Source of the DNA: Oscillospiraceae bacterium
GTDB lineage: Bacteria > Bacillota > Clostridia > Oscillospirales > Ruminococcaceae
Direction: 5' to 3'
Assembly (NCBI GenBank): GCA_045543635.1
Contig: JAZQMT010000083.1
Coordinates: forward strand, 1-49,840
DNA length: 49,840 bases
Shown: positions 1-49,840 of the stretch, piece after piece
How positions within the stretch are numbered: position 1 is the first letter of the stretch
Layout: every line of letters starts with the position of its first letter
Made by a program: the position numbers and the translations under genes
The notes under the pieces: generated by a model
The model's database searches: none
The model's input: the letters and a program-made list of their open reading frames with translations, nothing else
Told to the model about the DNA's origin: nothing

Positions 1-110
1 GAATATAATATCACAAAAGCCAAAGGCTTTTATATCACTTTTACCACAAGGTAAAAATATCACTGCAAACGATAGTTTGCAATATCACTTATACACGCCG
101 CAAGAGCAAT
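1..110. repeat. Hairpin array A: constant ATATCAC linkers alternating with unrelated perfect mini-hairpins
   Basis: ATATCAC at 8-14, 32-38, 57-63, 82-88 (period 24-25 nt). Between them are three different 7-bp stem hairpins: AAAAGCC-AAA-GGCTTTT (15-31), TTTTACC-ACAA-GGTAAAA (39-56), TGCAAAC-GATA-GTTTGCA (64-81). The array may continue upstream of the window. Confidence 0.7.
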
Positions 111-154
111 CTTTTTTTCGGTAAGGAAAAATTTTATAAAGTATGTAATCTACT

Positions 155-188
155 ATGACACTTTCGCTTTTTGAAAGTGTCATTTTCT
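155..188 (+). terminator. Hairpin plus T-run, probable terminator of an upstream unit
   Basis: ATGACACTTTC (155-165) / GAAAGTGTCAT (173-183), followed by TTTCT. A second hairpin CGGAGAC..GTCTCCG lies at 205-234. Confidence 0.4.
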
Positions 189-312
189 ATATTATATAGA
201 AAAACGGAGACTACTTCTTTACGAAGTGTCTCCGTTCGGCGGGATTTTTTCTTTTGGAAATATGCTGCATAATGCTGTCGAAAATCGGGTAAAAATTTTC
301 ATCCTATAAATA

Positions 313-341
313 TTGCAAAATGAAAATAAGAGTGCTATAAT
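313..341 (+). promoter_or_regulatory. Sigma-A type promoter for the tRNA pair
   Basis: TTGCAA (313-318), 17-nt spacer, TATAAT (336-341), about 12 nt upstream of the tRNA 5' end. Confidence 0.5.
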
Positions 342-353
342 ATAAGAACTGAC

Positions 354-430
354 GGAAGCTTAGCTCAGCTGGTTAGAGTGCCTGCTTCACACGCAGGAGG
401 TCGGCGGTTCGAGCCCGCCAGTTTCCACCA
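354..430 (+). tRNA. tRNA-Val (anticodon CAC)
   Basis: Acceptor GGAAGCT pairs with AGTTTCC. D-loop AGCTCAGCTGGTTAGAG. Anticodon stem CCTGC/GCAGG with loop TTCACAC. T-arm GGCGGTTCGAGCCCGCC. Encoded CCA. Confidence 0.9.
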
Positions 431-435
431 TATTT

Positions 436-509
436 GCAGGTATAGTTCATCGGTAGAACGCGAGCTTCCCAAGCTCGATAGGAGGGTTCGACTCCCTTTA
501 CCTGCTCCA
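436..509 (+). tRNA. tRNA-Gly (anticodon CCC)
   Basis: Acceptor GCAGGTA/TACCTGC. Anticodon stem CGAGC/GCTCG with loop TTCCCAA. T-arm AGGGTTCGACTCCCT. Encoded CCA. Confidence 0.9.
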
Positions 510-516
510 CGAAAAA

Positions 517-551
517 AGTCTCTTTTGTCTACCGACAAAAGGGACTTTTTT
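517..551 (+). terminator. Rho-independent terminator after the tRNAs
   Basis: AGTCTCTTTTGTC (517-529) / GACAAAAGGGACT (534-546), loop TACC, followed by a T-run. Confidence 0.8.
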
Positions 552-556
552 CGAAC

Positions 557-725
557 TAAGTGCGCCTATCGGCGCGTGAAGTTGCTTACGCAGTGAAGTT
601 ACTTCGTAGTGAAGTTTGCTTCGCAAGTGTTTTGGCACACTTAACTTCACTTTGCGGCAACGCCGCAATACTTCACTATGTCGTAAGGCATAACTTCACT
701 TGGGCGTTGCCCATACTTCACTAAA
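557..725. repeat. Hairpin array B: GTGAAGTT x3 then its reverse complement ACTTCAC x4, separated by unrelated mini-hairpins
   Basis: GTGAAGTT at 576-583, 593-600, 609-616. ACTTCAC at 644-650, 670-676, 693-699, 715-721. Variable hairpins: GCGCC-TATC-GGCGC (562-575), TTGCGGC-AAC-GCCGCAA (652-668), TATGTC-GTAA-GGCATA (677-692), TGGGC-GTT-GCCCA (701-713). Confidence 0.7.
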
Positions 726-767
726 TATTGAGTTTTATTTTACATTATGATATAATAGAATAAAGAG

Positions 768-1274
768 GTGGTGTTTTTGAATTACTGTATAACTGAAGAT
801 TTACTCAACGTTGTTAAAGATTTTGCCCCCAACAGTAGCATTCGTGTTTCCTGCACTAACAAAGATTGGCGTGGGCGTGAGTATCAAAGCGATTTGGTAA
901 CAATTGATGAAACCAACCATGTTGGTTTTGAAGTGTTTGAAAATGAAATTATTGCATTTTATTTTTCCGAACATCATCATTTTGAGGATTATTCATCATC
1001 CCCCGACGAAGATGAACCGGATTTTGTCGGCAAAACGGAAAAGTTCTTGAAAGATTTATTTACCTGTACGATTAGACACGAAAAAAGGTACAAAGGGAAG
1101 ACGCTTATAAGTGAACGATATATTTTTGTTCACGAAGATCAAACCGAAGATTGTCCAGCAGGAGTTTGGATCCACGGACTTCTTATTCGCTTGGTTCCAT
1201 TTTTGCAAAAACGAACAGAGTTTTTCTTGTGGAAATATGATATACAAAGCGGTGTTTTTGTTGAGGTAACTTGA
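768..1274 (+). CDS. Hypothetical protein (168 aa, GTG start), no family recognised
   Basis: Long ORF with AAAGAGG upstream of the GTG and its own terminator. The acidic HHHFEDYSSSPDEDEPDF segment gives no recognisable motif. Confidence 0.55.
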   Translation: MVFLNYCITEDLLNVVKDFAPNSSIRVSCTNKDWRGREYQSDLVTIDETNHVGFEVFENEIIAFYFSEHHHFEDYSSSPDEDEPDFVGKTEKFLKDLFTCTIRHEKRYKGKTLISERYIFVHEDQTEDCPAGVWIHGLLIRLVPFLQKRTEFFLWKYDIQSGVFVEVT

Positions 1275-1306
1275 CTCTGTACACTACTTTTGGTTACTTT
1301 TAGGCA

Positions 1307-1340
1307 AAAATCCTCTGAACTTATGTTCAGGGGATTTTTA
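1307..1340 (+). terminator. Rho-independent terminator
   Basis: AAAATCCTCTGAA / TTCAGGGGATTTT stem with loop CTTATG, then a T-run. Confidence 0.7.
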
Positions 1341-1562
1341 CTTGTTGGCATTTCGGCATTATAACAAAGACTTGAAAAGTGATAGAAAAGGGAAAAAATC
1401 GGTGTGCTTTCGGCAGAAATTATAAAAGTCAGGGTGTTGTTTTAGCACTTTTGCCGATTTTTTCTTATTTTGCTAATAATTACACAATAGTCCATTGATT
1501 TTTGAAAATAGCTTTGATAGAATTTAGATAAAGAGAACGAATTTTGTTTGCGGAGGTTTGAA

Positions 1563-2705
1563 ATGAAGGCTATTATAAACGGAAAAATCATTTTAAAAGA
1601 CCGAATTGTAGAAAATTCCGCTCTTTTATATTCAAACAAAATAGAGGGCATTGTTGCTGTCGATAACATCCCCGAGAATGCGCAGATCATAGATGCAAAG
1701 GGAGGATATGTTTCTCCCGGTCTTATTGATTTGCATATCCACGGCTATCTCGGAAAAGATGTTTGTGATGGTGAGGAGCAAAGTATCCGTACTATTTCCA
1801 AAGGGCTTCTCGCAAATGGAGTAACCGGATATTTGCCCACTACCATGACCGTGGATATGAAGGTTATTCGAAAAGCGCTTGAGGTTTGCCGCTCACTGAA
1901 AGAGGAGAGCCTTAGCTGGGAGGGCAGCGCCATTTTGGGCTGTCACGCAGAGGGTCCCTTTATCAGTGAACAGAAAAAAGGCGCGCAGGACCCTAAGTAC
2001 ATATTAAAGCCTGATGCGCAGTTTGTTAAGGAATATGCCGATATTATCCGTATCATCACTCTTGCCCCCGAAACCGATGGTGAGGATTTTACAGAAATTC
2101 GAAAAATCCGCCGTGATACTGATGTTGTTGTTTCTATGGGACACACCTCTTCGGATTACGAGACGGCGATGAAAAGTACACAGGTTGGTGTTCGCCATGC
2201 CACCCACCTTTTCAATGCTATGACTCCGCTAACGCAGCGTGCACCCGGCGTTGTAACAGCAGCGCTTAATTCGGATGTAAGCTGTGAGCTTATTGTGGAC
2301 ACCTTTCATGTTGACAAAAGCCTTTACGATATTATCTGGAAGCTGAAGGGAAGAAAACTTTGCTTTATTACCGACTGCTTGCCCGCAGGAGGACTTCCCG
2401 AGGGTGAGTACACGCTCGGTGGAGCAAAGATCATCTATAGGGGAATTGTTTGCCGCCTTGAGGACGGAACGGTTGCAGGAAGTATCCTTCGCCTTAATAA
2501 GGGCGTTTGGAATGTCTACACCAATTCCACCATTCCTCTTTGGGAATGTGTAAATTGTGCGTCGCTTAACCCTGCGACTACGCTGGGTATAGATAAACAA
2601 AAAGGCTCTATTGAGGTCGGAAAAGATGCCGACATCATTATAACAGATGCAGAATTTAATGTTCAAAAAACCATTATCGGAGGAGAGATTAAATATGAAG
2701 CTTAA
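1563..2705 (+). CDS. nagA: N-acetylglucosamine-6-phosphate deacetylase
   Basis: GLIDLHIHGY, HAEGPFIS, HATHLFNAM and DADIII motifs of the NagA amidohydrolase family. The ATG at 1563 has GGAGG 6 nt upstream; the ORF-track start at 1548 lacks an SD. Confidence 0.9.
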   Translation: MKAIINGKIILKDRIVENSALLYSNKIEGIVAVDNIPENAQIIDAKGGYVSPGLIDLHIHGYLGKDVCDGEEQSIRTISKGLLANGVTGYLPTTMTVDMKVIRKALEVCRSLKEESLSWEGSAILGCHAEGPFISEQKKGAQDPKYILKPDAQFVKEYADIIRIITLAPETDGEDFTEIRKIRRDTDVVVSMGHTSSDYETAMKSTQVGVRHATHLFNAMTPLTQRAPGVVTAALNSDVSCELIVDTFHVDKSLYDIIWKLKGRKLCFITDCLPAGGLPEGEYTLGGAKIIYRGIVCRLEDGTVAGSILRLNKGVWNVYTNSTIPLWECVNCASLNPATTLGIDKQKGSIEVGKDADIIITDAEFNVQKTIIGGEIKYEA

Positions 2706-4071
2706 AGTCAATGCAAAGCTCGACCCCCAGTTTGCCCCCCTTTCGGTAGTTTGCCGCGAAATGAGAGAGGCAACCGAGAAAGACGGGCAGGACCTTGTTA
2801 TTGCAGTTGAAAGAAACAAGGGCTACACCACCACCTACAAAACCAGAGTTTACAAAGACGGAACCGGTCATGACGAGGAGAATTTCCGCTTTGTCGAAAG
2901 AATGACCAAGGCGCTCTTGTGGGTTGCAGGCGGTTACAAAATCATTATTGCGGGCAGTGAGCTTATCGGTAACAAGATAAAGGAAACTTTTTCCGATGGC
3001 GGACTTCGTGATTTTGATGTTCATTTTATGGAGAGAGTTTATGAGTGCGCCTTTGAGGTCGAGGTTCGCTCTCTTGAGAATGCTCCCGAGGATAAATCCT
3101 CTGCTGCCCCTGTCGGTAGGCATCTCGATGGCTGCCGCATCGGTTTTGATGCCGGCGGAAGTGACCGTAAGGTAAGCGCTGTTATTAACGGTGAGAGCGT
3201 TTATTCCGAAGAGGTCGTTTGGTTCCCCAAGATAAATCCTGACCCTGATTATCATTATCAGGGAATTTTAGAGGCAATGAAAACCGCCGCTTCCCATATG
3301 CCCCGCGTTGATGCCATTGGTGTTTCCAGCGCAGGCGTTTATGTTGATAACCGCATCATGGTCGCATCGCTTTTCCTTAAGGTAAACGATGAGGATTTTG
3401 ATAAAAAGGTTAAAAATATGTATATTGATGTTGCCAAGGAGATTGGAGAAAATATCCCCATTGAGGTTGCTAATGATGGTGATGTTACCGCTCTTGCCGG
3501 TGCTATGGATTTAAATGATAACGGTGTTCTCGGCGTCGCAATGGGCACCAGTGAAGCCGGCGGATATGTCGATATTCAAGGCAATATCACAGGCTGGCTC
3601 AATGAGCTTGCCTTTGTCCCCGTTGATTACTGCACCGATGCAATGGTCGATGAATGGTCCGGCGATTTTGGCTGCGGTGTTAAATATTTCTCGCAGGACG
3701 GCGTTATCAAGCTTGCTCCCTATGCAGGAATTGAGCTTGACGAAAATCTTTCCCCCGCTGAAAAGCTTAAGGTAGTTCAGGGACTTATGAAAGAGGGCGA
3801 CGAGCGTGCTGCCGCAATTTATGACACCATCGGTGCATATTTCGGCTATGCAATCGCTTTCTACACCGAGTTTTATGATATTAAGCATGTTCTCATCATG
3901 GGTAGAGTTACCTCGGGAGAGGGCGGCGTTATCCTTTTAGAGCGCGCACAGGAAGTTCTTGATAAAGAATTCCCTGAGCTGGCAAAGAAGATTAAGCTGC
4001 ATATTCCTGACGAGAGCTCCAGAAGAGTCGGCCAGTCGGTTGCCGCTGCAAGCCTCCCCAAATTGAAATAA
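2695..4071 (+). CDS. ROK-family sugar kinase-like protein with a roughly 155-aa N-terminal extension
   Basis: ASKHA/ROK signatures: IGFDAGGSDRKV, GVSSAGVY, ANDGDVTALAG, GTSEAGGY. The ATG at 2695 follows GGAGGAG and overlaps the end of nagA. Confidence 0.75.
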   Translation: MKLKVNAKLDPQFAPLSVVCREMREATEKDGQDLVIAVERNKGYTTTYKTRVYKDGTGHDEENFRFVERMTKALLWVAGGYKIIIAGSELIGNKIKETFSDGGLRDFDVHFMERVYECAFEVEVRSLENAPEDKSSAAPVGRHLDGCRIGFDAGGSDRKVSAVINGESVYSEEVVWFPKINPDPDYHYQGILEAMKTAASHMPRVDAIGVSSAGVYVDNRIMVASLFLKVNDEDFDKKVKNMYIDVAKEIGENIPIEVANDGDVTALAGAMDLNDNGVLGVAMGTSEAGGYVDIQGNITGWLNELAFVPVDYCTDAMVDEWSGDFGCGVKYFSQDGVIKLAPYAGIELDENLSPAEKLKVVQGLMKEGDERAAAIYDTIGAYFGYAIAFYTEFYDIKHVLIMGRVTSGEGGVILLERAQEVLDKEFPELAKKIKLHIPDESSRRVGQSVAAASLPKLK

Positions 4072-4092
4072 AGCGTACTGTACAAAATTCCC

Positions 4093-4121
4093 TTGACCTT
4101 TTTTTGGCTATTTGCTACAAT
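4093..4121 (+). promoter_or_regulatory. Candidate promoter for eda-kdgK
   Basis: TTGACC (4093-4098), 17 nt, TACAAT (4116-4121). Confidence 0.45.
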
Positions 4122-4186
4122 AGAATCGTAATAGTGGAATAATGTTCCATAGTAATGGGACATAAATAACCCGAGAGGTGAAATTT

Positions 4187-4825
4187 ATGGAAAAAATGCT
4201 TCAGCAGATTGGTGATATGGGTGTAATTCCTGTCATCAAGATTGACAGAGTAGAGGATGCCGTTCCTCTTGCAAAGGCTCTTGTTGAGGGCGGAATGCCC
4301 TGTGCAGAGGTAACTTTTAGAACCGCTGCTGCCGCCGAGGCAATCCGCGCTATGAGTAAGGCTTATCCCGAAATGCTCGTTGGCGCAGGAACTGTGCTTA
4401 CCACGGAGCAGGCAGATACCGCCGTAGCATGCGGTGCAAAATTTATTGTCAGCCCAGGCCTCAATCCTGAGACTGTGAAACACTGCCTCAAAAAAGGGTA
4501 CCCCATTTTACCCGGCGTTTGCACTCCGTCCGAGGTTGAGTTGGGTCTTTCTCTGGGGCTTGATCATTTAAAATTCTTTCCTGCAGAAGCTGCGGGCGGC
4601 GTAAAAATGATCAAGGCAATGGCTGCTCCTTACACTTCGGTCAAATTTATGCCCACCGGCGGAATCAATGTCAGCAACATTAAGGATTATCTTACCTGCA
4701 AGGCTGTTTTTGCCTGCGGCGGAAGCTGGATGGTTCCCGGTGATATGATTACAAACGGTGAGTTTGATAAAATTAAAGCGCTTGTCCAAGAGGCGGTTGC
4801 TTTATTAAAGGAGATCAGAGGATAA
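4187..4825 (+). CDS. eda: 2-dehydro-3-deoxyphosphogluconate (KDPG) / 4-hydroxy-2-oxoglutarate aldolase
   Basis: Eda family pattern: VIPVI...A..L..GG....EVTFRT, GAGTVL, KFFPA, PTGG. The ATG at 4187 has better SD spacing than the GTG at 4178. Confidence 0.9.
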   Translation: MEKMLQQIGDMGVIPVIKIDRVEDAVPLAKALVEGGMPCAEVTFRTAAAAEAIRAMSKAYPEMLVGAGTVLTTEQADTAVACGAKFIVSPGLNPETVKHCLKKGYPILPGVCTPSEVELGLSLGLDHLKFFPAEAAGGVKMIKAMAAPYTSVKFMPTGGINVSNIKDYLTCKAVFACGGSWMVPGDMITNGEFDKIKALVQEAVALLKEIRG

Positions 4826-5847
4826 TGAAAAGAGTTATTACTTTCGGTGAAATCATGTTGAGACTTGCCCCTGAGGGCTACTATCGCTTTGTTCAGGCAG
4901 AGAAATACGGAGCCACCTTTGGCGGTGGAGAGGCAAATGTTGCCGTTTCTCTTGCAAATTATGGTTATGATGCGGCTTTTGTTACCAAACTGCCCAAGCA
5001 TGACATCGGTCAGGCTGCTGTAAACGAGCTTCGCAGATATGGGGTTGACACTTCTAAGATCACCCGCGGCGGAAATCGTGTTGGCATCTATTTTCTTGAG
5101 AAAGGTGCTTCCCAGCGTCCCTCTAAGGTTATTTATGACCGCGCTCATTCTGCTATCGCTGAAGCACAGCTTTCTGATTTCGATTGGGACGATATTTTTG
5201 AGGGTGCAGATTGGCTGCACTTTACCGGCATTACTCCCGCCCTGGGCGATAATGTTGCCGAAATTTGCCTTGCCGCTGTGAAAAAGGCAAAGGAAAAGGG
5301 ACTGGCTGTCAGCTGCGACCTTAACTATCGTAAAAACCTCTGGTCTCGTGAGAAGGCGGGACAGGTTATGGCAGAGCTTATGCCTTATGTTGATGTCTGC
5401 ATTGCTAATGAAGAGGATGCTTCCGATGTTTTCGGCATCAAAGCTGCGAACACCGATGTAACAAAGGGCGAAGTTAACCACGATGGCTATAAGGATGTTG
5501 CGAAACAGCTTGCAGACCGTTTTGGATTTAAATATGTTGCGATTACCCTGCGCGAGAGCATTTCGGCTAACGATAACAACTGGGCTGCAATGCTTTATGA
5601 CGGAAAAGAGTGCTATTTCAGCAAGAAATACAAAATGCATATTGTTGACCGTGTCGGCGGCGGCGATAGCTTTGGCGGCGGCCTTATCTACTCCATGCTG
5701 GAGGGCAAAGAGCCTCAAGCTATCATTGAATTTGCGGTTGCCGCAAGCTGCCTGAAACATTCCATTGAGGGAGACTTCAATCAGGTCAGTGTTGACGAGG
5801 TTACCAAGCTTGCAGGCGGAGATGGCTCCGGAAGAGTTCAGAGATAA
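4825..5847 (+). CDS. kdgK: 2-dehydro-3-deoxygluconokinase (PfkB family)
   Basis: PfkB motifs GGGEANVAVSLA and DRVGGGDSFGGGLIY, next to eda. Confidence 0.9.
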   Translation: MKRVITFGEIMLRLAPEGYYRFVQAEKYGATFGGGEANVAVSLANYGYDAAFVTKLPKHDIGQAAVNELRRYGVDTSKITRGGNRVGIYFLEKGASQRPSKVIYDRAHSAIAEAQLSDFDWDDIFEGADWLHFTGITPALGDNVAEICLAAVKKAKEKGLAVSCDLNYRKNLWSREKAGQVMAELMPYVDVCIANEEDASDVFGIKAANTDVTKGEVNHDGYKDVAKQLADRFGFKYVAITLRESISANDNNWAAMLYDGKECYFSKKYKMHIVDRVGGGDSFGGGLIYSMLEGKEPQAIIEFAVAASCLKHSIEGDFNQVSVDEVTKLAGGDGSGRVQR

Positions 5848-5867
5848 CTTTTATTTTCTAGTAGAAT

Positions 5868-5910
5868 GCCCTGCTCTGCAAAAATGCAGAGCAGGGCTTG
5901 TCTTTTGTTT
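5868..5910 (+). terminator. Rho-independent terminator
   Basis: 13-bp perfect stem GCCCTGCTCTGCA / TGCAGAGCAGGGC, loop AAAA, T-rich tail. Confidence 0.85.
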
Positions 5911-5998
5911 GTTGTAAATGCTATAATAAGGAAAAGTTTTAGTTTGGCTTAAGGTTTCGAGGGTAATATAAGGGTGAAAACTTTTTTGGAGGAGCGTT

Positions 5999-6673
5999 AT
6001 GAGACTTTTGTTTGCCGAAGACGAGCGTTCACTTTCCAAAGCGGTAACCGCTATTTTGCAAAAGAATAATTATTCGGTCGATGCCGTTCATGATGGTAAG
6101 GAGGCACTTGACTATGCACTCTGCGGAAATTATGACGGTATTGTTTTGGATGTTATGATGCCGATAATGGACGGTATTACGGCTCTGCGCGAAATGCGCA
6201 AGCAAGGCGTTACCACCCCGGTACTTATCCTGACTGCTAAATCCGAAGTGGACGATAAGGTGTTGGGGCTTGACAGCGGAGCTAACGATTATCTCACCAA
6301 ACCCTTTGATTCAAAGGAGCTTTTAGCACGGATTCGCGCCATGACCCGAATAAACGGTGTGCAGCCGGATTCCTGCCTTGGTTTCGGAAATGTAACGCTT
6401 GACTGTGCAACCTTTGAGCTTTCGGCACCCAAAGGCAGCTATAAGCTTGCCAATAAGGAGTTTCAAATGATGGAAATGCTGATAAGAAGCCCCAAACATT
6501 TAATTTCCACTGAACGGTTTATGGAGCACATCTGGGGATTTGACAGTGAAGCCGAAGTGAATGTGGTGTGGGTGTATATTTCTTATCTGCGTAAAAAGCT
6601 TGCCGCAATCGGTGCAGATATTGCCATCCGCGCCCAGCGCAATGCAGGCTACTTCTTGGAGGAATTAAAATGA
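5999..6673 (+). CDS. OmpR/PhoB-family response regulator
   Basis: Receiver domain (DDE..., D at LDVMMP, TAK) plus winged-helix C-terminus. GGAGG SD. Confidence 0.9.
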   Translation: MRLLFAEDERSLSKAVTAILQKNNYSVDAVHDGKEALDYALCGNYDGIVLDVMMPIMDGITALREMRKQGVTTPVLILTAKSEVDDKVLGLDSGANDYLTKPFDSKELLARIRAMTRINGVQPDSCLGFGNVTLDCATFELSAPKGSYKLANKEFQMMEMLIRSPKHLISTERFMEHIWGFDSEAEVNVVWVYISYLRKKLAAIGADIAIRAQRNAGYFLEELK

Positions 6674-7908
6674 TAAAAAAACTGCGCTTAAGATTAATTG
6701 CAGTTTCCATGCTATCGCTGTTTTCGGTGCTCTTGGTTATTGTCGGTGCAGTTAATATCTTTAACTACCAAAGCATTGTAAATGAGGCAGACAGCACCCT
6801 CTTTTTGTTGGCACAAAATGATGGCAGGTTTCCTTTACCAAACAACGAGGCTCCTTTTTTTGAGCGAGGTCCCGAGCAAATGCGCCCGATGTCACCCGAG
6901 TTACCTTATGAGTCACGCTTTTTCTGGGTGATTACAGGGGCGGACAAAGGCATTGTTTCTTCCGATACCTCCCACATTGCAGCAGTAGACCAAAATGCAG
7001 CAGCCGTTTATGCACAGCGTGCTTTGCGCCTTGGTAAAATCAGCGGTTTTACCGATAATTATCGTTTTTTTACAGATAAAGGCGAGGGCTTTACCCGCAT
7101 TATTTTTCTTGATTGCACACGCAGTCTTTCAACCTTTCGCATGTTTCTTTTAACAAGCTGTGTTATTTCGCTCTTGGGTTTGTTTGCGGTTTTTGTGCTT
7201 ATTGTTTTGCTTTCCAAAAGAATCGTTCAACCTATTTCGGAAAGCTATGAAAAACAAAAACAGTTTATCACTGACGCAGGTCATGAGTTAAAAACACCGA
7301 TTACAATTATAGATGCCGATGCGGAGGTACTGCAAATGGAGGTGGGCGAAAATGAATGGATTTCCGATATTCGTAAGCAAACAAAACGCCTTGCCGCATT
7401 AACAGGAGACCTTATCTATCTTTCACGCATGCAGGAGGAAAGCCTTAAGCTTTGTATTATTGACTTTCCGATTTCAGATATTGTGGCGCAAACGGCACAG
7501 TCCTTTCACTCCCTTGCGCTCACGCAACATAAGGATTTTGCCGCTCAAATTCAGCCGAATCTTTCGTTTTGCGGTGATGAAAAGGCAATTCGTCAGCTTT
7601 CTTCTATCCTTCTTGACAATGCCCTGAAATATTCCGGCGAAAACGGCATTATCCGTCTTGCCCTTTATAAAAGCGGTAAAAATGTGGTTTTTTCGCTCAC
7701 CAATACCGTAACTTCTCTTCCTCAAGGCAATTTGAACCGTCTATTTGACCGTTTTTACAGGGCAGACCCTTCCCGTAACTCTCAAATCGGTGGGTATGGG
7801 ATCGGTCTCTCGATAGCGAAAGCTATTGCTGCGGCGCATAAAGGCAAAATTTCCGCTGTCTCGCCTGATGGCAAATCCCTAACCATCATCGTCACACTTC
7901 CCACATAA
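6670..7908 (+). CDS. Sensor histidine kinase (two TM segments, HisKA + HATPase_c)
   Basis: H-box DAGHELKTPIT, N-box LLDNALKY, G-boxes DRFYRAD and GGYGIGLSIAK. Start overlaps the end of the regulator gene. Confidence 0.9.
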   Translation: MIKKLRLRLIAVSMLSLFSVLLVIVGAVNIFNYQSIVNEADSTLFLLAQNDGRFPLPNNEAPFFERGPEQMRPMSPELPYESRFFWVITGADKGIVSSDTSHIAAVDQNAAAVYAQRALRLGKISGFTDNYRFFTDKGEGFTRIIFLDCTRSLSTFRMFLLTSCVISLLGLFAVFVLIVLLSKRIVQPISESYEKQKQFITDAGHELKTPITIIDADAEVLQMEVGENEWISDIRKQTKRLAALTGDLIYLSRMQEESLKLCIIDFPISDIVAQTAQSFHSLALTQHKDFAAQIQPNLSFCGDEKAIRQLSSILLDNALKYSGENGIIRLALYKSGKNVVFSLTNTVTSLPQGNLNRLFDRFYRADPSRNSQIGGYGIGLSIAKAIAAAHKGKISAVSPDGKSLTIIVTLPT

Positions 7909-7943
7909 AAAGCTCTCTTTAAGGGAACTTCTCATAAGGATGT

Positions 7944-7978
7944 TTAAGAGCAACAGACAAAAAATCTGTTGCTCTTAA
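7944..7978. terminator. Bidirectional hairpin between the kinase gene and the convergent four-helix-bundle gene
   Basis: TTAAGAGCAACAG (7944-7956) / CTGTTGCTCTTAA (7966-7978), loop ACAAAAAAT. Confidence 0.65.
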
Positions 7979-8280
7979 CACTTTACTTTAAAAATAAGTA
8001 ACCAATATTCAGTTTCATAGCACTCTTTCTGTGCTATTTCAAGTTTAGAAATAAAATCCCTTGTTCCCTGTGCATATTGTGCTTCGTGTAAATTCGCACC
8101 GATTGATGTTGCGGAATGAAGTAATTGAATTATCAAAACTGATTCTTTATGATTTGATTTCATATCACGACAGAGGAAAACAACAGTCTTTGCGAATTCT
8201 TTTGCCGTATCTCTTAAAATACTATCAGCCAAAGTTATCACCTCTGAATTTATTATACATAATGAACAGTAGCATTTCAA
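7975..8280 (-). CDS. Four-helix-bundle protein (23S rRNA intervening-sequence protein / Avd-like family), probably C-terminally truncated
   Basis: The core LLHSATSIGANLHEAQYAQGTRDFISKLEIAQKECYETEYWLLIF matches the family signature (S.G.NI.EA....S..DF..KL.IA.KE..ET.YWL). The ORF stops right after the YWL helix, where family members normally continue. N-terminal start uncertain. Confidence 0.75.
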   Translation of the reverse strand: MKCYCSLCIINSEVITLADSILRDTAKEFAKTVVFLCRDMKSNHKESVLIIQLLHSATSIGANLHEAQYAQGTRDFISKLEIAQKECYETEYWLLIFKVKC

Positions 8281-8480
8281 GTGATATTCCGACCTTGTCG
8301 GAGTGATATTATTGCCTTACGGCAATAGTGATATTGAAACCTTATGGTTTCAGTGTTATTTTATTCGCCTCTAAAACTCGCGAAGCGAATATCACTCGGC
8401 GTTAGTCGAATAACACTGCGAAGCAATATAACTCGCCTTTGGCGAATAAAACTGCGAGACTTCCTTATGAGAAGTCTCGC
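8281..8480. repeat. Hairpin array C: GTGATATT x4 then decaying reverse complement AATATCAC x4-5, with unrelated mini-hairpins between
   Basis: Forward: GTGATATT 8281-8288, 8303-8310, 8328-8335; GTGTTATT 8353-8360. Reverse: AATATCAC 8388-8395, AATAACAC 8409-8416, AATATAAC 8425-8432, AATAAAAC 8445-8452. Hairpins: CCGAC-CTT-GTCGG, ATTGCC-TTAC-GGCAAT, GAAACC-TTAT-GGTTTC, TCGC-GAA-GCGA, TCGGC-GTTA-GTCGA, TGC-GAA-GCA, TCGCC-TTT-GGCGA, GCGAGACTTC-CTTATGA-GAAGTCTCGC. Confidence 0.7.
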
Positions 8481-8511
8481 TATCGGGAGAGCTTTTTCAT
8501 GTTTTTGCAAG

Positions 8512-8540
8512 TTGCGTTTTTTTAGGGTGTGTAGTATAAT
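8512..8540 (+). promoter_or_regulatory. Candidate malQ promoter
   Basis: TTGCGT (8512-8517), 17 nt, TATAAT (8535-8540). Confidence 0.4.
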
Positions 8541-8600
8541 AAAGAGGTAAAATTTATTGAAAATGCTGCCGCGGCGGCAAAATATAAATGAGGGAAAAAA

Positions 8601-10091
8601 ATGGAACTTCTGAAAAAAAGAGCATGTGGTGTGCTTATGCACATTTCCTCTTTGCCGGGGAACTTCGGCATTGGAACGCTCGGGCGTGAGGCTTACAGCT
8701 TTGTTGATATGCTAAATGAAGCCGACCAGAGATATTGGCAGATACTGCCCATTTGTCCGACAGGGTTTGGCGATTCGCCTTATCAGAGCTTTTCCACCTT
8801 TGCAGGGAATCCCTATTTTATTGATCTTGACCTTTTGGCGCAGCAAGGTTACCTGAAAAAGAGTGATTATGAGGGTATCAATTGGGGCAATCAGCAGGAC
8901 CGTGTTGATTACGGTGTACTTTATGAGAAACGCCGAGAACTGTTTGTAACGCTGCAAGCTAATTTTAACCGAAATATTCCCGCGGATTTTGGCGATTTTT
9001 GCGAAAAAAACGCTTTCTGGCTTGAGGATTATGCACTTTTTATGGCGGTGAAGGATTCATACAACGGTGCTTCTTTTCGTACATGGGAGGAGGATATTCG
9101 CTGTCATAAAAAAAGTGCCTGTGAGCGATGGAGTAAAAAGTGCGAGCACCGTGTGCAGCACTATAAAATGCTGCAGTACTTCTTTTTTAAACAGTGGTCG
9201 GCACTAAAATGCTATGCCAATGAGCGGAATATTGCGATAATCGGTGATATTCCGATTTATGTTGCGTCGGATAGTGCCGATGTCTGGGCACATCCGCAGC
9301 AATTTATGCTGGATAAAGATTTTACTCCGATAGAGGTTGCGGGTTGCCCGCCAGATGCTTTTTCAGAGGAGGGACAGCTTTGGGGCAATCCTGTTTATGA
9401 TTGGGATTATATGAAAAGGGACGGCTACCGCTGGTGGATAGCACGCCTGAAAGCTGCTTTTACAATTTATGACATTGTGCGTATTGACCATTTTCGCGGT
9501 TTTGCGGGGTATTATTGTATTCCTTTCGGAGCCGAAAATGCAAAGCAAGGGGTTTGGCGCAAGGGACCGGGTATGTCCCTTTTTTCGGCAGTACGCCGTG
9601 CCCTCGGCGATGTTCCTATTATTGCAGAGGATTTAGGCTTTTTAACCGAGGATGTTTACGAGCTTCTTTCTGACAGTGGTTTTCCGGGAATGAAGGTGCT
9701 TCAGTTTGCTTTTGACGCGAGCGGTGAAAGCGATTACCTCCCCAAAAACCATGTTCCTAACAGCGTAGTATATACAGGAACCCATGATAATGATACGTTA
9801 ATTGGATTTTGCCAAAATACGGATGCACAACAGCTTGATTTTGCGTGTAAGGTTCTTGGCGTTGGGGATAAAGAAAAAATTCCTCGCGCAATGATGATAG
9901 AGGCTTTAAAAAGCACTTGCAATACATGTATTTTAACGGCGCAGGATTTGATTGGACTTGGCACAGATGCCAGAATGAACACCCCTGCAACCGATAGCGG
10001 AAACTGGCAATGGCGCGCGCTTGCACATGAACTATCTAAAGAAAAGTTTGATTTTTTAAAGAGCTTCACCCGCCTTTGCCACCGTGCATAA
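8601..10091 (+). CDS. malQ: 4-alpha-glucanotransferase (amylomaltase, GH77)
   Basis: N-terminus RACGVLMHISSLPG..GIG.LG, DSPYQS, RIDHFRGF, GTHDNDT: classic MalQ motifs. Confidence 0.95.
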   Translation: MELLKKRACGVLMHISSLPGNFGIGTLGREAYSFVDMLNEADQRYWQILPICPTGFGDSPYQSFSTFAGNPYFIDLDLLAQQGYLKKSDYEGINWGNQQDRVDYGVLYEKRRELFVTLQANFNRNIPADFGDFCEKNAFWLEDYALFMAVKDSYNGASFRTWEEDIRCHKKSACERWSKKCEHRVQHYKMLQYFFFKQWSALKCYANERNIAIIGDIPIYVASDSADVWAHPQQFMLDKDFTPIEVAGCPPDAFSEEGQLWGNPVYDWDYMKRDGYRWWIARLKAAFTIYDIVRIDHFRGFAGYYCIPFGAENAKQGVWRKGPGMSLFSAVRRALGDVPIIAEDLGFLTEDVYELLSDSGFPGMKVLQFAFDASGESDYLPKNHVPNSVVYTGTHDNDTLIGFCQNTDAQQLDFACKVLGVGDKEKIPRAMMIEALKSTCNTCILTAQDLIGLGTDARMNTPATDSGNWQWRALAHELSKEKFDFLKSFTRLCHRA

Positions 10092-10131
10092 AAATGCCCG
10101 ATAGCCTGTTTTTGGCTATCGGGCATTTTTT
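10090..10131. terminator. Bidirectional terminator shared by malQ and ppa
   Basis: AAAAATGCCCGATAGCC / GGCTATCGGGCATTTTT, a 17-bp stem flanked by A-run and T-run. Confidence 0.85.
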
Positions 10132-10660
10132 ATCTGCAGAAACATTCCACATAATGGTCAAGCGCTGCGCTTATAACCTCTATTGCAGCTTGTTTATGGT
10201 TTACTTCTTTTGCAACTGCCTCTTTATCCTCCAGCGCCTTGTAAACATTAAAAAAGTGCAACATTTCGTCGAAGATATGAGCAGGCAGCTCAGAAATATC
10301 CCTATATTTGTTATAGGTAGGATCAGCAAAGGGGATGGCAATAATTTTTTCATCGTTTCTACCGCCGTCCAGCATGGAAATATATCCTATGGGATAACAG
10401 CGCACAAGCGTGAGCGGTTCGAGCTCCTCCGAGCAGAGCACCAACACATCCAAAGGGTCCCCGTCATCTCCGTAAGAGCGGGGGATAAACCCGTAATTGG
10501 CGGGGTAGTGGGTGGAGGTGTACAAAACGCGGTCAAGCATAATAAGCCCGGTTTCCTTATCAAGCTCATATTTCTTTTTACTGCCTTTTGAAATTTCAAT
10601 AACAGCAACAAAATCCTCCGGAGTGATGCGTTTGGGATCTATATCATGCCAGATGTTCAT
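10130..10660 (-). CDS. ppa: Inorganic pyrophosphatase (family I)
   Basis: VIEISKGSKKKYELDKETG, YPANYGFIP, DGDPLDVLV motifs. Confidence 0.95.
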   Translation of the reverse strand: MNIWHDIDPKRITPEDFVAVIEISKGSKKKYELDKETGLIMLDRVLYTSTHYPANYGFIPRSYGDDGDPLDVLVLCSEELEPLTLVRCYPIGYISMLDGGRNDEKIIAIPFADPTYNKYRDISELPAHIFDEMLHFFNVYKALEDKEAVAKEVNHKQAAIEVISAALDHYVECFCR

Positions 10661-10776
10661 TGAATTCTCCGTTCTGCCGAAAAAGCGGCTTTGGTTATGT
10701 GAGTGTTATTATACCCTATTAATAAAGCTTTTTCAACACCTGTTTTTATTTTCTTGTAAAAAAGTGAGAAAAGCTA

Positions 10777-10805
10777 TTGACTTTACCACATTAAAGTGGT
10801 AAAAT
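10777..10805 (+). promoter_or_regulatory. his operon promoter with an embedded palindrome (candidate operator)
   Basis: TTGACT (10777-10782), 17 nt, TAAAAT (10800-10805). The spacer contains TTACCAC-ATTAAA-GTGGTAA (10783-10802). Confidence 0.5.
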
Positions 10806-10837
10806 ATGAAAACAATACATACGCGGAGGAAAGAAAG

Positions 10838-11146
10838 ATGGAACAATGGCATAGCGAGCTAACGGACAAGCTGGTCTGCGTAATCTCAGCGTTAAAAAAC
10901 GAGCAGGAGTGCTATGCTCTCCTAGAGGACCTTTGCACCATTAAAGAGATCATGGATATGGCACAGCGGCTTGAGGTTGCGCGGCTTTTAAGCGAGAATA
11001 AAAACTATCAGGAAATCACCAAGCAAACAGGAGTCAGCACTGCTACCATCAGTCGTGTCAGTAAGTGCCTAAGCTATGGAAGCGGCGGTTACCGTGCAGC
11101 TATTTTAAGCCTTAAGGAGTCGGAGGAACAAAATGAATCTAAATAA
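10838..11146 (+). CDS. YerC/YecD-family TrpR-like DNA-binding protein (candidate histidine repressor)
   Basis: LCT..E...M.QRL.VA.LL....Y.EI....G.STATISRV...L.YG..GY pattern of the YerC/TrpR-like family. First gene of the his transcription unit. ATG at 10838 after GGAGGAAAG. Confidence 0.8.
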   Translation: MEQWHSELTDKLVCVISALKNEQECYALLEDLCTIKEIMDMAQRLEVARLLSENKNYQEITKQTGVSTATISRVSKCLSYGSGGYRAAILSLKESEEQNESK

Positions 11147-12254
11147 TATAGAGTTTAAAAGGGAGGAGCAGGCGGCATTTGCACTGCGCTCGCTTTACCG
11201 TAAATTTGGCTATTCTCAATACAAAATGAGCAAGTTTGAAGAATATGACCTGTATGTTCGTAATAAAGATTTTCTCATTTCGGACAGCGTTATCACCTTT
11301 ACCGATACCAATGGCAGACTGATGGCGCTAAAGCCTGATGTAACTCTGTCTATTATCAAAAACAACAAGGACGATGGCGGCACAGAGAAGGTTTACTATA
11401 ACGAAAATGTTTACCGCGTGTCAAACGGAACGCATTCTTATAAAGAAATTATGCAGGTGGGGCTTGAGCGCATCGGTGATATTGACCTTTACGGTGTTTA
11501 TGAGGTTGTGATGCTTGCAGCGCAAAGCCTTTCTCTTATTTCGCCTGAATGTGTGCTGGATATTTCCCATATGGGGATCGTTACCGCGCTTCTCAAGAGC
11601 TTTGGTGTTTCTCCTGCCTGTGAAAAGGAGATTATGCGCTGTATCGGTGAAAAGAATGTACATGAGGCTTCGGCTGCCGCACAGGCAGAGGGCGTTTCAC
11701 AAGAAAAAATTACGGTTTTAAAAGAAATTATCTCATTGCATGGGTCACCTAAAGCAGTGCTTCCTCGCCTTGTGCGAATTTTGGGAGATGAATGTAAAGA
11801 GGCATTTGGCGAGCTTGAGCAGCTTGTTTGGCTTTTGGAAAAGTCAAGCTGCGCCGATGTGATCAATATAGATTTCTCTGTTATTAATGATATGAATTAT
11901 TATAACGGCATTGTTTTTAAAGGCTTTGTCAAATCGGTGCCCAGCGGAATTTTGTCGGGCGGTCAGTATGATAACCTCATGCACCGTATGAAGAAAAAAA
12001 GCGGGGCCATTGGTTTTGCGGTTTATTTAGACCTTTTGGAGGGAATTGCCTCATCTGCCGAGCAGTTTGATGTTGATGCTGTTATTTTATATGACGAGAG
12101 CACAGATTTAGAGCTGCTTTCTTCATTTGTCGGTCAAAAAACAGCGCAAGGCATGCGGGTTACAGCTGTAAAAAACATTCCCCAAAAGCTGCGCTACAAA
12201 CAGCTTTATAAAATTTGCAACAGGGAGGTTAAAACCCTTGAAAGCAATGCTTAA
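11133..12254 (+). CDS. hisZ: ATP phosphoribosyltransferase regulatory subunit
   Basis: HisRS-paralog catalytic-core pattern without an anticodon-binding domain, immediately upstream of a short-form hisG. Confidence 0.85.
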   Translation: MNLNNIEFKREEQAAFALRSLYRKFGYSQYKMSKFEEYDLYVRNKDFLISDSVITFTDTNGRLMALKPDVTLSIIKNNKDDGGTEKVYYNENVYRVSNGTHSYKEIMQVGLERIGDIDLYGVYEVVMLAAQSLSLISPECVLDISHMGIVTALLKSFGVSPACEKEIMRCIGEKNVHEASAAAQAEGVSQEKITVLKEIISLHGSPKAVLPRLVRILGDECKEAFGELEQLVWLLEKSSCADVINIDFSVINDMNYYNGIVFKGFVKSVPSGILSGGQYDNLMHRMKKKSGAIGFAVYLDLLEGIASSAEQFDVDAVILYDESTDLELLSSFVGQKTAQGMRVTAVKNIPQKLRYKQLYKICNREVKTLESNA

Positions 12255-12870
12255 TGTTGCCCTCCCGAAAGGGAGACTTGGTGAAAAGGTTTACGGAATG
12301 TTCGAAAAGGCAGGCTTTGAATGTCCCTCCATTCGTGAAAACAGCCGAAAACTCATTTTCGAAAATGAGGAGTGCGGAGTTCGCTATTTCTGGGTAAAGC
12401 CTTCTGACGTTGCTATCTATGTCGAACGCGGGGCCGCCGATATTGGGGTTGCCGGAAAGGATATTCTTTTGGAATATGAACCCGAAGTCTATGAGCTTTT
12501 TGATTTAAAAATAGGTGTTTGCAAAATGGCGGTTGCCGCACAAAAGGGCTTTCGTGACGATATGCAAAAAACTTTGCGTGTTGCAACCAAGTTTGCAAAT
12601 ATTGCTCGCGCACACTATGCACAAAAGGGGCGGGATATTGATATTATTCATCTAAACGGCTCTATTGAGATCGCGCCCATTTTGGGGCTTTCGGATGTAA
12701 TCGTCGATATTGTTGAAACAGGAAGCACCCTTCGCGAAAATAATCTTGAAGTCATTGAGGATGTTATTCCCATTAGCGCAAGGCTGATTGCCAATAAAGC
12801 AAACTTTAAGTTTAAGAGCGAGCCCATAGAGGCTATCGTGCGCGCGCTCACGCAGCAAACGGAGGCATAA
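12238..12870 (+). CDS. hisG: ATP phosphoribosyltransferase, short form
   Basis: LPKGRL, DVAIYVERGAADIGVAGKD, DIVETGSTLREN. The TTG at 12238 is 9 nt after GGAGG; alternative ATG at 12247. Confidence 0.9.
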   Translation: MKAMLNVALPKGRLGEKVYGMFEKAGFECPSIRENSRKLIFENEECGVRYFWVKPSDVAIYVERGAADIGVAGKDILLEYEPEVYELFDLKIGVCKMAVAAQKGFRDDMQKTLRVATKFANIARAHYAQKGRDIDIIHLNGSIEIAPILGLSDVIVDIVETGSTLRENNLEVIEDVIPISARLIANKANFKFKSEPIEAIVRALTQQTEA

Positions 12871-12872
12871 AA

Positions 12873-14153
12873 ATGATAAAGATAATGAAATACGGTGAGG
12901 TGGCAAACGAGGATATTTTTGCTCGTGTTGTTCCGAGTATGAATGTGTCGGACATCGTTGCCGATATTATAGAAAATGTAAAGCAAAACGGTGACAGCGC
13001 GGTTTTAGACTACTGTGAAAGGTTTGACGGCGCGCACCTTTCTTCCCTTGCAGTTTCGGAAAAGGAGATTGAACAGGCGTTGGAGGCTGTCGAGCCGCAG
13101 TTTATTCAGATACTTGAAAAAGCCGCCGCCAATATCCGTAATTTTCACGAAAAACAGGTTCGAAACAGCTTTATTATCAATAATCAAAACGGTGTTGTAA
13201 TGGGGCAAAAGGTTATCCCTGTAGACAGAGCGGGGCTTTATGTTCCCGGCGGCACCGCCGCTTATCCCTCTACCGTTCTTATGGATGCTATCCCTGCTTG
13301 TATTGCGGGCTGCAAAGAGGTTATTATGGTAACGCCGCCGAATAAAGAGGGGAAAATAAACCCCGTTATTTTGGCGGCAGCAAAAATTGCGGGAGTAAAC
13401 CGCATATTTAAAGTGGGCGGAGCACAAGCCATCGCTGCGCTCGCCTTCGGTACCGAGAGTATTCCTAAGGTCGATAAAATAGTCGGTCCCGGAAATGCCT
13501 TTGTTGCTGAGGCAAAAAAACAGGTTTTTGGTGCAGTTTCTATTGATATGATAGCAGGACCGAGCGAAATTTTAATCGTTGCCGATGGTAAAACAAGCGC
13601 TCGTGCGGCGGCTGCCGATCTTCTTTCACAGGCAGAGCATGATGTGCTTGCAAGTGCTGTTTTGGTAACCGATTCTATGGAGCTTGCAAAAGCGGTTCAA
13701 AAGGAGCTGGAAGAGCAAATTCCGCTTTTGGAGCGCAGTGAGATTGCAAGAAAATCCATTGATAATAATGGTAAAATTATCGTTGCAGAGAGCCTTTCTG
13801 TCGCTATTGAAATATCTAATGAGATAGCTCCCGAGCATTTGGAGCTGTGCGTTGATAATCCTTTTGATTATTTGGATAGTATTCGCCATGCAGGCTCTAT
13901 CTTTATGGGGAGAAACTGCCCCGAGGCGCTCGGAGATTATTTTGCGGGCCCCAATCACACCCTGCCCACAGGGGGAACAGCCCGATTTTCAAGTCCTCTG
14001 TCGGTAGATGACTTTGTAAAGAAAACACAGTACACCTATTTCACCCGACAGGCTTTAGAAAATGTTGCACAGGATGTTGCTTACTTTGCTCAAAAAGAGG
14101 GACTTACCGCGCACGCAAAAAGTGCAGTCATCCGTCTTGAGGAGGAAAAATGA
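12873..14153 (+). CDS. hisD: Histidinol dehydrogenase
   Basis: GGAQAIAALAFGTESIPKVDKIVGPGN, AGPSE, SQAEHD, HLEL motifs. Confidence 0.95.
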   Translation: MIKIMKYGEVANEDIFARVVPSMNVSDIVADIIENVKQNGDSAVLDYCERFDGAHLSSLAVSEKEIEQALEAVEPQFIQILEKAAANIRNFHEKQVRNSFIINNQNGVVMGQKVIPVDRAGLYVPGGTAAYPSTVLMDAIPACIAGCKEVIMVTPPNKEGKINPVILAAAKIAGVNRIFKVGGAQAIAALAFGTESIPKVDKIVGPGNAFVAEAKKQVFGAVSIDMIAGPSEILIVADGKTSARAAAADLLSQAEHDVLASAVLVTDSMELAKAVQKELEEQIPLLERSEIARKSIDNNGKIIVAESLSVAIEISNEIAPEHLELCVDNPFDYLDSIRHAGSIFMGRNCPEALGDYFAGPNHTLPTGGTARFSSPLSVDDFVKKTQYTYFTRQALENVAQDVAYFAQKEGLTAHAKSAVIRLEEEK

Positions 14154-15217
14154 GTAGATTTTTTAGTTCCAAATATCAAAAACTCATTCCTTACACACCC
14201 GGCGAACAGCCTAAGGAAATGAAGTATATAAAATTAAACACCAATGAGTCCCCCTTTCCGCCGTCACAAAAGGCACAGGCGGCTGCTGAGGAGACGCTTA
14301 AAAAGTTGCAACTGTATTCTGACCCCGAAGCAAAGCTTCTTAAAAAAAAGCTTGCTGAAATTTTTGGGGTTTCGGAGGATGAGGTTTTGCCCACAAACGG
14401 CTCGGACGAAATCTTAAATTTTGCTTTTATGGCATTCTGCGACCAAAATAAGGCTGCCGCTTTTCCCGATATTACCTATGGGTTTTATCCTGTTTTTGCC
14501 GATATTAACAATTTGCCCTATACAAAAATTGCGCTGCGTGAGGATTTTTCCATTGACATTACCGATTATTTTAATCTCGGTAAAACGATTTTTATTGCAA
14601 ATCCCAACGCGCCGACCGGTATTGCGCTCACCCGCGATGAAATTCGAGAGATTTTGGAGCATAACCGCGACAGTGTTGTTGTTATTGACGAGGCTTATGT
14701 CGATTTCGGTGCAGAGAGCTGTGTGCCGCTTATCCATAAGTATGATAATTTGCTGGTTACTCAAACCTTTTCCAAGTCGCGGTCAATGGCGGGCGCAAGG
14801 CTGGGCTTTGGTATCGGATGTAAGGAGCTTATTGCTGACTTAAATACCATTAAATATTCTACCAATCCCTATAATGTCAATTCCATGACTATGGCTGCGG
14901 GCGTGGGGGCTCTTTGTGATGAGCAGTATACCCGCGAAAACTGTAAAACGATAGCGCAAAACCGCGAAGGGCTGAAAAGAGAGCTGAAGAAAATCGGGTT
15001 TGAAATGACCAATTCAATCTCCAATTTCGTTTTTGCAAAGCATAAAACAGCGAATGGAGAAAAGCTATATCTTTCCCTTAAAGAAAAGGGGATTTTAGTG
15101 CGGCACTTTAAATCGCCGCGTATCTCGGAATATTTGCGTATTACCATAGGAACTATGGATGATATGAAAGCTTTGGTTACAACTCTTCAAGAGATTTTAC
15201 AGGAGGAAGCAAAATGA
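14150..15217 (+). CDS. hisC: Histidinol-phosphate aminotransferase
   Basis: Class II aminotransferase: NPNAPTG, IDEAYVDF, TFSKSRSMAGARLG (PLP lysine). Confidence 0.9.
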   Translation: MSRFFSSKYQKLIPYTPGEQPKEMKYIKLNTNESPFPPSQKAQAAAEETLKKLQLYSDPEAKLLKKKLAEIFGVSEDEVLPTNGSDEILNFAFMAFCDQNKAAAFPDITYGFYPVFADINNLPYTKIALREDFSIDITDYFNLGKTIFIANPNAPTGIALTRDEIREILEHNRDSVVVIDEAYVDFGAESCVPLIHKYDNLLVTQTFSKSRSMAGARLGFGIGCKELIADLNTIKYSTNPYNVNSMTMAAGVGALCDEQYTRENCKTIAQNREGLKRELKKIGFEMTNSISNFVFAKHKTANGEKLYLSLKEKGILVRHFKSPRISEYLRITIGTMDDMKALVTTLQEILQEEAK

Positions 15218-15801
15218 GAACATCTGTTATATCGCGCAAAACTGCCGAAACCGATATTTGCTTGAAACTCAATATTGATGGCAAGGGAAACGGTCTTATT
15301 GACAGCGGCTGCGGTTTTCTTGACCATATGCTCACTCTGTTTGCAAAACACGGTAAATTCGATTTAGAGGTAAGGTGCAAAGGCGACACGAATGTTGATG
15401 ACCACCATACCGTTGAGGACATCGGCATCTGTCTCGGTGAGGCGTTTAGAGAAGCACTCGGAGAAAAAAAGGGGATTTGCCGTTACGGTTCGCTTACATT
15501 ACCGATGGACGAGGCGCTGCTGCTTTCGGCGGTGGATCTTTCGGGCAGAAGCTATTTAGCATTTGATGTAAATATCCCTTCCCAAAAGGTCGGCAGTTTT
15601 GACACCGAGCTTGTCGAGGAGTTTTGGCTTTCATTTGTTCGCTCTGCTGCCTGTAATTTGCATTTAAAAAGCCTTTCGGGAAGCAATTCGCACCATATTA
15701 TTGAAGGAATGTTTAAAGCGGCTGCCCGTGCACTGCGCGCCGCTTGTAAAATAGACCCTGATTTTGCCGATGAAATTCCCTCAACGAAGGGAGTTCTCTG
15801 A
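15214..15801 (+). CDS. hisB: Imidazoleglycerol-phosphate dehydratase
   Basis: R.T.ETDI, GFLDHML, DDHHTVEDIGI, NSHHIIEGMFKA. Confidence 0.95.
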   Translation: MRTSVISRKTAETDICLKLNIDGKGNGLIDSGCGFLDHMLTLFAKHGKFDLEVRCKGDTNVDDHHTVEDIGICLGEAFREALGEKKGICRYGSLTLPMDEALLLSAVDLSGRSYLAFDVNIPSQKVGSFDTELVEEFWLSFVRSAACNLHLKSLSGSNSHHIIEGMFKAAARALRAACKIDPDFADEIPSTKGVL

Positions 15802-16427
15802 TGATAGCTATTGTAGATTATGGGGTAGGAAACCTCTTTTCATTAAAAAGTTCTCTCGCTTATATCGGGGCTGATACGGTTGTAACATCTGACCCGGGGG
15901 TTATTCAAACTGCCGACCGAATTATCCTTCCCGGCGTCGGTGCTTTTGGTGATGCAGTAAACAAGCTTTGCGAAAGCGGGCTTGACAGGGTTATTGTTGA
16001 ACAAGCAAAAAACGGAAAACCGCTTCTTGGAATTTGCCTTGGAATGCAGCTTCTTTTAGAAAAAAGCTTTGAGTATGGCGAACATAAAGGGTTGGGACTG
16101 ATAAAAGGCGAAATTCGCCCGATTTCAGATGTTGTCCCGAATGATTTTAAAATTCCTCACATGGGCTGGAATGCGCTTAAGCTTACAAGCCCGAAAAGTG
16201 CGCTCTTTCGATATATTCAAGATGGCGAGCAGGTTTATTTTGTTCATTCTTTCTATGGTACAAATTGTGATGACGCTGTGATAGCAACTGCTGAATACGG
16301 CGCATCTTTAACGGCAGCGCTGGCAAACAAAAATGTTTTCGGCTGCCAATTCCATCCTGAAAAAAGCGGCAGGGTGGGACTGAATATCCTGCGTGCATTC
16401 TGTGAAAAGGGGGCAGACTTATGTTAA
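15801..16427 (+). CDS. hisH: Imidazole glycerol phosphate synthase, glutaminase subunit
   Basis: IVDYGVGNL, PGVGAF, GICLGMQLL, FHPEKS. Confidence 0.95.
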   Translation: MIAIVDYGVGNLFSLKSSLAYIGADTVVTSDPGVIQTADRIILPGVGAFGDAVNKLCESGLDRVIVEQAKNGKPLLGICLGMQLLLEKSFEYGEHKGLGLIKGEIRPISDVVPNDFKIPHMGWNALKLTSPKSALFRYIQDGEQVYFVHSFYGTNCDDAVIATAEYGASLTAALANKNVFGCQFHPEKSGRVGLNILRAFCEKGADLC

Positions 16428-17134
16428 TTTTTCCTGCTATTGATTTGTATGAAGGCAAGGCTGTCCGCCTTTTTAAGGGCGATTATAATGAAATGACGGT
16501 TTACAGCCAAAATCCATTAGAGGTCGCAAAAAAATTCGAGGAGCTGGGAGCGGTCTGTCTGCATCTTGTCGATTTAGAGGGCGCCCGCGATGGCTCAACC
16601 CCTAACCTTTCGGTTATAAAAAATATAACTGCCCAGACGCGACTGTTTACAGAGGTCGGCGGCGGTATTCGCGATATGAAAACCGTCGAAACCTACCTTT
16701 TAGCAGGGGTAGACCGTGTGATACTCGGCACTGCCGCGGTAACGGATGAGGAGTTTCTCAAAACCGCCGTTGCGAAATATGGCGAGAGAATAGCAGTCGG
16801 CGTTGATATAAAGGATGGCAAGGTAGCTATTCGCGGCTGGCGTGAAAAGAGCGAGCTTGATGCTTTTGATTTTTGCGATAAACTTGAAAAATTAGGGGTT
16901 TCTACCGTTATTTGCACCGATATTTCGCGTGATGGAGCCATGCGCGGTGCAAACCATGCCCTTTATAAAGCGCTTTCCGAAAAATATCATATTCAGTTTG
17001 TTGCATCAGGCGGGGTTTCCTCTATTGATGATGTCAAAAAACTGCGGGCACAGGAAATGTACGGTGCTATTATCGGAAAGGCATATTATACAGGGGCAAT
17101 TTCACTTCCCGAGGCAATCGAGGTGGCCAGATGA
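16421..17134 (+). CDS. hisA: ProFAR isomerase
   Basis: IFPAIDL..GK.VRL..GDY, VGGGIR, SGGVSS. Confidence 0.95.
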   Translation: MLIFPAIDLYEGKAVRLFKGDYNEMTVYSQNPLEVAKKFEELGAVCLHLVDLEGARDGSTPNLSVIKNITAQTRLFTEVGGGIRDMKTVETYLLAGVDRVILGTAAVTDEEFLKTAVAKYGERIAVGVDIKDGKVAIRGWREKSELDAFDFCDKLEKLGVSTVICTDISRDGAMRGANHALYKALSEKYHIQFVASGGVSSIDDVKKLRAQEMYGAIIGKAYYTGAISLPEAIEVAR

Positions 17135-17889
17135 TTACAAAACGCATTATTCCATGTTTGGATGTAAAAAACGGCAGAGTTGTCAAAGGTATTAATTTTG
17201 CGGGGCTTCATGATGTTTCATCACCAATTGAGTTGGCAAGATTTTACAGCGATAACGGTGCTGATGAACTCGTTTTCTATGACATCACCGCTTCGGCAGA
17301 GGGCAGAGGGCTTTTCACCGATATTCTCACCGAGGTTGCAAAAACAATTTTTATTCCGCTGACTGTCGGAGGCGGTATAAATACGCTTGATGATTTTGAC
17401 AGGGTTTTAAAATGCGGTGCCGATAAGGTCAGTGTTAATTCGGGAGCTATTAAAAATCCGAGCCTTGTTGCACAAGCAGCTAAGAGATACGGTGACCAGT
17501 GTGTTGTTTTGTCTGCCGATGTAAAAAGGGTGGACGGAGTTTTCAAAGTTTTTGCAAAAGGCGGCAGAGAAAACACAGGTATGGAAGCAATCGAGTGGAT
17601 ACGCCGCTGTGTCGATATGGGAGCAGGCGAGGTGGTTGTCAATTCTATTGATACCGACGGTGTTAAAAACGGCTTTGATTTGGAAATGTTAGAGGCGGTT
17701 TGCAATGCGGTTTCCGTTCCCGTTATCGCATCGGGCGGTGCGGGCTGTATCGACCATTTTACAAAGCTTTTTAAGGCGCTTCCCAAGGTGGATGCAGGGC
17801 TCGCCGCATCTATATTCCATTTCGGCGAGGTTGCAATTCCCGATTTGAAAGCCACCCTCAAAGCAGAGGGTATTCCCATGAGGATATAA
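17131..17889 (+). CDS. hisF: Imidazole glycerol phosphate synthase, cyclase subunit
   Basis: KRIIPCLDVKNGRVVKG, GADELVFYDITAS, VGGGI, ASGGAG. Confidence 0.95.
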   Translation: MITKRIIPCLDVKNGRVVKGINFAGLHDVSSPIELARFYSDNGADELVFYDITASAEGRGLFTDILTEVAKTIFIPLTVGGGINTLDDFDRVLKCGADKVSVNSGAIKNPSLVAQAAKRYGDQCVVLSADVKRVDGVFKVFAKGGRENTGMEAIEWIRRCVDMGAGEVVVNSIDTDGVKNGFDLEMLEAVCNAVSVPVIASGGAGCIDHFTKLFKALPKVDAGLAASIFHFGEVAIPDLKATLKAEGIPMRI

Positions 17890-17901
17890 GGAGAGAGTAC
17901 A

Positions 17902-18552
17902 ATGATAAAATTGGATGAACTTAAATTTGACCAAAACGGACTTATTCCCGCCGTTGTTGTCGATGCAGACAGCGGCAAGCTTTTAACCCTTGCCTATATG
18001 AATAAACAGAGCCTTGAAATTTCTATGGAAAAGGGGCTTACTTGTTTTTGGAGCCGCTCTCGTCAGGAGCTTTGGCTGAAAGGTGAAACCAGCGGAAATT
18101 ATCAGCACATCGTTTCCATTACCGCCGATTGCGATAAGGATGCTCTTAAAATTGCGGTTAAGCCCGATGGCCCTGCCTGCCATTTGGGAACACAGTCCTG
18201 CTTTGAAAACCTTGTTTTCGAAAGCGAGGAGATCAGTGCATTTTCTCTTGAAACGCTCATGAAAATGATAGAGGGCAGAAAGATAGAGAAGAAAGAAGGC
18301 TCTTATACAACCTATCTTTTTGAAAAGGGACTTGATAAAATTCTCAAAAAGGTCGGCGAGGAGAGCACCGAAGTCATTATAGCTGCAAAAGCTGATGATA
18401 AAAAGGAAACTATTTATGAAATTGCCGACCTTACCTATCATCTTATGGTGCTGATGCTGCAGATGGGTATTTCCCTTGAGGATATTCATGCTGAGCTTGC
18501 TTCGCGCCATGTTATCGACCATAAAGTTAAGCAGGAGAAAATGACAAAATGA
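17902..18552 (+). CDS. hisI: Bifunctional phosphoribosyl-AMP cyclohydrolase / phosphoribosyl-ATP pyrophosphatase
   Basis: N-terminal LIPAVVVD...[18 protein letters not shown]...CH. C-terminal HisE motif SYT..L...G.DKI.KKVGEE..E. Confidence 0.9.
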
Positions 18553-19322
18553 TCTTGTCCGATTTGCACACCCATACCACCTTTTGTGACGGAAAAAACA
18601 CTCCCGAACAAATGGTGGTTGCCGCAATAGAAAAAGGAATGAAAACCATCGGCTTTTCGGGGCACGCCCTTACCTCTTTTGACAGCGGATATTGCATGTC
18701 TTTTGCCGATGAGGCAGAATACTGCCGCGAAATAGCAGGACTAAAAGAAAAATACGCCGAAAAAATAGAGATCCTTTGCGGGATAGAACAGGATATTTAT
18801 GCCGACCGCCCTGCGTCGGGATATGATTATGTTGTCGGTTCGGTGCACTATATAAAGTGCGGTGAAACCCTCATTTCGGTTGACCATACAGAAGAAATTT
18901 TGTTGTCTGCGGCAAAGGAATATTTCGGCGGTGATTTATTGTCTCTTGCTGAGTGCTATTTTGAAACCGTTGCAAAGGTTTATGAAAAGACGAATTGCGA
19001 TATTATCGGTCACTTTGATTTGGTTGCTAAATTTAACGGTGACGGTAATAAGTGTTTTGATGAAAGCGATCCTCGCTATATTAAGGCGGGAGAAGCTGCA
19101 ATAAAAAATCTTCTTAAAAGCGGCAAACCCTTTGAAATAAACACCGGCGCTATTCACAGAGGTTATCGCAGCGTTCCTTACCCCGCACCCCATTTTCTAA
19201 AATTTATTTATGAAAACGGCGGCAGGATTATCTTGTCGAGCGATAGCCACAGCGCACAAACCCTCTGTTATGAATTTTCCAAATGGAAATCTTTTGCAGA
19301 AAACATAGGTTTTAAGCTTTAA
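18549..19322 (+). CDS. hisK: Histidinol-phosphatase, PHP family
   Basis: DLHTHT.FCDG, GFS.H, GS.H and SDSH metal-ligand motifs of PHP histidinol phosphatases. Last gene of the his operon. Confidence 0.85.
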
Positions 19323-19329
19323 AGACAAC

Positions 19330-19352
19330 GCCTCCCTTTACACAAGGGAGGC
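19330..19352 (+). terminator. Hairpin terminating the his operon (weak T-run)
   Basis: GCCTCCCTT / AAGGGAGGC, loop TACAC. Confidence 0.55.
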
Positions 19353-19376
19353 CAATTTTATAAAACTGCAAACTAA

Positions 19377-19404
19377 AGGCAGTGTTGCGATAGCAACACT
19401 GCCT
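19377..19404. terminator. 12-bp perfect hairpin, likely terminator for the minus-strand RHH gene
   Basis: AGGCAGTGTTGC-GATA-GCAACACTGCCT. The T-rich tail is on the minus strand. Followed by TTTATCACT, which resembles the array A linker. Confidence 0.55.
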
Positions 19405-19452
19405 AAATTTATCACTAATATTAGTTCACATAAGAGTGAGTGTTTTTAATAT

Positions 19453-19623
19453 TCATTCCTGCTCTTGATGTTCCAATGCATATTTGCAACATTGAAGAAC
19501 TAAAAGATTAAAAGAAATTTTATTTTTGCTTGCAAGTTTATTGAGTTCCTCGAACAAGCTTTCGGTAAATCTGATTGTGCGGGGAACATTTGCGTTTTTT
19601 AATTCTTTATCTATTTTAAACAT
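19453..19623 (-). CDS. Small ribbon-helix-helix (CopG/Arc-like) protein, 56 aa (below the ORF-track cutoff)
   Basis: Hand translation: MFKIDKELKNANVPRTIRFTESLFEELNKLASKNKISFNLLVLQCCKYALEHQEQE. The R-T-I-R-F beta strand followed by two helices is the RHH pattern. Weak SD AGGGTGA. Confidence 0.55.
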   Translation of the reverse strand: MFKIDKELKNANVPRTIRFTESLFEELNKLASKNKISFNLLVLQCCKYALEHQEQE

Positions 19624-19728
19624 ATCATCACCCTACTAAAAATATTATGTCAAAAGTGGTTGCAAATATATAACCAAAAATGGTTGTATTTTTTTAAGTA
19701 TTGTGATATTATAAATGGGGTGATATAA

Positions 19729-19911
19729 ATGAAATGCGAAAATCTTTATTGTATATATGAGCAGAATAGCAAATGTATTCTAGATGAGATTGAGATAAAT
19801 GCAGCCGGTATGTGCAGTGAATGTATTTTGCTCCCCATTCCAATAGATGCCGCGGATAAGATGAAATCTATTAAACGAGAGGAATTTGAAAAACTTGATA
19901 AAGAAATGTGA
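19729..19911 (+). CDS. Small Cys-rich protein (60 aa), possible zinc-ribbon / DUF1540-like
   Basis: C3, C8, C16, C29 and C32 in MKCENLYCIYEQNSKCILDEIEINAAGMCSEC. GGGGTGA SD and its own terminator. Confidence 0.5.
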   Translation: MKCENLYCIYEQNSKCILDEIEINAAGMCSECILLPIPIDAADKMKSIKREEFEKLDKEM

Positions 19912-19916
19912 ATGTT

Positions 19917-19948
19917 AAGGGAGGGGATAGCCCCTCCTTTTCTTTTTT
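19917..19948 (+). terminator. Rho-independent terminator
   Basis: GGAGGGG-ATAG-CCCCTCC followed by TTTTCTTTTTT. Confidence 0.8.
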
Positions 19949-20012
19949 GTATTATTTTGAATAAAAAACCAAAAGAAAATGAAACAAAACAACAGAAAAA
20001 GGTATTTATCTC

Positions 20013-20041
20013 TTGACAAATGAACTATACTAATGTATAAT
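20013..20041 (+). promoter_or_regulatory. arg operon promoter
   Basis: TTGACA (20013-20018), 17 nt, TATAAT (20036-20041). Confidence 0.6.
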
Positions 20042-20062
20042 AATTCGTATGTTTTAAATATT

Positions 20063-20101
20063 TTTGAATAAATATTCATTAAACTATGAATATATGAATA
20101 A
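20063..20101 (+). promoter_or_regulatory. Tandem ARG boxes (ArgR/AhrC operator)
   Basis: TTTGAATAAATATTCATT (core TGAATAAATATTCA, 20065-20078) and TATGAATATATGAATAAC (20085-20102 region), about 22 nt apart, between the -10 and argC. Confidence 0.6.
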
Positions 20102-20114
20102 CCGAGGTGGAAAT

Positions 20115-21038
20115 ATGGCAAAAGTGTTTATAGATGGCAGTGCAGGCACCACAGGGCTGCGTATTCGCGAAAGATTGAGCGGAAGAAAAGATATTTCACT
20201 CATAACGCTTTCGGGGGAAATGAGAAAGGATACGCAGGCTCGAAAAGATGCGCTCAACAGTGCAGACATTGCGTTTCTTTGCCTGCCCGATGCGGCGGCA
20301 ATAGAAGCGGTGGAGCTTGTTTCAAGCCCCGATACTGTGATAATTGACACCTCAACAGCACACCGAACAGCGCAAGGCTGGACCTATGGATTTCCTGAGC
20401 TTTTCGGGCAGAGAGAAAAGATAAAAAACTCAAAACGCATCGCTAATCCCGGTTGTCATGCCAGCGGATTTGTAGCTCTTGTAGAGCCGCTTGTGCGTGG
20501 CGGAATTATCTCTAAAGAAGCACAGCTTTGCTGCACCTCTTTAACGGGTTATTCCGGCGGCGGCAAAAAAATGATTGCCGAGTATGAGGATGAGAAGCGT
20601 TCTGCGCTTCTTGCGGCGCCCAGAATGTATGGGCTTTCGCAGCAGCATAAGCACTTAAAAGAAATGGCGGCGCTTTGCTCGCTTTCAAATAAACCGTTGT
20701 TCTGTCCCATCGTCGCTCCTTTTTACAGCGGTATGGAGGTGTACATTTCGCTCTTTCGGGAGCAAATAAACGGCGGAATAAAAGAGATAACTGCGTGCTA
20801 TCAGGATTATTATAAAGAGGGGCTTGTGCGCTTTGTGCGTGAGGCGGACGAGGAGGGATTTCTCTCAGCAGCCGCTTTTTCGGGCAGAGATGATATGCAG
20901 ATAACCGTCTGCGGAAATGAACAGCGCATTGTGCTTGTCAGCCGATTTGATAATCTCGGCAAAGGCGCCAGCGGAGCCGCAATTCAAAATATGAATATTC
21001 TGCTTGGAACAAATGAGAATCAAGGACTTATTGTATAA
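20115..21038 (+). CDS. argC: N-acetyl-gamma-glutamyl-phosphate reductase
   Basis: VFIDGSAGTTGL, NPGCHASG active-site Cys, operon context. ATG at 20115 after GAGGTGG. Confidence 0.9.
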   Translation: MAKVFIDGSAGTTGLRIRERLSGRKDISLITLSGEMRKDTQARKDALNSADIAFLCLPDAAAIEAVELVSSPDTVIIDTSTAHRTAQGWTYGFPELFGQREKIKNSKRIANPGCHASGFVALVEPLVRGGIISKEAQLCCTSLTGYSGGGKKMIAEYEDEKRSALLAAPRMYGLSQQHKHLKEMAALCSLSNKPLFCPIVAPFYSGMEVYISLFREQINGGIKEITACYQDYYKEGLVRFVREADEEGFLSAAAFSGRDDMQITVCGNEQRIVLVSRFDNLGKGASGAAIQNMNILLGTNENQGLIV

Positions 21039-21054
21039 AACGGAGGAACCATAA

Positions 21055-22269
21055 ATGAAACAGATACCCGGCGGCGTTTGTGCCGCAAAAGGATTTACTG
21101 CAAACGGAATTCACTGCGGAATTCGTAAAAACCGCACAAAAAGGGACCTTGCGCTGATTGTAAGCAGCACCCCCTGCACAGCAGCCGCTGTCTACACCCA
21201 AAATCTTGTAAAAGGTGCTCCGCTTGTTGTAACAAAAAAGCATCTTGAAAACGGGGTTGCACAGGCAGTTGTTTGCAACAGCGGAAATGCCAACACCTGT
21301 AATGCAAACGGAGTGGAAATAGCCGAGCAGATGAGTGAGCTTTTGGCAAACCAGCTTGGAATTTGTGCAGATGACGTGGTAGTAGCGTCTACAGGCGTTA
21401 TCGGTCAGCCCCTTGATATTACCCCTATTGAAAAGGGTATTCCCGCACTTGCACAAGGGCTTTCCAAACAGGGCGGAGAGGCAGCCGCCGAGGGCATTAT
21501 GACCACCGATACCGTTAAAAAGGAAATTTCGGTTGAGTTTGAGCTTTCGGGCAAAACCTGCCGCATCGGCGGAATTGCCAAGGGCAGCGGCATGATCCAC
21601 CCCAATATGGCAACCATGTTGGTTTTCATTACTACCGACGCAGCTATTTCGGCAGAAATGCTTCAAAAAGCGCTTTCTTCCGATATTGCCGACACCTTTA
21701 ACATGATAAGTGTTGACGGAGATACTTCTACCAACGATATGGTCACCGTTCTTGCAAACGGACAGGCGGCAAATGCTGAAATTTGCGAGGATAACGATGA
21801 TTTTAAAACCTTTATGAAAGCACTGAACACCGTTACTGTCTATCTCTGCCGAATGATAGCAGCAGACGGAGAGGGTGCGACCAAACTTTTGGAATGCAGC
21901 GTCAGCGGAGCGAAAGATACGCTTACTGCAAAAACAGTTGCAAAGAGTGTAGTATGCTCAAGCCTTTTAAAAGCTGCCATGTTCGGTGCGGTTGCCAACT
22001 GGGGCAGAGTTCTTTGCGCGATAGGTTACAGCGGAGCCGACCTCGATATAAATAAAGTCGGTGTTTCGTTTGAGAGCGTAAAGGGAAGCATAGAGGTCTG
22101 CAAAAACGGAGCGGGCGTTAATTTTTCGGAGGAGAGGGCAAAAGAAATTCTCCTTGAAAAAGAAATCAATATTCTTGTCACTTTAGGCGATGGAGAGGCT
22201 GCTGCGAAAGCATGGGGCTGCGACCTTACCTATGATTATGTTAAAATAAACGGCGATTATCGCACCTAA
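21055..22269 (+). CDS. argJ: Bifunctional ornithine acetyltransferase / N-acetylglutamate synthase
   Basis: GF.A.G..CGI, KGSGMIHPNMATML autoprocessing site, DGDTSTND, DYV.IN.DYRT C-terminus. Confidence 0.95.
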   Translation: MKQIPGGVCAAKGFTANGIHCGIRKNRTKRDLALIVSSTPCTAAAVYTQNLVKGAPLVVTKKHLENGVAQAVVCNSGNANTCNANGVEIAEQMSELLANQLGICADDVVVASTGVIGQPLDITPIEKGIPALAQGLSKQGGEAAAEGIMTTDTVKKEISVEFELSGKTCRIGGIAKGSGMIHPNMATMLVFITTDAAISAEMLQKALSSDIADTFNMISVDGDTSTNDMVTVLANGQAANAEICEDNDDFKTFMKALNTVTVYLCRMIAADGEGATKLLECSVSGAKDTLTAKTVAKSVVCSSLLKAAMFGAVANWGRVLCAIGYSGADLDINKVGVSFESVKGSIEVCKNGAGVNFSEERAKEILLEKEINILVTLGDGEAAAKAWGCDLTYDYVKINGDYRT

Positions 22270-22289
22270 TGAAAAGGGAGGAAACGGTT

Positions 22290-23162
22290 ATGGAAAATCA
22301 TTTTTCTAATGCACAGCGTGCAGAGGTCTTAACACAGGCGCTTCCCCATATCAAACGCTATAACGGTAAGGTGGTTGTCGTCAAATACGGCGGTAATGCC
22401 ATGATTGATGAGGAAATAAAACAGCAGGTCATGGAGGACATCGTTCTGCTGTGGCTTATCGGCGTTAAGATTGTTTTGGTTCACGGCGGCGGCCCTGAAA
22501 TCAATGATATTATGCAAAAGCTGGGCAAAAAGCCTCAGTTTGTTGATGGTCTGCGCGTTACCGATAAGGAAACTGTTGATATTGTTCAGATGGTGCTTGC
22601 AGGTAAGGTGAATAAATCGCTTGTAAATCTTATCGAAATGAATGGCGGCAAGGCAATGGGAATTTCAGGCATGGACGGCGGGCTTATCGAAGCCGAACCA
22701 AAAGATGAACGCCTTGGATTTGTCGGTTCCATAAAGAAAATTCATATTGATCCTGTGATTGACCTACTGGAAAAAAATTATATTCCCGTTATTTCCACCG
22801 TCGGTTGTGACCGTGAGGGCAACACCTATAATATCAACGGTGATACGGCGGCGGCTTATATTGCAGGTGCACTGAATGCCGAGCGGCTTATTATGATGAC
22901 TGATATTGCGGGTATTCTTATGGATAAGGAAGATCCCAAAACCCTTATTTCCGAAATAACCATTAACGAGGCGAAAAAGCTTTATGAAGACGGTGTTATT
23001 TCAGGCGGCATGATTCCCAAAGTGCAATGCTGTATTGATGCTATATCCGAGGGCGTGAAGAATGTTATTATCATGGATGGCAGAGTACCCCATTCTATCC
23101 TTATGGAGCTTCTTACGGATGAGGGTGCGGGCACTATGGTGACCGGAGGGAAAAATGAATAA
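22290..23162 (+). CDS. argB: Acetylglutamate kinase
   Basis: VVVKYGGNAM, VHGGGPEI, NINGDTAA. The ATG at 22290 follows AGGGAGG; alternative start at 22269. Confidence 0.9.
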   Translation: MENHFSNAQRAEVLTQALPHIKRYNGKVVVVKYGGNAMIDEEIKQQVMEDIVLLWLIGVKIVLVHGGGPEINDIMQKLGKKPQFVDGLRVTDKETVDIVQMVLAGKVNKSLVNLIEMNGGKAMGISGMDGGLIEAEPKDERLGFVGSIKKIHIDPVIDLLEKNYIPVISTVGCDREGNTYNINGDTAAAYIAGALNAERLIMMTDIAGILMDKEDPKTLISEITINEAKKLYEDGVISGGMIPKVQCCIDAISEGVKNVIIMDGRVPHSILMELLTDEGAGTMVTGGKNE

Positions 23163-24321
23163 TTTAATAAAACTTGATGAGGCTTATGTTGCAGGAACTT
23201 ACGGTAGATTTCCCATTGAAATTGAGAGCGGAATGGGCAGCGAGGTTTATGACACAAACGGAAAACGATATATCGACATGGGTTCAGGTATCGGTGTTAC
23301 CGCTTTCGGAATTGCCGATGAAGAATGGGTTTCGGCAGTAACAAATCAGCTTACCCGTGTTCAGCATATGTCGAACTTGTATTACACCGAGCCTTGTGCA
23401 CAATTAGCGCGTTTGCTTTGTGAAAGAACAGGTATGAAAAAGGTGTTTTTCGCCAATTCCGGCGCAGAGGCAAATGAATGTGCTATTAAAACGGCAAGAA
23501 AATATGCCGCCGAGAAAAAAGGCGCAGAATATTCTACTATTATAACGCTCAAAAACAGTTTTCACGGCAGAACCATAACCACCCTTGCTGCAACAGGGCA
23601 GGAGCATTACCATGAACTGTTCCAGCCGCTGACAGAGGGCTTTGTGCATACTCCCGCCAATGATTTTGAGGCACTAAAAAAACTGGCACGGGAGTATAAG
23701 ACTGCCGCGATCATGATAGAGTGCGTGCAGGGTGAGGGCGGCGTTATCGCCATGAATAAGGATTTTGTTGAGAAAACCGCTGCCTTTGCAAAAGAAAATG
23801 ATATTCTGCTTATTGTTGACGAGGTTCAAACAGGAAACGGCAGAACAGGTAAGCTTTATGCTTATATGCATTACGGAATTGTCCCCGACATCGTTTCCAC
23901 TGCAAAAGGTATCGGCGGAGGTTTGCCGCTGGGTGCTTGCATGTTTGGTGAAAAGGTTGAATTTACGCTTGGAAAAGGTGACCACGGCTCGACCTTTGGC
24001 GGAAATCCCGTTTGCTGTGCCGGGGCTATCAGTATTCTTTCGAGAATTGATGAAGCGCTTCTTTCTGATGTTTGCCAAAAAAGCAAATATGTATTTGAAA
24101 GCCTCGAAAATGCAAAGGGAATAGAGTCTGTTAGCGGTATGGGGCTTATGATAGGTATTAAAACCGAAAAAAAGGCCGCCGATGTAGTTAAAAAATGCAT
24201 GGAAAAAGGTGTTTTGTGCCTGACTGCCAAAGATAAAGTTCGCCTGCTGCCTGCACTCAATATCCCTATGGATATTTTAGCAGAGGCTATTGAGATAATA
24301 AAAGGCGTTTGCGCCGAGTGA
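23155..24321 (+). CDS. argD: Acetylornithine aminotransferase
   Basis: Class III aminotransferase: [27 protein letters not shown] (PLP Lys), GSTFGGNP. Confidence 0.9.
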
Positions 24322-24331
24322 GGAGAAGAGT

Positions 24332-25321
24332 ATGGAACTTAATTTAAAGGGAAAAAGCTTTTTAAAGCTTTTGGATTTCACCTCCGCAGAGATTGAGGGG
24401 CTTTTAGAGCTGGCTTCCGATCTTAAAAAACAGAAAAAAGCGGGCATCAGCCATCGCATATGCGAGGGAAAAAATGTCGCGCTGCTTTTTGAAAAGGATA
24501 GTACCCGAACTCGTTGCGCCTTTGAGGTCGCTGCGGCTGATTTAGGTATGCATCCTGTTTATTTGGGGCCTACCGGTTCGCAGATGGGTAAAAAAGAAAG
24601 CATTGCCGATACCGCGAGGGTGCTTGGCAGAATGTTTGACGGCATAGAATACCGCGGATTTGGGCAGGAAATCGTTGAAGAGCTTTCAAAATATGCAGGC
24701 GTGCCGGTGTGGAACGGTTTAACTAATGAATTTCACCCCACCCAAATTCTTGCCGATTTCTTAACGATAATGGAGCATTTCGGCTCTCTTAAAGGCAAAA
24801 AACTTGTTTATATGGGCGATGCCAGATACAATATGGGCAACTCTCTTATGGTCGGTTGTGCTAAAATGGGCATGCATTTTGTTGCCTGCGCACCAAAAAA
24901 ATATTTCCCCGAGGCTTCTCTTATAGAGGAATGTCAAAAGGTGGCTGCAGAAACAGGTGCTGTTTTAGAGTTTATTGAACAGCCCGAAACCGCTGTTCAA
25001 GGTGCCGATGTAATTTATACCGATGTATGGGTTTCGATGGGCGAGCCGCAAGAGGTTTGGGCAGAGCGTATCCGAGAGCTTTCTCCTTATCAGGTCACCA
25101 AAAAGCTTATGGATACAGCGGGAGACCAATGCCGATTTATGCACTGTTTGCCTGCATTTCATGATTTAAAAACGAAAATCGGAAAAGAAATTTTCGAGCA
25201 GTTTGGCATGGAAAGTTTAGAGGTTACCGATGAGGTGTTTGAAAGCGAGAAATCCATCGTTTTTGATGAGGCTGAAAATCGTTTGCACACCATTAAAGCG
25301 GTTATGGCGGCAACACTCTAA
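24332..25321 (+). CDS. argF: Ornithine carbamoyltransferase
   Basis: [24 protein letters not shown] motifs. Confidence 0.95.
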
Positions 25322-25339
25322 AAAATTTTAAAAAAGTTA

Positions 25340-25368
25340 TTGACAAGGTTTTTTGCCTGTGCTATAAT
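25340..25368 (+). promoter_or_regulatory. Promoter of T-box unit 1
   Basis: TTGACA (25340-25345), 17 nt, TATAAT (25363-25368). Confidence 0.65.
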
Positions 25369-25374
25369 GTGTAC

Positions 25375-25646
25375 AAATTTTAAAAGGCTATGACGAAGAC
25401 GGTTTGGTGTTTTTCGCTTACAGAGAGTCGATGGGTGGTGCAAATCGACAGCAGAACTCCGAAAACCTATCCCTTCCGAGCCGGAAGCCCGAAAGCCTTT
25501 AAGGTGAGTAGACGCTTTCCGTGATTGCTGCGTAAAGGCATAGGGGTTGATAGACCCTAAAGAGTGGTAGCGAAAGCTGCAATTTGAGTGGTACCGCGGA
25601 TGTTTATAACACCCGTCTCAAAGGAAACTTTGAGGCGGGTTTTTTA
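25375..25646 (+). promoter_or_regulatory. T-box leader 1 (tentative specifier AUC, Ile)
   Basis: Stem I AGAGAG plus distal loop GGTGCAA. T-box sequence AATTTGAGTGGTACCGCGG (25581-25599). Terminator CCCGTCTCAAAG/CTTTGAGGCGGG (25612-25639) plus T-run. The specifier is placed by alignment to the K-turn GAGCC; candidate ATC at 25469-25471. Confidence 0.85.
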
Positions 25647-25674
25647 TTTTAATTTTTAAAAGGAGGAATTAAAA

Positions 25675-27942
25675 ATGTCGACTGTTGCAAACGATAAGAT
25701 GTATGAGGTGGCGATGCGAATTCGTGAAATGCGGCAGATAGCCGGATATTCAGAGGCTCTGATGGCAGAAAAAACCGAAACCGAGCTCAGTGAATATATA
25801 AAGCTCGAATCCGGTGAAATGGACTTTCCTTTTTCTTTTATTCATAAGTGTGCACAGGTGTTTGGTATCGGCATGTCCGATTTGCTTGAGGGAGCAACCA
25901 GTGCTCGCCTTACTTCTTACACCGTAACCCGAAAGGGCAAGGGCCAGCAGACTGCGAAAGAGGACGGAATTGATATTGCCAACCTTGCGCCAAAATTCAG
26001 AAATAAGATTGCCGAGCCTTATTGGGTTCGATATGAATATGATCCTGCACAGCAGAATAAGCCCATCCATTTGGCTACCCACAGCGGTCAGGAATTTGAC
26101 CTTGTTATCAGCGGCAAGCTTAAGGTTCAGGTGGGCGAACACACCGAGGTGCTTGAGGAGGGTGACAGCATTTATTATGACTCGTCCACACCGCACGGTA
26201 TGATTGCTGTAGACGGTCAGGAATGTGTATTTTGTGCAGTGGTTCTGCCCGGCGAAGATACCAAAGAGGAAACGGTGCGTCAGAGCATTGTCACCGCTAA
26301 AGCTTCCGAACCGCTTGTGTGTGAAAAGTTTGTTAAAACACAAGAGGATGAAAAGGGCGCTCTTAAAAACATTGAATTTACGAATACCGACTCCTTTAAC
26401 TTTGGATTTGATATTGTAGATGGTATTGCAGAGAAGTATCCTGATAAGCTGGCTATGCTTCATCTTGATGTAAACAGGTGTGAGAGACGCTTTACCTTTA
26501 AGGATATTAAGCAGTACTCCAATCAGGCTGCAAACTATTTCACCTCGCTTGGTATTAAACGCGGTGATAAGGTGATGCTTGTTTTAAAGCGCCATTATCA
26601 GTTCTGGTTTGCCATGGTGGCTCTTCATAAGCTGGGTGCTGTGGCTATCCCTGCCACCAACCAGTTAAAAGAGCACGATTTTGAATACCGTTATAATGCT
26701 GCGGGCGTTTCGGCTATTGTGTGTACTGCCGACGGAGACACTGCCGACATTGCCGCCGCAGCTGCAGAAAAATGCCCGCAGATGACCACAAAAATTTTAG
26801 TAGGCGGCTCTAAAGAGGGTTGGCATAATTTTGATGAGGAATTTCGCCTGTTCTCCCGCAAATTTGTCCGTCCCGACGATGCTTCTTCGGGAGAGGAGAC
26901 CGCGCTCATGTTCTTTACATCAGGCACTACAGGCAATCCCAAAATGGCAGCACATAAGCACACCTATGCGCTCGGCCATTTTGTCACCGCGAAATATTGG
27001 CACTGCTGCGAGAGAGACGGGCTGCATCTTACCATTTCGGATACCGGTTGGGGTAAAAGTCTTTGGGGTAAGCTGTATGGTCAATGGCTGTGCGAGGGTG
27101 CAGTGTTTGTTTATGATTTTGACAGGTTTGATGAAAATGATATTTTGCCTATGTTTGCAAAATACAACATCACAACCTTCTGCGCGCCTCCTACCATGCT
27201 GCGTATGCTTATCCGCGGTGATTTAAGTAAATATGATTTGAGCTCTATTCATCATATGACAACTGCCGGTGAGGCATTAAACCCCGAGGTCCATAAACAG
27301 TTTAAGGCGGCTACCGGTTTGGAGATTATGGAAGGTTTCGGACAGACCGAGACTACGCTTGCTATTGCCAACCTTGTCGGAACTACGCCCAAGATAGGCT
27401 CAATGGGCAAGGCATCCCCGCAATTTGATATTGATATTGTAGACTCCGACGGAAATAGTGTTGCTGCGGGCGAGGTTGGCGAAATCGTTATCCACACCGA
27501 TAAAAGTGTACCTTGCGGTCTTTATAAGGGCTACTATCTTGATGACGAAAAGACGAAAGATGCGTGGCATGACGGCATGTATCACACAGGCGATACCGCC
27601 TGGCGCGATGAGGATGGATATTTCTTCTATGTCAGCCGCGTTGATGATGTTATTAAGTCGTCAGGTTACCGTATCGGTCCCTTTGAAATTGAAAGTGTTA
27701 TCATGGAGCTTCCTTATGTTGTAGAGTGCGGTGTTTCAGCCGTTCCCGATGAGGTTCGCGGTCAGGTGGTTAAAGCAAGCATTGTTCTTACAAAAGGTAC
27801 GCAGCCTACAGAGGAGCTGAAAAAGGAAATTCAAAAATATGTTAAGGAGCACACGGCTCCCTATAAATATCCCCGTGTTGTTGTATTCTGTGATAGTCTT
27901 CCCAAAACTATCAGCGGAAAAATTCAAAGGAATAAGCTGTAA
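25675..27942 (+). CDS. HTH(XRE)-cupin-AMP-forming acyl-CoA synthetase fusion (755 aa), paralog 1
   Basis: aa 10-75 XRE-type HTH. Cupin HSGQEFDLVISGKL...GDSIYYDSSTPHGM. Then medium-chain ACS motifs: FFTSGTTGNPKM, YHTGDTAWRDEDGYFFYVSRVDDVIKSSGYRIGPFEIE, PKTISGKIQRNKL. Confidence 0.85.
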   Translation: MSTVANDKMYEVAMRIREMRQIAGYSEALMAEKTETELSEYIKLESGEMDFPFSFIHKCAQVFGIGMSDLLEGATSARLTSYTVTRKGKGQQTAKEDGIDIANLAPKFRNKIAEPYWVRYEYDPAQQNKPIHLATHSGQEFDLVISGKLKVQVGEHTEVLEEGDSIYYDSSTPHGMIAVDGQECVFCAVVLPGEDTKEETVRQSIVTAKASEPLVCEKFVKTQEDEKGALKNIEFTNTDSFNFGFDIVDGIAEKYPDKLAMLHLDVNRCERRFTFKDIKQYSNQAANYFTSLGIKRGDKVMLVLKRHYQFWFAMVALHKLGAVAIPATNQLKEHDFEYRYNAAGVSAIVCTADGDTADIAAAAAEKCPQMTTKILVGGSKEGWHNFDEEFRLFSRKFVRPDDASSGEETALMFFTSGTTGNPKMAAHKHTYALGHFVTAKYWHCCERDGLHLTISDTGWGKSLWGKLYGQWLCEGAVFVYDFDRFDENDILPMFAKYNITTFCAPPTMLRMLIRGDLSKYDLSSIHHMTTAGEALNPEVHKQFKAATGLEIMEGFGQTETTLAIANLVGTTPKIGSMGKASPQFDIDIVDSDGNSVAAGEVGEIVIHTDKSVPCGLYKGYYLDDEKTKDAWHDGMYHTGDTAWRDEDGYFFYVSRVDDVIKSSGYRIGPFEIESVIMELPYVVECGVSAVPDEVRGQVVKASIVLTKGTQPTEELKKEIQKYVKEHTAPYKYPRVVVFCDSLPKTISGKIQRNKL

Positions 27943-27957
27943 AATTTGCGATTGCTA

Positions 27958-27987
27958 TTGACAAATTTCCCTAAACTGTGATATACT
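27958..27987 (+). promoter_or_regulatory. Promoter of T-box unit 2
   Basis: TTGACA (27958-27963), 18 nt, TATACT (27982-27987), with TG at 27979-27980 (extended -10). Confidence 0.6.
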
Positions 27988-27993
27988 CATTTA

Positions 27994-28273
27994 TGTGTTA
28001 AAAGGCATTGACGAAGAGTATGCAAAAGAATGTCCCACAGAGAGATGGCGGGTTTGGTGAAAGTCCATCGGAAACAGCTTTTGTGTTTGTAGCTTCTGAG
28101 CCGGGAGGAAGAAAGTGATATTTACAAGTAGAACCTTCCCGTGATTGCTGCGTAAAGGCATAGAGGTTGATAGACCTTAAAGAGTGGCAGTGTAAGCTGC
28201 AATTTGAGTGGTACCGCGGGTGTAATTAACAGGCACTCGTCTCAAAGTCATAGCTTTGGGGCGGGTGCTTTTT
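27994..28273 (+). promoter_or_regulatory. T-box leader 2 (tentative specifier GUA, Val)
   Basis: AGAGAG plus GGTGAAA. T-box AATTTGAGTGGTACCGCGG (28201-28219). Terminator GCACTCGTCTCAAAG/CTTTGGGGCGGGTGC (28233-28268) plus T-run. Candidate codon GTA at 28089-28091. The 3' half is nearly identical to leader 1. Confidence 0.85.
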
Positions 28274-28301
28274 CGTCCCGATAGAACGGAGAAGGATTTA
28301 T

Positions 28302-30590
28302 ATGAAACAGATTACAGGGCTTGATTTCAAAATAAGAGAAATGGCAGGGCGAATTCGTGAGCTTCGTGAGATCGTCGGGCTAACCGCTGAGGAGATGGCG
28401 CAGAAAACCGATGTTTCGGTAGAAGAATACTTGCTTTGCGAAGAGGGCAAGAGTGATCTTAACTTTGCTTTTATCTATCGTTGTGCGCTTGCTTTCGGCG
28501 TTAATGTTACCGACATTATTGAGGGATACAGCCCCAACCTGCGCTCCTATACCGTTACAAGAAATCAGGCGGGTCAGGAGATAGCAAATGCACACGGCAT
28601 GACTTATTATAACCTTGCCTATGCTTTTCAAAACAGAATTGCCGAGCCGCTTTATGTCCGCAGTGTTTATGACGAGGCGGCACAGGGCAAGGATATTGAG
28701 CTTACGACCCATTCGGGGCAGGAATGTGATATTATCGTCGAAGGAAATCTCATGGTGCAGATAGGTGAGCACAGAGAAATTTTAGGTCCCGGCGACAGTA
28801 TTTACTTCGATAGCTCTACCCCGCACGGCATGATTGCTACCGGCGGTAAAGATTGTGTGTTCTACGCGATTGTTTTAAATCCGACGGGTGAACCCATTCC
28901 CGAGCTTACTGCCCGTCCTAAAATTCCTGAAACTGCAAAAATTCCTGATGATACCCGCGAGAGAATTTACCGCAATTATACCAAAGTTACAAAAAATGAA
29001 AACGGAACCCCGGTTTCCATTGAGTTTAAAAACACGGATAGGTTTAACTTTGCTTTTGACCTTGTGGATAAACTTGCAGAGCGTGAGCCCGAAAAGCTTG
29101 CAATGCTTCATATTTCAAAGGATAAAACCGAACGCCGTATAACATTTTCGGATGTAAGCCGTGCTTCTAACCAATGCGCGAATTATTTTAAATCGCTTGG
29201 CATTAAAAAGGGTGACCGCGTCATGCTGGTCCTAAAACGCCATTATCAGTTCTGGTTTGCAATGATTGGTTTAAATAAGCTTGGAGCCATTGCAATTCCC
29301 GCCACAAATCAGCTTTTGGAGCATGATTTTGAATATCGCTTCAAGGCAGCGGGTGTTAGTGCTGTTATCTGCACTGCCGATGGGGATACAGCAGCACAGG
29401 TTGATATAGCTGCTGAGAAATACGATGGTATAAAAAATAAGCTTATCGTTAACGGCAAGAGAGAGGGATGGCGCAGCTTTGACGAGGAGTACACCCTCTT
29501 TAACAGCTCTTTTGAGCGCACCGAGGATGCTCCCTGCGGTGATGATCTTTTACTTATGTTCTTCACATCGGGAACAACAGGCTATCCTAAAATAGCGGCA
29601 CATAGCCATAAATACCCACTGGGACACTTCCACACTGCGAAATATTGGCACAATGTTGATCCTGACGGGCTGCATTTTACCATTTCTGACACCGGTTGGG
29701 CAAAATCTATGTGGGGCAAGCTGTATGGGCAGTGGATGTGTGAGGCAGCAATATTTGTTTATGACTTTGATCGGTTTGATGCAGCGGATATTCTGCCCAT
29801 GTTTGCAAAATATAACATTACCACCTTCTGTGCACCGCCCACCATGCTGCGCATGATGATAAAGCAAGATATTTCAAAATATGATCTTTCGTCGGTCAAG
29901 CATATGACAACCGCGGGAGAGGCTTTAAACCCCGAGGTTTACCGCCAGTTTGAAAAAGCAACAGGTCTGCAGATTTTGGAGGGCTTCGGTCAGACAGAAA
30001 GCACTATGATCATTGGCAATATGCGCGGTGCGGCGCATAAGGTCGGCTCAATGGGTAAGCCCGCACCCATCTATAATGTCGAGATTATTGATGCAGACGG
30101 AAATCCTGTTCCCACAGGTGAACCGGGTGAAATCGTTATTAATGTTAAAGACGGTATGCCCTGCGGACTCTTTGTCGGTTACTATGGCGATGAGGAGAAA
30201 ACACACGAAGTTCTGCATGACGGATATTATCACACAGGTGATACCGCTTGGCGTGATGAGGACGGGTATTACTGGTATGTCGGCAGAGTTGATGATGTTA
30301 TTAAATCTTCGGGTTACCGTATTGGGCCTTTTGAGATTGAAAGCGTTATCATGGAGCTGCCTTATGTTCTTGAATGTGGTGTTTCAGCTGTTCCTGATGA
30401 GGTGCGCGGTCAAATCGTTAAGGCAAGTATTGTCCTAACAAAGGGCACCGAAGCAACCGAGGAGCTGAAAAAGGAAATTCAAAATTACGTTAAGGAGCAC
30501 ACTGCACCCTATAAATATCCCCGTGTTGTTGTTTTCCGCGAGAGCCTTCCTAAAACTGTCAGCGGAAAGATACAGCGCAATAAGCTATAA
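28302..30590 (+). CDS. HTH(XRE)-cupin-AMP-forming acyl-CoA synthetase fusion (762 aa), paralog 2
   Basis: Same three-module architecture as 25675-27942. Long identical runs, e.g. SSGYRIGPFEIESVIMELPYV, ECGVSAVPDEVRGQ, KEHTAPYKYPRVVVF. Confidence 0.85.
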   Translation: MKQITGLDFKIREMAGRIRELREIVGLTAEEMAQKTDVSVEEYLLCEEGKSDLNFAFIYRCALAFGVNVTDIIEGYSPNLRSYTVTRNQAGQEIANAHGMTYYNLAYAFQNRIAEPLYVRSVYDEAAQGKDIELTTHSGQECDIIVEGNLMVQIGEHREILGPGDSIYFDSSTPHGMIATGGKDCVFYAIVLNPTGEPIPELTARPKIPETAKIPDDTRERIYRNYTKVTKNENGTPVSIEFKNTDRFNFAFDLVDKLAEREPEKLAMLHISKDKTERRITFSDVSRASNQCANYFKSLGIKKGDRVMLVLKRHYQFWFAMIGLNKLGAIAIPATNQLLEHDFEYRFKAAGVSAVICTADGDTAAQVDIAAEKYDGIKNKLIVNGKREGWRSFDEEYTLFNSSFERTEDAPCGDDLLLMFFTSGTTGYPKIAAHSHKYPLGHFHTAKYWHNVDPDGLHFTISDTGWAKSMWGKLYGQWMCEAAIFVYDFDRFDAADILPMFAKYNITTFCAPPTMLRMMIKQDISKYDLSSVKHMTTAGEALNPEVYRQFEKATGLQILEGFGQTESTMIIGNMRGAAHKVGSMGKPAPIYNVEIIDADGNPVPTGEPGEIVINVKDGMPCGLFVGYYGDEEKTHEVLHDGYYHTGDTAWRDEDGYYWYVGRVDDVIKSSGYRIGPFEIESVIMELPYVLECGVSAVPDEVRGQIVKASIVLTKGTEATEELKKEIQNYVKEHTAPYKYPRVVVFRESLPKTVSGKIQRNKL

Positions 30591-30599
30591 GGTGAACTT

Positions 30600-31265
30600 A
30601 TGAATTTTAAGAGAATAACCATGCTTTGCGGGCATTATGGCAGCGGAAAAACCAATGTTGCCGTAAATCTCGCGATTGAAATGAGCAAAATGCATGATAA
30701 TGTTGTGGCGCTTGATTTGGATATTGTTAATCCTTATTTCAGAACAAAGGACAGCATGAAAGAGTTTGAGAAGGCAGGTATCCGCCTTATCGCTTCGGAA
30801 TATGCCAATACCAATGTCGATATTCCTGCGCTGCCGCAGGAAATGTATGCGGTAACCGACGATAAGAGCATCACAGCCGTTTTGGATGTGGGAGGAGACG
30901 ATCGGGGAGCGCTGGCGCTGGGGCGCCTTGCCCCCGCGATACTTTCTGAAAACGATTATGAAATGCTTATGGTCATAAACTGCTACCGTCCGCTTACCAA
31001 AACCGCAGAACAGACGATAGAAGTTATGCATGAAATCGAAACCGCCTGTAAAATGAAATTTACAGGTTTAGTCAATAACTCAAATCTCGGTGCAGTGACA
31101 ACGAAAGAGGATATATTAGCCTCTCTGCCTTATGCCGAGGAGGTTTCTCTCAAAACGGGGCTTCCCCTTGTTTTGACCAGTGTTCGCGAGGATATTTCCG
31201 AAGAACTTTTGGGAAAGGTTCCAAACCTTTTTCCGATGCGGCTTCAGAAAACCCTCTTGATATAA
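30600..31265 (+). CDS. MinD/ParA-like P-loop NTPase of unknown role
   Basis: Deviant Walker A, CGHYGSGKTNVAVNLA, and DLD (Walker A'/B region). No terminator on either side, so co-transcribed with the synthetase and OFOR genes. Confidence 0.7.
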   Translation: MNFKRITMLCGHYGSGKTNVAVNLAIEMSKMHDNVVALDLDIVNPYFRTKDSMKEFEKAGIRLIASEYANTNVDIPALPQEMYAVTDDKSITAVLDVGGDDRGALALGRLAPAILSENDYEMLMVINCYRPLTKTAEQTIEVMHEIETACKMKFTGLVNNSNLGAVTTKEDILASLPYAEEVSLKTGLPLVLTSVREDISEELLGKVPNLFPMRLQKTLLI

Positions 31266-31297
31266 CCTTTGGATTTTTATGAAAGGGAGTAATAAAT

Positions 31298-31504
31298 ATG
31301 GCAAAACTCACATTTAAAACCGACAACTGTAAGGGTTGCGGACTTTGTATTGATGCCTGCCCCAAGAAGCTTTTAAAGTTAGCTTCGGACAAGATCAACA
31401 AAAAAGGCCACCATCCTGCAGAATTAACTGACGAGGCTGCTTGCGTTGGCTGTGCGTCCTGCGCGATGATGTGCCCCGATTGTATCATCAAGGTAGAAAG
31501 GTAG
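31298..31504 (+). CDS. 2-oxoacid:ferredoxin oxidoreductase delta subunit (2x[4Fe-4S] ferredoxin)
   Basis: CKGCGLCIDACP and CVGCASCAMMCP motifs. Confidence 0.85.
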   Translation: MAKLTFKTDNCKGCGLCIDACPKKLLKLASDKINKKGHHPAELTDEAACVGCASCAMMCPDCIIKVER

Positions 31505-31512
31505 TGAAATAA

Positions 31513-32580
31513 ATGGCAGATAAAGTTTTAATGAAAGGAAACGAAGCAATTGCTGAAGCTGCAATTCTTGCAGGTTGCCGCCATTACTTTGGTTATCCTA
31601 TCACACCGCAAACGGAAATAGCAGCCTACATGGCAAAGAAAATGCCGAAGATCGGCGGATGCTTTTTGCAGGCAGAGAGTGAAATTGCCGCCATTAATAT
31701 GGTTTACGGCGTTTCTTCGACAGGTAAAAGAGTTATGACCTCGTCTTCCTCCCCCGGAATTTCCTTAAAGGGTGAGGGACTTTCGTATCTCGCAGGTGCA
31801 GACCTTCCCGCTCTTATTGTAAATGTTCAGCGCGGCGGTCCCGGGCTGGGCGGTATCCAGCCCTCACAGTCGGATTATTTCCAGGCAACCAGAGCTGCCG
31901 GCCACGGAGACTTTCATATGATTGTTTTGGCTCCTGCCTCTGTTCAGGAAATGGCAGAGCTCACTGTTCGCGGATTTGAGCTTGCTGATACATATAGAAT
32001 GACTTCCATGATTTTGGCGGACGGTACTATGGGCCAGATGATGGAGCCGGTGTCTCTTGATTTTGAGGTAAAGCCTGCTCCCGCAAAGCCCTGGGCTACC
32101 ACCGGAACCAAAATGGAAAGAGAGCACAATATTGTAAACTCTCTGTTCCTTGTTCCCGATGATCTTGAAAAGACTAACTTTGAGCGCTATGAGCGTTATA
32201 AGAAAATCGAGGAAACCGAAACCATGTACGAGGAGTATATGATGGAGGATGCCGAAATCTGCGTTGCAGCATTCGGTATTGCTGCAAGAGTTTCCAAAAA
32301 TGCCGTTAACGAGGCAAGAAAAATGGGAATAAAGGTCGGTCTTATCCGTCCCATCACCCTTTGGCCGTTCCCGAAAGCTCCTTTCAAGGCTGCTGCCGAA
32401 AAGGTAAAACAAATTATCTCTGTTGAGCTTTCTATGGGACAGATGATCGAGGATGTCAAGATGGCGTCCGAATGCAAGGTTCCCGTAACTCTTTGTAACC
32501 GTGTCGGCGGAATGATTCCCTCTCCCGAGCAGGTTTTACAGGCAATACAAGAGGCTCATAAAAACGGAGGTGCAAAATAA
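31513..32580 (+). CDS. 2-oxoacid:ferredoxin oxidoreductase alpha subunit (VorB/KorA-like)
   Basis: GNEA.AEAA..AGC....GYPITPQTEI N-terminus typical of OFOR alpha subunits. Confidence 0.85.
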   Translation: MADKVLMKGNEAIAEAAILAGCRHYFGYPITPQTEIAAYMAKKMPKIGGCFLQAESEIAAINMVYGVSSTGKRVMTSSSSPGISLKGEGLSYLAGADLPALIVNVQRGGPGLGGIQPSQSDYFQATRAAGHGDFHMIVLAPASVQEMAELTVRGFELADTYRMTSMILADGTMGQMMEPVSLDFEVKPAPAKPWATTGTKMEREHNIVNSLFLVPDDLEKTNFERYERYKKIEETETMYEEYMMEDAEICVAAFGIAARVSKNAVNEARKMGIKVGLIRPITLWPFPKAPFKAAAEKVKQIISVELSMGQMIEDVKMASECKVPVTLCNRVGGMIPSPEQVLQAIQEAHKNGGAK

Positions 32581-33338
32581 TGGCAGTTGTATTTGAGAAA
32601 CCCCATGCATTAACAGATGCTCCCATGCATTACTGCCCCGGCTGCACACACGGTATCGTTCACCGCCTTGTTGCCGAGGTTATCGACGAATTAGGTATCG
32701 AGGGCAAAACCATCGGTATTGCTCCGGTTGGCTGCTCTGTTATGGCTTATAACTATTTTGCTTGCGATATGATCGAGGCTGCACACGGCAGAGCTCCCGC
32801 TGTTGCAACAGGCGTTAAACGCTCCGATCCCGAAAATCACATCGTTTTCACCTATCAGGGCGATGGAGACTTAGCTTCTATCGGTATGGCTGAAACCGTT
32901 CATGCCGCCGCAAGAAACGAGAATATTACCGTTATCTTTATTAACAACGCTATTTATGGTATGACAGGTGGTCAGATGGCTCCCACCTCGCTGCCCGGTC
33001 AGGTCACCCAGACCTCGCCTTACGGCAGAGACACAAGCCACTGCGGTTTCCCTGTTAAGGTTTGCGAAATGCTTTCTCAGCTTGATGGACCCGAGTATTT
33101 AGAGCGTGTCACGGTTAACAATGTGAAAAATATCCGTGCTGCAAAGAAAGCTATCAAAAAAGCATTTCAAAATCAGGTCGAGGGCAAGGGCTTCTCTCTT
33201 GTTGAAGTCGTTTCCTCCTGTCCGACCAACTGGGGCATGACTCCGCAGGCGGCTCTTAAATGGATCGACGATAATATGCTTCCTTATTATCCTCTCGGAG
33301 TTTATAAGGATAGAAGCGCTAAAAAGGAGGAAGAATAA
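32580..33338 (+). CDS. 2-oxoacid:ferredoxin oxidoreductase beta subunit (TPP-binding)
   Basis: YCPGCTHG, GDGD....G, NN..YGMTGGQ TPP motif. The start overlaps the alpha stop (TAATG). Confidence 0.9.
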   Translation: MAVVFEKPHALTDAPMHYCPGCTHGIVHRLVAEVIDELGIEGKTIGIAPVGCSVMAYNYFACDMIEAAHGRAPAVATGVKRSDPENHIVFTYQGDGDLASIGMAETVHAAARNENITVIFINNAIYGMTGGQMAPTSLPGQVTQTSPYGRDTSHCGFPVKVCEMLSQLDGPEYLERVTVNNVKNIRAAKKAIKKAFQNQVEGKGFSLVEVVSSCPTNWGMTPQAALKWIDDNMLPYYPLGVYKDRSAKKEEE

Positions 33339-33871
33339 TGGCTACAAAACAGTATCTGTTTTCAGGATTCGGCGGTCAGGGAATTTTGTTTTCGGGCAAG
33401 TTCCTTGCCTATAAAGGGCTTACCGAGGGTAAAAATGTCAGCTGGCTTCCTTCCTATGGTCCCGAAATGCGTGGCGGAACTGCTAGCTGCAGTGTTATCA
33501 TCAGTGACGAGGCAGTAGGCTCTCCCATCGTTTCCAACCCCGATGTTCTTGTCGCTATGAACCTTCCCTCGCTCGATAAGTTTGAGGAAGCAGTTGTTCC
33601 CGGCGGCATCATCATCGCTGACTCCACGCTCATTGAGAGAAAAGTTAAACGCGATGATGTAACGGTTTATTATGTTCCTGCAACACGCCTTGCAAGTGAA
33701 AATGAAATTCCCACCCTCGCGAATATGATCATCATTGGCAAGCTCATGCAGGCTGTCAGCGAGTATAGCGAGGAGAGCGTTAACACCGCGCTTTCCAAGG
33801 TCATCTCGGCAAAACGCGCCAATATGCTTGAGGCAAACTTTAAGGCGATCAAAATCGGCGCAGAATACTAA
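33338..33871 (+). CDS. 2-oxoacid:ferredoxin oxidoreductase gamma subunit
   Basis: GFGGQGILFSGK...YGPEMRGG motif. Confidence 0.85.
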   Translation: MATKQYLFSGFGGQGILFSGKFLAYKGLTEGKNVSWLPSYGPEMRGGTASCSVIISDEAVGSPIVSNPDVLVAMNLPSLDKFEEAVVPGGIIIADSTLIERKVKRDDVTVYYVPATRLASENEIPTLANMIIIGKLMQAVSEYSEESVNTALSKVISAKRANMLEANFKAIKIGAEY

Positions 33872-33888
33872 TTTGGGAGGAAAAGTCA

Positions 33889-34953
33889 ATGCAGATTTCT
33901 TTTACAAAAACCACCTGCCCCAAAGAAAAACCCGATAGCAGCACTTTGGGCTTTGGTAAAATCTTTACCGACCATATGTTTATGATGGATTATTCGAGAG
34001 AAAAGGGTTGCTGGTATAATGCCAGAATAGTTCCTTTTGAGAATATTTCCCTTCACCCCGCTTCAACCGTTCTGCACTACGGCTCGGAGATTTTTGAGGG
34101 ACTTAAGGCTTACAGAAGAAAGGACGGAAAGGTTCAGCTTTTCCGCCCCATCGAAAATATCCGCCGCATGAACAATTCGGCAGAGCGCCTTTGCCTTCCT
34201 CAGATTCCTGAGGAGGATGCAATGCAGGTTTTAACCGAATTTGTAAAGGTTGAGCAGGATTGGACCCCCGGCGCAGAGGGAACCTCTCTTTATCTGCGTC
34301 CCTTTATGTTCGGAAATGATGAGTCTCTGGGTGTTCACGCCGTTCATAATGCAACCTTTGTTATCATTGCTTCCCCAGTCGGCAGCTATTATAAAGAGGG
34401 CATTAACCCCGTTAAGATCATGATTGAGGATGAGGATGTCAGAGCTGTTCGCGGTGGTACCGGTTATGCAAAATGCGGCGGTAACTACGCTGCAAGTAAC
34501 CGCGCAGGCGAGCGAGCAGAACGAAAGGGCTATTCTCAGGTGCTCTGGCTCGATGGCGTTGAGAGAAAATATATCGAGGAAGTCGGCGCTATGAACGTTA
34601 TGTTCAAGATAAATGGCGAGATTGTAACACCCGCCCTTACCGGCTCAATCCTTCCCGGTATTACCAGAAAATCCTGCATCGAGCTTCTTACAAAAGAGGG
34701 CTATAAAGTCAGTGAGAGACTTCTTTCTATCGATGAGCTCTCGGCTGCTTTAGAAAACGGAACACTTGAAGAAGCTTGGGGCTGCGGCACCGCGGCTGTT
34801 GTTTCCCCCATCGGTGAGCTTTGCTATAAAGGCAAAAAATACACTGTTTCGGGCGGCAAGATCGGAGAGGTCACCCAGCACCTTTATGATACCTTAACAG
34901 GTATCCAGTGGGGTAAAATCGAGGATACATTCGGTTGGACTGTAGAACTCTAA
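33889..34953 (+). CDS. ilvE: Branched-chain amino acid aminotransferase (long, class IV)
   Basis: FGK.FTDHM, H..LHYG...FEGLKAYR, GG.G.AK..GNYA, GITR, GTAAVV.P motifs. Confidence 0.9.
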   Translation: MQISFTKTTCPKEKPDSSTLGFGKIFTDHMFMMDYSREKGCWYNARIVPFENISLHPASTVLHYGSEIFEGLKAYRRKDGKVQLFRPIENIRRMNNSAERLCLPQIPEEDAMQVLTEFVKVEQDWTPGAEGTSLYLRPFMFGNDESLGVHAVHNATFVIIASPVGSYYKEGINPVKIMIEDEDVRAVRGGTGYAKCGGNYAASNRAGERAERKGYSQVLWLDGVERKYIEEVGAMNVMFKINGEIVTPALTGSILPGITRKSCIELLTKEGYKVSERLLSIDELSAALENGTLEEAWGCGTAAVVSPIGELCYKGKKYTVSGGKIGEVTQHLYDTLTGIQWGKIEDTFGWTVEL

Positions 34954-34965
34954 TAGGAAATGCAG

Positions 34966-34991
34966 GGAGGGGATTATTCCCCTCCTTTTTT
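34966..34991 (+). terminator. Rho-independent terminator ending the T-box-2 unit
   Basis: GGAGGGGA-TTAT-TCCCCTCC followed by TTTTTT. Confidence 0.85.
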
Positions 34992-35037
34992 GCGGGAGGA
35001 TGTGTACACGCACCATACAAAAAATCTTAAAAAACTG

Positions 35038-35066
35038 TTGACAAGGAAAAAAAGCGGTGATATAAT
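35038..35066 (+). promoter_or_regulatory. Promoter of T-box unit 3
   Basis: TTGACA (35038-35043), 17 nt, TATAAT (35061-35066), preceded by TGA (extended -10). Confidence 0.65.
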
Positions 35067-35072
35067 AGGTGC

Positions 35073-35346
35073 ATATTTTAAATGCGTTGAAGGAATTATT
35101 TTTTACTCGCATTTTCATTTCAGAGAGCTGCCGGTGGTGTGAGTGCGGTATGAAAAGGGTAGAAAAGTCTCATTCCGGAGCAGAGCGGCTGAAATTTTTA
35201 AAGTAAGCGGCTTCGGTTTGCCCCGTTACCATGGCAAAAGGCTTGATTGAGCTTTGATGAGAGGCTGCGCTTTGCAGCAATCAGGGTGGTACCGCGAAAG
35301 TATTTTCGTCCCTGAGACCGAAATTGTCGGTCTCAGGGCTTTTTTA
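35073..35346 (+). promoter_or_regulatory. T-box leader 3 (specifier CUC, Leu)
   Basis: AGAGAG plus GGTGTGA. Specifier-loop context GAAAAGT-CTC-A (codon 35169-35171 followed by A), then TTCC/GGAA pairing and K-turn GGAGCA. T-box AATCAGGGTGGTACCGCG. Terminator CCCTGAGACCG/CGGTCTCAGGG (35310-35338) plus T-run. Confidence 0.85.
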
Positions 35347-35386
35347 TTGCAGGGGAACGGCAAGAATAAGAAAGGAAAGAAAGTTT

Positions 35387-36766
35387 ATGAAACAAATCAA
35401 AATCGCAGACACAACGCTTTGCAGAAAAGAGGGCGCATTTTCGTTTAAAGAGAAGATTGAAATTGCCCGCCAGTTAGAAAAACTTTGTGTTGATGTTATT
35501 GAGCTTCCCGAAATTGAAAACGCAAAAACTGATATTTTGCTTGTAAAAACGATTTCCTCTTTTGTTAAAAAGAGTGTTATTTCGGTTGCCGCGGGAAGCA
35601 GCCGCGAGAGTATTGAGAATGCCGCGTTAGCACTTTCCAACGCTCAAAAAGGCAGAATTCGTATTCAGCTTCCCGTTTCCCCTGTCACAATGGAATATGT
35701 AAGCCGCAAAAAAGCCCCCAAAATGCTTGAGTGGATTTCTGAGGCGGTTTCTTTTGCAAAAGAGAAATGCGCTGATGTTGAGTTTTGCGCTGTAGATGCC
35801 ACCCGCGCTGATAACGGCTATCTGGCGCAGGCTATCGAGGCTGCAGTTTCTGCAGGGGCTACCTGTGTAACTGTTTGCGATAGTGCCGCCGAAATGATGC
35901 CCGATGATTTTGCTGCTTTTATTGCACAAACCATAAAGGAGTGCAGGGTTCCTGTCGGCGTTCATTGCGAAAATAAAAACGGACTTGCGGTTGCCGCCGC
36001 TATCCTCTCGGTAAGAGTGGGAGCAGACTGTGTTAAGACTTCGGTAAACGGTGAGGGTGTTCCTCTTGATACCTTTGCAAATATGATTCGCAACTGCGGA
36101 AATAACTATGATTTTGAGGCGGGAATTCGCAGCACCGAGCTTCATAGAATAGTAAAACAGATCAACTGGATTGCGGGAAACAGCGAAAATGCAAAATCCG
36201 TTGTTTCTGTATCAAATGCGGATGAGATTGGAATTCATCTTGATGTTAAGGATTCTCAGGAGGATGTTTATGCCGCTGTTAAAAAGCTCGGCTATGACCT
36301 TTCTGAGGAGGATCAAGCAAGAGTTTATGAAGAGTTTATCCGCGTTGCCGCTAAAAAGACTGTTGGCGCAAAAGAGCTGGATGCTATCGTTGCCAGCGTT
36401 GCTCTGCAGGTTCCCTCAACCTATCAGCTTGTAAGTTATGTTATAAATAACGGAAACATCATTTCCGCAACCGCACAGATTACCCTCAACAAAAACGGCG
36501 CTCCTATGCAGGGCTTCTCACTTGGTGACGGACCTATTGACGCCGCTTTCCTCGCTATCGACCAGATTATCGGCCACCACTATGAGCTTGATGATTTCCA
36601 GATCCAGTCGGTAACCGAGGGAAAAGAGGCTATGGGCTCTGCATTGGTTAAGCTTCGTGCGGGCGGTAAGCTCTATTCAGGCAACGGAATTTCCACTGAT
36701 ATTATCGGTGCAAGCATCAGAGCTTATCTCAATGCCGTGAATAAAATTGTTTATGAGGAGGCATAA
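35387..36766 (+). CDS. 2-isopropylmalate synthase-like protein with a degenerate catalytic site and an intact LeuA regulatory (LeuA_dimer) domain
   Basis: HMGL-like barrel, but DTTLRDGEQ is DTTLCRKEG, HCHND is HCENK, and GERAGN is GEGVPL. The C-terminus keeps GDGPIDAAF...TEGKEAMG...GNGISTDIIGASIRAYLNAVNK. The ATG at 35387 lies downstream of the leader terminator. Confidence 0.75.
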   Translation: MKQIKIADTTLCRKEGAFSFKEKIEIARQLEKLCVDVIELPEIENAKTDILLVKTISSFVKKSVISVAAGSSRESIENAALALSNAQKGRIRIQLPVSPVTMEYVSRKKAPKMLEWISEAVSFAKEKCADVEFCAVDATRADNGYLAQAIEAAVSAGATCVTVCDSAAEMMPDDFAAFIAQTIKECRVPVGVHCENKNGLAVAAAILSVRVGADCVKTSVNGEGVPLDTFANMIRNCGNNYDFEAGIRSTELHRIVKQINWIAGNSENAKSVVSVSNADEIGIHLDVKDSQEDVYAAVKKLGYDLSEEDQARVYEEFIRVAAKKTVGAKELDAIVASVALQVPSTYQLVSYVINNGNIISATAQITLNKNGAPMQGFSLGDGPIDAAFLAIDQIIGHHYELDDFQIQSVTEGKEAMGSALVKLRAGGKLYSGNGISTDIIGASIRAYLNAVNKIVYEEA

Positions 36767-36768
36767 AA

Positions 36769-39288
36769 ATGAAACTTTCCTTTTCAACAAAGGGTTGGCA
36801 TGATAATTCCTTTGAGGAATTTTGTGATATTGCAGTTGATTTAGGCTTCAAGGGAATAGAATTGCACAATATTTATAACAGACTCTTTACCGAGCGTGAC
36901 GGCGCATTTCACGATTATGCTGCCGCTGCAACGCTGCGTCGTCTCTATGAAAAAAATCTTACCATTCCCTGTATTGACACCATCTGCGATATAGCGGATG
37001 AAAATCAGGCAGAAAAAGCTGTCGAGGAAATAGAAAAATGTCTTGCGATTGCAGAAAATCTGCATATTCCGAATATCCGCCTGCGTGCATTTAAGAAAGA
37101 GGACACCGAAAAAGCCTGCGAGGCTGTTTTTGCTCTGCTTTCTAAAATGATTCCCAATGCAGAGGAAAAGGGCGTTACCCTTGTTTTGGAAACCTCAGGA
37201 ATTTTTGCAAACACTGCCGCTCTCAGAGATATGCTTGACCGCTTTGCCTGCGATAATTTAGGTGCGCTCTGGAATTTCTCTGCAGCTTATTTTGAAAGCG
37301 GCGAAGAGCCTGAAACGGTTATCAAAAATCTCGGTGCATATGTCCGCCATGTGCATTTTAACGATGCTGTTAAGACCGAAAACGGCATGGAATATTGCCT
37401 CGCCGGCGAAGGAGATCTCCCGATCAGTGAGCTGATGCTTTCGCTGCGCTCTGTAAACTATGACGGATTTATTTCGCTCGTCTGGGATCCAGCTTGGTGC
37501 GAGGAACTCGATGATATGGAGATCATTTTCTCCCAGTTTACAAACTTTATGAAGCAATTTAAGGCTGTGTCTCGAAATGAGAAACAGTTGTATTACAATC
37601 GCGCACATACAGGTAAATTTATTTGGGAAAAAGATAAGATTATTGATCTGACCTTTTCACAGGTGTTAGACAGAATGGTAGAGGAATTTCCTGACCAGTA
37701 TGCCTTTAAGTACACAACTTTAGATTATACCCGAACATACAGTGAATTTCGTGACGATGTGGACACCTTTGCCCGTGCTCTTATTTCAATGGGCGTAAAA
37801 GCGGGAACAAAGGTTGCTGTCTGGGCTTCCAATGTGCCGCAGTGGTATATTGCATTTTGGGCAACCGTTAAAATCGGTGCTGTTCTAGTTACTGTCAACA
37901 CCGCTTATAAAATTCATGAGGCTGAATATCTCTTGCGCCAGTCTGATACACACACACTGGTGCTCACCGAGGGCGCAAAGGACACCCACTATGGCAAGAT
38001 CGTTGCAGAGCTTTGCCCAGAACTTGCAGAAAAAGAGCCGACAGAGCCTTTGCACAGCAAACGCCTGCCTTTCCTGCGCAATGTCATCACAGTCGGATTT
38101 AAACAGAAAGGGTGTATGACATGGAGTGAGGCAGTTGAGCGCGCCGCGCAGGTTTCGCCCGAAGAGGTTCGGCGCATGGCTTGCGCCGTTGACAAGGATG
38201 ATGTCTGCAATATGCAGTACACATCGGGAACAACAGGCTTCCCCAAGGGCGTTATGCTCACTCACTATAATGTTGTTAATAACGGCAAATATATCGGTGA
38301 CCACATGGATCTGTCCACTGCTGACAGAATGATGATTCAGGTTCCCATGTTTCATTGTTTCGGAATGGTCCTTTCCATGACCGCTTCGATGACACACGGA
38401 ACTACCATGTATCCTTTGCCGTACTTTTCTCCAAAACCGGCACTGGCTTGCGTTCACAATGAACATATCACCACCTTTAACGGTGTTCCTACCATGTTTA
38501 TCGCCATGATGGAGCACCCCGATTTTGCAAAGACTGATTTCTCTTATATCCGCACAGGCATTATGGCAGGTGCTAACTGCCCTGCCGACCTTATGAAAAA
38601 GGCAACCGAGGTTATGAACATGAAAGAAATCGTCTCGGTTTACGGGCAGACTGAGGCAAGCCCCGGCTGTACGATGAGCAGTTATTATGATTCGTTAGAG
38701 GTTCGCACAGAAACTGTCGGAAGCGCATTTGCCAATGTTGAGTGTAAGGTTGTTGACCCTGAAACGGGTGTGGACTGCCCTGATGGGGTGGATGGTGAAT
38801 TTGTTGCCCGCGGCTATAACATTATGAAAGGCTATTATAAAATGCCTGCTGCAACCGCTGCTGCTATTGATAAGGATGGCTGGCTGCACACAGGCGACCT
38901 TGCATGCCGCACCCCCGAAGGTAACTACCGTATCACCGGCAGACTGAAGGATATGATTATTCGCGGCGGTGAGAATATTTACCCCAAGGAAATTGAGGAA
39001 TTTATTTATACGCATCCCAAGGTCAGCGATGTTCAGGTTATCGGTGTTCCCGATAAACAGTATGGCGAGGAAATTATGGCTTGCATTATTCTGAAAGAAG
39101 GTCAGAGCATGACCGCTGATGAAATGAAAGCCTATATCGGAGCAAATATGGCACGCCATAAGGTTCCGCGTTATATTGATTTTGTTGATAGCTTTCCCAT
39201 GAATGCTGCAGGTAAGATTCTTAAATATAAAATGCGTGAGGATGCTGCAAAAAAACTGGGTTTAGATGAGGCGGGAAATAACAAATGA
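36769..39288 (+). CDS. Fusion: xylose-isomerase-like TIM barrel (sugar phosphate isomerase/epimerase family) + AMP-dependent acyl-CoA ligase (839 aa)
   Basis: N-terminal roughly 270 aa: GFKGIELH...LVLE...HVHFND pattern of AP-endo-2/XylA-like TIM barrels. C-terminus: YTSGTTGFPKGVMLTH, YGQTE, GWLHTGDL, RLKDMIIRGGENIYPKEIE, AGKILK. Confidence 0.8.
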   Translation: MKLSFSTKGWHDNSFEEFCDIAVDLGFKGIELHNIYNRLFTERDGAFHDYAAAATLRRLYEKNLTIPCIDTICDIADENQAEKAVEEIEKCLAIAENLHIPNIRLRAFKKEDTEKACEAVFALLSKMIPNAEEKGVTLVLETSGIFANTAALRDMLDRFACDNLGALWNFSAAYFESGEEPETVIKNLGAYVRHVHFNDAVKTENGMEYCLAGEGDLPISELMLSLRSVNYDGFISLVWDPAWCEELDDMEIIFSQFTNFMKQFKAVSRNEKQLYYNRAHTGKFIWEKDKIIDLTFSQVLDRMVEEFPDQYAFKYTTLDYTRTYSEFRDDVDTFARALISMGVKAGTKVAVWASNVPQWYIAFWATVKIGAVLVTVNTAYKIHEAEYLLRQSDTHTLVLTEGAKDTHYGKIVAELCPELAEKEPTEPLHSKRLPFLRNVITVGFKQKGCMTWSEAVERAAQVSPEEVRRMACAVDKDDVCNMQYTSGTTGFPKGVMLTHYNVVNNGKYIGDHMDLSTADRMMIQVPMFHCFGMVLSMTASMTHGTTMYPLPYFSPKPALACVHNEHITTFNGVPTMFIAMMEHPDFAKTDFSYIRTGIMAGANCPADLMKKATEVMNMKEIVSVYGQTEASPGCTMSSYYDSLEVRTETVGSAFANVECKVVDPETGVDCPDGVDGEFVARGYNIMKGYYKMPAATAAAIDKDGWLHTGDLACRTPEGNYRITGRLKDMIIRGGENIYPKEIEEFIYTHPKVSDVQVIGVPDKQYGEEIMACIILKEGQSMTADEMKAYIGANMARHKVPRYIDFVDSFPMNAAGKILKYKMREDAAKKLGLDEAGNNK

Positions 39289-40100
39289 TAGCAAATTACA
39301 AGGTTATTGACTCGCATTGCCATGTCTATCCTGAAAAGATAGCAGCTGCTGCAGTAGGCGCAACCGATAGATTTTACAACACCGTTTCTGCTTTTGATGG
39401 CAGCACCGGTGCACTGCTCTCGCAATGTGAGAGAGAGGGCGTTGACCATGCGGTCATTCAATCTGTTGCCACAACGCCAAAACAGGTTTCCAGTATTAAT
39501 CGTTTTATTGCAAAAACGGTTGAGGAGAACAAAAATAAGTTTACGGGGCTCGGCACACTCCACCCTGACAGCGCAGATATTGCCGCCGATGTGCGTGAGA
39601 TAATTGAGCTTGGGCTTCATGGAGTAAAACTTCACCCGGATATTCAGCGGTTTAAAATAGATGATTATCGCTGTCTTAAGATTTATGAGCTGTGTGAGAG
39701 AGAGGGGCTTCCCATTCTTATGCATACAGGCGATAACCGCTATGATTTTTCTAATCCAAATAGACTACTGCCTATTTTAAATATCTATACAGGGCTTGTT
39801 GTAATAGGTGCGCATCTCGGCGGCTGGTCTATTTGGGAACAAGCGGGGCAGGTTTATCCGCAATTTGATAACTTCTATGTGGATACCTCCTCAACACTTT
39901 CTTTTTGCGGACCTGAAATAATGAAAAAAGTTATCAAAGCATATGGTGCAGATAAAGTTATGTTTGCAAGCGATTATCCCATGGGAGCACAGCAAAAGGA
40001 AATAGATGCACTGCTTTCGATGCAATTTGCGCAGGAGGATTACAAAAAAATATTCTCCGAAAATGCGAAAAAGGTGTTTAAAATCAAAGGTGACATATAA
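39285..40100 (+). CDS. Amidohydrolase-2 family metal-dependent hydrolase (271 aa)
   Basis: IDSHCHVYP N-terminal HxH-type motif, H.D. and SDYP motifs of the COG2159-type TIM-barrel hydrolases/decarboxylases. Overlaps the stop of the upstream gene. Confidence 0.7.
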   Translation: MIANYKVIDSHCHVYPEKIAAAAVGATDRFYNTVSAFDGSTGALLSQCEREGVDHAVIQSVATTPKQVSSINRFIAKTVEENKNKFTGLGTLHPDSADIAADVREIIELGLHGVKLHPDIQRFKIDDYRCLKIYELCEREGLPILMHTGDNRYDFSNPNRLLPILNIYTGLVVIGAHLGGWSIWEQAGQVYPQFDNFYVDTSSTLSFCGPEIMKKVIKAYGADKVMFASDYPMGAQQKEIDALLSMQFAQEDYKKIFSENAKKVFKIKGDI

Positions 40101-40105
40101 ATTTG

Positions 40106-40134
40106 GATTACGGCGGGTATATCGCGCCGTAATC
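40106..40134 (+). terminator. Hairpin ending the T-box-3 unit
   Basis: GATTACGGCG / CGCCGTAATC stem. The T-run is displaced (AGAAAAATTTGTTTTTTT). Confidence 0.55.
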
Positions 40135-40155
40135 AGAAAAATTTGTTTTTTTCTA

Positions 40156-40184
40156 TTGACTTTTGAAAAAAATAGGAGTAAAAT
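40156..40184 (+). promoter_or_regulatory. Promoter of the aromatic supraoperon
   Basis: TTGACT (40156-40161), 17 nt, TAAAAT (40179-40184). Confidence 0.6.
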
Positions 40185-40217
40185 TTTTTTATTAAGTAAT
40201 TGAAAGGAGTGGGCAAA

Positions 40218-40286
40218 ATGTTCTTTTTTGCATATCGATACTATTTTATCAAGGGCTGCCCGCTTTCTTTTCAGTCGGAAAAGTAA
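40218..40286 (+). CDS. Phe/Tyr-rich leader peptide (22 aa): MFFFAYRYYFIKGCPLSFQSEK
   Basis: AAGGAG SD 8 nt upstream of the ATG. 4 Phe plus 3 Tyr in codons 2-10. The stop codon sits in the loop of hairpin CGGAAAA-GTAA-TTTTCCG (40276-40293). Confidence 0.55.
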   Translation: MFFFAYRYYFIKGCPLSFQSEK

Positions 40287-40312
40287 TTTTCCGCTAAAAT
40301 TAAGAGGACAGT

Positions 40313-40367
40313 CCGCAGCCGTTTATGCCGCTTTTTTATAAGTGGGATAGGTGGATGCGGTTTTTTT
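40313..40367 (+). terminator. Attenuator terminator upstream of the first aro-operon gene
   Basis: 19-nt arms CCGCAGCCGTTTATGCCGC (40313-40331) / GTGGGATAGGTGGATGCGG (40342-40360), with G-U pairs and 2 mismatches. Loop TTTTTTATAA, then T7 (40361-40367). Confidence 0.6.
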
Positions 40368-40394
40368 ATTGAAATTTTTAACGGAGATGATAAA

Positions 40395-41579
40395 ATGATT
40401 TCTCAAGAAATGCTTGCACTCGGAAAAAAAAGCTCGGTCATAAGGGAGATTTTTGAGTATTCCAAAAAGAGAAAGCTTGAAATAGGAGACGAGAATGTTT
40501 TTGATTTCAGCCTCGGTAATCCCAGCATTCCCGCTCCCGCTGTTGTAACCGAAACCATGAGCCGATTCATGCAGGAAAAGGATGCTGTTTCTCTGCATGG
40601 CTACACCTCGGCACCGGGCGACCTAGATGTCCGCAAAACGATTGCCGAAAATATTAAAAAACGCTTTGGCTTTGAGGCTCAAACTGCTCTTATTTATATG
40701 ACCTGCGGAGCCGCCGCCTCGCTTACCATTACCCTTAAAGCCATCATTGAGGAAGGCGACGAGGTTATCTTACTGGCACCCTTTTTTCCGGAATATCAGG
40801 TTTTTGCTGCAAATACGGGAGCAAAAACACGCGTTGTTTTGGGAAAAGGCGAGCAGTTTGAAATAGATGCCGAGGCACTCGCTGCTGCGGTAAATGAAAA
40901 AACAAGAGCGATTATTGTAAACTCTCCCAATAATCCTACAGGGGCTGTTTTAAGTGAGGAAAGCATAAAAACACTCGCAGAGATATTAAATGCAAAGCAA
41001 AAACAATTCGGCACTGCGATCACCATTATTGCCGATGAGCCTTACCGTGAGCTTGTTTACGGTGATGTACAGGTCCCCTATATCCCTAACTACTATGACA
41101 ACACCGTTGTCTGCTATTCTTATAGTAAATCCCTTTCTCTTCCGGGCGAAAGAATAGGCTATATTTCGGTTTCTCCTAAAATGGAAAACGCAGGTGATGT
41201 TTTTGCGGCAGTTTGCGGAGCGGGCAGAAGCATGGGCTATGTTTGTGCTCCCAGCCTCTTACAGTACACTGCCGCCGCTTGTGACGGTGCAGAGCCCGAC
41301 ATCTCGGCTTATGATAAAAACCGCACACTTCTTTATGGGGAGCTTACTAAAATTGGTTATAGCGCCGTTCGTCCCGACGGGGCATTTTATCTCTTTGTAA
41401 AGTCTTTAGAACCGGATGCAAATGCATTTTGTGAGAGAGCAAAAAAATATGAGCTTCTGCTTGTTCCCAGTGATGATTTCGGAGTGAAAGGGTATGTCAG
41501 AATTGCTTATTGCGTTAGCTACGAGCAGATAGAGCGCTCAATCCCCTCCTTTCAGAAGCTTTATGAGGAATATAAATAA
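40395..41579 (+). CDS. Class I PLP aminotransferase (aspartate/aromatic aminotransferase)
   Basis: NSPNNPTG, YSYSKSLSLPGERIGY (PLP Lys), R.AY. First gene of the aromatic operon. Confidence 0.85.
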   Translation: MISQEMLALGKKSSVIREIFEYSKKRKLEIGDENVFDFSLGNPSIPAPAVVTETMSRFMQEKDAVSLHGYTSAPGDLDVRKTIAENIKKRFGFEAQTALIYMTCGAAASLTITLKAIIEEGDEVILLAPFFPEYQVFAANTGAKTRVVLGKGEQFEIDAEALAAAVNEKTRAIIVNSPNNPTGAVLSEESIKTLAEILNAKQKQFGTAITIIADEPYRELVYGDVQVPYIPNYYDNTVVCYSYSKSLSLPGERIGYISVSPKMENAGDVFAAVCGAGRSMGYVCAPSLLQYTAAACDGAEPDISAYDKNRTLLYGELTKIGYSAVRPDGAFYLFVKSLEPDANAFCERAKKYELLLVPSDDFGVKGYVRIAYCVSYEQIERSIPSFQKLYEEYK

Positions 41580-41590
41580 GGAGTACTGTT

Positions 41591-42679
41591 ATGACCGACT
41601 TAAAAGAGGCAAGGCAGATTATAAACGAGGCCGATAAAGGCATGGCGGAATTATTTAAAAAGAGAATGGACGCTGTCCGCCTTGTCGCAGCCTATAAAAA
41701 GGAGCATGGGCTTCCCATTGATGATTTAGCGCGTGAGGAAGAAATGATCGCGCGCAACTCGCAGCTTATTGAAGATGAGAATTACCGCTCCTATTATGTA
41801 AATTTTCTGCGCAATAATATTGAGCTTTCCAAGCAGCTCCAGCATAGGCTTCTGGACGGAATGAGAGTTGCTTACAGCGGAGCCCCCGGCGCGTTTGCCA
41901 ATATCGTTGCAGAGCGCATTTTCCCCGATGCCAAAGCTGTTGCCTATCCTGATTTTAAGGCAGCCTATAATGCTGCTCTTTCAGGTGAGTGCGATTGTGC
42001 AGTTTTGCCTATTGAAAACAGCTTTAATGGTGATGTCAGTAATGTTTTGGATCTTGCGTTCTTTGGCTCGCTTTATGTAAATGGAATATATGAGGCAGAA
42101 ATTATTCAAAATCTTTTGGCAGTCAAGGGTACAACGCTTGACGAGGTCAAAACCGTTATCAGTCATCCGCAGGCACTCGGCCAGTGTGCGGAGTTTATTG
42201 AAAAGCATGGCTTTGAAACAATAGAGGCTGTGAATACAGCGGTTGCTGCCAAACAGGTTGCTCAAATGGACAGACATGATGTTGCAGCCATCGGTTCTGC
42301 CGAAGCGGGTGAAAAGTTCGGGCTTAAAAAGCTTGCTGCTCATATTAATGAAAGCAACACAAACACCACCCGTTTTGCCGTTTTTTCAAGAGCACAGAGA
42401 ACGGCAAGCCCCTCAGATAATCGCTTTATCATGCTGTTTACGGTTAACAATGCCGCAGGCTCGCTGGGGCGTGCGATCTCTGTTATCGGAGAGCATGGAT
42501 TTAACCTGCTTGCCTTAAAAAGCCGCCCCACCAAAGAGCTTGTATGGGATTATTATTTTTATGCCGAGGGTGAGGGCAATATAAACAGTGAGCAGGGCAA
42601 AGCCATGCTTGAGGACTTAAAAGGCAGCTGCAGCAACTTAAAGATTGTCGGCAGTTTTGAAAAAGAGATCCGAATTTAA
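41591..42679 (+). CDS. pheA: Bifunctional chorismate mutase / prephenate dehydratase (P-protein)
   Basis: N-terminal CM type 2 helix pattern (R..I...D..M..L...R). PDT domain VAYSGAPGAF...NTTRF. C-terminal ACT domain. Confidence 0.9.
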   Translation: MTDLKEARQIINEADKGMAELFKKRMDAVRLVAAYKKEHGLPIDDLAREEEMIARNSQLIEDENYRSYYVNFLRNNIELSKQLQHRLLDGMRVAYSGAPGAFANIVAERIFPDAKAVAYPDFKAAYNAALSGECDCAVLPIENSFNGDVSNVLDLAFFGSLYVNGIYEAEIIQNLLAVKGTTLDEVKTVISHPQALGQCAEFIEKHGFETIEAVNTAVAAKQVAQMDRHDVAAIGSAEAGEKFGLKKLAAHINESNTNTTRFAVFSRAQRTASPSDNRFIMLFTVNNAAGSLGRAISVIGEHGFNLLALKSRPTKELVWDYYFYAEGEGNINSEQGKAMLEDLKGSCSNLKIVGSFEKEIRI

Positions 42680-42694
42680 GGAAGAAGGATTGGT

Positions 42695-43708
42695 ATGATA
42701 ATTCCCGTTAAAACCTCGCAGGGCTTTTATGATATTATTTTGGAGCGCGGCGCACTTTTAAGGGCGAAAGATTATTTAAATCTTGACAGAAAGGTGCTTG
42801 TCGTAACCGATAGCGGTGTTCCGAGTGAATATGCACAGGCGATAGCTGCTGTATCAAAAAAGCCCACGGTTGTAACGATAAAAGAGGGCGAGCCCTCTAA
42901 ACAGATGGACAGCCTTAAAATCTTGCTTGAAGCGCTTGTTAAAAATGATTTTACCCGTACCGACTGTGTTGTTGCCGTCGGCGGCGGAGTGGTAGGAGAT
43001 CTTTCGGGCTTTGCTGCCAGCATTTTTATGCGCGGTATTGATTTTTATAATATCCCCACAACCGTGCTTTCGCAGGTGGACTCATCAATCGGCGGCAAGA
43101 CTGCTATTGATTTTATGGGAATTAAAAATATTGTCGGCGCTTTTTATCCGCCGAAAAGAGTTATCATAGATGCGGACACGCTGAAAACTTTACCTGCACG
43201 CCAAATCTCAAATGGGCTTGCCGAAGCGGTTAAGATGGCGGCAACCAGTGACAGTAAGCTTTTTGAGATATTTGAAAAGGGCGATGCTCTTAAAAATATT
43301 GACACCGTTATCGAGCGTTCCTTGCGTGTAAAAAAACAGGTGGTTGAAGAGGATGAGCACGAATCAGGGCTTCGCAAAATTTTAAACTTCGGACACACAC
43401 TGGCGCATGCAGTTGAAAGCACCTATGCAATGAAAGAGCTTTATCATGGTGAGTGTGTAAGCCTCGGGATGTTACCTATGTGCAGTGAACAGGTTAAACA
43501 AAGGCTTTTGCCTGTTTTAAGAAAATTAAATCTTCCTACCGAAATTTCAGCAGATGCACAGGCACTTATTGAGGCGTGCCGCCACGATAAGAAAACAGCA
43601 GGAGACGATATAACTGTTGTGTTGGTACACGAGATAGGCTCATTTGAGCTAAAGAAAATGCCATTTACAGAGCTTGAAGATAGAATTAGGCAGGTGATAG
43701 GGAAATGA
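42695..43708 (+). CDS. aroB: 3-dehydroquinate synthase
   Basis: GGGVVGDLSGFAA, PTT.LSQVDSSIGGKT, GHT.AHA.E motifs. Confidence 0.9.
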   Translation: MIIPVKTSQGFYDIILERGALLRAKDYLNLDRKVLVVTDSGVPSEYAQAIAAVSKKPTVVTIKEGEPSKQMDSLKILLEALVKNDFTRTDCVVAVGGGVVGDLSGFAASIFMRGIDFYNIPTTVLSQVDSSIGGKTAIDFMGIKNIVGAFYPPKRVIIDADTLKTLPARQISNGLAEAVKMAATSDSKLFEIFEKGDALKNIDTVIERSLRVKKQVVEEDEHESGLRKILNFGHTLAHAVESTYAMKELYHGECVSLGMLPMCSEQVKQRLLPVLRKLNLPTEISADAQALIEACRHDKKTAGDDITVVLVHEIGSFELKKMPFTELEDRIRQVIGK

Positions 43709-44799
43709 AAAATACATTTGGAAATCATGTATCGGTAACTATTTTCGGCGAGAGCCACGGCATGGGTATCGGTGCTGTTTTAGATGGTATTTCCCCCGGA
43801 ATTGAGGTAAATGAAGAGTATATCAAAGAGATCCTTTCTCTGCGCCGCCCTGGCGGTGCAATTTCAACCGCACGCCGGGAAATGGACGAATTTGTTATTC
43901 AAAGCGGCGTTTTTGAGGGCAAAACAACCGGAACCCCCATCTGTATTACCATTCCAAATTCTGACACCCGCTCCAAAGATTACAGCAGCATGAAATCAAC
44001 AGTACGCCCCTCCCATGCTGATTACACCGCCCAGTGTAAGTATCATGGATTTCAAGATTATCGCGGCGGCGGACATTTCAGCGGAAGAATAACTGCGGCA
44101 GTTTGCGCCGCGGGTGCCATTCTCATGTCGGCACTTTCTAAAAAAGGCATTTTAATAGGCACACATATAAAGAAATCCGGCGGTGTCTGTGACCGCGATT
44201 TTGAAAATTACACAGAAGATATGAAAAAACTCTCTCAAACTCCGTTTGCCGTTTTAGATGAGGCGGCAGGAGAAAAAATGCAGGAACATATAATGGCTGC
44301 TAAAGGTGAGGGAGATAGTCTCGGCGGTGTTTTGGAAACTGCTGTTATCGGTTTAGATGCCGGACTCGGGGAGCCGTTTTTCGATAGTGTTGAAAGCATG
44401 ATTTCCCATGCAATGTTCTCTATTCCCGGAGTGAAGGGAGTTGAGTTCGGAGCGGGCTTTGCGCTCTCCGATATGAAAGGCTCACAGGCAAATGACGCGC
44501 TTTGTATACAAAACGGAGGCGTTAAAACCCTTTCCAATAACAGCGGCGGCATTAACGGTGGTATTACCAACGGAATGCCCATTGTTTTCCGTTGTGCTGT
44601 TCGCCCCACTCCCACACTTTCCAAGCAACAGCAGACAATAGATTTTGAAAAGCTTGAGGATACCACACTCGCGGCAGGCGGCAGACACGACCCTTGCATC
44701 GTTCACAGAGCGAGAATTGTTGTAGATGCGTTGGCGGCTATCGTACTTGCTGATATATTAGCGGGGCGTTACGGAACAGATTGGTTGGGTGCAGAATGA
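43705..44799 (+). CDS. aroC: Chorismate synthase
   Basis: FGESHG, RRPG, RPSHAD, GGGHFSGR, GGRHDPC motifs. Confidence 0.95.
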   Translation: MKNTFGNHVSVTIFGESHGMGIGAVLDGISPGIEVNEEYIKEILSLRRPGGAISTARREMDEFVIQSGVFEGKTTGTPICITIPNSDTRSKDYSSMKSTVRPSHADYTAQCKYHGFQDYRGGGHFSGRITAAVCAAGAILMSALSKKGILIGTHIKKSGGVCDRDFENYTEDMKKLSQTPFAVLDEAAGEKMQEHIMAAKGEGDSLGGVLETAVIGLDAGLGEPFFDSVESMISHAMFSIPGVKGVEFGAGFALSDMKGSQANDALCIQNGGVKTLSNNSGGINGGITNGMPIVFRCAVRPTPTLSKQQQTIDFEKLEDTTLAAGGRHDPCIVHRARIVVDALAAIVLADILAGRYGTDWLGAE

Positions 44800-46049
44800 T
44801 TTACGGTTGTATCGGAGAAAAATTAGGCCATAGCTTTTCCAAGGATATTCATAACAGACTTTTTGATTATGATTATGAGCTTTGCGAAATTCCCAAAGGC
44901 GAGCTTGATGCCTTTATGAAAAAACGCCCTTTTCGCGCTATCAATGTTACCATTCCGTATAAACTGGATGTAATACCGCATCTTTATGAAATAAGCCAAA
45001 TTGCAAAAAAGATAGGCGCGGTCAACACCATTGTAAACAGAGATGGCAAGCTTTATGGTTATAACACGGATTTTTCAGGGCTGTGCGCGTTGATAAAAAG
45101 AAACGGAATTGAGATACAAGCAAAAAAGGTGCTTGTTCTCGGCAGCGGCGGCACCTCTAAAACTGCGCTCGCAGTTGCGGAGCATTTGGGCGCGCGGGAA
45201 GTATATAAGGTTTCACGCTCTGAGCGCGAGGGCTGTATCACCTATGAAACCGCCCTCAGGGAGCATAGCGATGCTGAAATAATTTTAAATACTACTCCTT
45301 GCGGTATGTACCCGAATATCGGGGACTCCGCCGTGGATGTAAATGATTTCCCAAACCTTTGCGGCGTTGTCGATGCGGTCTACAATCCGCTTCGCAGTAA
45401 ACTTGTTTGCGATGCCAGAAAAAAAGGTATTTTGGCTGTCGGCGGGCTTTATATGCTGGTTGCACAGGCAGCATATGCTGCCGAAAAATTTGTGGGACAG
45501 AGCGTTGCTGAGGAAAAAATTGAGACAGTTTATAAGAGCCTTGTTTTAGAAAAGCAAAATATTGTTCTTATCGGAATGCCCGGTTGCGGCAAATCGACGA
45601 TCGGCAAGCTCCTTGCACAGGAGCTTAATATGGAGTTTGTTGACAGTGACGAGGAAATTGTTAAGAAAACCGGAAAAACCATCCCTGAAATTTTTAAAAG
45701 CTGCGGCGAAAGCGGTTTTAGAGAAATAGAAAGCCGGATTATTTATGAGCTTTCTAAAAAACAGCACGCCGTTATTGCAACGGGTGGCGGAGCTGTTTTA
45801 AACCGCCGAAATACCGAGCTTCTTTGGGGAAACGGCAGAATATATTTTATCGACCGTCCGCTTTCTTCGATTGTTGCAACCAGTGACCGCCCGCTTTCGA
45901 GCAACCGTGAGGACTTAGAGCGCCGCTACCATGAGCGATATAATATTTATTGTGAGAGTTGTCACTGTCATATAAAAGCATGTGATGATGCAAAGGAAAA
46001 TACACAAAAAATAAAAGAGGATTTTCAAAATGAAGCTACTTGTGATTAA
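44796..46049 (+). CDS. aroE: Fused shikimate dehydrogenase / shikimate kinase
   Basis: N-terminal G..L.HSFSKDIHN, NVTIPYK, NTD, GSGGTSK. C-terminal Walker A GMPGCGKSTIGK plus GGG.V. ATG at 44796; the ORF-track TTG at 44781 is less likely. Confidence 0.85.
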   Translation: MIYGCIGEKLGHSFSKDIHNRLFDYDYELCEIPKGELDAFMKKRPFRAINVTIPYKLDVIPHLYEISQIAKKIGAVNTIVNRDGKLYGYNTDFSGLCALIKRNGIEIQAKKVLVLGSGGTSKTALAVAEHLGAREVYKVSRSEREGCITYETALREHSDAEIILNTTPCGMYPNIGDSAVDVNDFPNLCGVVDAVYNPLRSKLVCDARKKGILAVGGLYMLVAQAAYAAEKFVGQSVAEEKIETVYKSLVLEKQNIVLIGMPGCGKSTIGKLLAQELNMEFVDSDEEIVKKTGKTIPEIFKSCGESGFREIESRIIYELSKKQHAVIATGGGAVLNRRNTELLWGNGRIYFIDRPLSSIVATSDRPLSSNREDLERRYHERYNIYCESCHCHIKACDDAKENTQKIKEDFQNEATCD

Positions 46050-46485
46050 CGGTCCCAACTTAAATATGCTTGGCATCCGCGAACCGCAAATCTACGGCAG
46101 TGAAACCTATGCAGATTTATGCAAACTCATAAATAAGCATGCCGAGAAAAAAGGATATGAGGTTGAGATTTATCAGTCCAATCATGAAGGAGACCTTGTT
46201 GACAAAATTCAAGGTGCCTACAATAAAAAGGATGGTATTGTTATAAATCCTGCTGCTTATACTCACACAAGTGTAGCACTGCTTGATGCACTTAAAGCTG
46301 TTGGACTGCCGGCAATTGAGGTCCATATCTCGGATGTTTCCAAAAGAGAGGTTTTTCGGCAGATTAGCTTTGTCAGAAGTTACTGTTTGAAAACCATTGC
46401 GGGCCATGGATTTTTAGGCTATCTTGAGGCGATGGATATTTTAGCCCAAAAGAACGGGGAAGATCAGAATGAAGGTTGTCATTAA
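46030..46485 (+). CDS. aroQ: Type II 3-dehydroquinate dehydratase
   Basis: INGPNLN.LG.REP..YG, QSNHEG, INPAAYTHTSVA, EVH.S motifs. Confidence 0.95.
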   Translation: MKLLVINGPNLNMLGIREPQIYGSETYADLCKLINKHAEKKGYEVEIYQSNHEGDLVDKIQGAYNKKDGIVINPAAYTHTSVALLDALKAVGLPAIEVHISDVSKREVFRQISFVRSYCLKTIAGHGFLGYLEAMDILAQKNGEDQNEGCH

Positions 46486-47677
46486 AAAGTCCCGAGCAAG
46501 CGGCTACGTTTGTGCACCGCCTTCCAAAAGCATGGCGCACAGAGCGCTTATCTGCGGTGCCCTTTCGGGACAAAGTGAGATTTTAAACCTCGCACCCTCC
46601 AAGGATATAACGGCTACGTTAGGCTGTTTAGAGGCACTTGGAGCAAAAATCGACAAAATACAAAACGGTATAAAAATAGGCGGGCTTGATATAGGTAACC
46701 CAAGCAAAAATGCTGTCCTTTTTTGTAATGAAAGCGGCAGCACACTGCGATTTCTTATTCCGCTTTGCATGCTGTCGGGCGAAAAAATCACCCTGACGGG
46801 AAGTGAAAGGCTTTTTCAGCGTCCGCTCACCGTTTACGAGGAAATAAGTAAAAATCATGGGATTTTCTTTGAAAAAACCAAAAACAGCGTTACCGTTTGC
46901 GGAAAGCTTAAAGCCGGAGATTACAGAGTCGCCGGAGATATATCAAGCCAATTTATTTCGGGGCTGATGTTTGCGCTTCCGCTCCTTGCTCATGACAGTA
47001 CCATTGAGGTAACGGGGAAGTTTGAGAGTGCTTCATATATTGATTTGACTGTCAGCGCACTTTCGGAGTTTGGTATTGCAATTAAAAGAGAAAAAAATAC
47101 ATTCTATATTGAAGGAAATCAGCGATACCGAAACAGTAGATATACTGTTGAGGGTGACTGCTCCAACGCTGCATTTTTAGAGGGCTTTAACCTTCTGGGC
47201 GGGCAGGTCACAGTTTCAGGGTTAAATTCTAAAACACTGCAGGGAGATAGCGTTTACCGCGATATTTATAAAGAATTGGTTTCAGGAAATCGGCAGTTTG
47301 ACCTTTCGGATTGCCCTGATTTAGCGCCCGTGCTGTTTGCACTTGCTGCTGCAAACGGCGGTGCTCATTTTACAGGGACAGCAAGGCTTCGCATCAAGGA
47401 AAGTGACCGTGCCTGTGCTATGCAAAAAGAGCTTGCCAAGCTTGGTATAAAGGTTTTGGTGGAGGAAAATGAGGTTTGGGTTTTGGGCGGCGAGCTGAAA
47501 GCTCCTACAGAGCCGATTTGTTCGCACAATGACCATCGAATCGTTATGGCACTTTCGCTGCTGCTCACTAAAACAGGAGGAACCATCCTCGGTGCCGAGG
47601 CGGTCAGCAAAAGCTACCCCGACTTTTTTGATGTTCTAAAATCTTTAAAGATTGGAATGGATATTTATGATCATTGA
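46469..47677 (+). CDS. aroA: 3-phosphoshikimate 1-carboxyvinyltransferase (EPSP synthase)
   Basis: PPSKSMAHRALI, ESGSTLRF, KESDR and DHRI.M motifs. Confidence 0.9.
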   Translation: MKVVIKKSRASGYVCAPPSKSMAHRALICGALSGQSEILNLAPSKDITATLGCLEALGAKIDKIQNGIKIGGLDIGNPSKNAVLFCNESGSTLRFLIPLCMLSGEKITLTGSERLFQRPLTVYEEISKNHGIFFEKTKNSVTVCGKLKAGDYRVAGDISSQFISGLMFALPLLAHDSTIEVTGKFESASYIDLTVSALSEFGIAIKREKNTFYIEGNQRYRNSRYTVEGDCSNAAFLEGFNLLGGQVTVSGLNSKTLQGDSVYRDIYKELVSGNRQFDLSDCPDLAPVLFALAAANGGAHFTGTARLRIKESDRACAMQKELAKLGIKVLVEENEVWVLGGELKAPTEPICSHNDHRIVMALSLLLTKTGGTILGAEAVSKSYPDFFDVLKSLKIGMDIYDH

Positions 47678-48530
47678 TTCTTCTAAAAAAATTCTTATTA
47701 TCGGTCTGGGGCTTCTCGGCGGAAGCTATGGAATGGCATTGCGCCGCAAAGGTTATCATGTTTCGGCAATAACACTCGATCAGGAATCGATTGATTACGC
47801 TTTGGAGCATAATATTATAAGCCAAGGAACTACAAAGGTAGACCCCCAGCTTATTGCCTCTGCTGATATAATCGTTTTTGCGCTTTATCCCCATGTATTT
47901 CTTGATTGGGTGCGCCAAAACGGACACCTTATCCAAAAGGGGACGATTGTCACCGATGTAACAGGTGTCAAGGGCTGTGTGGTTTATGATATTCAGAAAA
48001 TGCTGCCCGAGGGTGTTGAGTTTATTGCAGCACACCCCATGGCAGGTAGAGAAGTTTTCGGTGTGAAAAACAGTGATGACAGTATCTTTCAGGGCGCTAA
48101 CTATATTGTTGTTCCTACCGAAAAGAACACCTATTCCGCAATTGAGCTTTGTAAAAGTCTTGGTCAGGAGCTGGGGTTCTCGGATGTCTCGGTACTGCCG
48201 CCTGAGCGACACGATGAAATGATAGCATTTCTTTCCCAGCTTACGCACTGTATTGCCGTTGCGCTCATGTGTGCCTCTGATGACCCTAATCTTGAGCGTT
48301 ATACAGGAGACTCTTTCAGGGATTTAACAAGAATTGCAAACATTAATGATAAAATGTGGAGCGAGCTGTTTTTATCCAACCGCGAAACACTGCTTTCTCA
48401 GATGGATAGCTATCGCGCAACATTTGAGCGGCTTTATAACACCATTAAAACAGGTGACCGTGAAGAAATGCGAAGTATGATGAGAATTTCCTCCGAGCGC
48501 CGCCGAAATTTTGATAAAAAGAAGGTTTAA
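47667..48530 (+). CDS. tyrA: Prephenate dehydrogenase
   Basis: ILIIGLGLLGGSYG Rossmann motif, HPMAG, and SHLPH-like SQLTHC. Start at 47667 preferred; 47652 is possible. Confidence 0.85.
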   Translation: MIIDSSKKILIIGLGLLGGSYGMALRRKGYHVSAITLDQESIDYALEHNIISQGTTKVDPQLIASADIIVFALYPHVFLDWVRQNGHLIQKGTIVTDVTGVKGCVVYDIQKMLPEGVEFIAAHPMAGREVFGVKNSDDSIFQGANYIVVPTEKNTYSAIELCKSLGQELGFSDVSVLPPERHDEMIAFLSQLTHCIAVALMCASDDPNLERYTGDSFRDLTRIANINDKMWSELFLSNRETLLSQMDSYRATFERLYNTIKTGDREEMRSMMRISSERRRNFDKKKV

Positions 48531-48537
48531 AACTCCT

Positions 48538-49566
48538 ATGAATATGCATTTTTACAGAAAATTACCCATTCCTAAGGATATTAAGGAACAGTATCCGATC
48601 ACCGAGCAAATGGCCGCGGTAAAAAAACAGCGTGATGATGATATTCGTGCCGTTTTTCAGGGAAAGAGTGATAAATTTTTGCTTATTATCGGCCCCTGTT
48701 CGGCAGATAACTATAATTCGGTTTTGGATTATATCTCTCGCTTGCGGCTGGTTCAGGATAAGGTACAGGATAAAATAATCATTATTCCCCGCATTTACAC
48801 CAATAAGCCTCGCACCACAGGTGATGGTTATAAAGGGATGCTTCATCAGCCTAATCCCGATGAAAAACCGGATATGTTAAAGGGTATCCTTGCGATTCGC
48901 GATGTGCATGTTGCGGCTTTGCGCGATTATGGATTTTCTTGTGCCGACGAAATGCTTTATCCCGAAAATTATCGCTATCTTTCCGATCTTCTTTCCTATG
49001 TCGCAGTAGGTGCCCGCTCGGTTGAAAACCAGCAGCACCGCTTAACCTCCAGCGGTCTTGACATTCCTGTTGGAATGAAGAACCCCACCAGTGGTGACCT
49101 TTCTATCATGATGAATGCCATTACTGCTGCACAGCACAGCCATATATTCCTCTATCGCGGCTGGGAGGTGGAGAGTGCCGGCAACCCTTGCGCTCATGCG
49201 ATCATGCGCGGTTATATTGATTTTGCCGGTAAAAATGTTTCCAACTACCATTATGAGGACCTTTTGAAGCTTTCTGAGATTTATGCAAAATCGGGGCTTG
49301 CAAATCCCTCTGCAATTGTTGATACCAACCATGCAAACTCAGGGAAGAAGTATCTGGAGCAGATAAGAATTGCAAATGAGGTAACTTACAGCCGCAGAGT
49401 AAACCCTGATATTAAAAAGCTTGTTAAAGGGCTTATGATAGAAAGCTATATTGAAGATGGTGCACAAGGCATTGGTGAGCATATTTACGGCAAGTCTATC
49501 ACTGACCCTTGTCTTGGTTGGCAAAAAACTGAAGCGCTCATTTTGGAACTCGCCGAAAAACTTTAA
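48538..49566 (+). CDS. aroG: 3-deoxy-7-phosphoheptulonate (DAHP) synthase, class I (AroG/F/H type)
   Basis: IGPCS, R.Y..KPRTT..YKG, GAR..E.Q.HR...SGL..PVG.KN, D..HANS, GKSITD.C.GW motifs. Start uncertain (48511 TTG, 48538 or 48544 ATG). Confidence 0.85.
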   Translation: MNMHFYRKLPIPKDIKEQYPITEQMAAVKKQRDDDIRAVFQGKSDKFLLIIGPCSADNYNSVLDYISRLRLVQDKVQDKIIIIPRIYTNKPRTTGDGYKGMLHQPNPDEKPDMLKGILAIRDVHVAALRDYGFSCADEMLYPENYRYLSDLLSYVAVGARSVENQQHRLTSSGLDIPVGMKNPTSGDLSIMMNAITAAQHSHIFLYRGWEVESAGNPCAHAIMRGYIDFAGKNVSNYHYEDLLKLSEIYAKSGLANPSAIVDTNHANSGKKYLEQIRIANEVTYSRRVNPDIKKLVKGLMIESYIEDGAQGIGEHIYGKSITDPCLGWQKTEALILELAEKL

Positions 49567-49589
49567 TAGTAAAAAAGAAAAGCTCCCGT

Positions 49590-49620
49590 TGAGGCACACT
49601 CCGTAAGGAAGTGTGCCTCA
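49590..49620 (+). terminator. Hairpin after aroG (no clear T-run)
   Basis: TGAGGCACACT / AGTGTGCCTCA 11-bp stem. Confidence 0.45.
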
Positions 49621-49645
49621 GTTATATTGTCTGTGACAAAGTTAA

Positions 49646-49840
49646 CCCCCTGTTCTACAGGGGGCAAAAAAATAGCTTTTAGCGAGGAGTAGAGTAGACA
49701 AGAAAAAAGCTCCTTGGTATAGTAGAAGTGGTTTGCCGACCCCACAACTAAAATATCAAGGAGGTCTTTATCGTGAAAGAGAAAGACATAAATAGTTTAG
49801 ACCATACAAGCTGGAGATGTCAATACCATATTGTATTTGC
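49646..49840 (+). mobile_element. Left end of an IS200/IS605-family element (continues beyond the window)
   Basis: Subterminal hairpin CCCCCTG-TTCTA-CAGGGGG (49646-49664) upstream of a tnpA start. Confidence 0.6.
49773..49840 (+). CDS. tnpA: IS200/IS605 family Y1 transposase TnpA, N-terminal fragment (cut by the window end)
   Basis: GTG start 9 nt after AAGGAGG. Translation VKEKDINSLDHTSWRCQYHIVF matches the conserved TnpA N-terminus (L.H..W.C.YHIVF). Confidence 0.75.
   Translation, partial: MKEKDINSLDHTSWRCQYHIVF

Follow-up and report, generated by a model that had tools for sequence, protein, structure and literature searches.

Heptamer-hairpin arrays in an Oscillospiraceae genome: probable arms of a small mobile element family that includes the Gut-1 motif and accompanies PF05635 genes

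Several described systems share features with the arrays reported here. Correia elements of Neisseria and REPINs are short, multi-copy, intergenic miniature elements (MITEs) with inverted ends that fold into hairpins and are often transcribed with their neighbours; some such MITEs carry outward promoters, and Correia elements duplicate a TA target. The TRAP protein of Bacillus is a ring that reads (G/U)AG repeats in RNA, a short word placed at intervals with free spacer content. PF05635/TIGR02436 proteins form a very widespread four-helix-bundle family (23S-rRNA-IVS/Avd); we know of no catalytic activity in it, and to our knowledge its only understood member is Avd, the accessory protein of diversity-generating retroelements. 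The intervening sequences (IVS) of 23S rRNA have long been suspected to be mobile. S23p, the protein of ORF-bearing IVS, assembles into a toroid of five identical subunits, and in the Coxiella IVS tandem heptamers precede the S23p ORF (PMC4990558). The Gut-1 RNA motif (Rfam RF01706) was described from 43 metagenome sequences, without organism, context or function, as three hairpins separated by GUGAAAU-type heptamers in human-gut organisms; it was judged an RNA from the covariation of its stems, and as published it represents one arm only of the composite described below (Weinberg 2010, PMC2864571).

The DNA analysed here (the window, 49,840 nucleotides) belongs to a 1.49-Mb genome of the gut Clostridia and holds two arrays near its start. 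In the first, four copies of ATATCAC, starting at 8, 32, 57 and 82 with a spacing of 24-25 nucleotides, span 8-88, and the words enclose three perfect palindromes of 7 bp (AAAAGCC/GGCTTTT, TTTTACC/GGTAAAA and TGCAAAC/GTTTGCA). In the second (576-721), GTGAAGT starts at 576, 593 and 609 and ACTTCAC at 644, 670, 693 and 715, the words being separated by hairpins. A three-word pattern found two matches in the window and none in 100 dinucleotide-preserving shuffles. The alternation of constant words with mini-hairpins that a first-pass annotation had reported is thus borne out by the positions and the shuffles, and the two words, which it had called related, are variants of one family. Its statement that every palindrome is perfect holds for the three upstream 7-bp stems but not throughout, as the stem TATGTC/GGCATA contains one T.G pair.

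A genome-wide scan for hairpins flanked by the same 6-mer returned almost exclusively array words (ATATCA 41, TATCAC 41, TGATAT 35, GTGATA 34), the next real word reaching only 2-3 occurrences. This genome contains about 30 array/word clusters, with about half of the copies at contig ends, and the genomes of relatives hold 0-40 Gut-1 matches each. Rather than being unique to one locus and non-conserved, an outcome the annotation had allowed for, the arrays occur throughout the genome and are conserved among relatives. They form a real class, neither REP nor CRISPR, as it had argued, with a constant linker and hairpins that keep their structure. CRISPR-like and type III toxin-antitoxin repeats were rejected on anatomy: the words are 7 nt long, the "spacers" are conserved between copies, and no cas or toxin gene is linked.

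The class itself, which the annotation did not recognise, matches the Gut-1 motif. RF01706 was placed by cmscan on window 3-90 (minus strand, 41.7 bits, E 1e-6; right arm of element 1) and 639-723 (minus strand, 24.8 bits; right arm of element 2), with a weak match at 515-587 (plus strand, 19 bits; element 2), all three scores falling under Rfam's gathering cut-off of 50 bits. Model positions 1-77 align end to end with window 90-3 and 723-639, and the three hairpins and GUGAAAU-like heptamer linkers are present. Sister copies elsewhere in this genome reach 55-66 bits with their left arms, and convergent +/- pairs of Gut-1 matches recur in other families. The element family qualifies as Gut-1, and both window arms are divergent word variants, reading GUGAUAU and GUGAAGU. 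We consider it probable that the window arrays belong to this catalogued class and are arms of a small mobile element family. Unlike in the published description, the motif here is half of a dyad, within a mobile element linked to PF05635 genes.

An array makes up one arm of a composite that has two convergent arms, a covarying long-range stem and terminal hairpins. A full element runs from terminal hairpin P1 through the left arm, the right arm and a gene module or tail to terminal hairpin P2, which mirrors P1. In the left arm, about four heptamer words alternate with short perfect hairpins, one after each word, and the long-range stem S1 of 10-13 bp closes the arm; in the right arm, about four words stand in inverted orientation among three hairpins of greater length. 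Elements most often have 4+4 clear words, and a fifth, where one is seen, is degenerate. After the right arm comes either an outward promoter with a PF05635 four-helix-bundle gene or a tail of about 150 nt. Of 42 composites, 41 have an S1 that matches perfectly over 8-13 nt, 34 of them over 10-13 nt; at least eight unrelated S1 sequences occur, and the stem covaries across word classes. We think it likely that the family consists of small mobile DNA elements of 0.2-0.56 kb, one arm of which is Rfam's Gut-1 motif.

The window's two arrays are parts of two different elements. Element 1 is cut by the contig start, its left arm lying beyond it. Positions 1-7 (+; GAATATA) form the end of the 3' strand of S1, where sister copies have GGCGAATATA immediately ahead of the first ATATCAC. 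The right arm follows at 8-88 (+; ATATCAC four times with the three perfect 7-bp hairpins); its minus-strand reading is the Gut-1 motif, and an identical arm is found in contigs C12, C93 and C136. The tail (89-236, +), supported by BLAST to sister copies (covering window 1-233), a terminator scan and the inverted termini, comprises a spacer, the terminator-like hairpin T1 (155-183, +; terminator scan), a T run after it, and P2 (203-236, +), the inverted counterpart of the left-end hairpin P1. By analogy with sister loci, positions 237-250 (+; CGGCGGGATTTTTT) are probably the right half of a host terminator split by the element, with its left half off the contig.

The host features that follow are a promoter-like site (313-341, +) and the genes for tRNA-Val(CAC) (354-430, +) and tRNA-Gly(CCC) (436-509, +). 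The arrays had been described as flanking this tRNA pair; only the downstream one is tied to it, and the upstream one is the separate element 1. Element 2 starts directly after the tRNA CCA end with an A-tract/T-tract terminator hairpin (512-551, +), at the place of P1 in other copies. In a paralogous copy behind tRNA-Ser on contig C95, similarity to element 2 likewise begins directly after CCA, and the same tRNA-then-terminator-hairpin layout is found in relatives. The left arm (557-643, +), enclosed by S1 and identified by S1 covariation and a weak Gut-1 match, contains on the plus strand the S1 5' strand (TAAGTGCGCC, 557-566), hairpin A (562-575), the GTGAAGT words with short hairpins (576, 593, 609), hairpin D (TTGCTTCGCAA, 616-626), a degenerate fifth word GTGTTTT (627-633) and the S1 3' strand (GGCACACTTA, 634-643). 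The right arm (644-721, +), matched by RF01706, has ACTTCAC four times (644, 670, 693 and 715) with three longer hairpins. It is followed by an outward promoter-like site, TTGAGT-17-TGnTATAAT (728-756, +; 10/12 promoter matches), and by a 168-aa ORF with a ribosome-binding site (768-1274, +), which occupies the position of the PF05635 gene in sister cassettes and has no Pfam or NCBIfam match. Neither of the two arrays (8-88 and 576-721) carries a PF05635 gene. The tRNA flank at element 2 varies between strains; X2 strain contigs have a depth of 0 over window 751-1250.

A complete cassette, element 3 (561 bp, 7920-8480, minus strand), lies further along the window. On the minus strand, it is built from P1 (8454-8480), the S1 strands (8441-8451 and 8359-8369) around the left arm (about 8370-8440), the right arm (8281-8359), a promoter (8252-8280), a truncated PF05635 gene (about 7975-8232, with the PF05635 match at 7987-8214) and a subterminal inverted repeat (7928-7940). 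It splits a host bidirectional terminator into a 5' half (AAAAAGCTCTC, 8487-8497, minus strand) and a 3' half (GAGAGCTTTTT, 7907-7917, minus strand). Related-strain DNA contigs skip the element: in an 18.7-kb contig with about 99% identical flanks, window 7920-8480 is missing and the empty allele reads AAAAAGCTCTC-CCGATAA-GAGAGCTTTTT, an unbroken terminator hairpin of 11 bp. This insert, at the one site with a known empty allele, has TA at either end; other copies show TA, TT or TC at their junctions. Presence/absence polymorphism with an intact empty site was seen for one copy only, the gene-bearing element 3. Two solitary gene-less copies are occupied in all strains seen, with no empty site found, and none was found for the tRNA-linked copy among related-strain contigs. 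DNA of same-genus species is too diverged for a synteny-based comparison of empty sites.

Most copies split a host intrinsic terminator hairpin inside its loop, and others lie directly behind the terminator of a tRNA gene. In this genome, 11-12 of 17 copies are bracketed by locus-specific halves of one terminator, and the copies' own ends are mirror images. Most carry no gene. Minimum-free-energy folds re-form the host stem in 8/8 loci on both strands and, through an IVS-type closing stem of inverted termini and host half-stems, close the insert in 8/8. Metagenome contigs break at the repeat, with a summed depth of about 10-100x. The elements are short, multi-copy and dispersed and have terminal inverted repeats, all features of MITEs, and we favour the reading that the arrays belong to an IVS-like, MITE-like mobile cassette family. 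With ORF-bearing 23S rRNA IVS of Leptospira and Coxiella (PMC4990558) they share the small insert in a host hairpin loop, the complementary ends forming a stem, and the PF05635/S23p gene. In contrast to the IVS, the insert here lies in an intrinsic terminator or a tRNA 3' flank instead of helix 25 or 45 of 23S rRNA, the arms are heptamer-plus-hairpin arrays, and most copies are gene-less, with up to tens of copies per genome.

The elements resemble Correia elements and REPINs in being short, multi-copy and intergenic with inverted ends, but differ in their word-plus-hairpin grammar, in the terminator-loop target, in a candidate target duplication (TA) seen at one site only, and in the lack of a cognate transposase: PF05635 is the sole gene carried by any copy, a search for multi-copy ORFs resembling transposases gave none, and the elements have no transposase linked to them. 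A REP/BIME- or REPIN-like origin, with mobilisation by a RAYT/IS200-type Y1 transposase or a hairpin-targeting IS110-type recombinase, would account for a short conserved word beside a hairpin, inverted pairs and intergenic multi-copy spread, and genome G000 has one Y1_Tnp gene (contig C105). Y1_Tnp does not track Gut-1 (Fisher p = 0.21), however, and is absent from the high-copy genomes G014, G027 and G035; IS110 is absent from all carriers at the curated cut-off (a sub-threshold match occurs in G026 only); and each position has its own hairpin in place of one shared palindrome. We regard this origin as largely refuted. RAYT, IS110 and reverse transcriptase were rejected as mobiliser partners, as they do not track the elements or are absent from all or most carriers. 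A diversity-generating retroelement, with an Avd gene beside a reverse transcriptase and template/variable repeats, does not fit either: no RVT_1 was found in G000, G014, G027 or G035, nor a reverse transcriptase in the own genome and most carriers, and the Avd equivalog reaches only 16.5 bits (cut-off 80).

From copy to copy and from genome to genome, hairpins at a given position are homologous (e.g. TGCTTCGCA), with compensatory changes. The palindromes, taken in the first-pass annotation to be mutually unrelated, are so within one element, while each position is conserved between copies. Since the hairpins are passed on from copy to copy in a dispersed element family, the palindrome-generating mechanism it had considered is not needed. 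Stems that are almost perfectly self-complementary would also be expected if snap-back or hairpin-primed synthesis formed palindromes de novo, and templated correction of quasi-palindromes, a known mutational route, could help to keep them perfect. Position-wise homology indicates inheritance instead of generation per unit, and we give de novo formation scarcely any credence.

The stems hold no strand signal. Across 145 distinct hairpins, 835 of 846 stem pairs (98.7%) are Watson-Crick, with three G.T against four A.C pairs. The GNRA-like loops of the right arm have exact reverse complements in the left arm (TTC/GAA, TTAC/GTAA, TTGC/GCAA); we rejected them as a signal of RNA sense, as this mirror-symmetric grammar says nothing on the strand. 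Fold energies over 42 elements are -1986 kcal/mol in sense and -1924 kcal/mol in antisense (sense more stable in 27, antisense in 15), a difference too weak to serve as strand evidence. These data bear on the possibility that Gut-1 is a free-standing structured small RNA, whose hairpins would expose GUGAWAU linkers in single-stranded form to titrate, or to guide, a protein that binds RNA. The Rfam model fits, Gut-1 was judged an RNA from covariation (Weinberg 2010), and related elements occur in metatranscriptome contigs (summed depth 100-400; unstranded, from relatives, with the window's own genes uncovered). In some relatives, the PF05635 gene has a forward-only, leader-like array immediately ahead of its ribosome-binding site. 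Against this, the near lack of wobble pairs questions a purely RNA role, sense and antisense energies are nearly equal, copies sit inside split host terminators, and one arm is framed by no promoter/terminator pair of its own. Half of the words on any transcript would read AUAUCAC, the reverse complement, so the protein-sponge RNA presenting a single-stranded word, as envisaged in the annotation, fits poorly. We therefore consider a small RNA unlikely.

The arrays co-occur with PF05635 genes and lie directly upstream of them. Among 41 genomes, 14 have both Gut-1 and PF05635 matches, 19 have neither, four have Gut-1 without a PF05635 match and four the reverse (Fisher p = 1.5e-4); the co-occurrence also holds outside the own genus (p = 5e-4). 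Inverted heptamer arrays stand directly upstream in 11/11 distinct PF05635 genes inspected, 8/11 right behind a tRNA. In 72 further species, a strict array test was passed by 40 upstream regions against 1 of 57 downstream controls (p = 2e-12). Cassette copies with a PF05635/TIGR02436 gene are found at window 7987-8214 and on contigs C86 (intact), C95 and C122. Each PF05635 clade has its own word, and both arms switch word together, although shared inheritance alone could account for this matching of word and protein clade. PDB entry 2RLD, with five chains, is a close homologue (E 4e-30); a pentamer-derived count of 5+5 words was rejected, the modal count being 4+4.

The inverted 7-mer arrays, of a kind typical of operators, and the right arm ending at the -35 of a good TTGxxx-17-TATAAT site would also suit double-stranded DNA iterons or operators, bound by an ordinary non-PF05635 regulator of the abutting promoter. 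Most copies, however, abut no promoter and lie between convergent genes, no other gene is linked to the elements, and the perfect hairpins between the sites would be left unexplained; such operators are very unlikely.

From these sequence associations, we tentatively propose that the heptamers are putative recognition sites of the cassette's own ring-shaped PF05635 protein, which would thereby control its own promoter or leader, may help to propagate the element, and could act in trans on gene-less, MITE-like copies. A single site of action would not cover every case, since the arrays precede the predicted promoter in most cassettes but lie in the leader in some relatives. TRAP provides a working analogy only, that of a ring protein and a short word repeated at intervals, binding here being a candidate; PF05635 is unrelated to TRAP, 4+4 words face a pentamer, and the target may be DNA. 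The folding models further suggest, again tentatively, why insertion might be tolerated. The whole insert, Watson-Crick self-complementary on both strands, would fold back in transcripts whichever way they run, which would reunite the two halves of the split host hairpin, and insertion would therefore stay nearly harmless.

A selfish or structural repeat that works independently of any protein would explain part of the same evidence. Here, a self-folding MITE-like element, bidirectional terminator or mRNA stabiliser would keep its words constant only for left-right pairing, with PF05635 a frequent cargo or neighbour. Minimum-free-energy folds do pair left with right words, as the forward-then-reverse layout had suggested in the first-pass annotation, into a ladder of four-way junctions. 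The words change together in both arms, most copies are gene-less, and both the position in terminators and the restriction of stems to Watson-Crick pairs are as expected if the element has to fold on either strand. Left words, however, often decay (GTTATAT, GTTTTAT) without a matching change in the right arm, with few compensated cases (C46, C86 and C122) among many uncompensated ones, and on this ground we rejected left-right word pairing as a conserved feature. Other PF05635 genes are preceded by tandem heptamer arrays that lack hairpins and do not complement one another in register, and array and gene are neighbours almost universally across many species and word classes. We hold the protein-independent repeat to be rather unlikely and retain recognition by the PF05635 protein as our working proposal.

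A broader and more doubtful version of this proposal would make the PF05635 ring proteins (S23p/Avd family) clade-matched heptamer readers that form, with their arrays, transposase-less cassettes homing to stable hairpin loops such as terminators, tRNA 3' flanks and 23S rRNA helices. Ribosomal RNA IVS, Gut-1 and the gene-less copies would then be one system, the gene-less ones being mobilised in trans.

For gut Clostridia, the elements break short-read assemblies, and their outward promoters and terminator position may alter the expression of neighbouring genes. An array-bearing unit inserted in terminator loops revives the old idea that rRNA intervening sequences are mobile elements. Gut-1 has stood in Rfam since 2010 without organism, context or function; linking it to PF05635 gives both a testable hypothesis, namely that a ring protein reads heptamer repeats.

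The array sequence described in the first-pass annotation, constant 7-8-mers alternating with mini-hairpins around a tRNA pair, is real. ATATCAC starts at positions 8, 32, 57 and 82 of the window, and each of the three intervals between its copies is a palindrome with a perfect 7-bp stem and a loop of 3-4 nt. Downstream of the tRNA-Val/tRNA-Gly pair (354-509), GTGAAGT starts at 576, 593 and 609 and its reverse complement ACTTCAC at 644, 670, 693 and 715, the words being separated by hairpins. This three-word pattern occurs 0 times in 100 shuffles of the window, and a blind scan of the whole genome for hairpins bounded on either side by one and the same 6-mer yielded matches essentially limited to the array words. 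The repeat class, which the annotation had not recognised, is already catalogued as a motif: Rfam Gut-1 RNA (RF01706) matches minus-strand positions 90-3 of the window along the full model (41.7 bits, E ~1e-6) and, more weakly, 723-639 (24.8 bits), both arrays scoring below the gathering score of 50. The RF01706 consensus consists of three hairpins with GUGAAAU between them, that is, a constant linker and a variable palindrome. Gut-1 was defined from 43 human-gut metagenome sequences, and its authors' only remark was that none of the sequenced organisms has it (Weinberg 2010, PMC2864571).

The window represents contig C83 in an assembly of 1.49 Mb and 143 contigs, with a G+C content of 42.6%. 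Across this genome we found 30 word clusters, almost all sharing a single layout. After a long terminal hairpin (P1) comes the left arm, in which about four words are each trailed by a short hairpin (spacing near 19 nt); a short centre then leads to the right arm, made up of four inverted words and three longer hairpins (spacing near 24 nt). The two ends of the element are imperfect mirror images. A long-range stem of 10-13 nt, S1, pairs the first degenerate word and the 5' arm of hairpin A with the centre; among 42 composites (left plus right arm) from this genome and eight relatives, S1 is perfect over 8-13 nt in 41 and over 10-13 nt in 34, and comprises at least eight unrelated sequences, such as TTATATTCGCC, TCTATTCGCC, AAATCCACCC, ATATCCGTTCC and GAAATTTGCCC. 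The array at 557-721, whose word is GTGAAGT, forms a complete composite by itself. The upstream array, which belongs to an element running on to about 236, is a right arm only, the rest of the composite being cut by the contig start. A third copy (7920-8480, minus strand) is complete.

Throughout the composites, including window 557-576, the 5' arm of hairpin A has alternative partners, its local 3' arm or the distal centre (S1). Covariation extends to all three segments (CGCC/GGCG/GGCG, CACC/GGTG/GGTG, CACCC/GGGTG/GGGTG), so that two pairings that exclude each other are conserved, an arrangement that looks like a switch. In 27 of the 42 composites the left arm contains GCTTCGC (for example at window 8396-8404 and 616-626), and in only two the right arm contains GCGAAGC. 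GCGAAGC, the complement of GCTTCGC, is known to fold into a DNA mini-hairpin of unusual stability. Of the 30 clusters, about half are found no more than 200 nt from a contig end, and public metagenome contigs likewise break at array clusters; the element family is therefore one of the main reasons why these assemblies are fragmented, and it probably has more copies than were counted.

The palindromes had been described as mutually unrelated, which holds inside one element. Compared position by position, copies and genomes have homologous palindromes that differ by paired substitutions; with such inheritance, the suggested palindrome-generating mechanism is not needed. In 145 distinct hairpins, 835 of 846 stem pairs are Watson-Crick, with only 3 G.T and 4 A.C. 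The loops on the strand reading GTGATAT are TTC, TTT, TTAC and TTGC, and the opposite arm carries the exact reverse complement of each, which makes the composite a true dyad with no preference for either strand. This two-strand symmetry and the lack of wobble count against a one-stranded RNA shaped by ordinary selection on RNA, and the stem and loop data fit a constraint acting on both strands. Templated correction of quasi-palindromes, an established route of mutation, perhaps helps to keep the stems perfect.

These modular, multi-copy elements are found within the loops of terminators or downstream of tRNA genes, and one copy is polymorphic between strains. DNA contigs of related strains, one of them 18.7 kb long at depth 19 with flanks ~99% identical, omit window 7920-8480 exactly. 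The empty allele, AAAAAGCTCTC-CCGATAA-GAGAGCTTTTT, is an intact bidirectional terminator whose loop the element occupies, the insert beginning with the first base of P1 and TA flanking it on either side. Locus-specific halves of an A-tract/T-tract hairpin flank 11-12 of the 17 own-genome copies for which both flanks were available. When host half, element and host half were folded jointly, the host stem re-formed at 8/8 loci on both strands. At the sites of two gene-less copies, every strain seen has the insert, and metagenome contigs break off there. The second setting is directly 3' of a tRNA gene terminator: similarity between the window copy (tRNA-Gly) and its paralogue on contig C95 (tRNA-Ser) starts immediately after the CCA end, and other families show this layout too.

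The element is linked to genes of PF05635, the 23S rRNA-intervening-sequence protein family (S23p, TIGR02436). Gut-1 matches occur patchily in 18 of 41 related genomes (up to 40 per genome), and 18 of the 41 have PF05635 genes; 14 genomes have both and 19 have neither (Fisher p = 1.5e-4; outside the own genus, p = 5e-4). Inverted heptamer arrays lie directly upstream of all 11 distinct PF05635 genes inspected, of which eight are directly behind a tRNA; the right arm usually stops at the -35 of a TTGxxx-17-TATAAT site. At 80 PF05635 loci of other species, a strict exact-word test was passed by 40 of the 72 usable upstream regions versus 1 of 57 downstream controls (p = 2e-12), and many failing regions are full composites with decayed words. 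Relatives of the own PF05635 gene come from Clostridia of the gut and rumen, most of them under the label Acutalibacteraceae or Oscillospiraceae. Protein clades track word classes (GTGATAT, GTGAAAT, GTGAAGT, ATGAAAT, ATGATAT, ATGATGT, ATGAATT, AGCTAAAT, GTTATGA), the word always being common to both arms of a composite.

Variants on contigs C2 (44430-44640) and C71 (4700-4910) and at locus L011, where PF05635 genes behind tRNA genes have inverted arrays upstream, consist of about five tandem heptamers of CTTAC/GTAAG and ATGAATA types with 0-1 hairpin between them, and are a hairpin-less version of the array design. Elsewhere the gene forms a decay series: intact on C86, interrupted by an in-frame stop (TAG) on C122, truncated at window 7975-8232, a stub of ~35 codons on C10, and absent from most copies. 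The C122 cassette also holds a ~50-aa ORF (MSKEIEISGCIEV...) between the PF05635 gene and the right terminal repeat. A conserved module of ~60 nt, GGGTTTGGGCT...CATT.GTAC..ACAAATGCGATGCTGGTTCT, recurs in several tails, after the PF05635 stop on C86 and after the right arm on C13 and C47; the C122 and C90 tails have another module in common. In the window, a 168-aa ORF (768-1274, plus strand) lies behind the outward promoter of the downstream array, where sister cassettes have the PF05635 gene, and matched no Pfam or NCBIfam profile. In sequencing run X2, from one related strain, 751-1250 is covered by no contig, and cargo at the tRNA flank therefore varies between strains.

Reverse transcriptase, RAYT (Y1) and IS110 fail as mobilisers, being absent from the main carriers or uncorrelated with the elements. 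No reverse transcriptase was found in the main carriers of Gut-1 elements and no IS110 in carriers at the curated cut-off; Y1 transposase is uncorrelated with Gut-1 and missing from three high-copy genomes. The lone intact IS200-type Y1 transposase gene of the own genome (C105:17688-18044, 144.6 bits) adjoins no array. A search for a multi-copy transposase-like ORF found none.

The nearest solved structure to the cassette PF05635 protein is 2RLD (E 4e-30, five chains), and the Xanthomonas homologue is a homopentameric toroid (PMC4990558). The gene-bearing cassettes resemble ORF-bearing intervening sequences (IVSs), in that heptamers precede a PF05635/S23p ORF in both: the Coxiella IVS has three to four tandem heptamers immediately before its S23p ORF (PMC4990558). 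That IVSs derive from mobile elements, with the ORF as mobility factor, is an old proposal that was never tested (PMC4990558). Among the papers searched, none linked PF05635 to heptamer arrays or Gut-1. We tentatively suggest that the ring protein would read the heptamers, with the hairpins as spacers, for autoregulation, and perhaps would also drive propagation in trans of gene-less copies. With similarly guarded confidence, somewhat short of even, perfect self-complementarity on the two strands would allow the insert to fold up on its own in transcripts entering from either direction; the divided host hairpin would then re-form, leaving insertion nearly neutral.

In genomic nature, this is apparently a previously undescribed IVS-like, MITE-like mobile element associated with a ring protein of the four-helix-bundle type. 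As a motif, Gut-1 was already known; this analysis adds the terminator loop as target, the empty allele, the gene-less derivatives at high copy number, the statistics on stems almost free of wobble, and the rejection of reverse transcriptase, RAYT and IS110.

Follow-up and report, generated by a model that had tools for sequence, protein, structure and literature searches.

Three consecutive operons in the window (the whole stretch of DNA analysed, 49,840 nucleotides from an Oscillospiraceae bacterium), each headed by a T-box riboswitch, probably form a tRNA-gated salvage module in which branched short-chain acids are converted to branched-chain amino acids (BCAA). In the scheme we infer, which assigns substrates, an anabolic direction and roles to the HTH-cupin, P-loop, LeuA-like, TIM-barrel and amidohydrolase parts, RNA polymerase would read through into each operon solely while the matching tRNA carries no amino acid. 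The Ile T-box would control the acyl-CoA synthetase ACS1, converting 2-methylbutyrate to 2-methylbutyryl-CoA; the Val T-box would control ACS2, which would form isobutyryl-CoA from isobutyrate, together with a P-loop accessory protein, the four subunits of a VOR-type 2-oxoacid:ferredoxin oxidoreductase (OFOR) and the aminotransferase IlvE. Behind the Leu T-box, isovalerate would be activated by a TIM-barrel/acyl-CoA synthetase fusion (TIM-ACS), with a degenerate LeuA paralogue serving as end-product sensor and an amidohydrolase alongside. From the branched acyl-CoAs, CO2 and reduced ferredoxin, the OFOR would form 2-oxoacids by reductive carboxylation, and IlvE would transaminate these to BCAA. 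For this proposed route from branched-chain fatty acids (BCFA) through acyl-CoA and 2-oxoacid to BCAA, the Ile and Val arms have good support and the Leu arm has less.

Table 1. Features of the three T-box operons (positions in the window).
Feature	Position	Strand	Basis
Promoter, unit 1	25340..25368	+	TTGACA-17-TATAAT with TG; 12/12 match
T-box leader 1, Ile type	25381..25650	+	RF00230 83.7 bits, E 6e-18; specifier AUC 25469-25471; terminator 25611-25640 then U-run
ACS1: HTH_19 + Cupin_2 + AMP-forming acyl-CoA synthetase, 755 aa	25675..27942	+	Pfam, NCBIfam
Promoter, unit 2	27958..27987	+	TTGACA-18-TATACT with TG; 11/12 match
T-box leader 2, Val type	27999..28275	+	RF00230 85.7 bits, E 1.9e-18; specifier GUA 28089-28091; 18-bp terminator
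ACS2: HTH_19 + Cupin_2 + AMP-forming acyl-CoA synthetase, 762 aa	28302..30590	+	Pfam, NCBIfam, PDB 3ETC
P-loop NTPase, MinD/ParA/NUBPL-like, 221 aa	30600..31265	+	Walker A GHYGSGKT; weak CbiA/NUBPL matches
OFOR delta, 2x[4Fe-4S] ferredoxin, 68 aa	31298..31504	+	CxxCxxCxxxCP motifs; OGOR_delta/PorD_KorD matches
OFOR alpha, VorB type	31513..32580	+	NF005507 VorB 534.8 bits vs cut-off 399; POR_N + PFOR_II
OFOR beta, TPP-binding	32580..33338	+	TPP_enzyme_C; 2-oxoacid:ferredoxin oxidoreductase beta models, all sub-cut-off
OFOR gamma	33338..33871	+	POR domain
IlvE, class IV branched-chain amino acid aminotransferase	33889..34953	+	NF009897 480 bits vs cut-off 307; TIGR01123 405 vs 250
Terminator closing unit 2	34965..34990	+	GGGAGGGG...CCCCTCC then T6
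Promoter, unit 3	35038..35066	+	TTGACA-17-TATAAT with TG; 12/12 match
T-box leader 3, Leu type	35078..35348	+	RF00230 117.8 bits, E 1.5e-25; specifier CUC 35169-35171; terminator 35310-35338
LeuA paralogue, HMGL-like + LeuA_dimer (103 bits), 459 aa	35387..36766	+	Pfam, NCBIfam
TIM-ACS: xylose-isomerase-like TIM barrel + AMP-forming acyl-CoA synthetase, 839 aa	36769..39288	+	Pfam, NCBIfam
Amidohydro_2 metal hydrolase/decarboxylase-like protein, 271 aa	39285..40100	+	Pfam; PDB best 3IRS
Terminator closing unit 3	40106..40152	+	hairpin -23.1 kcal/mol, z -5.2, U-rich tail behind

The three leaders are genuine T-boxes with overlapping terminators, as the preliminary description had stated. Full-length matches to the Rfam covariance model RF00230 span 25381-25623, 27999-28247 and 35078-35316, that of leader 1 covering model positions 1-219. 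Measured against the Rfam gathering score of 93, leaders 1 and 2 lie just under the threshold in the window; in related loci the same leaders do attain it. AGAGAG, GGTG and GGTGGTACCGCG elements were found in the leaders, and terminator hairpins of 13, 18 and 12 bp (leaders 1, 2 and 3, respectively), with U-runs behind them, each overlap the 3' arm of the antiterminator. Leaders 1 and 2 are ~95% identical from Stem III onward. Leader 1 lacks a canonical AGUA/GAA S-turn and has a C directly after the specifier, where the usual base is a purine.

In the covariance-model register the specifiers read AUC (Ile), GUA (Val) and CUC (Leu), which upholds the assignment made earlier, and they are kept across species. 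When orthologous leaders from 80 loci were read in this register, ATC was present in all 47 resolved orthologues of leader 1, GTA or GTC in 64 of the 66 orthologues of leader 2 (61 and 3, respectively), and CTC or CTG in 19 of the 20 orthologues of leader 3 (17 and 2). Six further CTC codons were read by eye in Leu-unit leaders; an exception is the Leu-unit orthologue L015, which reads CCC. The synonymous changes across species indicate that selection acts on the meaning of the codon, and the specifier type follows the synthetase paralogue across loci.

The top three sigma-70 matches within 15 kb are the sites directly upstream of the three leaders, and the unit 1 promoter keeps its position across species. 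ACS1 is monocistronic. Unit 2 is one operon, as had been suggested, in which the genes for ACS2, the P-loop protein, OFOR delta, alpha, beta and gamma, and ilvE are densely packed and run to the terminator at 34965. Unit 3 comprises, in this order, the LeuA paralogue, TIM-ACS and the amidohydrolase. The claim that each leader precedes an AMP-forming acyl-CoA synthetase therefore holds for leaders 1 and 2, whereas behind leader 3 the first gene (35387-36766) is of the LeuA family and the synthetase is second; formally, it was also wrong to state that no leader precedes an ilv or leu gene, though this paralogue is apparently non-catalytic.

The cluster stays together in the MAGs of hundreds of uncultured Clostridia from gut and rumen, with at least 595 matching stretches in a collection of species-representative genomes, and the module is conserved and self-contained in about 80 species-level genomes. 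Only the module's own genes travel together; the flanks vary between genomes, and in the window they consist of his and arg operons on one side and a phe/aro operon on the other. In the loci compared, ilvBCD never co-localise with the module. The T-box regulon surveys consulted do not contain acyl-CoA synthetases or OFOR among the targets, in agreement with the earlier impression that this wiring was new, and no earlier description of the cluster was found in the literature.

ACS1 and ACS2, which are 65% identical, both carry an N-terminal HTH and cupin module (Pfam) that was absent from the preliminary description. Their best NCBIfam model is MbcS, with scores (433 bits for ACS1, 447 for ACS2) that fall short of the equivalog cut-off of 850 bits. 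ACS2 matches MacsMa (PDB 3ETC) with an E value of 2.5e-184, and the hallmarks of the MacsMa pocket, a Gly replacing Trp416 of Acs plus an alternative Trp, are kept. Among the positions at which the Ile and Val types differ is A467G, which lies within the DTGW-x-K motif; at the equivalent of ACS2 position 467, ACS1 has Gly, matching MacsMa. The preferred substrate of MacsMa is 2-methylbutyrate, and it adenylates C3-C8 acids (PMC10455477); MbcS activates 2-methylbutyrate and isobutyrate, isovalerate hardly and acetate not at all (PMC10026030). By homology, these 2-methylbutyrate/isobutyrate CoA synthetases are the nearest characterised relatives of ACS1 and ACS2, for which we propose the activities of a 2-methylbutyrate-CoA ligase and an isobutyrate-CoA ligase, respectively. 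That MbcS barely uses isovalerate would account for the presence of two MbcS-like paralogues and an unrelated third synthetase.

In every locus compared, the OFOR and IlvE are located behind the Val T-box only, so that starvation for Ile or Leu alone would induce just the activating enzyme. The notion of one dedicated enzyme per amino acid, switched by its cognate tRNA, is thus confined to the activation step, the OFOR and IlvE being shared. The beta, gamma and delta subunits reached no NCBIfam equivalog cut-off, and the predicted VOR-type specificity is taken from the VorB model name of the alpha subunit. Of the 81 sequences compared, 59 contain the P-loop protein, which adjoins the OFOR and possibly has a role in its maturation; the family of this protein is compact, with 432 representative clusters at E<=1e-30. 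The specifiers, their conservation, the homology to MacsMa and MbcS and the VorB and IlvE scores all favour a gating of activation, reductive carboxylation and transamination by tRNA charging, as first suggested; it is the Leu unit that differs from what had been described.

An unlikely alternative is that the synthetases chiefly make the branched acyl-CoA with which synthesis of branched-chain membrane fatty acids is primed, the T-boxes sensing BCAA shortage as a sign that the usual BCAA-derived primers are lost. Classical work on ruminococci reportedly found BCFA incorporated into lipids and amino acids alike, and the monocistronic ACS1 would suit such a function, as would the isolated ACS2 gene that some genomes have behind a T-box but without a neighbouring OFOR. 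Primer supply is, moreover, the role in S. aureus of MbcS, the closest named family to ACS1 and ACS2 (PMC10026030). It needs no OFOR or IlvE, yet in about 50 loci ACS2 shares its Val T-box transcript with both; T-boxes elsewhere are, in addition, known for the control of genes of aminoacyl-tRNA supply. Primer supply and amino-acid salvage need not exclude one another.

In unit 3, the LeuA paralogue stays under the cut-off of every 2-isopropylmalate synthase (IPMS) model (288 bits for the best, against 532). Its RDGEQ, HxH..D and GERAGN motifs are replaced, and these positions are variable across 35 orthologues. The IPMS fold is kept, with an RMSD of 1.8-2.1 Å to IPMS catalytic domains and, in a structure comparison, a match along the whole length to M. 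tuberculosis LeuA; conservation is 0.75 in the regulatory domain versus 0.52 in the barrel. Relatives are labelled 'hypothetical protein' by NCBI. In the loci compared its partner is always the acyl-CoA synthetase fusion (34 sequences of the fusion and 35 of the paralogue co-occur), never leuBCD. By sequence the paralogue looks non-catalytic, and we propose that it is a leucine-sensing partner or end-product sensor. The top match of TIM-ACS is PRK12583 (660 bits, under the cut-off of 832); its synthetase is of a different family from ACS2 (25% identity), and its TIM-barrel fold resembles ketose 3-epimerases and isomerases. NCBIfam and homology searches found no characterised close relative of this third synthetase, which is proposed, from genomic context only, to be an isovalerate-CoA ligase. 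The best PDB match of the amidohydrolase is itself uncharacterised, its LigW and ACMSD matches are weak, and the NCBIfam search gave zero matches.

A salvage of amino acids from other substrates, for example with ACS1 activating propionate and the OFOR forming 2-oxobutyrate for Ile, or with the third synthetase acting on an acid other than isovalerate, appears distinctly improbable. Synthesis of Ile from propionate via 2-oxobutyrate is known in anaerobes, the substrates of the module are assigned by homology only, and the PRK12583-like family has no characterised member close by; the C3-C8 range of MacsMa (PMC10455477) would also accommodate it. Both nearest characterised homologues favour 2-methylbutyrate or isobutyrate, however, the Ile-type paralogue has the MacsMa-like Gly in the DTGW-x-K motif, and a 2-oxobutyrate route would still require ilvBCD, which were never near the module in the loci compared. 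A catabolic cluster running from IlvE through the OFOR to acyl-CoA and branched acids, like the oxidative Stickland branch, is very hard to credit, for although both IlvE and OFORs of the VOR type can work in either direction, and enzymes of these types do run oxidatively in amino-acid fermenters, a pathway induced by uncharged tRNA would then break down the limiting amino acid itself, AMP-forming synthetases spend ATP on acyl-CoA and conserve no energy, and the module has no phosphotransacylase/kinase, ADP-forming synthetase or CoA-transferase. AMP-forming ligases run toward acyl-CoA, and induction by uncharged tRNA is compatible with biosynthesis only.

The proposed salvage module shares its RNA family, transcription attenuation and supply logic with the T-boxes of BCAA operons (for example the Leu-specific one of Bacillus ilv-leu, or that of Geobacter leuA), and a Leu CUC specifier is likewise used. 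It differs in its targets, which are acyl-CoA synthetases and an OFOR rather than ilv/leu enzymes, transporters or aminoacyl-tRNA synthetases, and in having three paralogous switches, so that each of the three amino acids has its own share of the activation step. The catalytic region of ACS2 aligns with that of MacsMa over ~515 residues, and the Trp-to-Gly hallmark and alternative Trp are shared; unlike MacsMa and MbcS, ACS1 and ACS2 add a PuuR-like HTH-cupin module of ~240 aa, are T-box-controlled and OFOR/IlvE-linked, and their product would feed amino acids instead of, or besides, lipids. An HTH fused to an adenylate-forming enzyme recalls BirA-type enzyme/repressors, as an analogy only: the folds and families are unrelated, the HTH here is a predicted DNA-binding domain, and a search across species for a conserved operator near the module promoters found none. 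The unit 3 paralogue shares the fold and the LeuA_dimer domain with LeuA but not its conserved substrate- and metal-binding motifs.

Anabolic VOR/IOR occur together with CoA ligases in methanogens, and rumen bacteria are said, from the work of Allison, Bryant and co-workers, to reductively carboxylate branched-chain acids to BCAA. That work was physiological and, to our knowledge, defined no bacterial gene cluster or regulation. The chemistry proposed here is alike, as is the habitat (gut and rumen MAGs); the difference is that the genes are clustered, amino-acid-specific at activation and riboswitch-controlled, and the cluster offers candidate genes and a regulatory logic for the classical rumen pathway.

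The Rfam T-box covariance model (RF00230) gave three full-length matches in the window, at the three leaders proposed in the preliminary description. Each match covered model positions 1-219, a span that takes in Stem I with its K-turn, the specifier loop, the AG bulge, the distal loop, Stem III and the antiterminator with the T-box sequence. Leader 3 scored above the gathering score of 93; leaders 1 and 2 fell slightly under it, yet far past chance level, and their orthologues in other genomes scored above it. The AGAGAG, GGTG and GGTGGTACCGCG elements of the T-box signature were all found as claimed, and the bulge for the tRNA end (GGUGGUACCGCG) reads UGGU, which would suit a tRNA with A73 (UGGN pairs with the NCCA end of the tRNA). 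At their 3' ends the leaders carried hairpins of 13, 18 and 12 bp (leaders 1, 2 and 3), followed by a U-run, and in each the 3' arm of the antiterminator was also the 5' arm of the terminator hairpin, making the two structures mutually exclusive; from this overlap and the U-run the leaders were assigned as transcriptional T-boxes. The best three sigma-70-type promoter matches in the 15-kb region (12/12, 12/12 and 11/12, all with an extended -10 TG) sit exactly 5' of the three leaders, and this position is kept across species. A match to the caiA sRNA (Rfam, 29.7 bits, E 0.034; gathering score 55.5), overlapping the leader 1 terminator and the ribosome binding site of the following gene, is probably due to chance.

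Positions and model scores of the features discussed (nucleotides of the window)
Feature	Position	Strand	Details
tRNA-Val(CAC) and tRNA-Gly(CCC) genes	354-509
Amino-acid biosynthesis supercluster	11133-25321, 40395-49566	+	hisZ-like/hisGDCBHAF-IE-PHP, argCJBDF, module, aminotransferase-pheA-aroB-aroC-aroE/K-aroA
Leader 1	25381-25623	+	RF00230, 83.7 bits, E 6e-18
Leader 1 specifier	25469-25471	+	AUC
caiA sRNA match	25603-25677
ACS1	25675-27942	+	HTH-cupin region 25675-26400
Leader 2	27999-28247	+	RF00230, 85.7 bits, E 1.9e-18
Leader 2 specifier	28089-28091	+	GUA
ACS2	28302-30590	+	HTH-cupin region 28302-29030
Unit 2 terminator	34965	+
Leader 3	35078-35316	+	RF00230, 117.8 bits, E 1.5e-25
Leader 3 specifier	35169-35171	+	CUC
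LeuA paralogue	35387-36766	+
TIM-ACS	36769-39288	+
Amidohydrolase	39285-40100	+
Unit 3 terminator	40106-40152	+	strong
Promoter-like site	40156-40184
Candidate attenuator	40204-40390
22-codon ORF	40218-40286		MFFFAYRYYFIKGCPLSFQSEK

The proposed specifiers for Ile, Val and Leu (leaders 1, 2 and 3) were borne out both by the register of the covariance-model alignment and by conservation in related loci. For the latter, 80 related loci from species-representative genomes were surveyed, with the register anchored on the pairing of the K-turn helix instead of a plain regular expression, which had mis-anchored about 20% of leaders. ATC was read in all 47 resolved leaders of the type preceding ACS1, the first gene of unit 1. 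Those of the type preceding ACS2, the first gene of unit 2, carried GTA (n=61) or GTC (n=3), the exceptions being two with ATC, each the upstream member of a tandem pair. Unit 3 leaders carried CTC (n=17) or CTG (n=2), with a single outlier, and most of the unresolved leaders showed the same codons on reading by eye. The outlier, which precedes a LeuA-like unit (locus L015, 1250-1494), is a strong T-box of 121.5 bits whose specifier register reads CCC followed by A; this could reflect a shifted register or an altered specificity. The synonymous variation between GTA and GTC, and between CTC and CTG, argues that it is the meaning of the codon which is under selection. A purine follows the specifier in leaders 2 and 3 and a C in leader 1, while in Ile-type orthologues this base is A, C or G. 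Leader 1 is atypical also in showing no evident AGUA/GAA S-turn of the usual kind. Its sequence from Stem III through the antiterminator is approximately 95% identical to that of leader 2, whereas Stem I differs, which indicates tandem duplication of leader and gene followed by a specifier switch. The tRNA-Val(CAC) found in the window beside a tRNA-Gly(CCC) would not decode the GUA of leader 2, and therefore the gene for the cognate tRNA-Val(UAC) must lie elsewhere. In one relative (L003) a separate Phe-specific (TTC) T-box at about 950-1250 lies some 9 kb upstream of the module, 5' of a pair of genes for 337 and 795 aa, likely pheST as judged from gene sizes; an extra T-box motif in another relative (L024) was a chance match within a coding region.

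ACS1 and ACS2 are paralogues with 65% identity over their full length, and both display the Pfam architecture HTH_19, Cupin_2, AMP-binding and AMP-binding_C, the last two being domains of the ANL adenylate-forming fold (E 1e-65 and 7e-68). MbcS was the best NCBIfam model for both (433 and 447 bits), below its equivalog cut-off of 850 bits, so that it is their best match without their being equivalogs. Purified MbcS activates 2-methylbutyrate and isobutyrate, isovalerate barely and acetate not (PMC10026030). This specificity fits the layout of the module, in which the Ile and Val switches are each followed by an MbcS-like paralogue, and the Leu switch by a unit with an unrelated synthetase. When Ile-type (n=44) and Val-type (n=61) synthetase orthologues were compared, only 15 positions separated the groups cleanly. 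Five of these (N325H, A467G, M470L, A482G and M569L) are in the catalytic part, in motifs that, going by studies of Acs, presumably line the acyl pocket. The other ten (N54P, Y59H, R60K, I72L, I73L, P78A, A97E, M100I, Y102I and L117Y) fall in the HTH-cupin part, which bears a weak likeness to PuuR-type regulators; because of this share, a paralogue-specific function of that module, such as ligand or DNA specificity, is suggested. Enriched 8-mers and an alignment of about 150 promoter regions yielded no palindrome as its operator, and only promoter hexamers and A/T-rich upstream tracts were shared among these regions. An exact look-up found no record of the ACS2 sequence itself; a 99%-identical relative lies in the same arg-ACS1-ACS2 context.

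The rest of unit 2 was found as previously described, up to its terminator. ACS2 is followed, with intergenic gaps of 0-32 nt, by genes for a 221-aa P-loop protein, a 68-aa ferredoxin (delta), the alpha, beta and gamma subunits of a 2-oxoacid:ferredoxin oxidoreductase (OFOR) and a class IV aminotransferase. The four-subunit OFOR is complete, with alpha matching POR_N and PFOR_II, beta TPP and gamma POR. Its alpha subunit passed the NCBIfam model NF005507 (VorB) with 534.8 bits (cut-off 399), and from the name of this model and the gene context the enzyme is predicted to act reductively, with branched 2-oxoacids and acyl-CoAs. The aminotransferase passed two IlvE models, NF009897 (480 bits, cut-off 307) and TIGR01123 (405 bits, cut-off 250). 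The family of the P-loop protein is compact, with members of ~220 aa and weak similarity to MinD, ParA and NUBPL, and a PDB sequence search with the protein gave zero matches; a part in OFOR maturation would be a guess.

Unit 3 departs from the earlier statement that each leader precedes an acyl-CoA synthetase gene: its first gene encodes a LeuA-family protein and the synthetase comes second, fused to a xylose-isomerase-like TIM barrel (TIM-ACS). With only 25% identity to ACS2 this synthetase is of a separate family, and its best match, PRK12583, was below the cut-off; isovalerate is proposed as its substrate from context. Conservation is lower in the TIM domain than in the synthetase part (0.54 vs 0.76), and a fold search with this domain found nothing beyond generic barrels of ketose 3-epimerases, isomerases and dehydratases. 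The third gene encodes an Amidohydro_2 protein that keeps several invariant His and Asp residues and had zero matches in an NCBIfam search. The LeuA paralogue, whose relatives carry the NCBI name 'hypothetical protein', fell under the cut-off of every NCBIfam 2-isopropylmalate synthase (IPMS) model (best 288 bits, cut-off 532). The IPMS motifs DTTL-RDGEQ, HCHND (HxH..D) and GLGERAGN have become DTTL-CRKE-G, HCENK and GEGVP, and these positions vary among 35 orthologues. No part of the protein is conserved better than the C-terminal LeuA_dimer regulatory domain (Pfam, 103 bits; conservation 0.75 vs 0.52 for the barrel); a PDB sequence search with this domain alone gave zero matches. Among 81 sequences compared, the LeuA paralogue was present in 35 and TIM-ACS in 34, and the two were found together. 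We infer that the LeuA paralogue is non-catalytic or has been neofunctionalised, and that it serves the synthetase as a leucine-sensing partner.

The most economical reading of the whole, and one that we consider probable, is anabolic salvage, with substrates and direction predicted; confidence is lower for the Leu arm than for the other two. Uncharged tRNA would cause read-through of the T-box and turn on genes of amino-acid supply; the synthetases would form acyl-CoA, the VOR-type OFOR would act next and IlvE would perform the last step. AMP-forming ligases drive their reaction towards acyl-CoA and VOR-type OFORs are reversible. Induction by uncharged tRNA is sensible only for supply, and together with these properties and the presence of IlvE it argues for salvage. 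The supply of primers for branched lipids, a role compatible with salvage, is unlikely to account for this arrangement with OFOR and IlvE, and other acid substrates, such as propionate, are slightly less probable again. A catabolic role under control by uncharged tRNA is very improbable. In every locus the common OFOR and IlvE stand behind the Val T-box only, and therefore, under anabolic salvage, starvation for Ile only or Leu only would induce just the activating enzyme.

An additional scenario, which we put forward tentatively and consider rather doubtful, is that two sensing layers are stacked, with the T-box RNAs reporting tRNA charging and a protein-level sensor on each activating enzyme. 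For the Ile and Val synthetases this sensor would be the PuuR-like HTH-cupin module, and for the synthetase of the Leu unit it would be the catalytically dead IPMS paralogue, acting only as a leucine-binding regulatory subunit. If true, the allosteric domain of LeuA would have been repurposed as a stand-alone end-product sensor for an unrelated enzyme, and the requirement of gut and rumen Clostridia for branched-chain fatty acids (BCFA) would receive its first gene-level definition.

The HTH-cupin-ACS and TIM-ACS fusions each had thousands of homologues at >75-80% identity, in MAGs from the gut of ruminants and humans that are labelled Oscillospiraceae, Ruminococcaceae, Acutalibacteraceae or Clostridia, and the species-representative genome collection held at least 595 stretches encoding relatives. 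The loci are usually ordered [T-box] ACS1; [T-box] ACS2, P-loop, delta, alpha, beta, gamma, IlvE; [T-box] LeuA-like, TIM-ACS, amidohydrolase. Rearranged loci exist, with unit 3 inverted or first, and in these every T-box remains with its own genes. Clustering of 1117 ORFs from the 80 loci showed that only the module's own genes travel together while the flanks vary between genomes; leuBCD, ilvBCD and transporters did not recur near the module in this set, and ORF clusters 9-11 were spurious antisense ORFs. Stand-alone Val-type T-box and HTH-cupin-ACS loci (L030, L035, L043, L045, L052, L054, L056, L066, L071 and L073) lie among unrelated neighbours, and none of OFOR, IlvE and unit 3 occurs within 10 kb of them; their partner enzymes may be encoded at another place, or the synthetase may do something else in these genomes. 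The module of the window forms part of a supercluster for amino-acid biosynthesis, and the arg-ACS1-ACS2 adjacency recurs in the close relatives L001 and L081 and is absent from most other genomes. Between unit 3 and the aminotransferase-pheA-aroB-aroC-aroE/K-aroA genes, directly upstream of the latter, a promoter-like site is followed by a ribosome binding site and a 22-codon ORF whose first 10 residues include 4 Phe and 3 Tyr, and then by a structured RNA and a hairpin with a U7 terminator. This element looks like a candidate Phe/Tyr leader-peptide attenuator, a kind that is, to our knowledge, unusual for Clostridia.

It has long been known that rumen and gut anaerobes have growth factors in the branched-chain volatile fatty acids, which also serve as feed additives; in the literature searched we found no definition of the bacterial genes and regulation that turn them into amino acids. 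The module offers candidate genes for each step, predicts the acid activated by each synthetase as well as a response of expression to the charging of tRNA-Ile, tRNA-Val and tRNA-Leu, and makes a sixty-year-old nutritional observation directly testable. Hundreds of uncultured Clostridia from gut and rumen could be annotated for BCFA-dependent amino-acid supply with the module as a marker, and it presents two unusual proteins for biochemistry: the synthetases fused to an HTH-cupin part, and a LeuA paralogue that is degenerate and goes together with a synthetase fusion.

Both the T-box mechanism and the physiology of reductive carboxylation are already known; the novelty appears to lie in the combination of the two and in the definition at gene level. 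In the T-box regulon surveys examined, all listed targets were ilv/leu-type genes of biosynthesis, transporters or aminoacyl-tRNA synthetases, and the present module would widen the regulon to acyl-CoA synthetases and a ferredoxin oxidoreductase. A full-text literature search of partial coverage, which an earlier mention may have escaped, found no description of T-box-controlled BCFA assimilation. The LeuA paralogue resembles IPMS LeuA in fold and in its LeuA_dimer domain and differs in that the catalytic and metal-binding motifs are absent, as seen on alignment to the IPMS structures 3RMJ and 3EWB. Its AlphaFold model (mean pLDDT 80, barrel >90) superposes on IPMS catalytic domains at 1.8-2.1 A and matches M. 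tuberculosis LeuA over the full length, and in this model the IPMS fold is intact. The catalytic part of ACS2 matches PDB 3ETC (E 2.5e-184, ~515 residues), which is MacsMa of Methanosarcina acetivorans, an enzyme with 2-methylbutyrate as preferred substrate (PMC10455477). Like MacsMa, ACS1 and ACS2 have Gly in place of Acs Trp416 and the alternative Trp (MacsMa Trp259), within the conserved motifs GFGQTE and TAKYW, and at the equivalent of position 467 the Ile type shares Gly with MacsMa.

Follow-up and report, generated by a model that had tools for sequence, protein, structure and literature searches.

A predicted ribosome-mediated Phe/Tyr leader-peptide attenuator upstream of a nine-gene aromatic operon in Oscillospirales

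The leader of a nine-gene aromatic amino acid operon in an Oscillospiraceae bacterium very probably functions as a ribosome-mediated leader-peptide attenuator, which would make expression of the operon depend on how much charged tRNA-Phe and tRNA-Tyr is available. Those predictions of the attenuator model that can be checked without experiment were all borne out at the level of the sequence. Leader-peptide attenuation of amino acid operons is textbook knowledge, documented mainly in Proteobacteria and Actinobacteria, while in Firmicutes the control of such operons is usually exerted by T-boxes, TRAP, or repressors. The proposal originated in a reading of the sequence alone, made on a stretch of 49,840 nt (the window), and the comparative data obtained in this study argue for it through a conserved open reading frame (ORF), conserved alternative RNA helices, and association of the leader with the operon. 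The mixture of Phe and Tyr codons suggests that both amino acids would be sensed.

RESULTS

The operon and its surroundings

All nine genes of the operon lie on the forward strand. The first encodes a PLP-dependent aminotransferase (40395 to 41579; NCBIfam NF005305, E = 7e-164) and is followed by pheA, encoding chorismate mutase/prephenate dehydratase (41591 to 42679), aroB (42695 to 43708), aroC (43705 to 44799), an aroE-aroK fusion (44781 to 46049), aroQ (46030 to 46485), aroA (46469 to 47677), tyrA (47652 to 48530), and the gene for DAHP synthase (48511 to 49566). The genes were as the sequence-only reading had named them and cover the seven shikimate steps as well as the two terminal branches (pheA and tyrA). 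From 42695 to 49566 they overlap or abut, as expected for one transcription unit. Phe and Tyr are products of the operon (through pheA and tyrA, respectively), which is without trp genes; correspondingly composed, the leaders described below contain Phe and Tyr codons and never Trp.

Elsewhere in the window, a T-box was detected by the Rfam scan at 35078 to 35316 (117.8 bits), 5 kb upstream of the leader, and a HisR-like gene of the TrpR family was found ahead of the his operon. This 50-kb stretch would contain three solutions to amino acid sensing, namely, a HisR-type repressor, a T-box, and the predicted leader peptide.

Anatomy of the leader

The leader elements listed in the sequence-only reading were all present, as judged by direct reading, the ORF listing, and folding, and all lie on the forward strand. 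A consensus scan located a sigma-70-type promoter at 40156 to 40184 (10/12 matches), composed of TTGACT (40156 to 40161), a 17-nt spacer, and TAAAAT (40179 to 40184), and the transcription start is predicted at about 40191. The Shine-Dalgarno (SD) sequence AAAGGAG (40203 to 40209) is located 8 nt 5′ of the ATG of a 22-codon ORF, MFFFAYRYYFIKGCPLSFQSEK followed by TAA (40218 to 40286). Codons 2 to 10 of this ORF (TTC TTT TTT gca TAT cga TAC TAT TTT; 40221 to 40247) include seven Phe/Tyr codons, as had been claimed. A density of at least seven Phe/Tyr codons in nine occurred only once in the six frames of the 49.8-kb window, at this ORF.

The stop codon TAA (40284 to 40286) was likewise confirmed by folding to lie in the GTAA loop of a hairpin formed by CGGAAAA (40276 to 40282) and TTTTCCG (40287 to 40293), here referred to as the stop-codon hairpin (40276 to 40293). 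It is followed at 40313 to 40367 by an intrinsic terminator, in which 40313 to 40333 pair with 40340 to 40360 ahead of a U7 tract (40361 to 40367). The 19-bp arms reported earlier were recovered as a stem of 5, 8, and 6 bp with two single-base interruptions, and because of these interruptions the hairpin was missed by a simple terminator scanner. The free energy of the terminator hairpin was −24.7 kcal/mol (RNAfold), and the T tract is separated from the aminotransferase ATG (40395) by 27 nt.

Alternative folds of the leader RNA

The leader RNA is about 175 nt long and has two possible folds; relative to dinucleotide shuffles, the whole leader (40185 to 40394) had a folding z score of −3.65. 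In the minimum-free-energy structure of the full leader (−56.8 kcal/mol), segment 1 (40202 to 40225), comprising the SD sequence, the AUG, and codon 2, pairs with segment 2 (40251 to 40271), and this 1:2 structure is accompanied by the stop-codon hairpin and the terminator (3:4). The 1:2 helices join 40202 to 40208 with 40265 to 40271, 40209 to 40215 with 40257 to 40263, and 40220 to 40225 with 40251 to 40256. This anti-antiterminator, of which segment 1 is the 5′ strand, is an addition to the model of the sequence-only reading. In the alternative fold, segment 2 pairs with segment 3 (40302 to 40314; AAG.GG.CAGUCC), the 3′ strand of the antiterminator, with the stop-codon hairpin as the cap and apical part. 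Segment 2 is therefore termed the switching strand, its predicted partner being segment 1 in the off state and segment 3 in the on state. The 2:3 fold removes the G-C pairs at the terminator base that adjoin the U tract. The Phe/Tyr codons sit in the 1:2 loop and the stop codon in the 2:3 loop.

The core of the antiterminator in the window is GGGCUG (40253 to 40258) paired with CAGUCC (40309 to 40314) and extended through the stop-codon hairpin. A different pairing, between ATCAAGGGCTGC and GCAGCCGTTTAT, had been put forward as the antiterminator. That pairing (GGCUGC, 40254 to 40259, with GCAGCC, 40315 to 40320) exists and is enforceable at −36.2 kcal/mol in the window, but it is neither the minimum-free-energy pairing nor the one conserved in relatives, which is GGGCUG/CAGUCC. 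Mutually exclusive structures had also been anticipated, and across the family the terminator and antiterminator are indeed conserved, covarying, and mutually exclusive, whereas in the window itself this holds only marginally. There, the last 2 nt of segment 3 double as the start of the terminator stem (C40313 and C40314), an overlap of only 2 nt against a family median of 6 nt, and RNAfold indicated that a terminator shortened to 17 bp can coexist with 2:3. With so small an overlap, read-through in the window would depend on the loss of two G-C pairs by the U tract or on the weaker GGCUGC/GCAGCC pairing.

Distribution among relatives

The comparison set consisted of 80 GTDB loci with a homologous aminotransferase. 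An SD-preceded ORF of 20 to 27 codons, with 4 to 9 Phe/Tyr codons, was found at 29 of them, and 30 leaders were aligned. The leader was present at 29/37 related Oscillospirales loci with an aminotransferase-pheA-aroB-aroC operon and at 0/43 loci at which pheA does not follow the aminotransferase gene; its occurrence goes with the aromatic operon rather than with the aminotransferase gene as such. The leader-bearing relatives represent about 30 species-level genomes, with aminotransferase identities as low as 58%. The nearest genome was an Oscillospiraceae MAG (85% identity).

Eight related aromatic operons were without the leader and instead bear what look like DNA operators. A CTTTAAA-N4-TAAAG box is a candidate site for a DNA-binding regulator that may act in place of, or alongside, the leader. 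At the gathering threshold, Rfam returned nothing but an unrelated SAM riboswitch for 20 leaderless loci, and no common motif was seen when the upstream regions of 14 loci without a Phe/Tyr leader (Lachnospiraceae and others) were aligned. A metagenome scan with the pattern of segments 2 and 3 only returned 29 contigs with a terminator; a homologous Phe/Tyr ORF of 20 to 27 codons was found on 28 of these, and the remaining one had a 1-nt frameshift in the T run.

Conservation of the coding sequence

Conservation of the peptide in orthologous leaders had been named in the sequence-only reading as a test of its proposal. The Phe/Tyr run, SD sequence, start codon, and frame were found to be kept across the roughly 30 species-level genomes. 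The promoter, of the form TTGACA-17-TAAAAT, lies 29 to 43 nt 5′ of the leader start codon in 29/30 leaders. An SD-like purine block occupies the equivalent position in relatives, and an SD sequence with an NTG start was kept in 30/30 aligned leaders, the start column being ATG, GTG, or TTG; the ORF was open in all of them.

Phe and Tyr accounted for 218 of the 673 family codons (32%) in frame 0, compared to 64 and 92 in the other frames, an enrichment that is partly circular because the 30 aligned leaders were chosen by Phe/Tyr content. Free of that circularity are the frame, the SD sequence, the start column, and the reverse search with RNA segments only. The family codon counts were 96 TTT, 22 TTC, 71 TAT, 29 TAC, and 0 TGG. 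Variation within the run was synonymous (TTT/TTC and TAT/TAC) and periodic with codon position: A/T alternation was confined to second positions, and C was rarely seen at any but third positions. The distance from the last Phe/Tyr codon to the start of segment 2 was 7 to 10 nt in 29/30 leaders. Also in 29/30, the stop codon was located within a hairpin between segments 2 and 3 whose sequence is unrelated from leader to leader (mean z = −2.4).

Conservation of the alternative helices

The helices 1:2, 2:3, and 3:4 were each recovered by independent single-sequence folding in 29 to 30 of the 30 leaders (1:2 in 29 and the terminator in 30). Mean z values were −2.1, −4.4, and −5.0, respectively, and cognate partners outperformed swapped partners for all three helices in the permutation test (0/5,000), although, as the 30 leaders are mutually related, these shuffle and permutation statistics overstate independence. 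For 1:2, cognate duplexes averaged −17.1 kcal/mol versus −13.4 kcal/mol for swapped ones, and covariation support on the MAFFT alignment was weak (61% paired versus 38 to 46% in slid controls). For 2:3, 75.5% pairing was obtained on alignment A1 versus 27 to 38% in slid controls, with compensatory changes on both sides at 8/14 pairs. At the base of the terminator stem, compensatory changes were observed at 4/7 pairs.

RNAalifold on the MAFFT alignment recovered the terminator base alone, its yield being limited because the variable hairpins were misaligned; the tests were therefore made on named helices, on per-sequence folds, and on cognate versus swapped duplexes. The segment 2 motif (A)CGGACTGYCTG was conserved at the nucleotide level and was retained in a different reading frame in three leaders (L016, L019, and L026). 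Segment 2 is under an RNA-type constraint that is independent of the reading frame.

Alternative explanations

Of the alternatives to the attenuator, an unlikely one that nevertheless fares best is a ligand- or protein-controlled switch that would use the same terminator and antiterminator without translation, the ORF being incidental to a U/A-rich RNA recognition sequence, possibly the aspC motif. In its favor, segments 2, 3, and 4 are conserved as nucleotides regardless of reading frame, and the eight leaderless operons with apparent DNA operators imply that regulation by trans factors exists in the clade. [quoted passage not shown] Its consensus is a three-stem junction with an extra stem; the comparison was made by prose description. 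The families that bear the present leader are absent from the 50 genomes of that study (PMC11109978).

Against such a switch, however, the leaders are devoid of a conserved, aptamer-like core of several stems with invariant unpaired positions; what is conserved is the set of strands that are complementary to one another. The variation in the U/A-rich run is that of codons, in frame with the conserved SD sequence and NTG start, and the uninterrupted ORF stops in the same structural element in 29/30 leaders. No Rfam family matched: cmscan with all 4,227 Rfam 15 families on 39900 to 40600 gave chance-level hits only (best E = 0.65, a viral frameshift site), and in the scan of the whole window no leader family reached the gathering threshold at the leader. 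The Rfam collection includes the gammaproteobacterial Phe, Trp, His, Leu, and Thr leaders and the Lactococcus leu/phe leader. Nor is the leader a TRAP site. A TRAP-regulated trp-type leader was rejected on the count of (G/U)AG triplets, just four at irregular spacing in 40192 to 40394 versus the 9 to 11 needed at 2 to 3 nt.

Less probable still is that the product is a functional small hydrophobic peptide, or an arrest peptide of the TnaC/SecM type that senses free Phe/Tyr rather than hungry codons. The sequence R-F-Y-Y-F recurs, often after a rare CGA Arg codon, and peptide length is conserved at 20 to 27 residues, but outside the aromatic run no peptide conservation was observed. RNA pairing accounts for an apparent "TDCL" motif, which is frame-shifted in the same three leaders, L016, L019, and L026. 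Within the run, the free interchange of Phe and Tyr fits codon classes better than a specific arrest sequence. The regulatory sign of an arrest mechanism would also be wrong, in that biosynthesis would increase, through opening of the antiterminator, when Phe/Tyr are plentiful.

It is very improbable that the ORF arose by chance and has no regulatory role, with the promoter followed only by a leaky terminator or an mRNA-stabilizing hairpin. TTT and TAT codons are common in AT-rich intergenic DNA, and one sequence alone cannot exclude chance. The comparative data contradict this explanation, however: the ORF, the SD sequence, and the spacing to segment 2 are kept in about 30 species, the leader goes strictly with the aromatic operon (29/37 versus 0/43), and the 7-in-9 density is unique in all frames of the window.

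The probability of a divergent T-box reading uncharged tRNA-Phe or tRNA-Tyr is negligible, for although T-boxes are usual for aromatic operons in Clostridia and the one at 35078 to 35316 served as a positive control, the short leader is without Stem I, no T-box (RF00230) match was obtained at E ≤ 10 in 39900 to 40600 or, in the whole-window scan at the gathering threshold, at the leader, and, in agreement with the sequence-only reading, no GGTGGTACCGCG-like box within two mismatches was found upstream of the window gene or, among the 80 loci, within 400 nt upstream, the sole match lying 417 nt upstream at locus L014.

DISCUSSION

Proposed mechanism

In the leader-peptide attenuator proposed here, a ribosome would load onto the nascent leader before segment 2 is synthesized. 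When tRNA-Phe and tRNA-Tyr are both charged, the ribosome would reach the stop codon, melt the stop-codon hairpin, and sit between segments 2 and 3; segment 2 would then re-pair with segment 1, the terminator would form, and transcription would end at about 40367. When either tRNA is short, the ribosome would stall in the Phe/Tyr run and thereby keep segments 1 and 2 apart. Because the run ends 7 to 10 nt before segment 2, the latter would be exposed under stalling, an argument from spacing that uses ribosome footprint sizes of general knowledge. The exposed segment 2 would capture the emerging segment 3, the terminator base would be blocked, and RNA polymerase would enter the operon. If the leader were not translated, 1:2 and 3:4 would form and transcription would terminate. 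In Bacillus subtilis, the model Firmicute, transcription and translation are reported to be uncoupled, and uncoupling of that kind would work against a device that depends on coupling.

Relation to known systems

Most plausibly, the leader represents a new family among the classical leader-peptide attenuators, a placement for which the aspC motif and uORFC-13-1 were compared by description only. Like the enterobacterial pheL-pheA, pheM-pheST, and trpL systems, it combines a short ORF in which cognate codons are clustered, four segments with 1:2, 2:3, and 3:4 alternatives, and an intrinsic terminator before the first structural gene, and termination would be the default for an untranslated leader. 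Unlike in pheL and pheM, the codons are a mixture of Phe and Tyr rather than Phe only, and the host belongs to the Clostridia. The topology also differs. Segment 1 is made up of the SD sequence, AUG, and codon 2, which places the regulatory codons in the 1:2 loop, whereas in the enterobacterial attenuators they are within segment 1. A further difference is that a conserved hairpin separating segments 2 and 3 holds the stop codon, and, unlike its enterobacterial counterparts, the leader matches no Rfam leader family.

By analogy of function, the closest relative of the present leader is aroR of Corynebacterium glutamicum, as that system is outlined in PMC11802643, a leader peptide with Phe-Tyr-Phe upstream of aroF (Neshat et al. 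2014, via PMC11802643). According to this outline, the two share a Gram-positive host, transcription attenuation by a leader peptide, and mixed Phe/Tyr codons; aroR governs entry into the shikimate pathway, and its read-through increases upon ribosome stalling at these codons. The likeness is drawn on function, and aroR belongs to Actinobacteria. As outlined in the same source, aroR has three aromatic codons, compared to four to nine in the present leaders, and controls an aroF-containing operon rather than a supraoperon with seven shikimate steps, pheA, tyrA, and an aminotransferase. In the experiments as outlined there, the effect came from Phe limitation only and not from Tyr.

Two further sets of predictions share features with the present leader. 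The uORFC-13-1 motif, upstream of aroF in Acholeplasma, comprises a predicted upstream ORF with a promoter, an RBS, a Phe-coding U run, and an adjoining intrinsic terminator (PMC8632094). It resembles the present leader as a shikimate gene leader in a Firmicutes-related lineage that was predicted from sequence only. It is restricted to Acholeplasma and environmental DNA (24 representatives) and is described as coding for at least one Phe, with Tyr not reported (PMC8632094); the gene downstream is aroF rather than the first gene of an aminotransferase-led supraoperon. His leader-peptide attenuators have been predicted in the Bacillus cereus group, Peptostreptococcaceae, and Erysipelotrichales (PMC9413887). 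Those predictions likewise combine a leader peptide, terminator, and antiterminator found by comparative genomics in lineages without the usual T-box or repressor, but they concern His codons, his operons, and other bacterial families (PMC9413887). The statement in the sequence-only reading that Firmicutes mostly use T-boxes or TRAP is fair, but leader-peptide attenuators had already been predicted there (PMC9413887, PMC8632094). The literature searched, which lay outside subscription journals, yielded no account of such a Phe/Tyr leader from Clostridia or Oscillospirales.

A possible wedge topology

A more far-reaching reading, possible but doubtful, is that the leader is the founding example of a widespread attenuator family of gut and rumen Oscillospirales with a non-enterobacterial topology, in which the ribosome would act as a wedge and not as a mask. 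The 2:3 pairing would be forced by a ribosome that stalls inside the loop of the 1:2 helix, which sequesters the RBS, whereas one parked on the stop-codon hairpin in the 2:3 loop would force 1:2 and termination. Since the RBS of the leader is covered by segment 2, ribosome loading would have to take place in the interval of about 60 nt that is transcribed before segment 2 emerges, and the U-rich Phe/Tyr run, with its TTNTTT-type sequences, might double as an RNA polymerase pause that supplies the timing. The device would then be an OR gate, responding to starvation for Phe or Tyr, over the entire pathway. If true, the wedge topology would mean that transcription and translation are closely timed in a lineage of Clostridia, in contrast to the uncoupling described for B. 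subtilis.

Significance

Whether or not the ribosome acts as a wedge, the leader-peptide attenuator favored here would be a well-conserved and structurally complete predicted device over the whole Phe/Tyr pathway, comprising seven shikimate steps, the two terminal branches, and the aminotransferase. Its hosts form a clade of Clostridia that are abundant in gut and rumen but uncultured. With it, about 30 species-level genomes and numerous contigs from metagenomes receive a predicted regulatory annotation, and it may be of use as a compact Phe/Tyr-responsive part for the engineering of anaerobes. It would also offer a natural test case for whether ribosomes can match the pace of RNA polymerase in Clostridia.

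The leader and its operon

Upstream of the aminotransferase gene (ATG at 40395), a plus-strand promoter (TTGACT 40156-40161, 17-nt spacer, TAAAAT 40179-40184) precedes a Shine-Dalgarno (SD) sequence (AAAGGAG, 40203-40209) located 8 nt from the start codon (ATG 40218) of a 22-codon open reading frame (ORF), MFFFAYRYYFIKGCPLSFQSEK, which ends at TAA 40284-40286. The stop codon occupies the GTAA loop of a CGGAAAA/TTTTCCG hairpin (40276-40293). It is followed by a terminator on the same strand, in which an interrupted 19-bp stem (40313-40333 with 40340-40360) runs into a T7 tract (40361-40367) 27 nt from the aminotransferase ATG. Seven of codons 2 to 10 encode Phe or Tyr, the sole run of at least seven such codons in nine across all six frames of the 49.8-kb window, and the 210-nt leader folded with a z score of −3.65. 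The sequence-only reading had described each of these elements and a nine-gene operon behind them, and both were recovered, with the genes in the order aminotransferase, chorismate mutase/prephenate dehydratase, aroB, aroC, aroE-aroK fusion, aroQ, aroA, tyrA, and DAHP synthase, abutting or overlapping each other. Downstream of the terminator, a near match to a promoter was also observed (40369-40396, plus strand; TTGAAA, 16-nt spacer, TAAAAT, extended TG), with its −10 box overlapping the aminotransferase ATG. The sequence is AT-rich, and the match probably arose by chance; a genuine promoter here would allow basal operon expression independent of the attenuator.

The aminotransferase was searched against one genome per GTDB species, yielding 80 loci, all from Clostridia-type MAGs, with the closest in Oscillospiraceae and Acutalibacteraceae (85 to 64% identity). 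In 29 of the 80, an SD-preceded ORF of 20 to 27 codons with a Phe/Tyr run was located 75 to 145 nt upstream of the aminotransferase gene (e.g., MFVKSFYYFYYFTLDCLTSFKKAA and MFGYVSYRFYYFKTDCLYACKA), so that conservation of the peptide in orthologous leaders, a check set beforehand, was borne out. The aminotransferase plus pheA-aroB-aroC arrangement was found at 37 loci, 29 of them with the leader, whereas none of the 43 lone aminotransferase genes had one; the leader therefore belongs to the aromatic operon rather than to the aminotransferase.

The eight operons lacking the leader had palindromes near the promoter instead. A recurrent palindrome-like box, (C/G)(A/T)TTTAAA-N4-TAAAG, adjoins the aromatic-operon promoter in both leader-bearing and leaderless relatives, either ∼15 to 20 nt upstream of the −35 box (loci L010, L012, L016 to L019, L023, and L025 to L028) or just downstream of the −10 box (L035, L044, L045, and L051), and another palindrome, GTTAAC-N4-GTTAAC, occupies the equivalent place in L055 and L070. 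These palindromes may serve as operators for DNA-binding regulators; the window itself lacks the TTTAAA-N4-TAAAG box.

Selection on Phe and Tyr codons

Thirty leaders (the window's own and those of the 29 GTDB loci) were aligned as A1. They were picked by Phe/Tyr content, a choice that has no bearing on the frame, SD, spacing, structure, and reverse-search results. Phe and Tyr accounted for 218 of 673 codons (32%) in the frame set by the start codon, compared with 64 and 92 in the other frames (TTT 96, TTC 22, TAT 71, TAC 29, and TGG 0). The start codon, ATG, GTG, or TTG, fell at one conserved alignment column. Within the core run, C occurred almost solely at third codon positions (e.g., T13/C15 at one codon), and A alternated with T at second positions only, which argues for selection on Phe/Tyr codons, not on U-rich RNA. 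After the run, the nucleotides of an (A)CGGACTGYCTG block were conserved, but its reading frame differed in L016, L019, and L026; hence, the apparent “TDCL” peptide motif reflects an RNA constraint. A CGA (Arg) codon directly precedes the core F-Y-Y-F in the window (40236-40238) and about half of the relatives, which may reflect RNA pairing, slow decoding, or chance.

Conserved alternative helices

Four conserved segments were apparent on A1: segment 1, comprising the SD, start codon, and codon 2 of the leader ORF; segment 2, after the codon run; segment 3 (…GGACAGYCCGC), overlapping the 5′ base of the terminator; and segment 4 (GCGGG plus Us), its 3′ base. When sub-segments of single sequences were folded, the 1:2, 2:3, and 3:4 helices formed in 29, 29, and 30 of the 30 leaders, with mean z scores of −2.1, −4.4, and −5.0, respectively. 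Across the aligned leaders, the 14 bp of the 2:3 helix were 75.5% paired, compared with 27 to 38% with one strand slid, and eight of its pairs had changed on both sides; the terminator base showed compensatory changes in 4/7 pairs. Column-wise pairing of 1:2 was weak (61% versus 38 to 46% slid), probably owing to misalignment of the SD region. Cognate duplexes were more stable than swapped ones for 1:2 (−17.1 versus −13.4 kcal/mol), 2:3 (−18.0 versus −15.5), and 3:4 (−24.5 versus −17.1), with none of 5,000 permutations equaling the cognate partners for any helix. Because the leaders are phylogenetically related, these permutation counts and the shuffle-based z scores are optimistic.

The ribosome-binding-site-sequestering 1:2 helix has the regulatory codons in its loop, and the 2:3 loop contains the stop codon. 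A hairpin, unrelated in sequence from lineage to lineage, is present there in every lineage and holds the stop codon in 29/30 leaders. The last Phe/Tyr codon starts 7 to 10 nt ahead of where pairing in segment 2 begins, and a near-consensus promoter lies 29 to 43 nt upstream of the start codon, each in 29/30.

A metagenome collection was also scanned with a pattern built from segments 2 and 3 alone. This returned 41 contigs, of which 12, unrelated and from soil-type samples, had no terminator. The Phe/Tyr ORF was present in 28 of the 29 terminator-bearing contigs, several of which are labelled human-gut assemblies. In the remaining contig, L104 (leader copy at ∼7290-7400 after reorientation, contigs being reverse-complemented if the motif was on the minus strand), a T-run with one additional T puts the Phe/Tyr codons out of register with the start codon, through either misassembly or decay of the copy. 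Each of the 29 contigs that reaches past the terminator has an ATG ∼15 to 30 nt after the U-tract, a placement resembling that of the aminotransferase ATG in the GTDB loci.

Proposed mechanism

Folded as a whole, the leader had a minimum-free-energy structure (−56.8 kcal/mol) that combined 1:2, the stop hairpin, and the terminator, indicating termination as the default state. With segment 1 excluded, 2:3 paired, capped by the stop hairpin. The mutually exclusive structures looked for by folding were thus predicted, but in the window 2:3 and the terminator overlap by just 2 nt (C40313 and C40314; family median, 6 nt), and RNAfold predicted that the antiterminator might leave in place a 17-bp terminator remnant, set 2 nt back from the U-tract. 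The alternative pairing proposed from sequence (GGCUGC 40254-40259 with GCAGCC 40315-40320) did reach −36.2 kcal/mol, although only when enforced. According to these models, antitermination in the window would need either that pairing or loss of the two G-C pairs adjoining the U-tract.

A ribosome would initiate before segment 2 is transcribed and then move through the Phe/Tyr run. At a hungry Phe or Tyr codon it would stall with its leading edge short of segment 2, taking the footprint to reach roughly 12 to 13 nt in the 3′ direction. Its bulk would separate segments 1 and 2, allowing 2:3 to form, and with segment 3 captured, the base of the terminator could not form. A ribosome reaching the stop codon would instead cover the stop hairpin, which separates segment 2 from segment 3; 1:2 would then re-pair and the terminator would form. 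Starvation for either amino acid alone should suffice, as both codon types are present in every leader. The operon makes Phe and Tyr and has no trp genes, matching the lack of Trp codons.

Other control elements in the window

Some 5 kb upstream of the leader, a T-box (35078-35316, plus strand; RF00230, 117.8 bits) is the sole cis-regulatory RNA recognized by Rfam in the window; the organism therefore employs T-boxes, though not at the aromatic operon. It precedes a three-gene unit encoding a 2-isopropylmalate-synthase-like protein (35324-36766), a xylose-isomerase-like TIM barrel/acyl-CoA ligase fusion (36769-39288), and an Amidohydro_2 protein (39285-40100). A gene for a 102-residue TrpR-family protein (10838-11146, plus strand; PF01371, E = 5.5e-28) overlaps, from directly upstream, hisZ (11133-12254), with which an apparent his operon begins; hisZ and hisD were identified in it, and ORFs continue to 19322. 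This layout matches the HisR-type repressor arrangement described previously (PMC9413887). Three unlike amino-acid control devices, the TrpR-family/HisR-type gene, the T-box, and the leader peptide, are thus found within 50 kb. The window also contains two acyl-CoA synthetase paralogues in tandem, MbcS-like or acetate-CoA-ligase-like (25675-27942 and 28302-30590, plus strand), both with N-terminal extensions of ∼220 to 250 residues. HTH_19 and Cupin_2 domains occur in the extension of the first, where a regulator-type module is, unusually, joined to an adenylating enzyme. Two adjoining tRNA genes (354-427 and 436-506, plus strand; 65 and 63.6 bits with Rfam tRNA) lie near the window start.

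Relation to known systems

The leader is predicted to act like the classical trpL, pheL, and hisL attenuators, all of whose sequence-testable defining features it shows. Its nearest functional analogue is the Phe-Tyr-Phe leader aroR, which precedes aroF in C. glutamicum and reacts to a limited supply of Phe (PMC11802643). Related in concept are two predictions, an upstream ORF before aroF in Acholeplasma (PMC8632094) and the His attenuators of some Firmicutes (PMC9413887). The family could conceivably overlap with the “aspC motif,” an orphan riboswitch candidate upstream of aminotransferase genes, but the prose description of that motif fits the leader poorly (PMC11109978). Membership in an Rfam leader family was rejected, as no family matched the leader even at an E value of ≤10, in keeping with the T-box-free leader of the sequence-only reading; a T-box or TRAP site was likewise rejected as its identity. 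In the openly available literature, searches turned up no account of this leader.

The conserved ORF, the alternative helices, and the association with the operon support the attenuator interpretation, and the leader is, with good though not full confidence, a ribosome-mediated Phe/Tyr attenuator. As judged from sequence, with the “aspC motif” compared by description only, it is a new, well-conserved family in Oscillospirales of a known kind of regulator. The mechanism is classical, and the Clostridia host, the pathway-wide scope, and the need for early ribosome loading would make it a useful test case.
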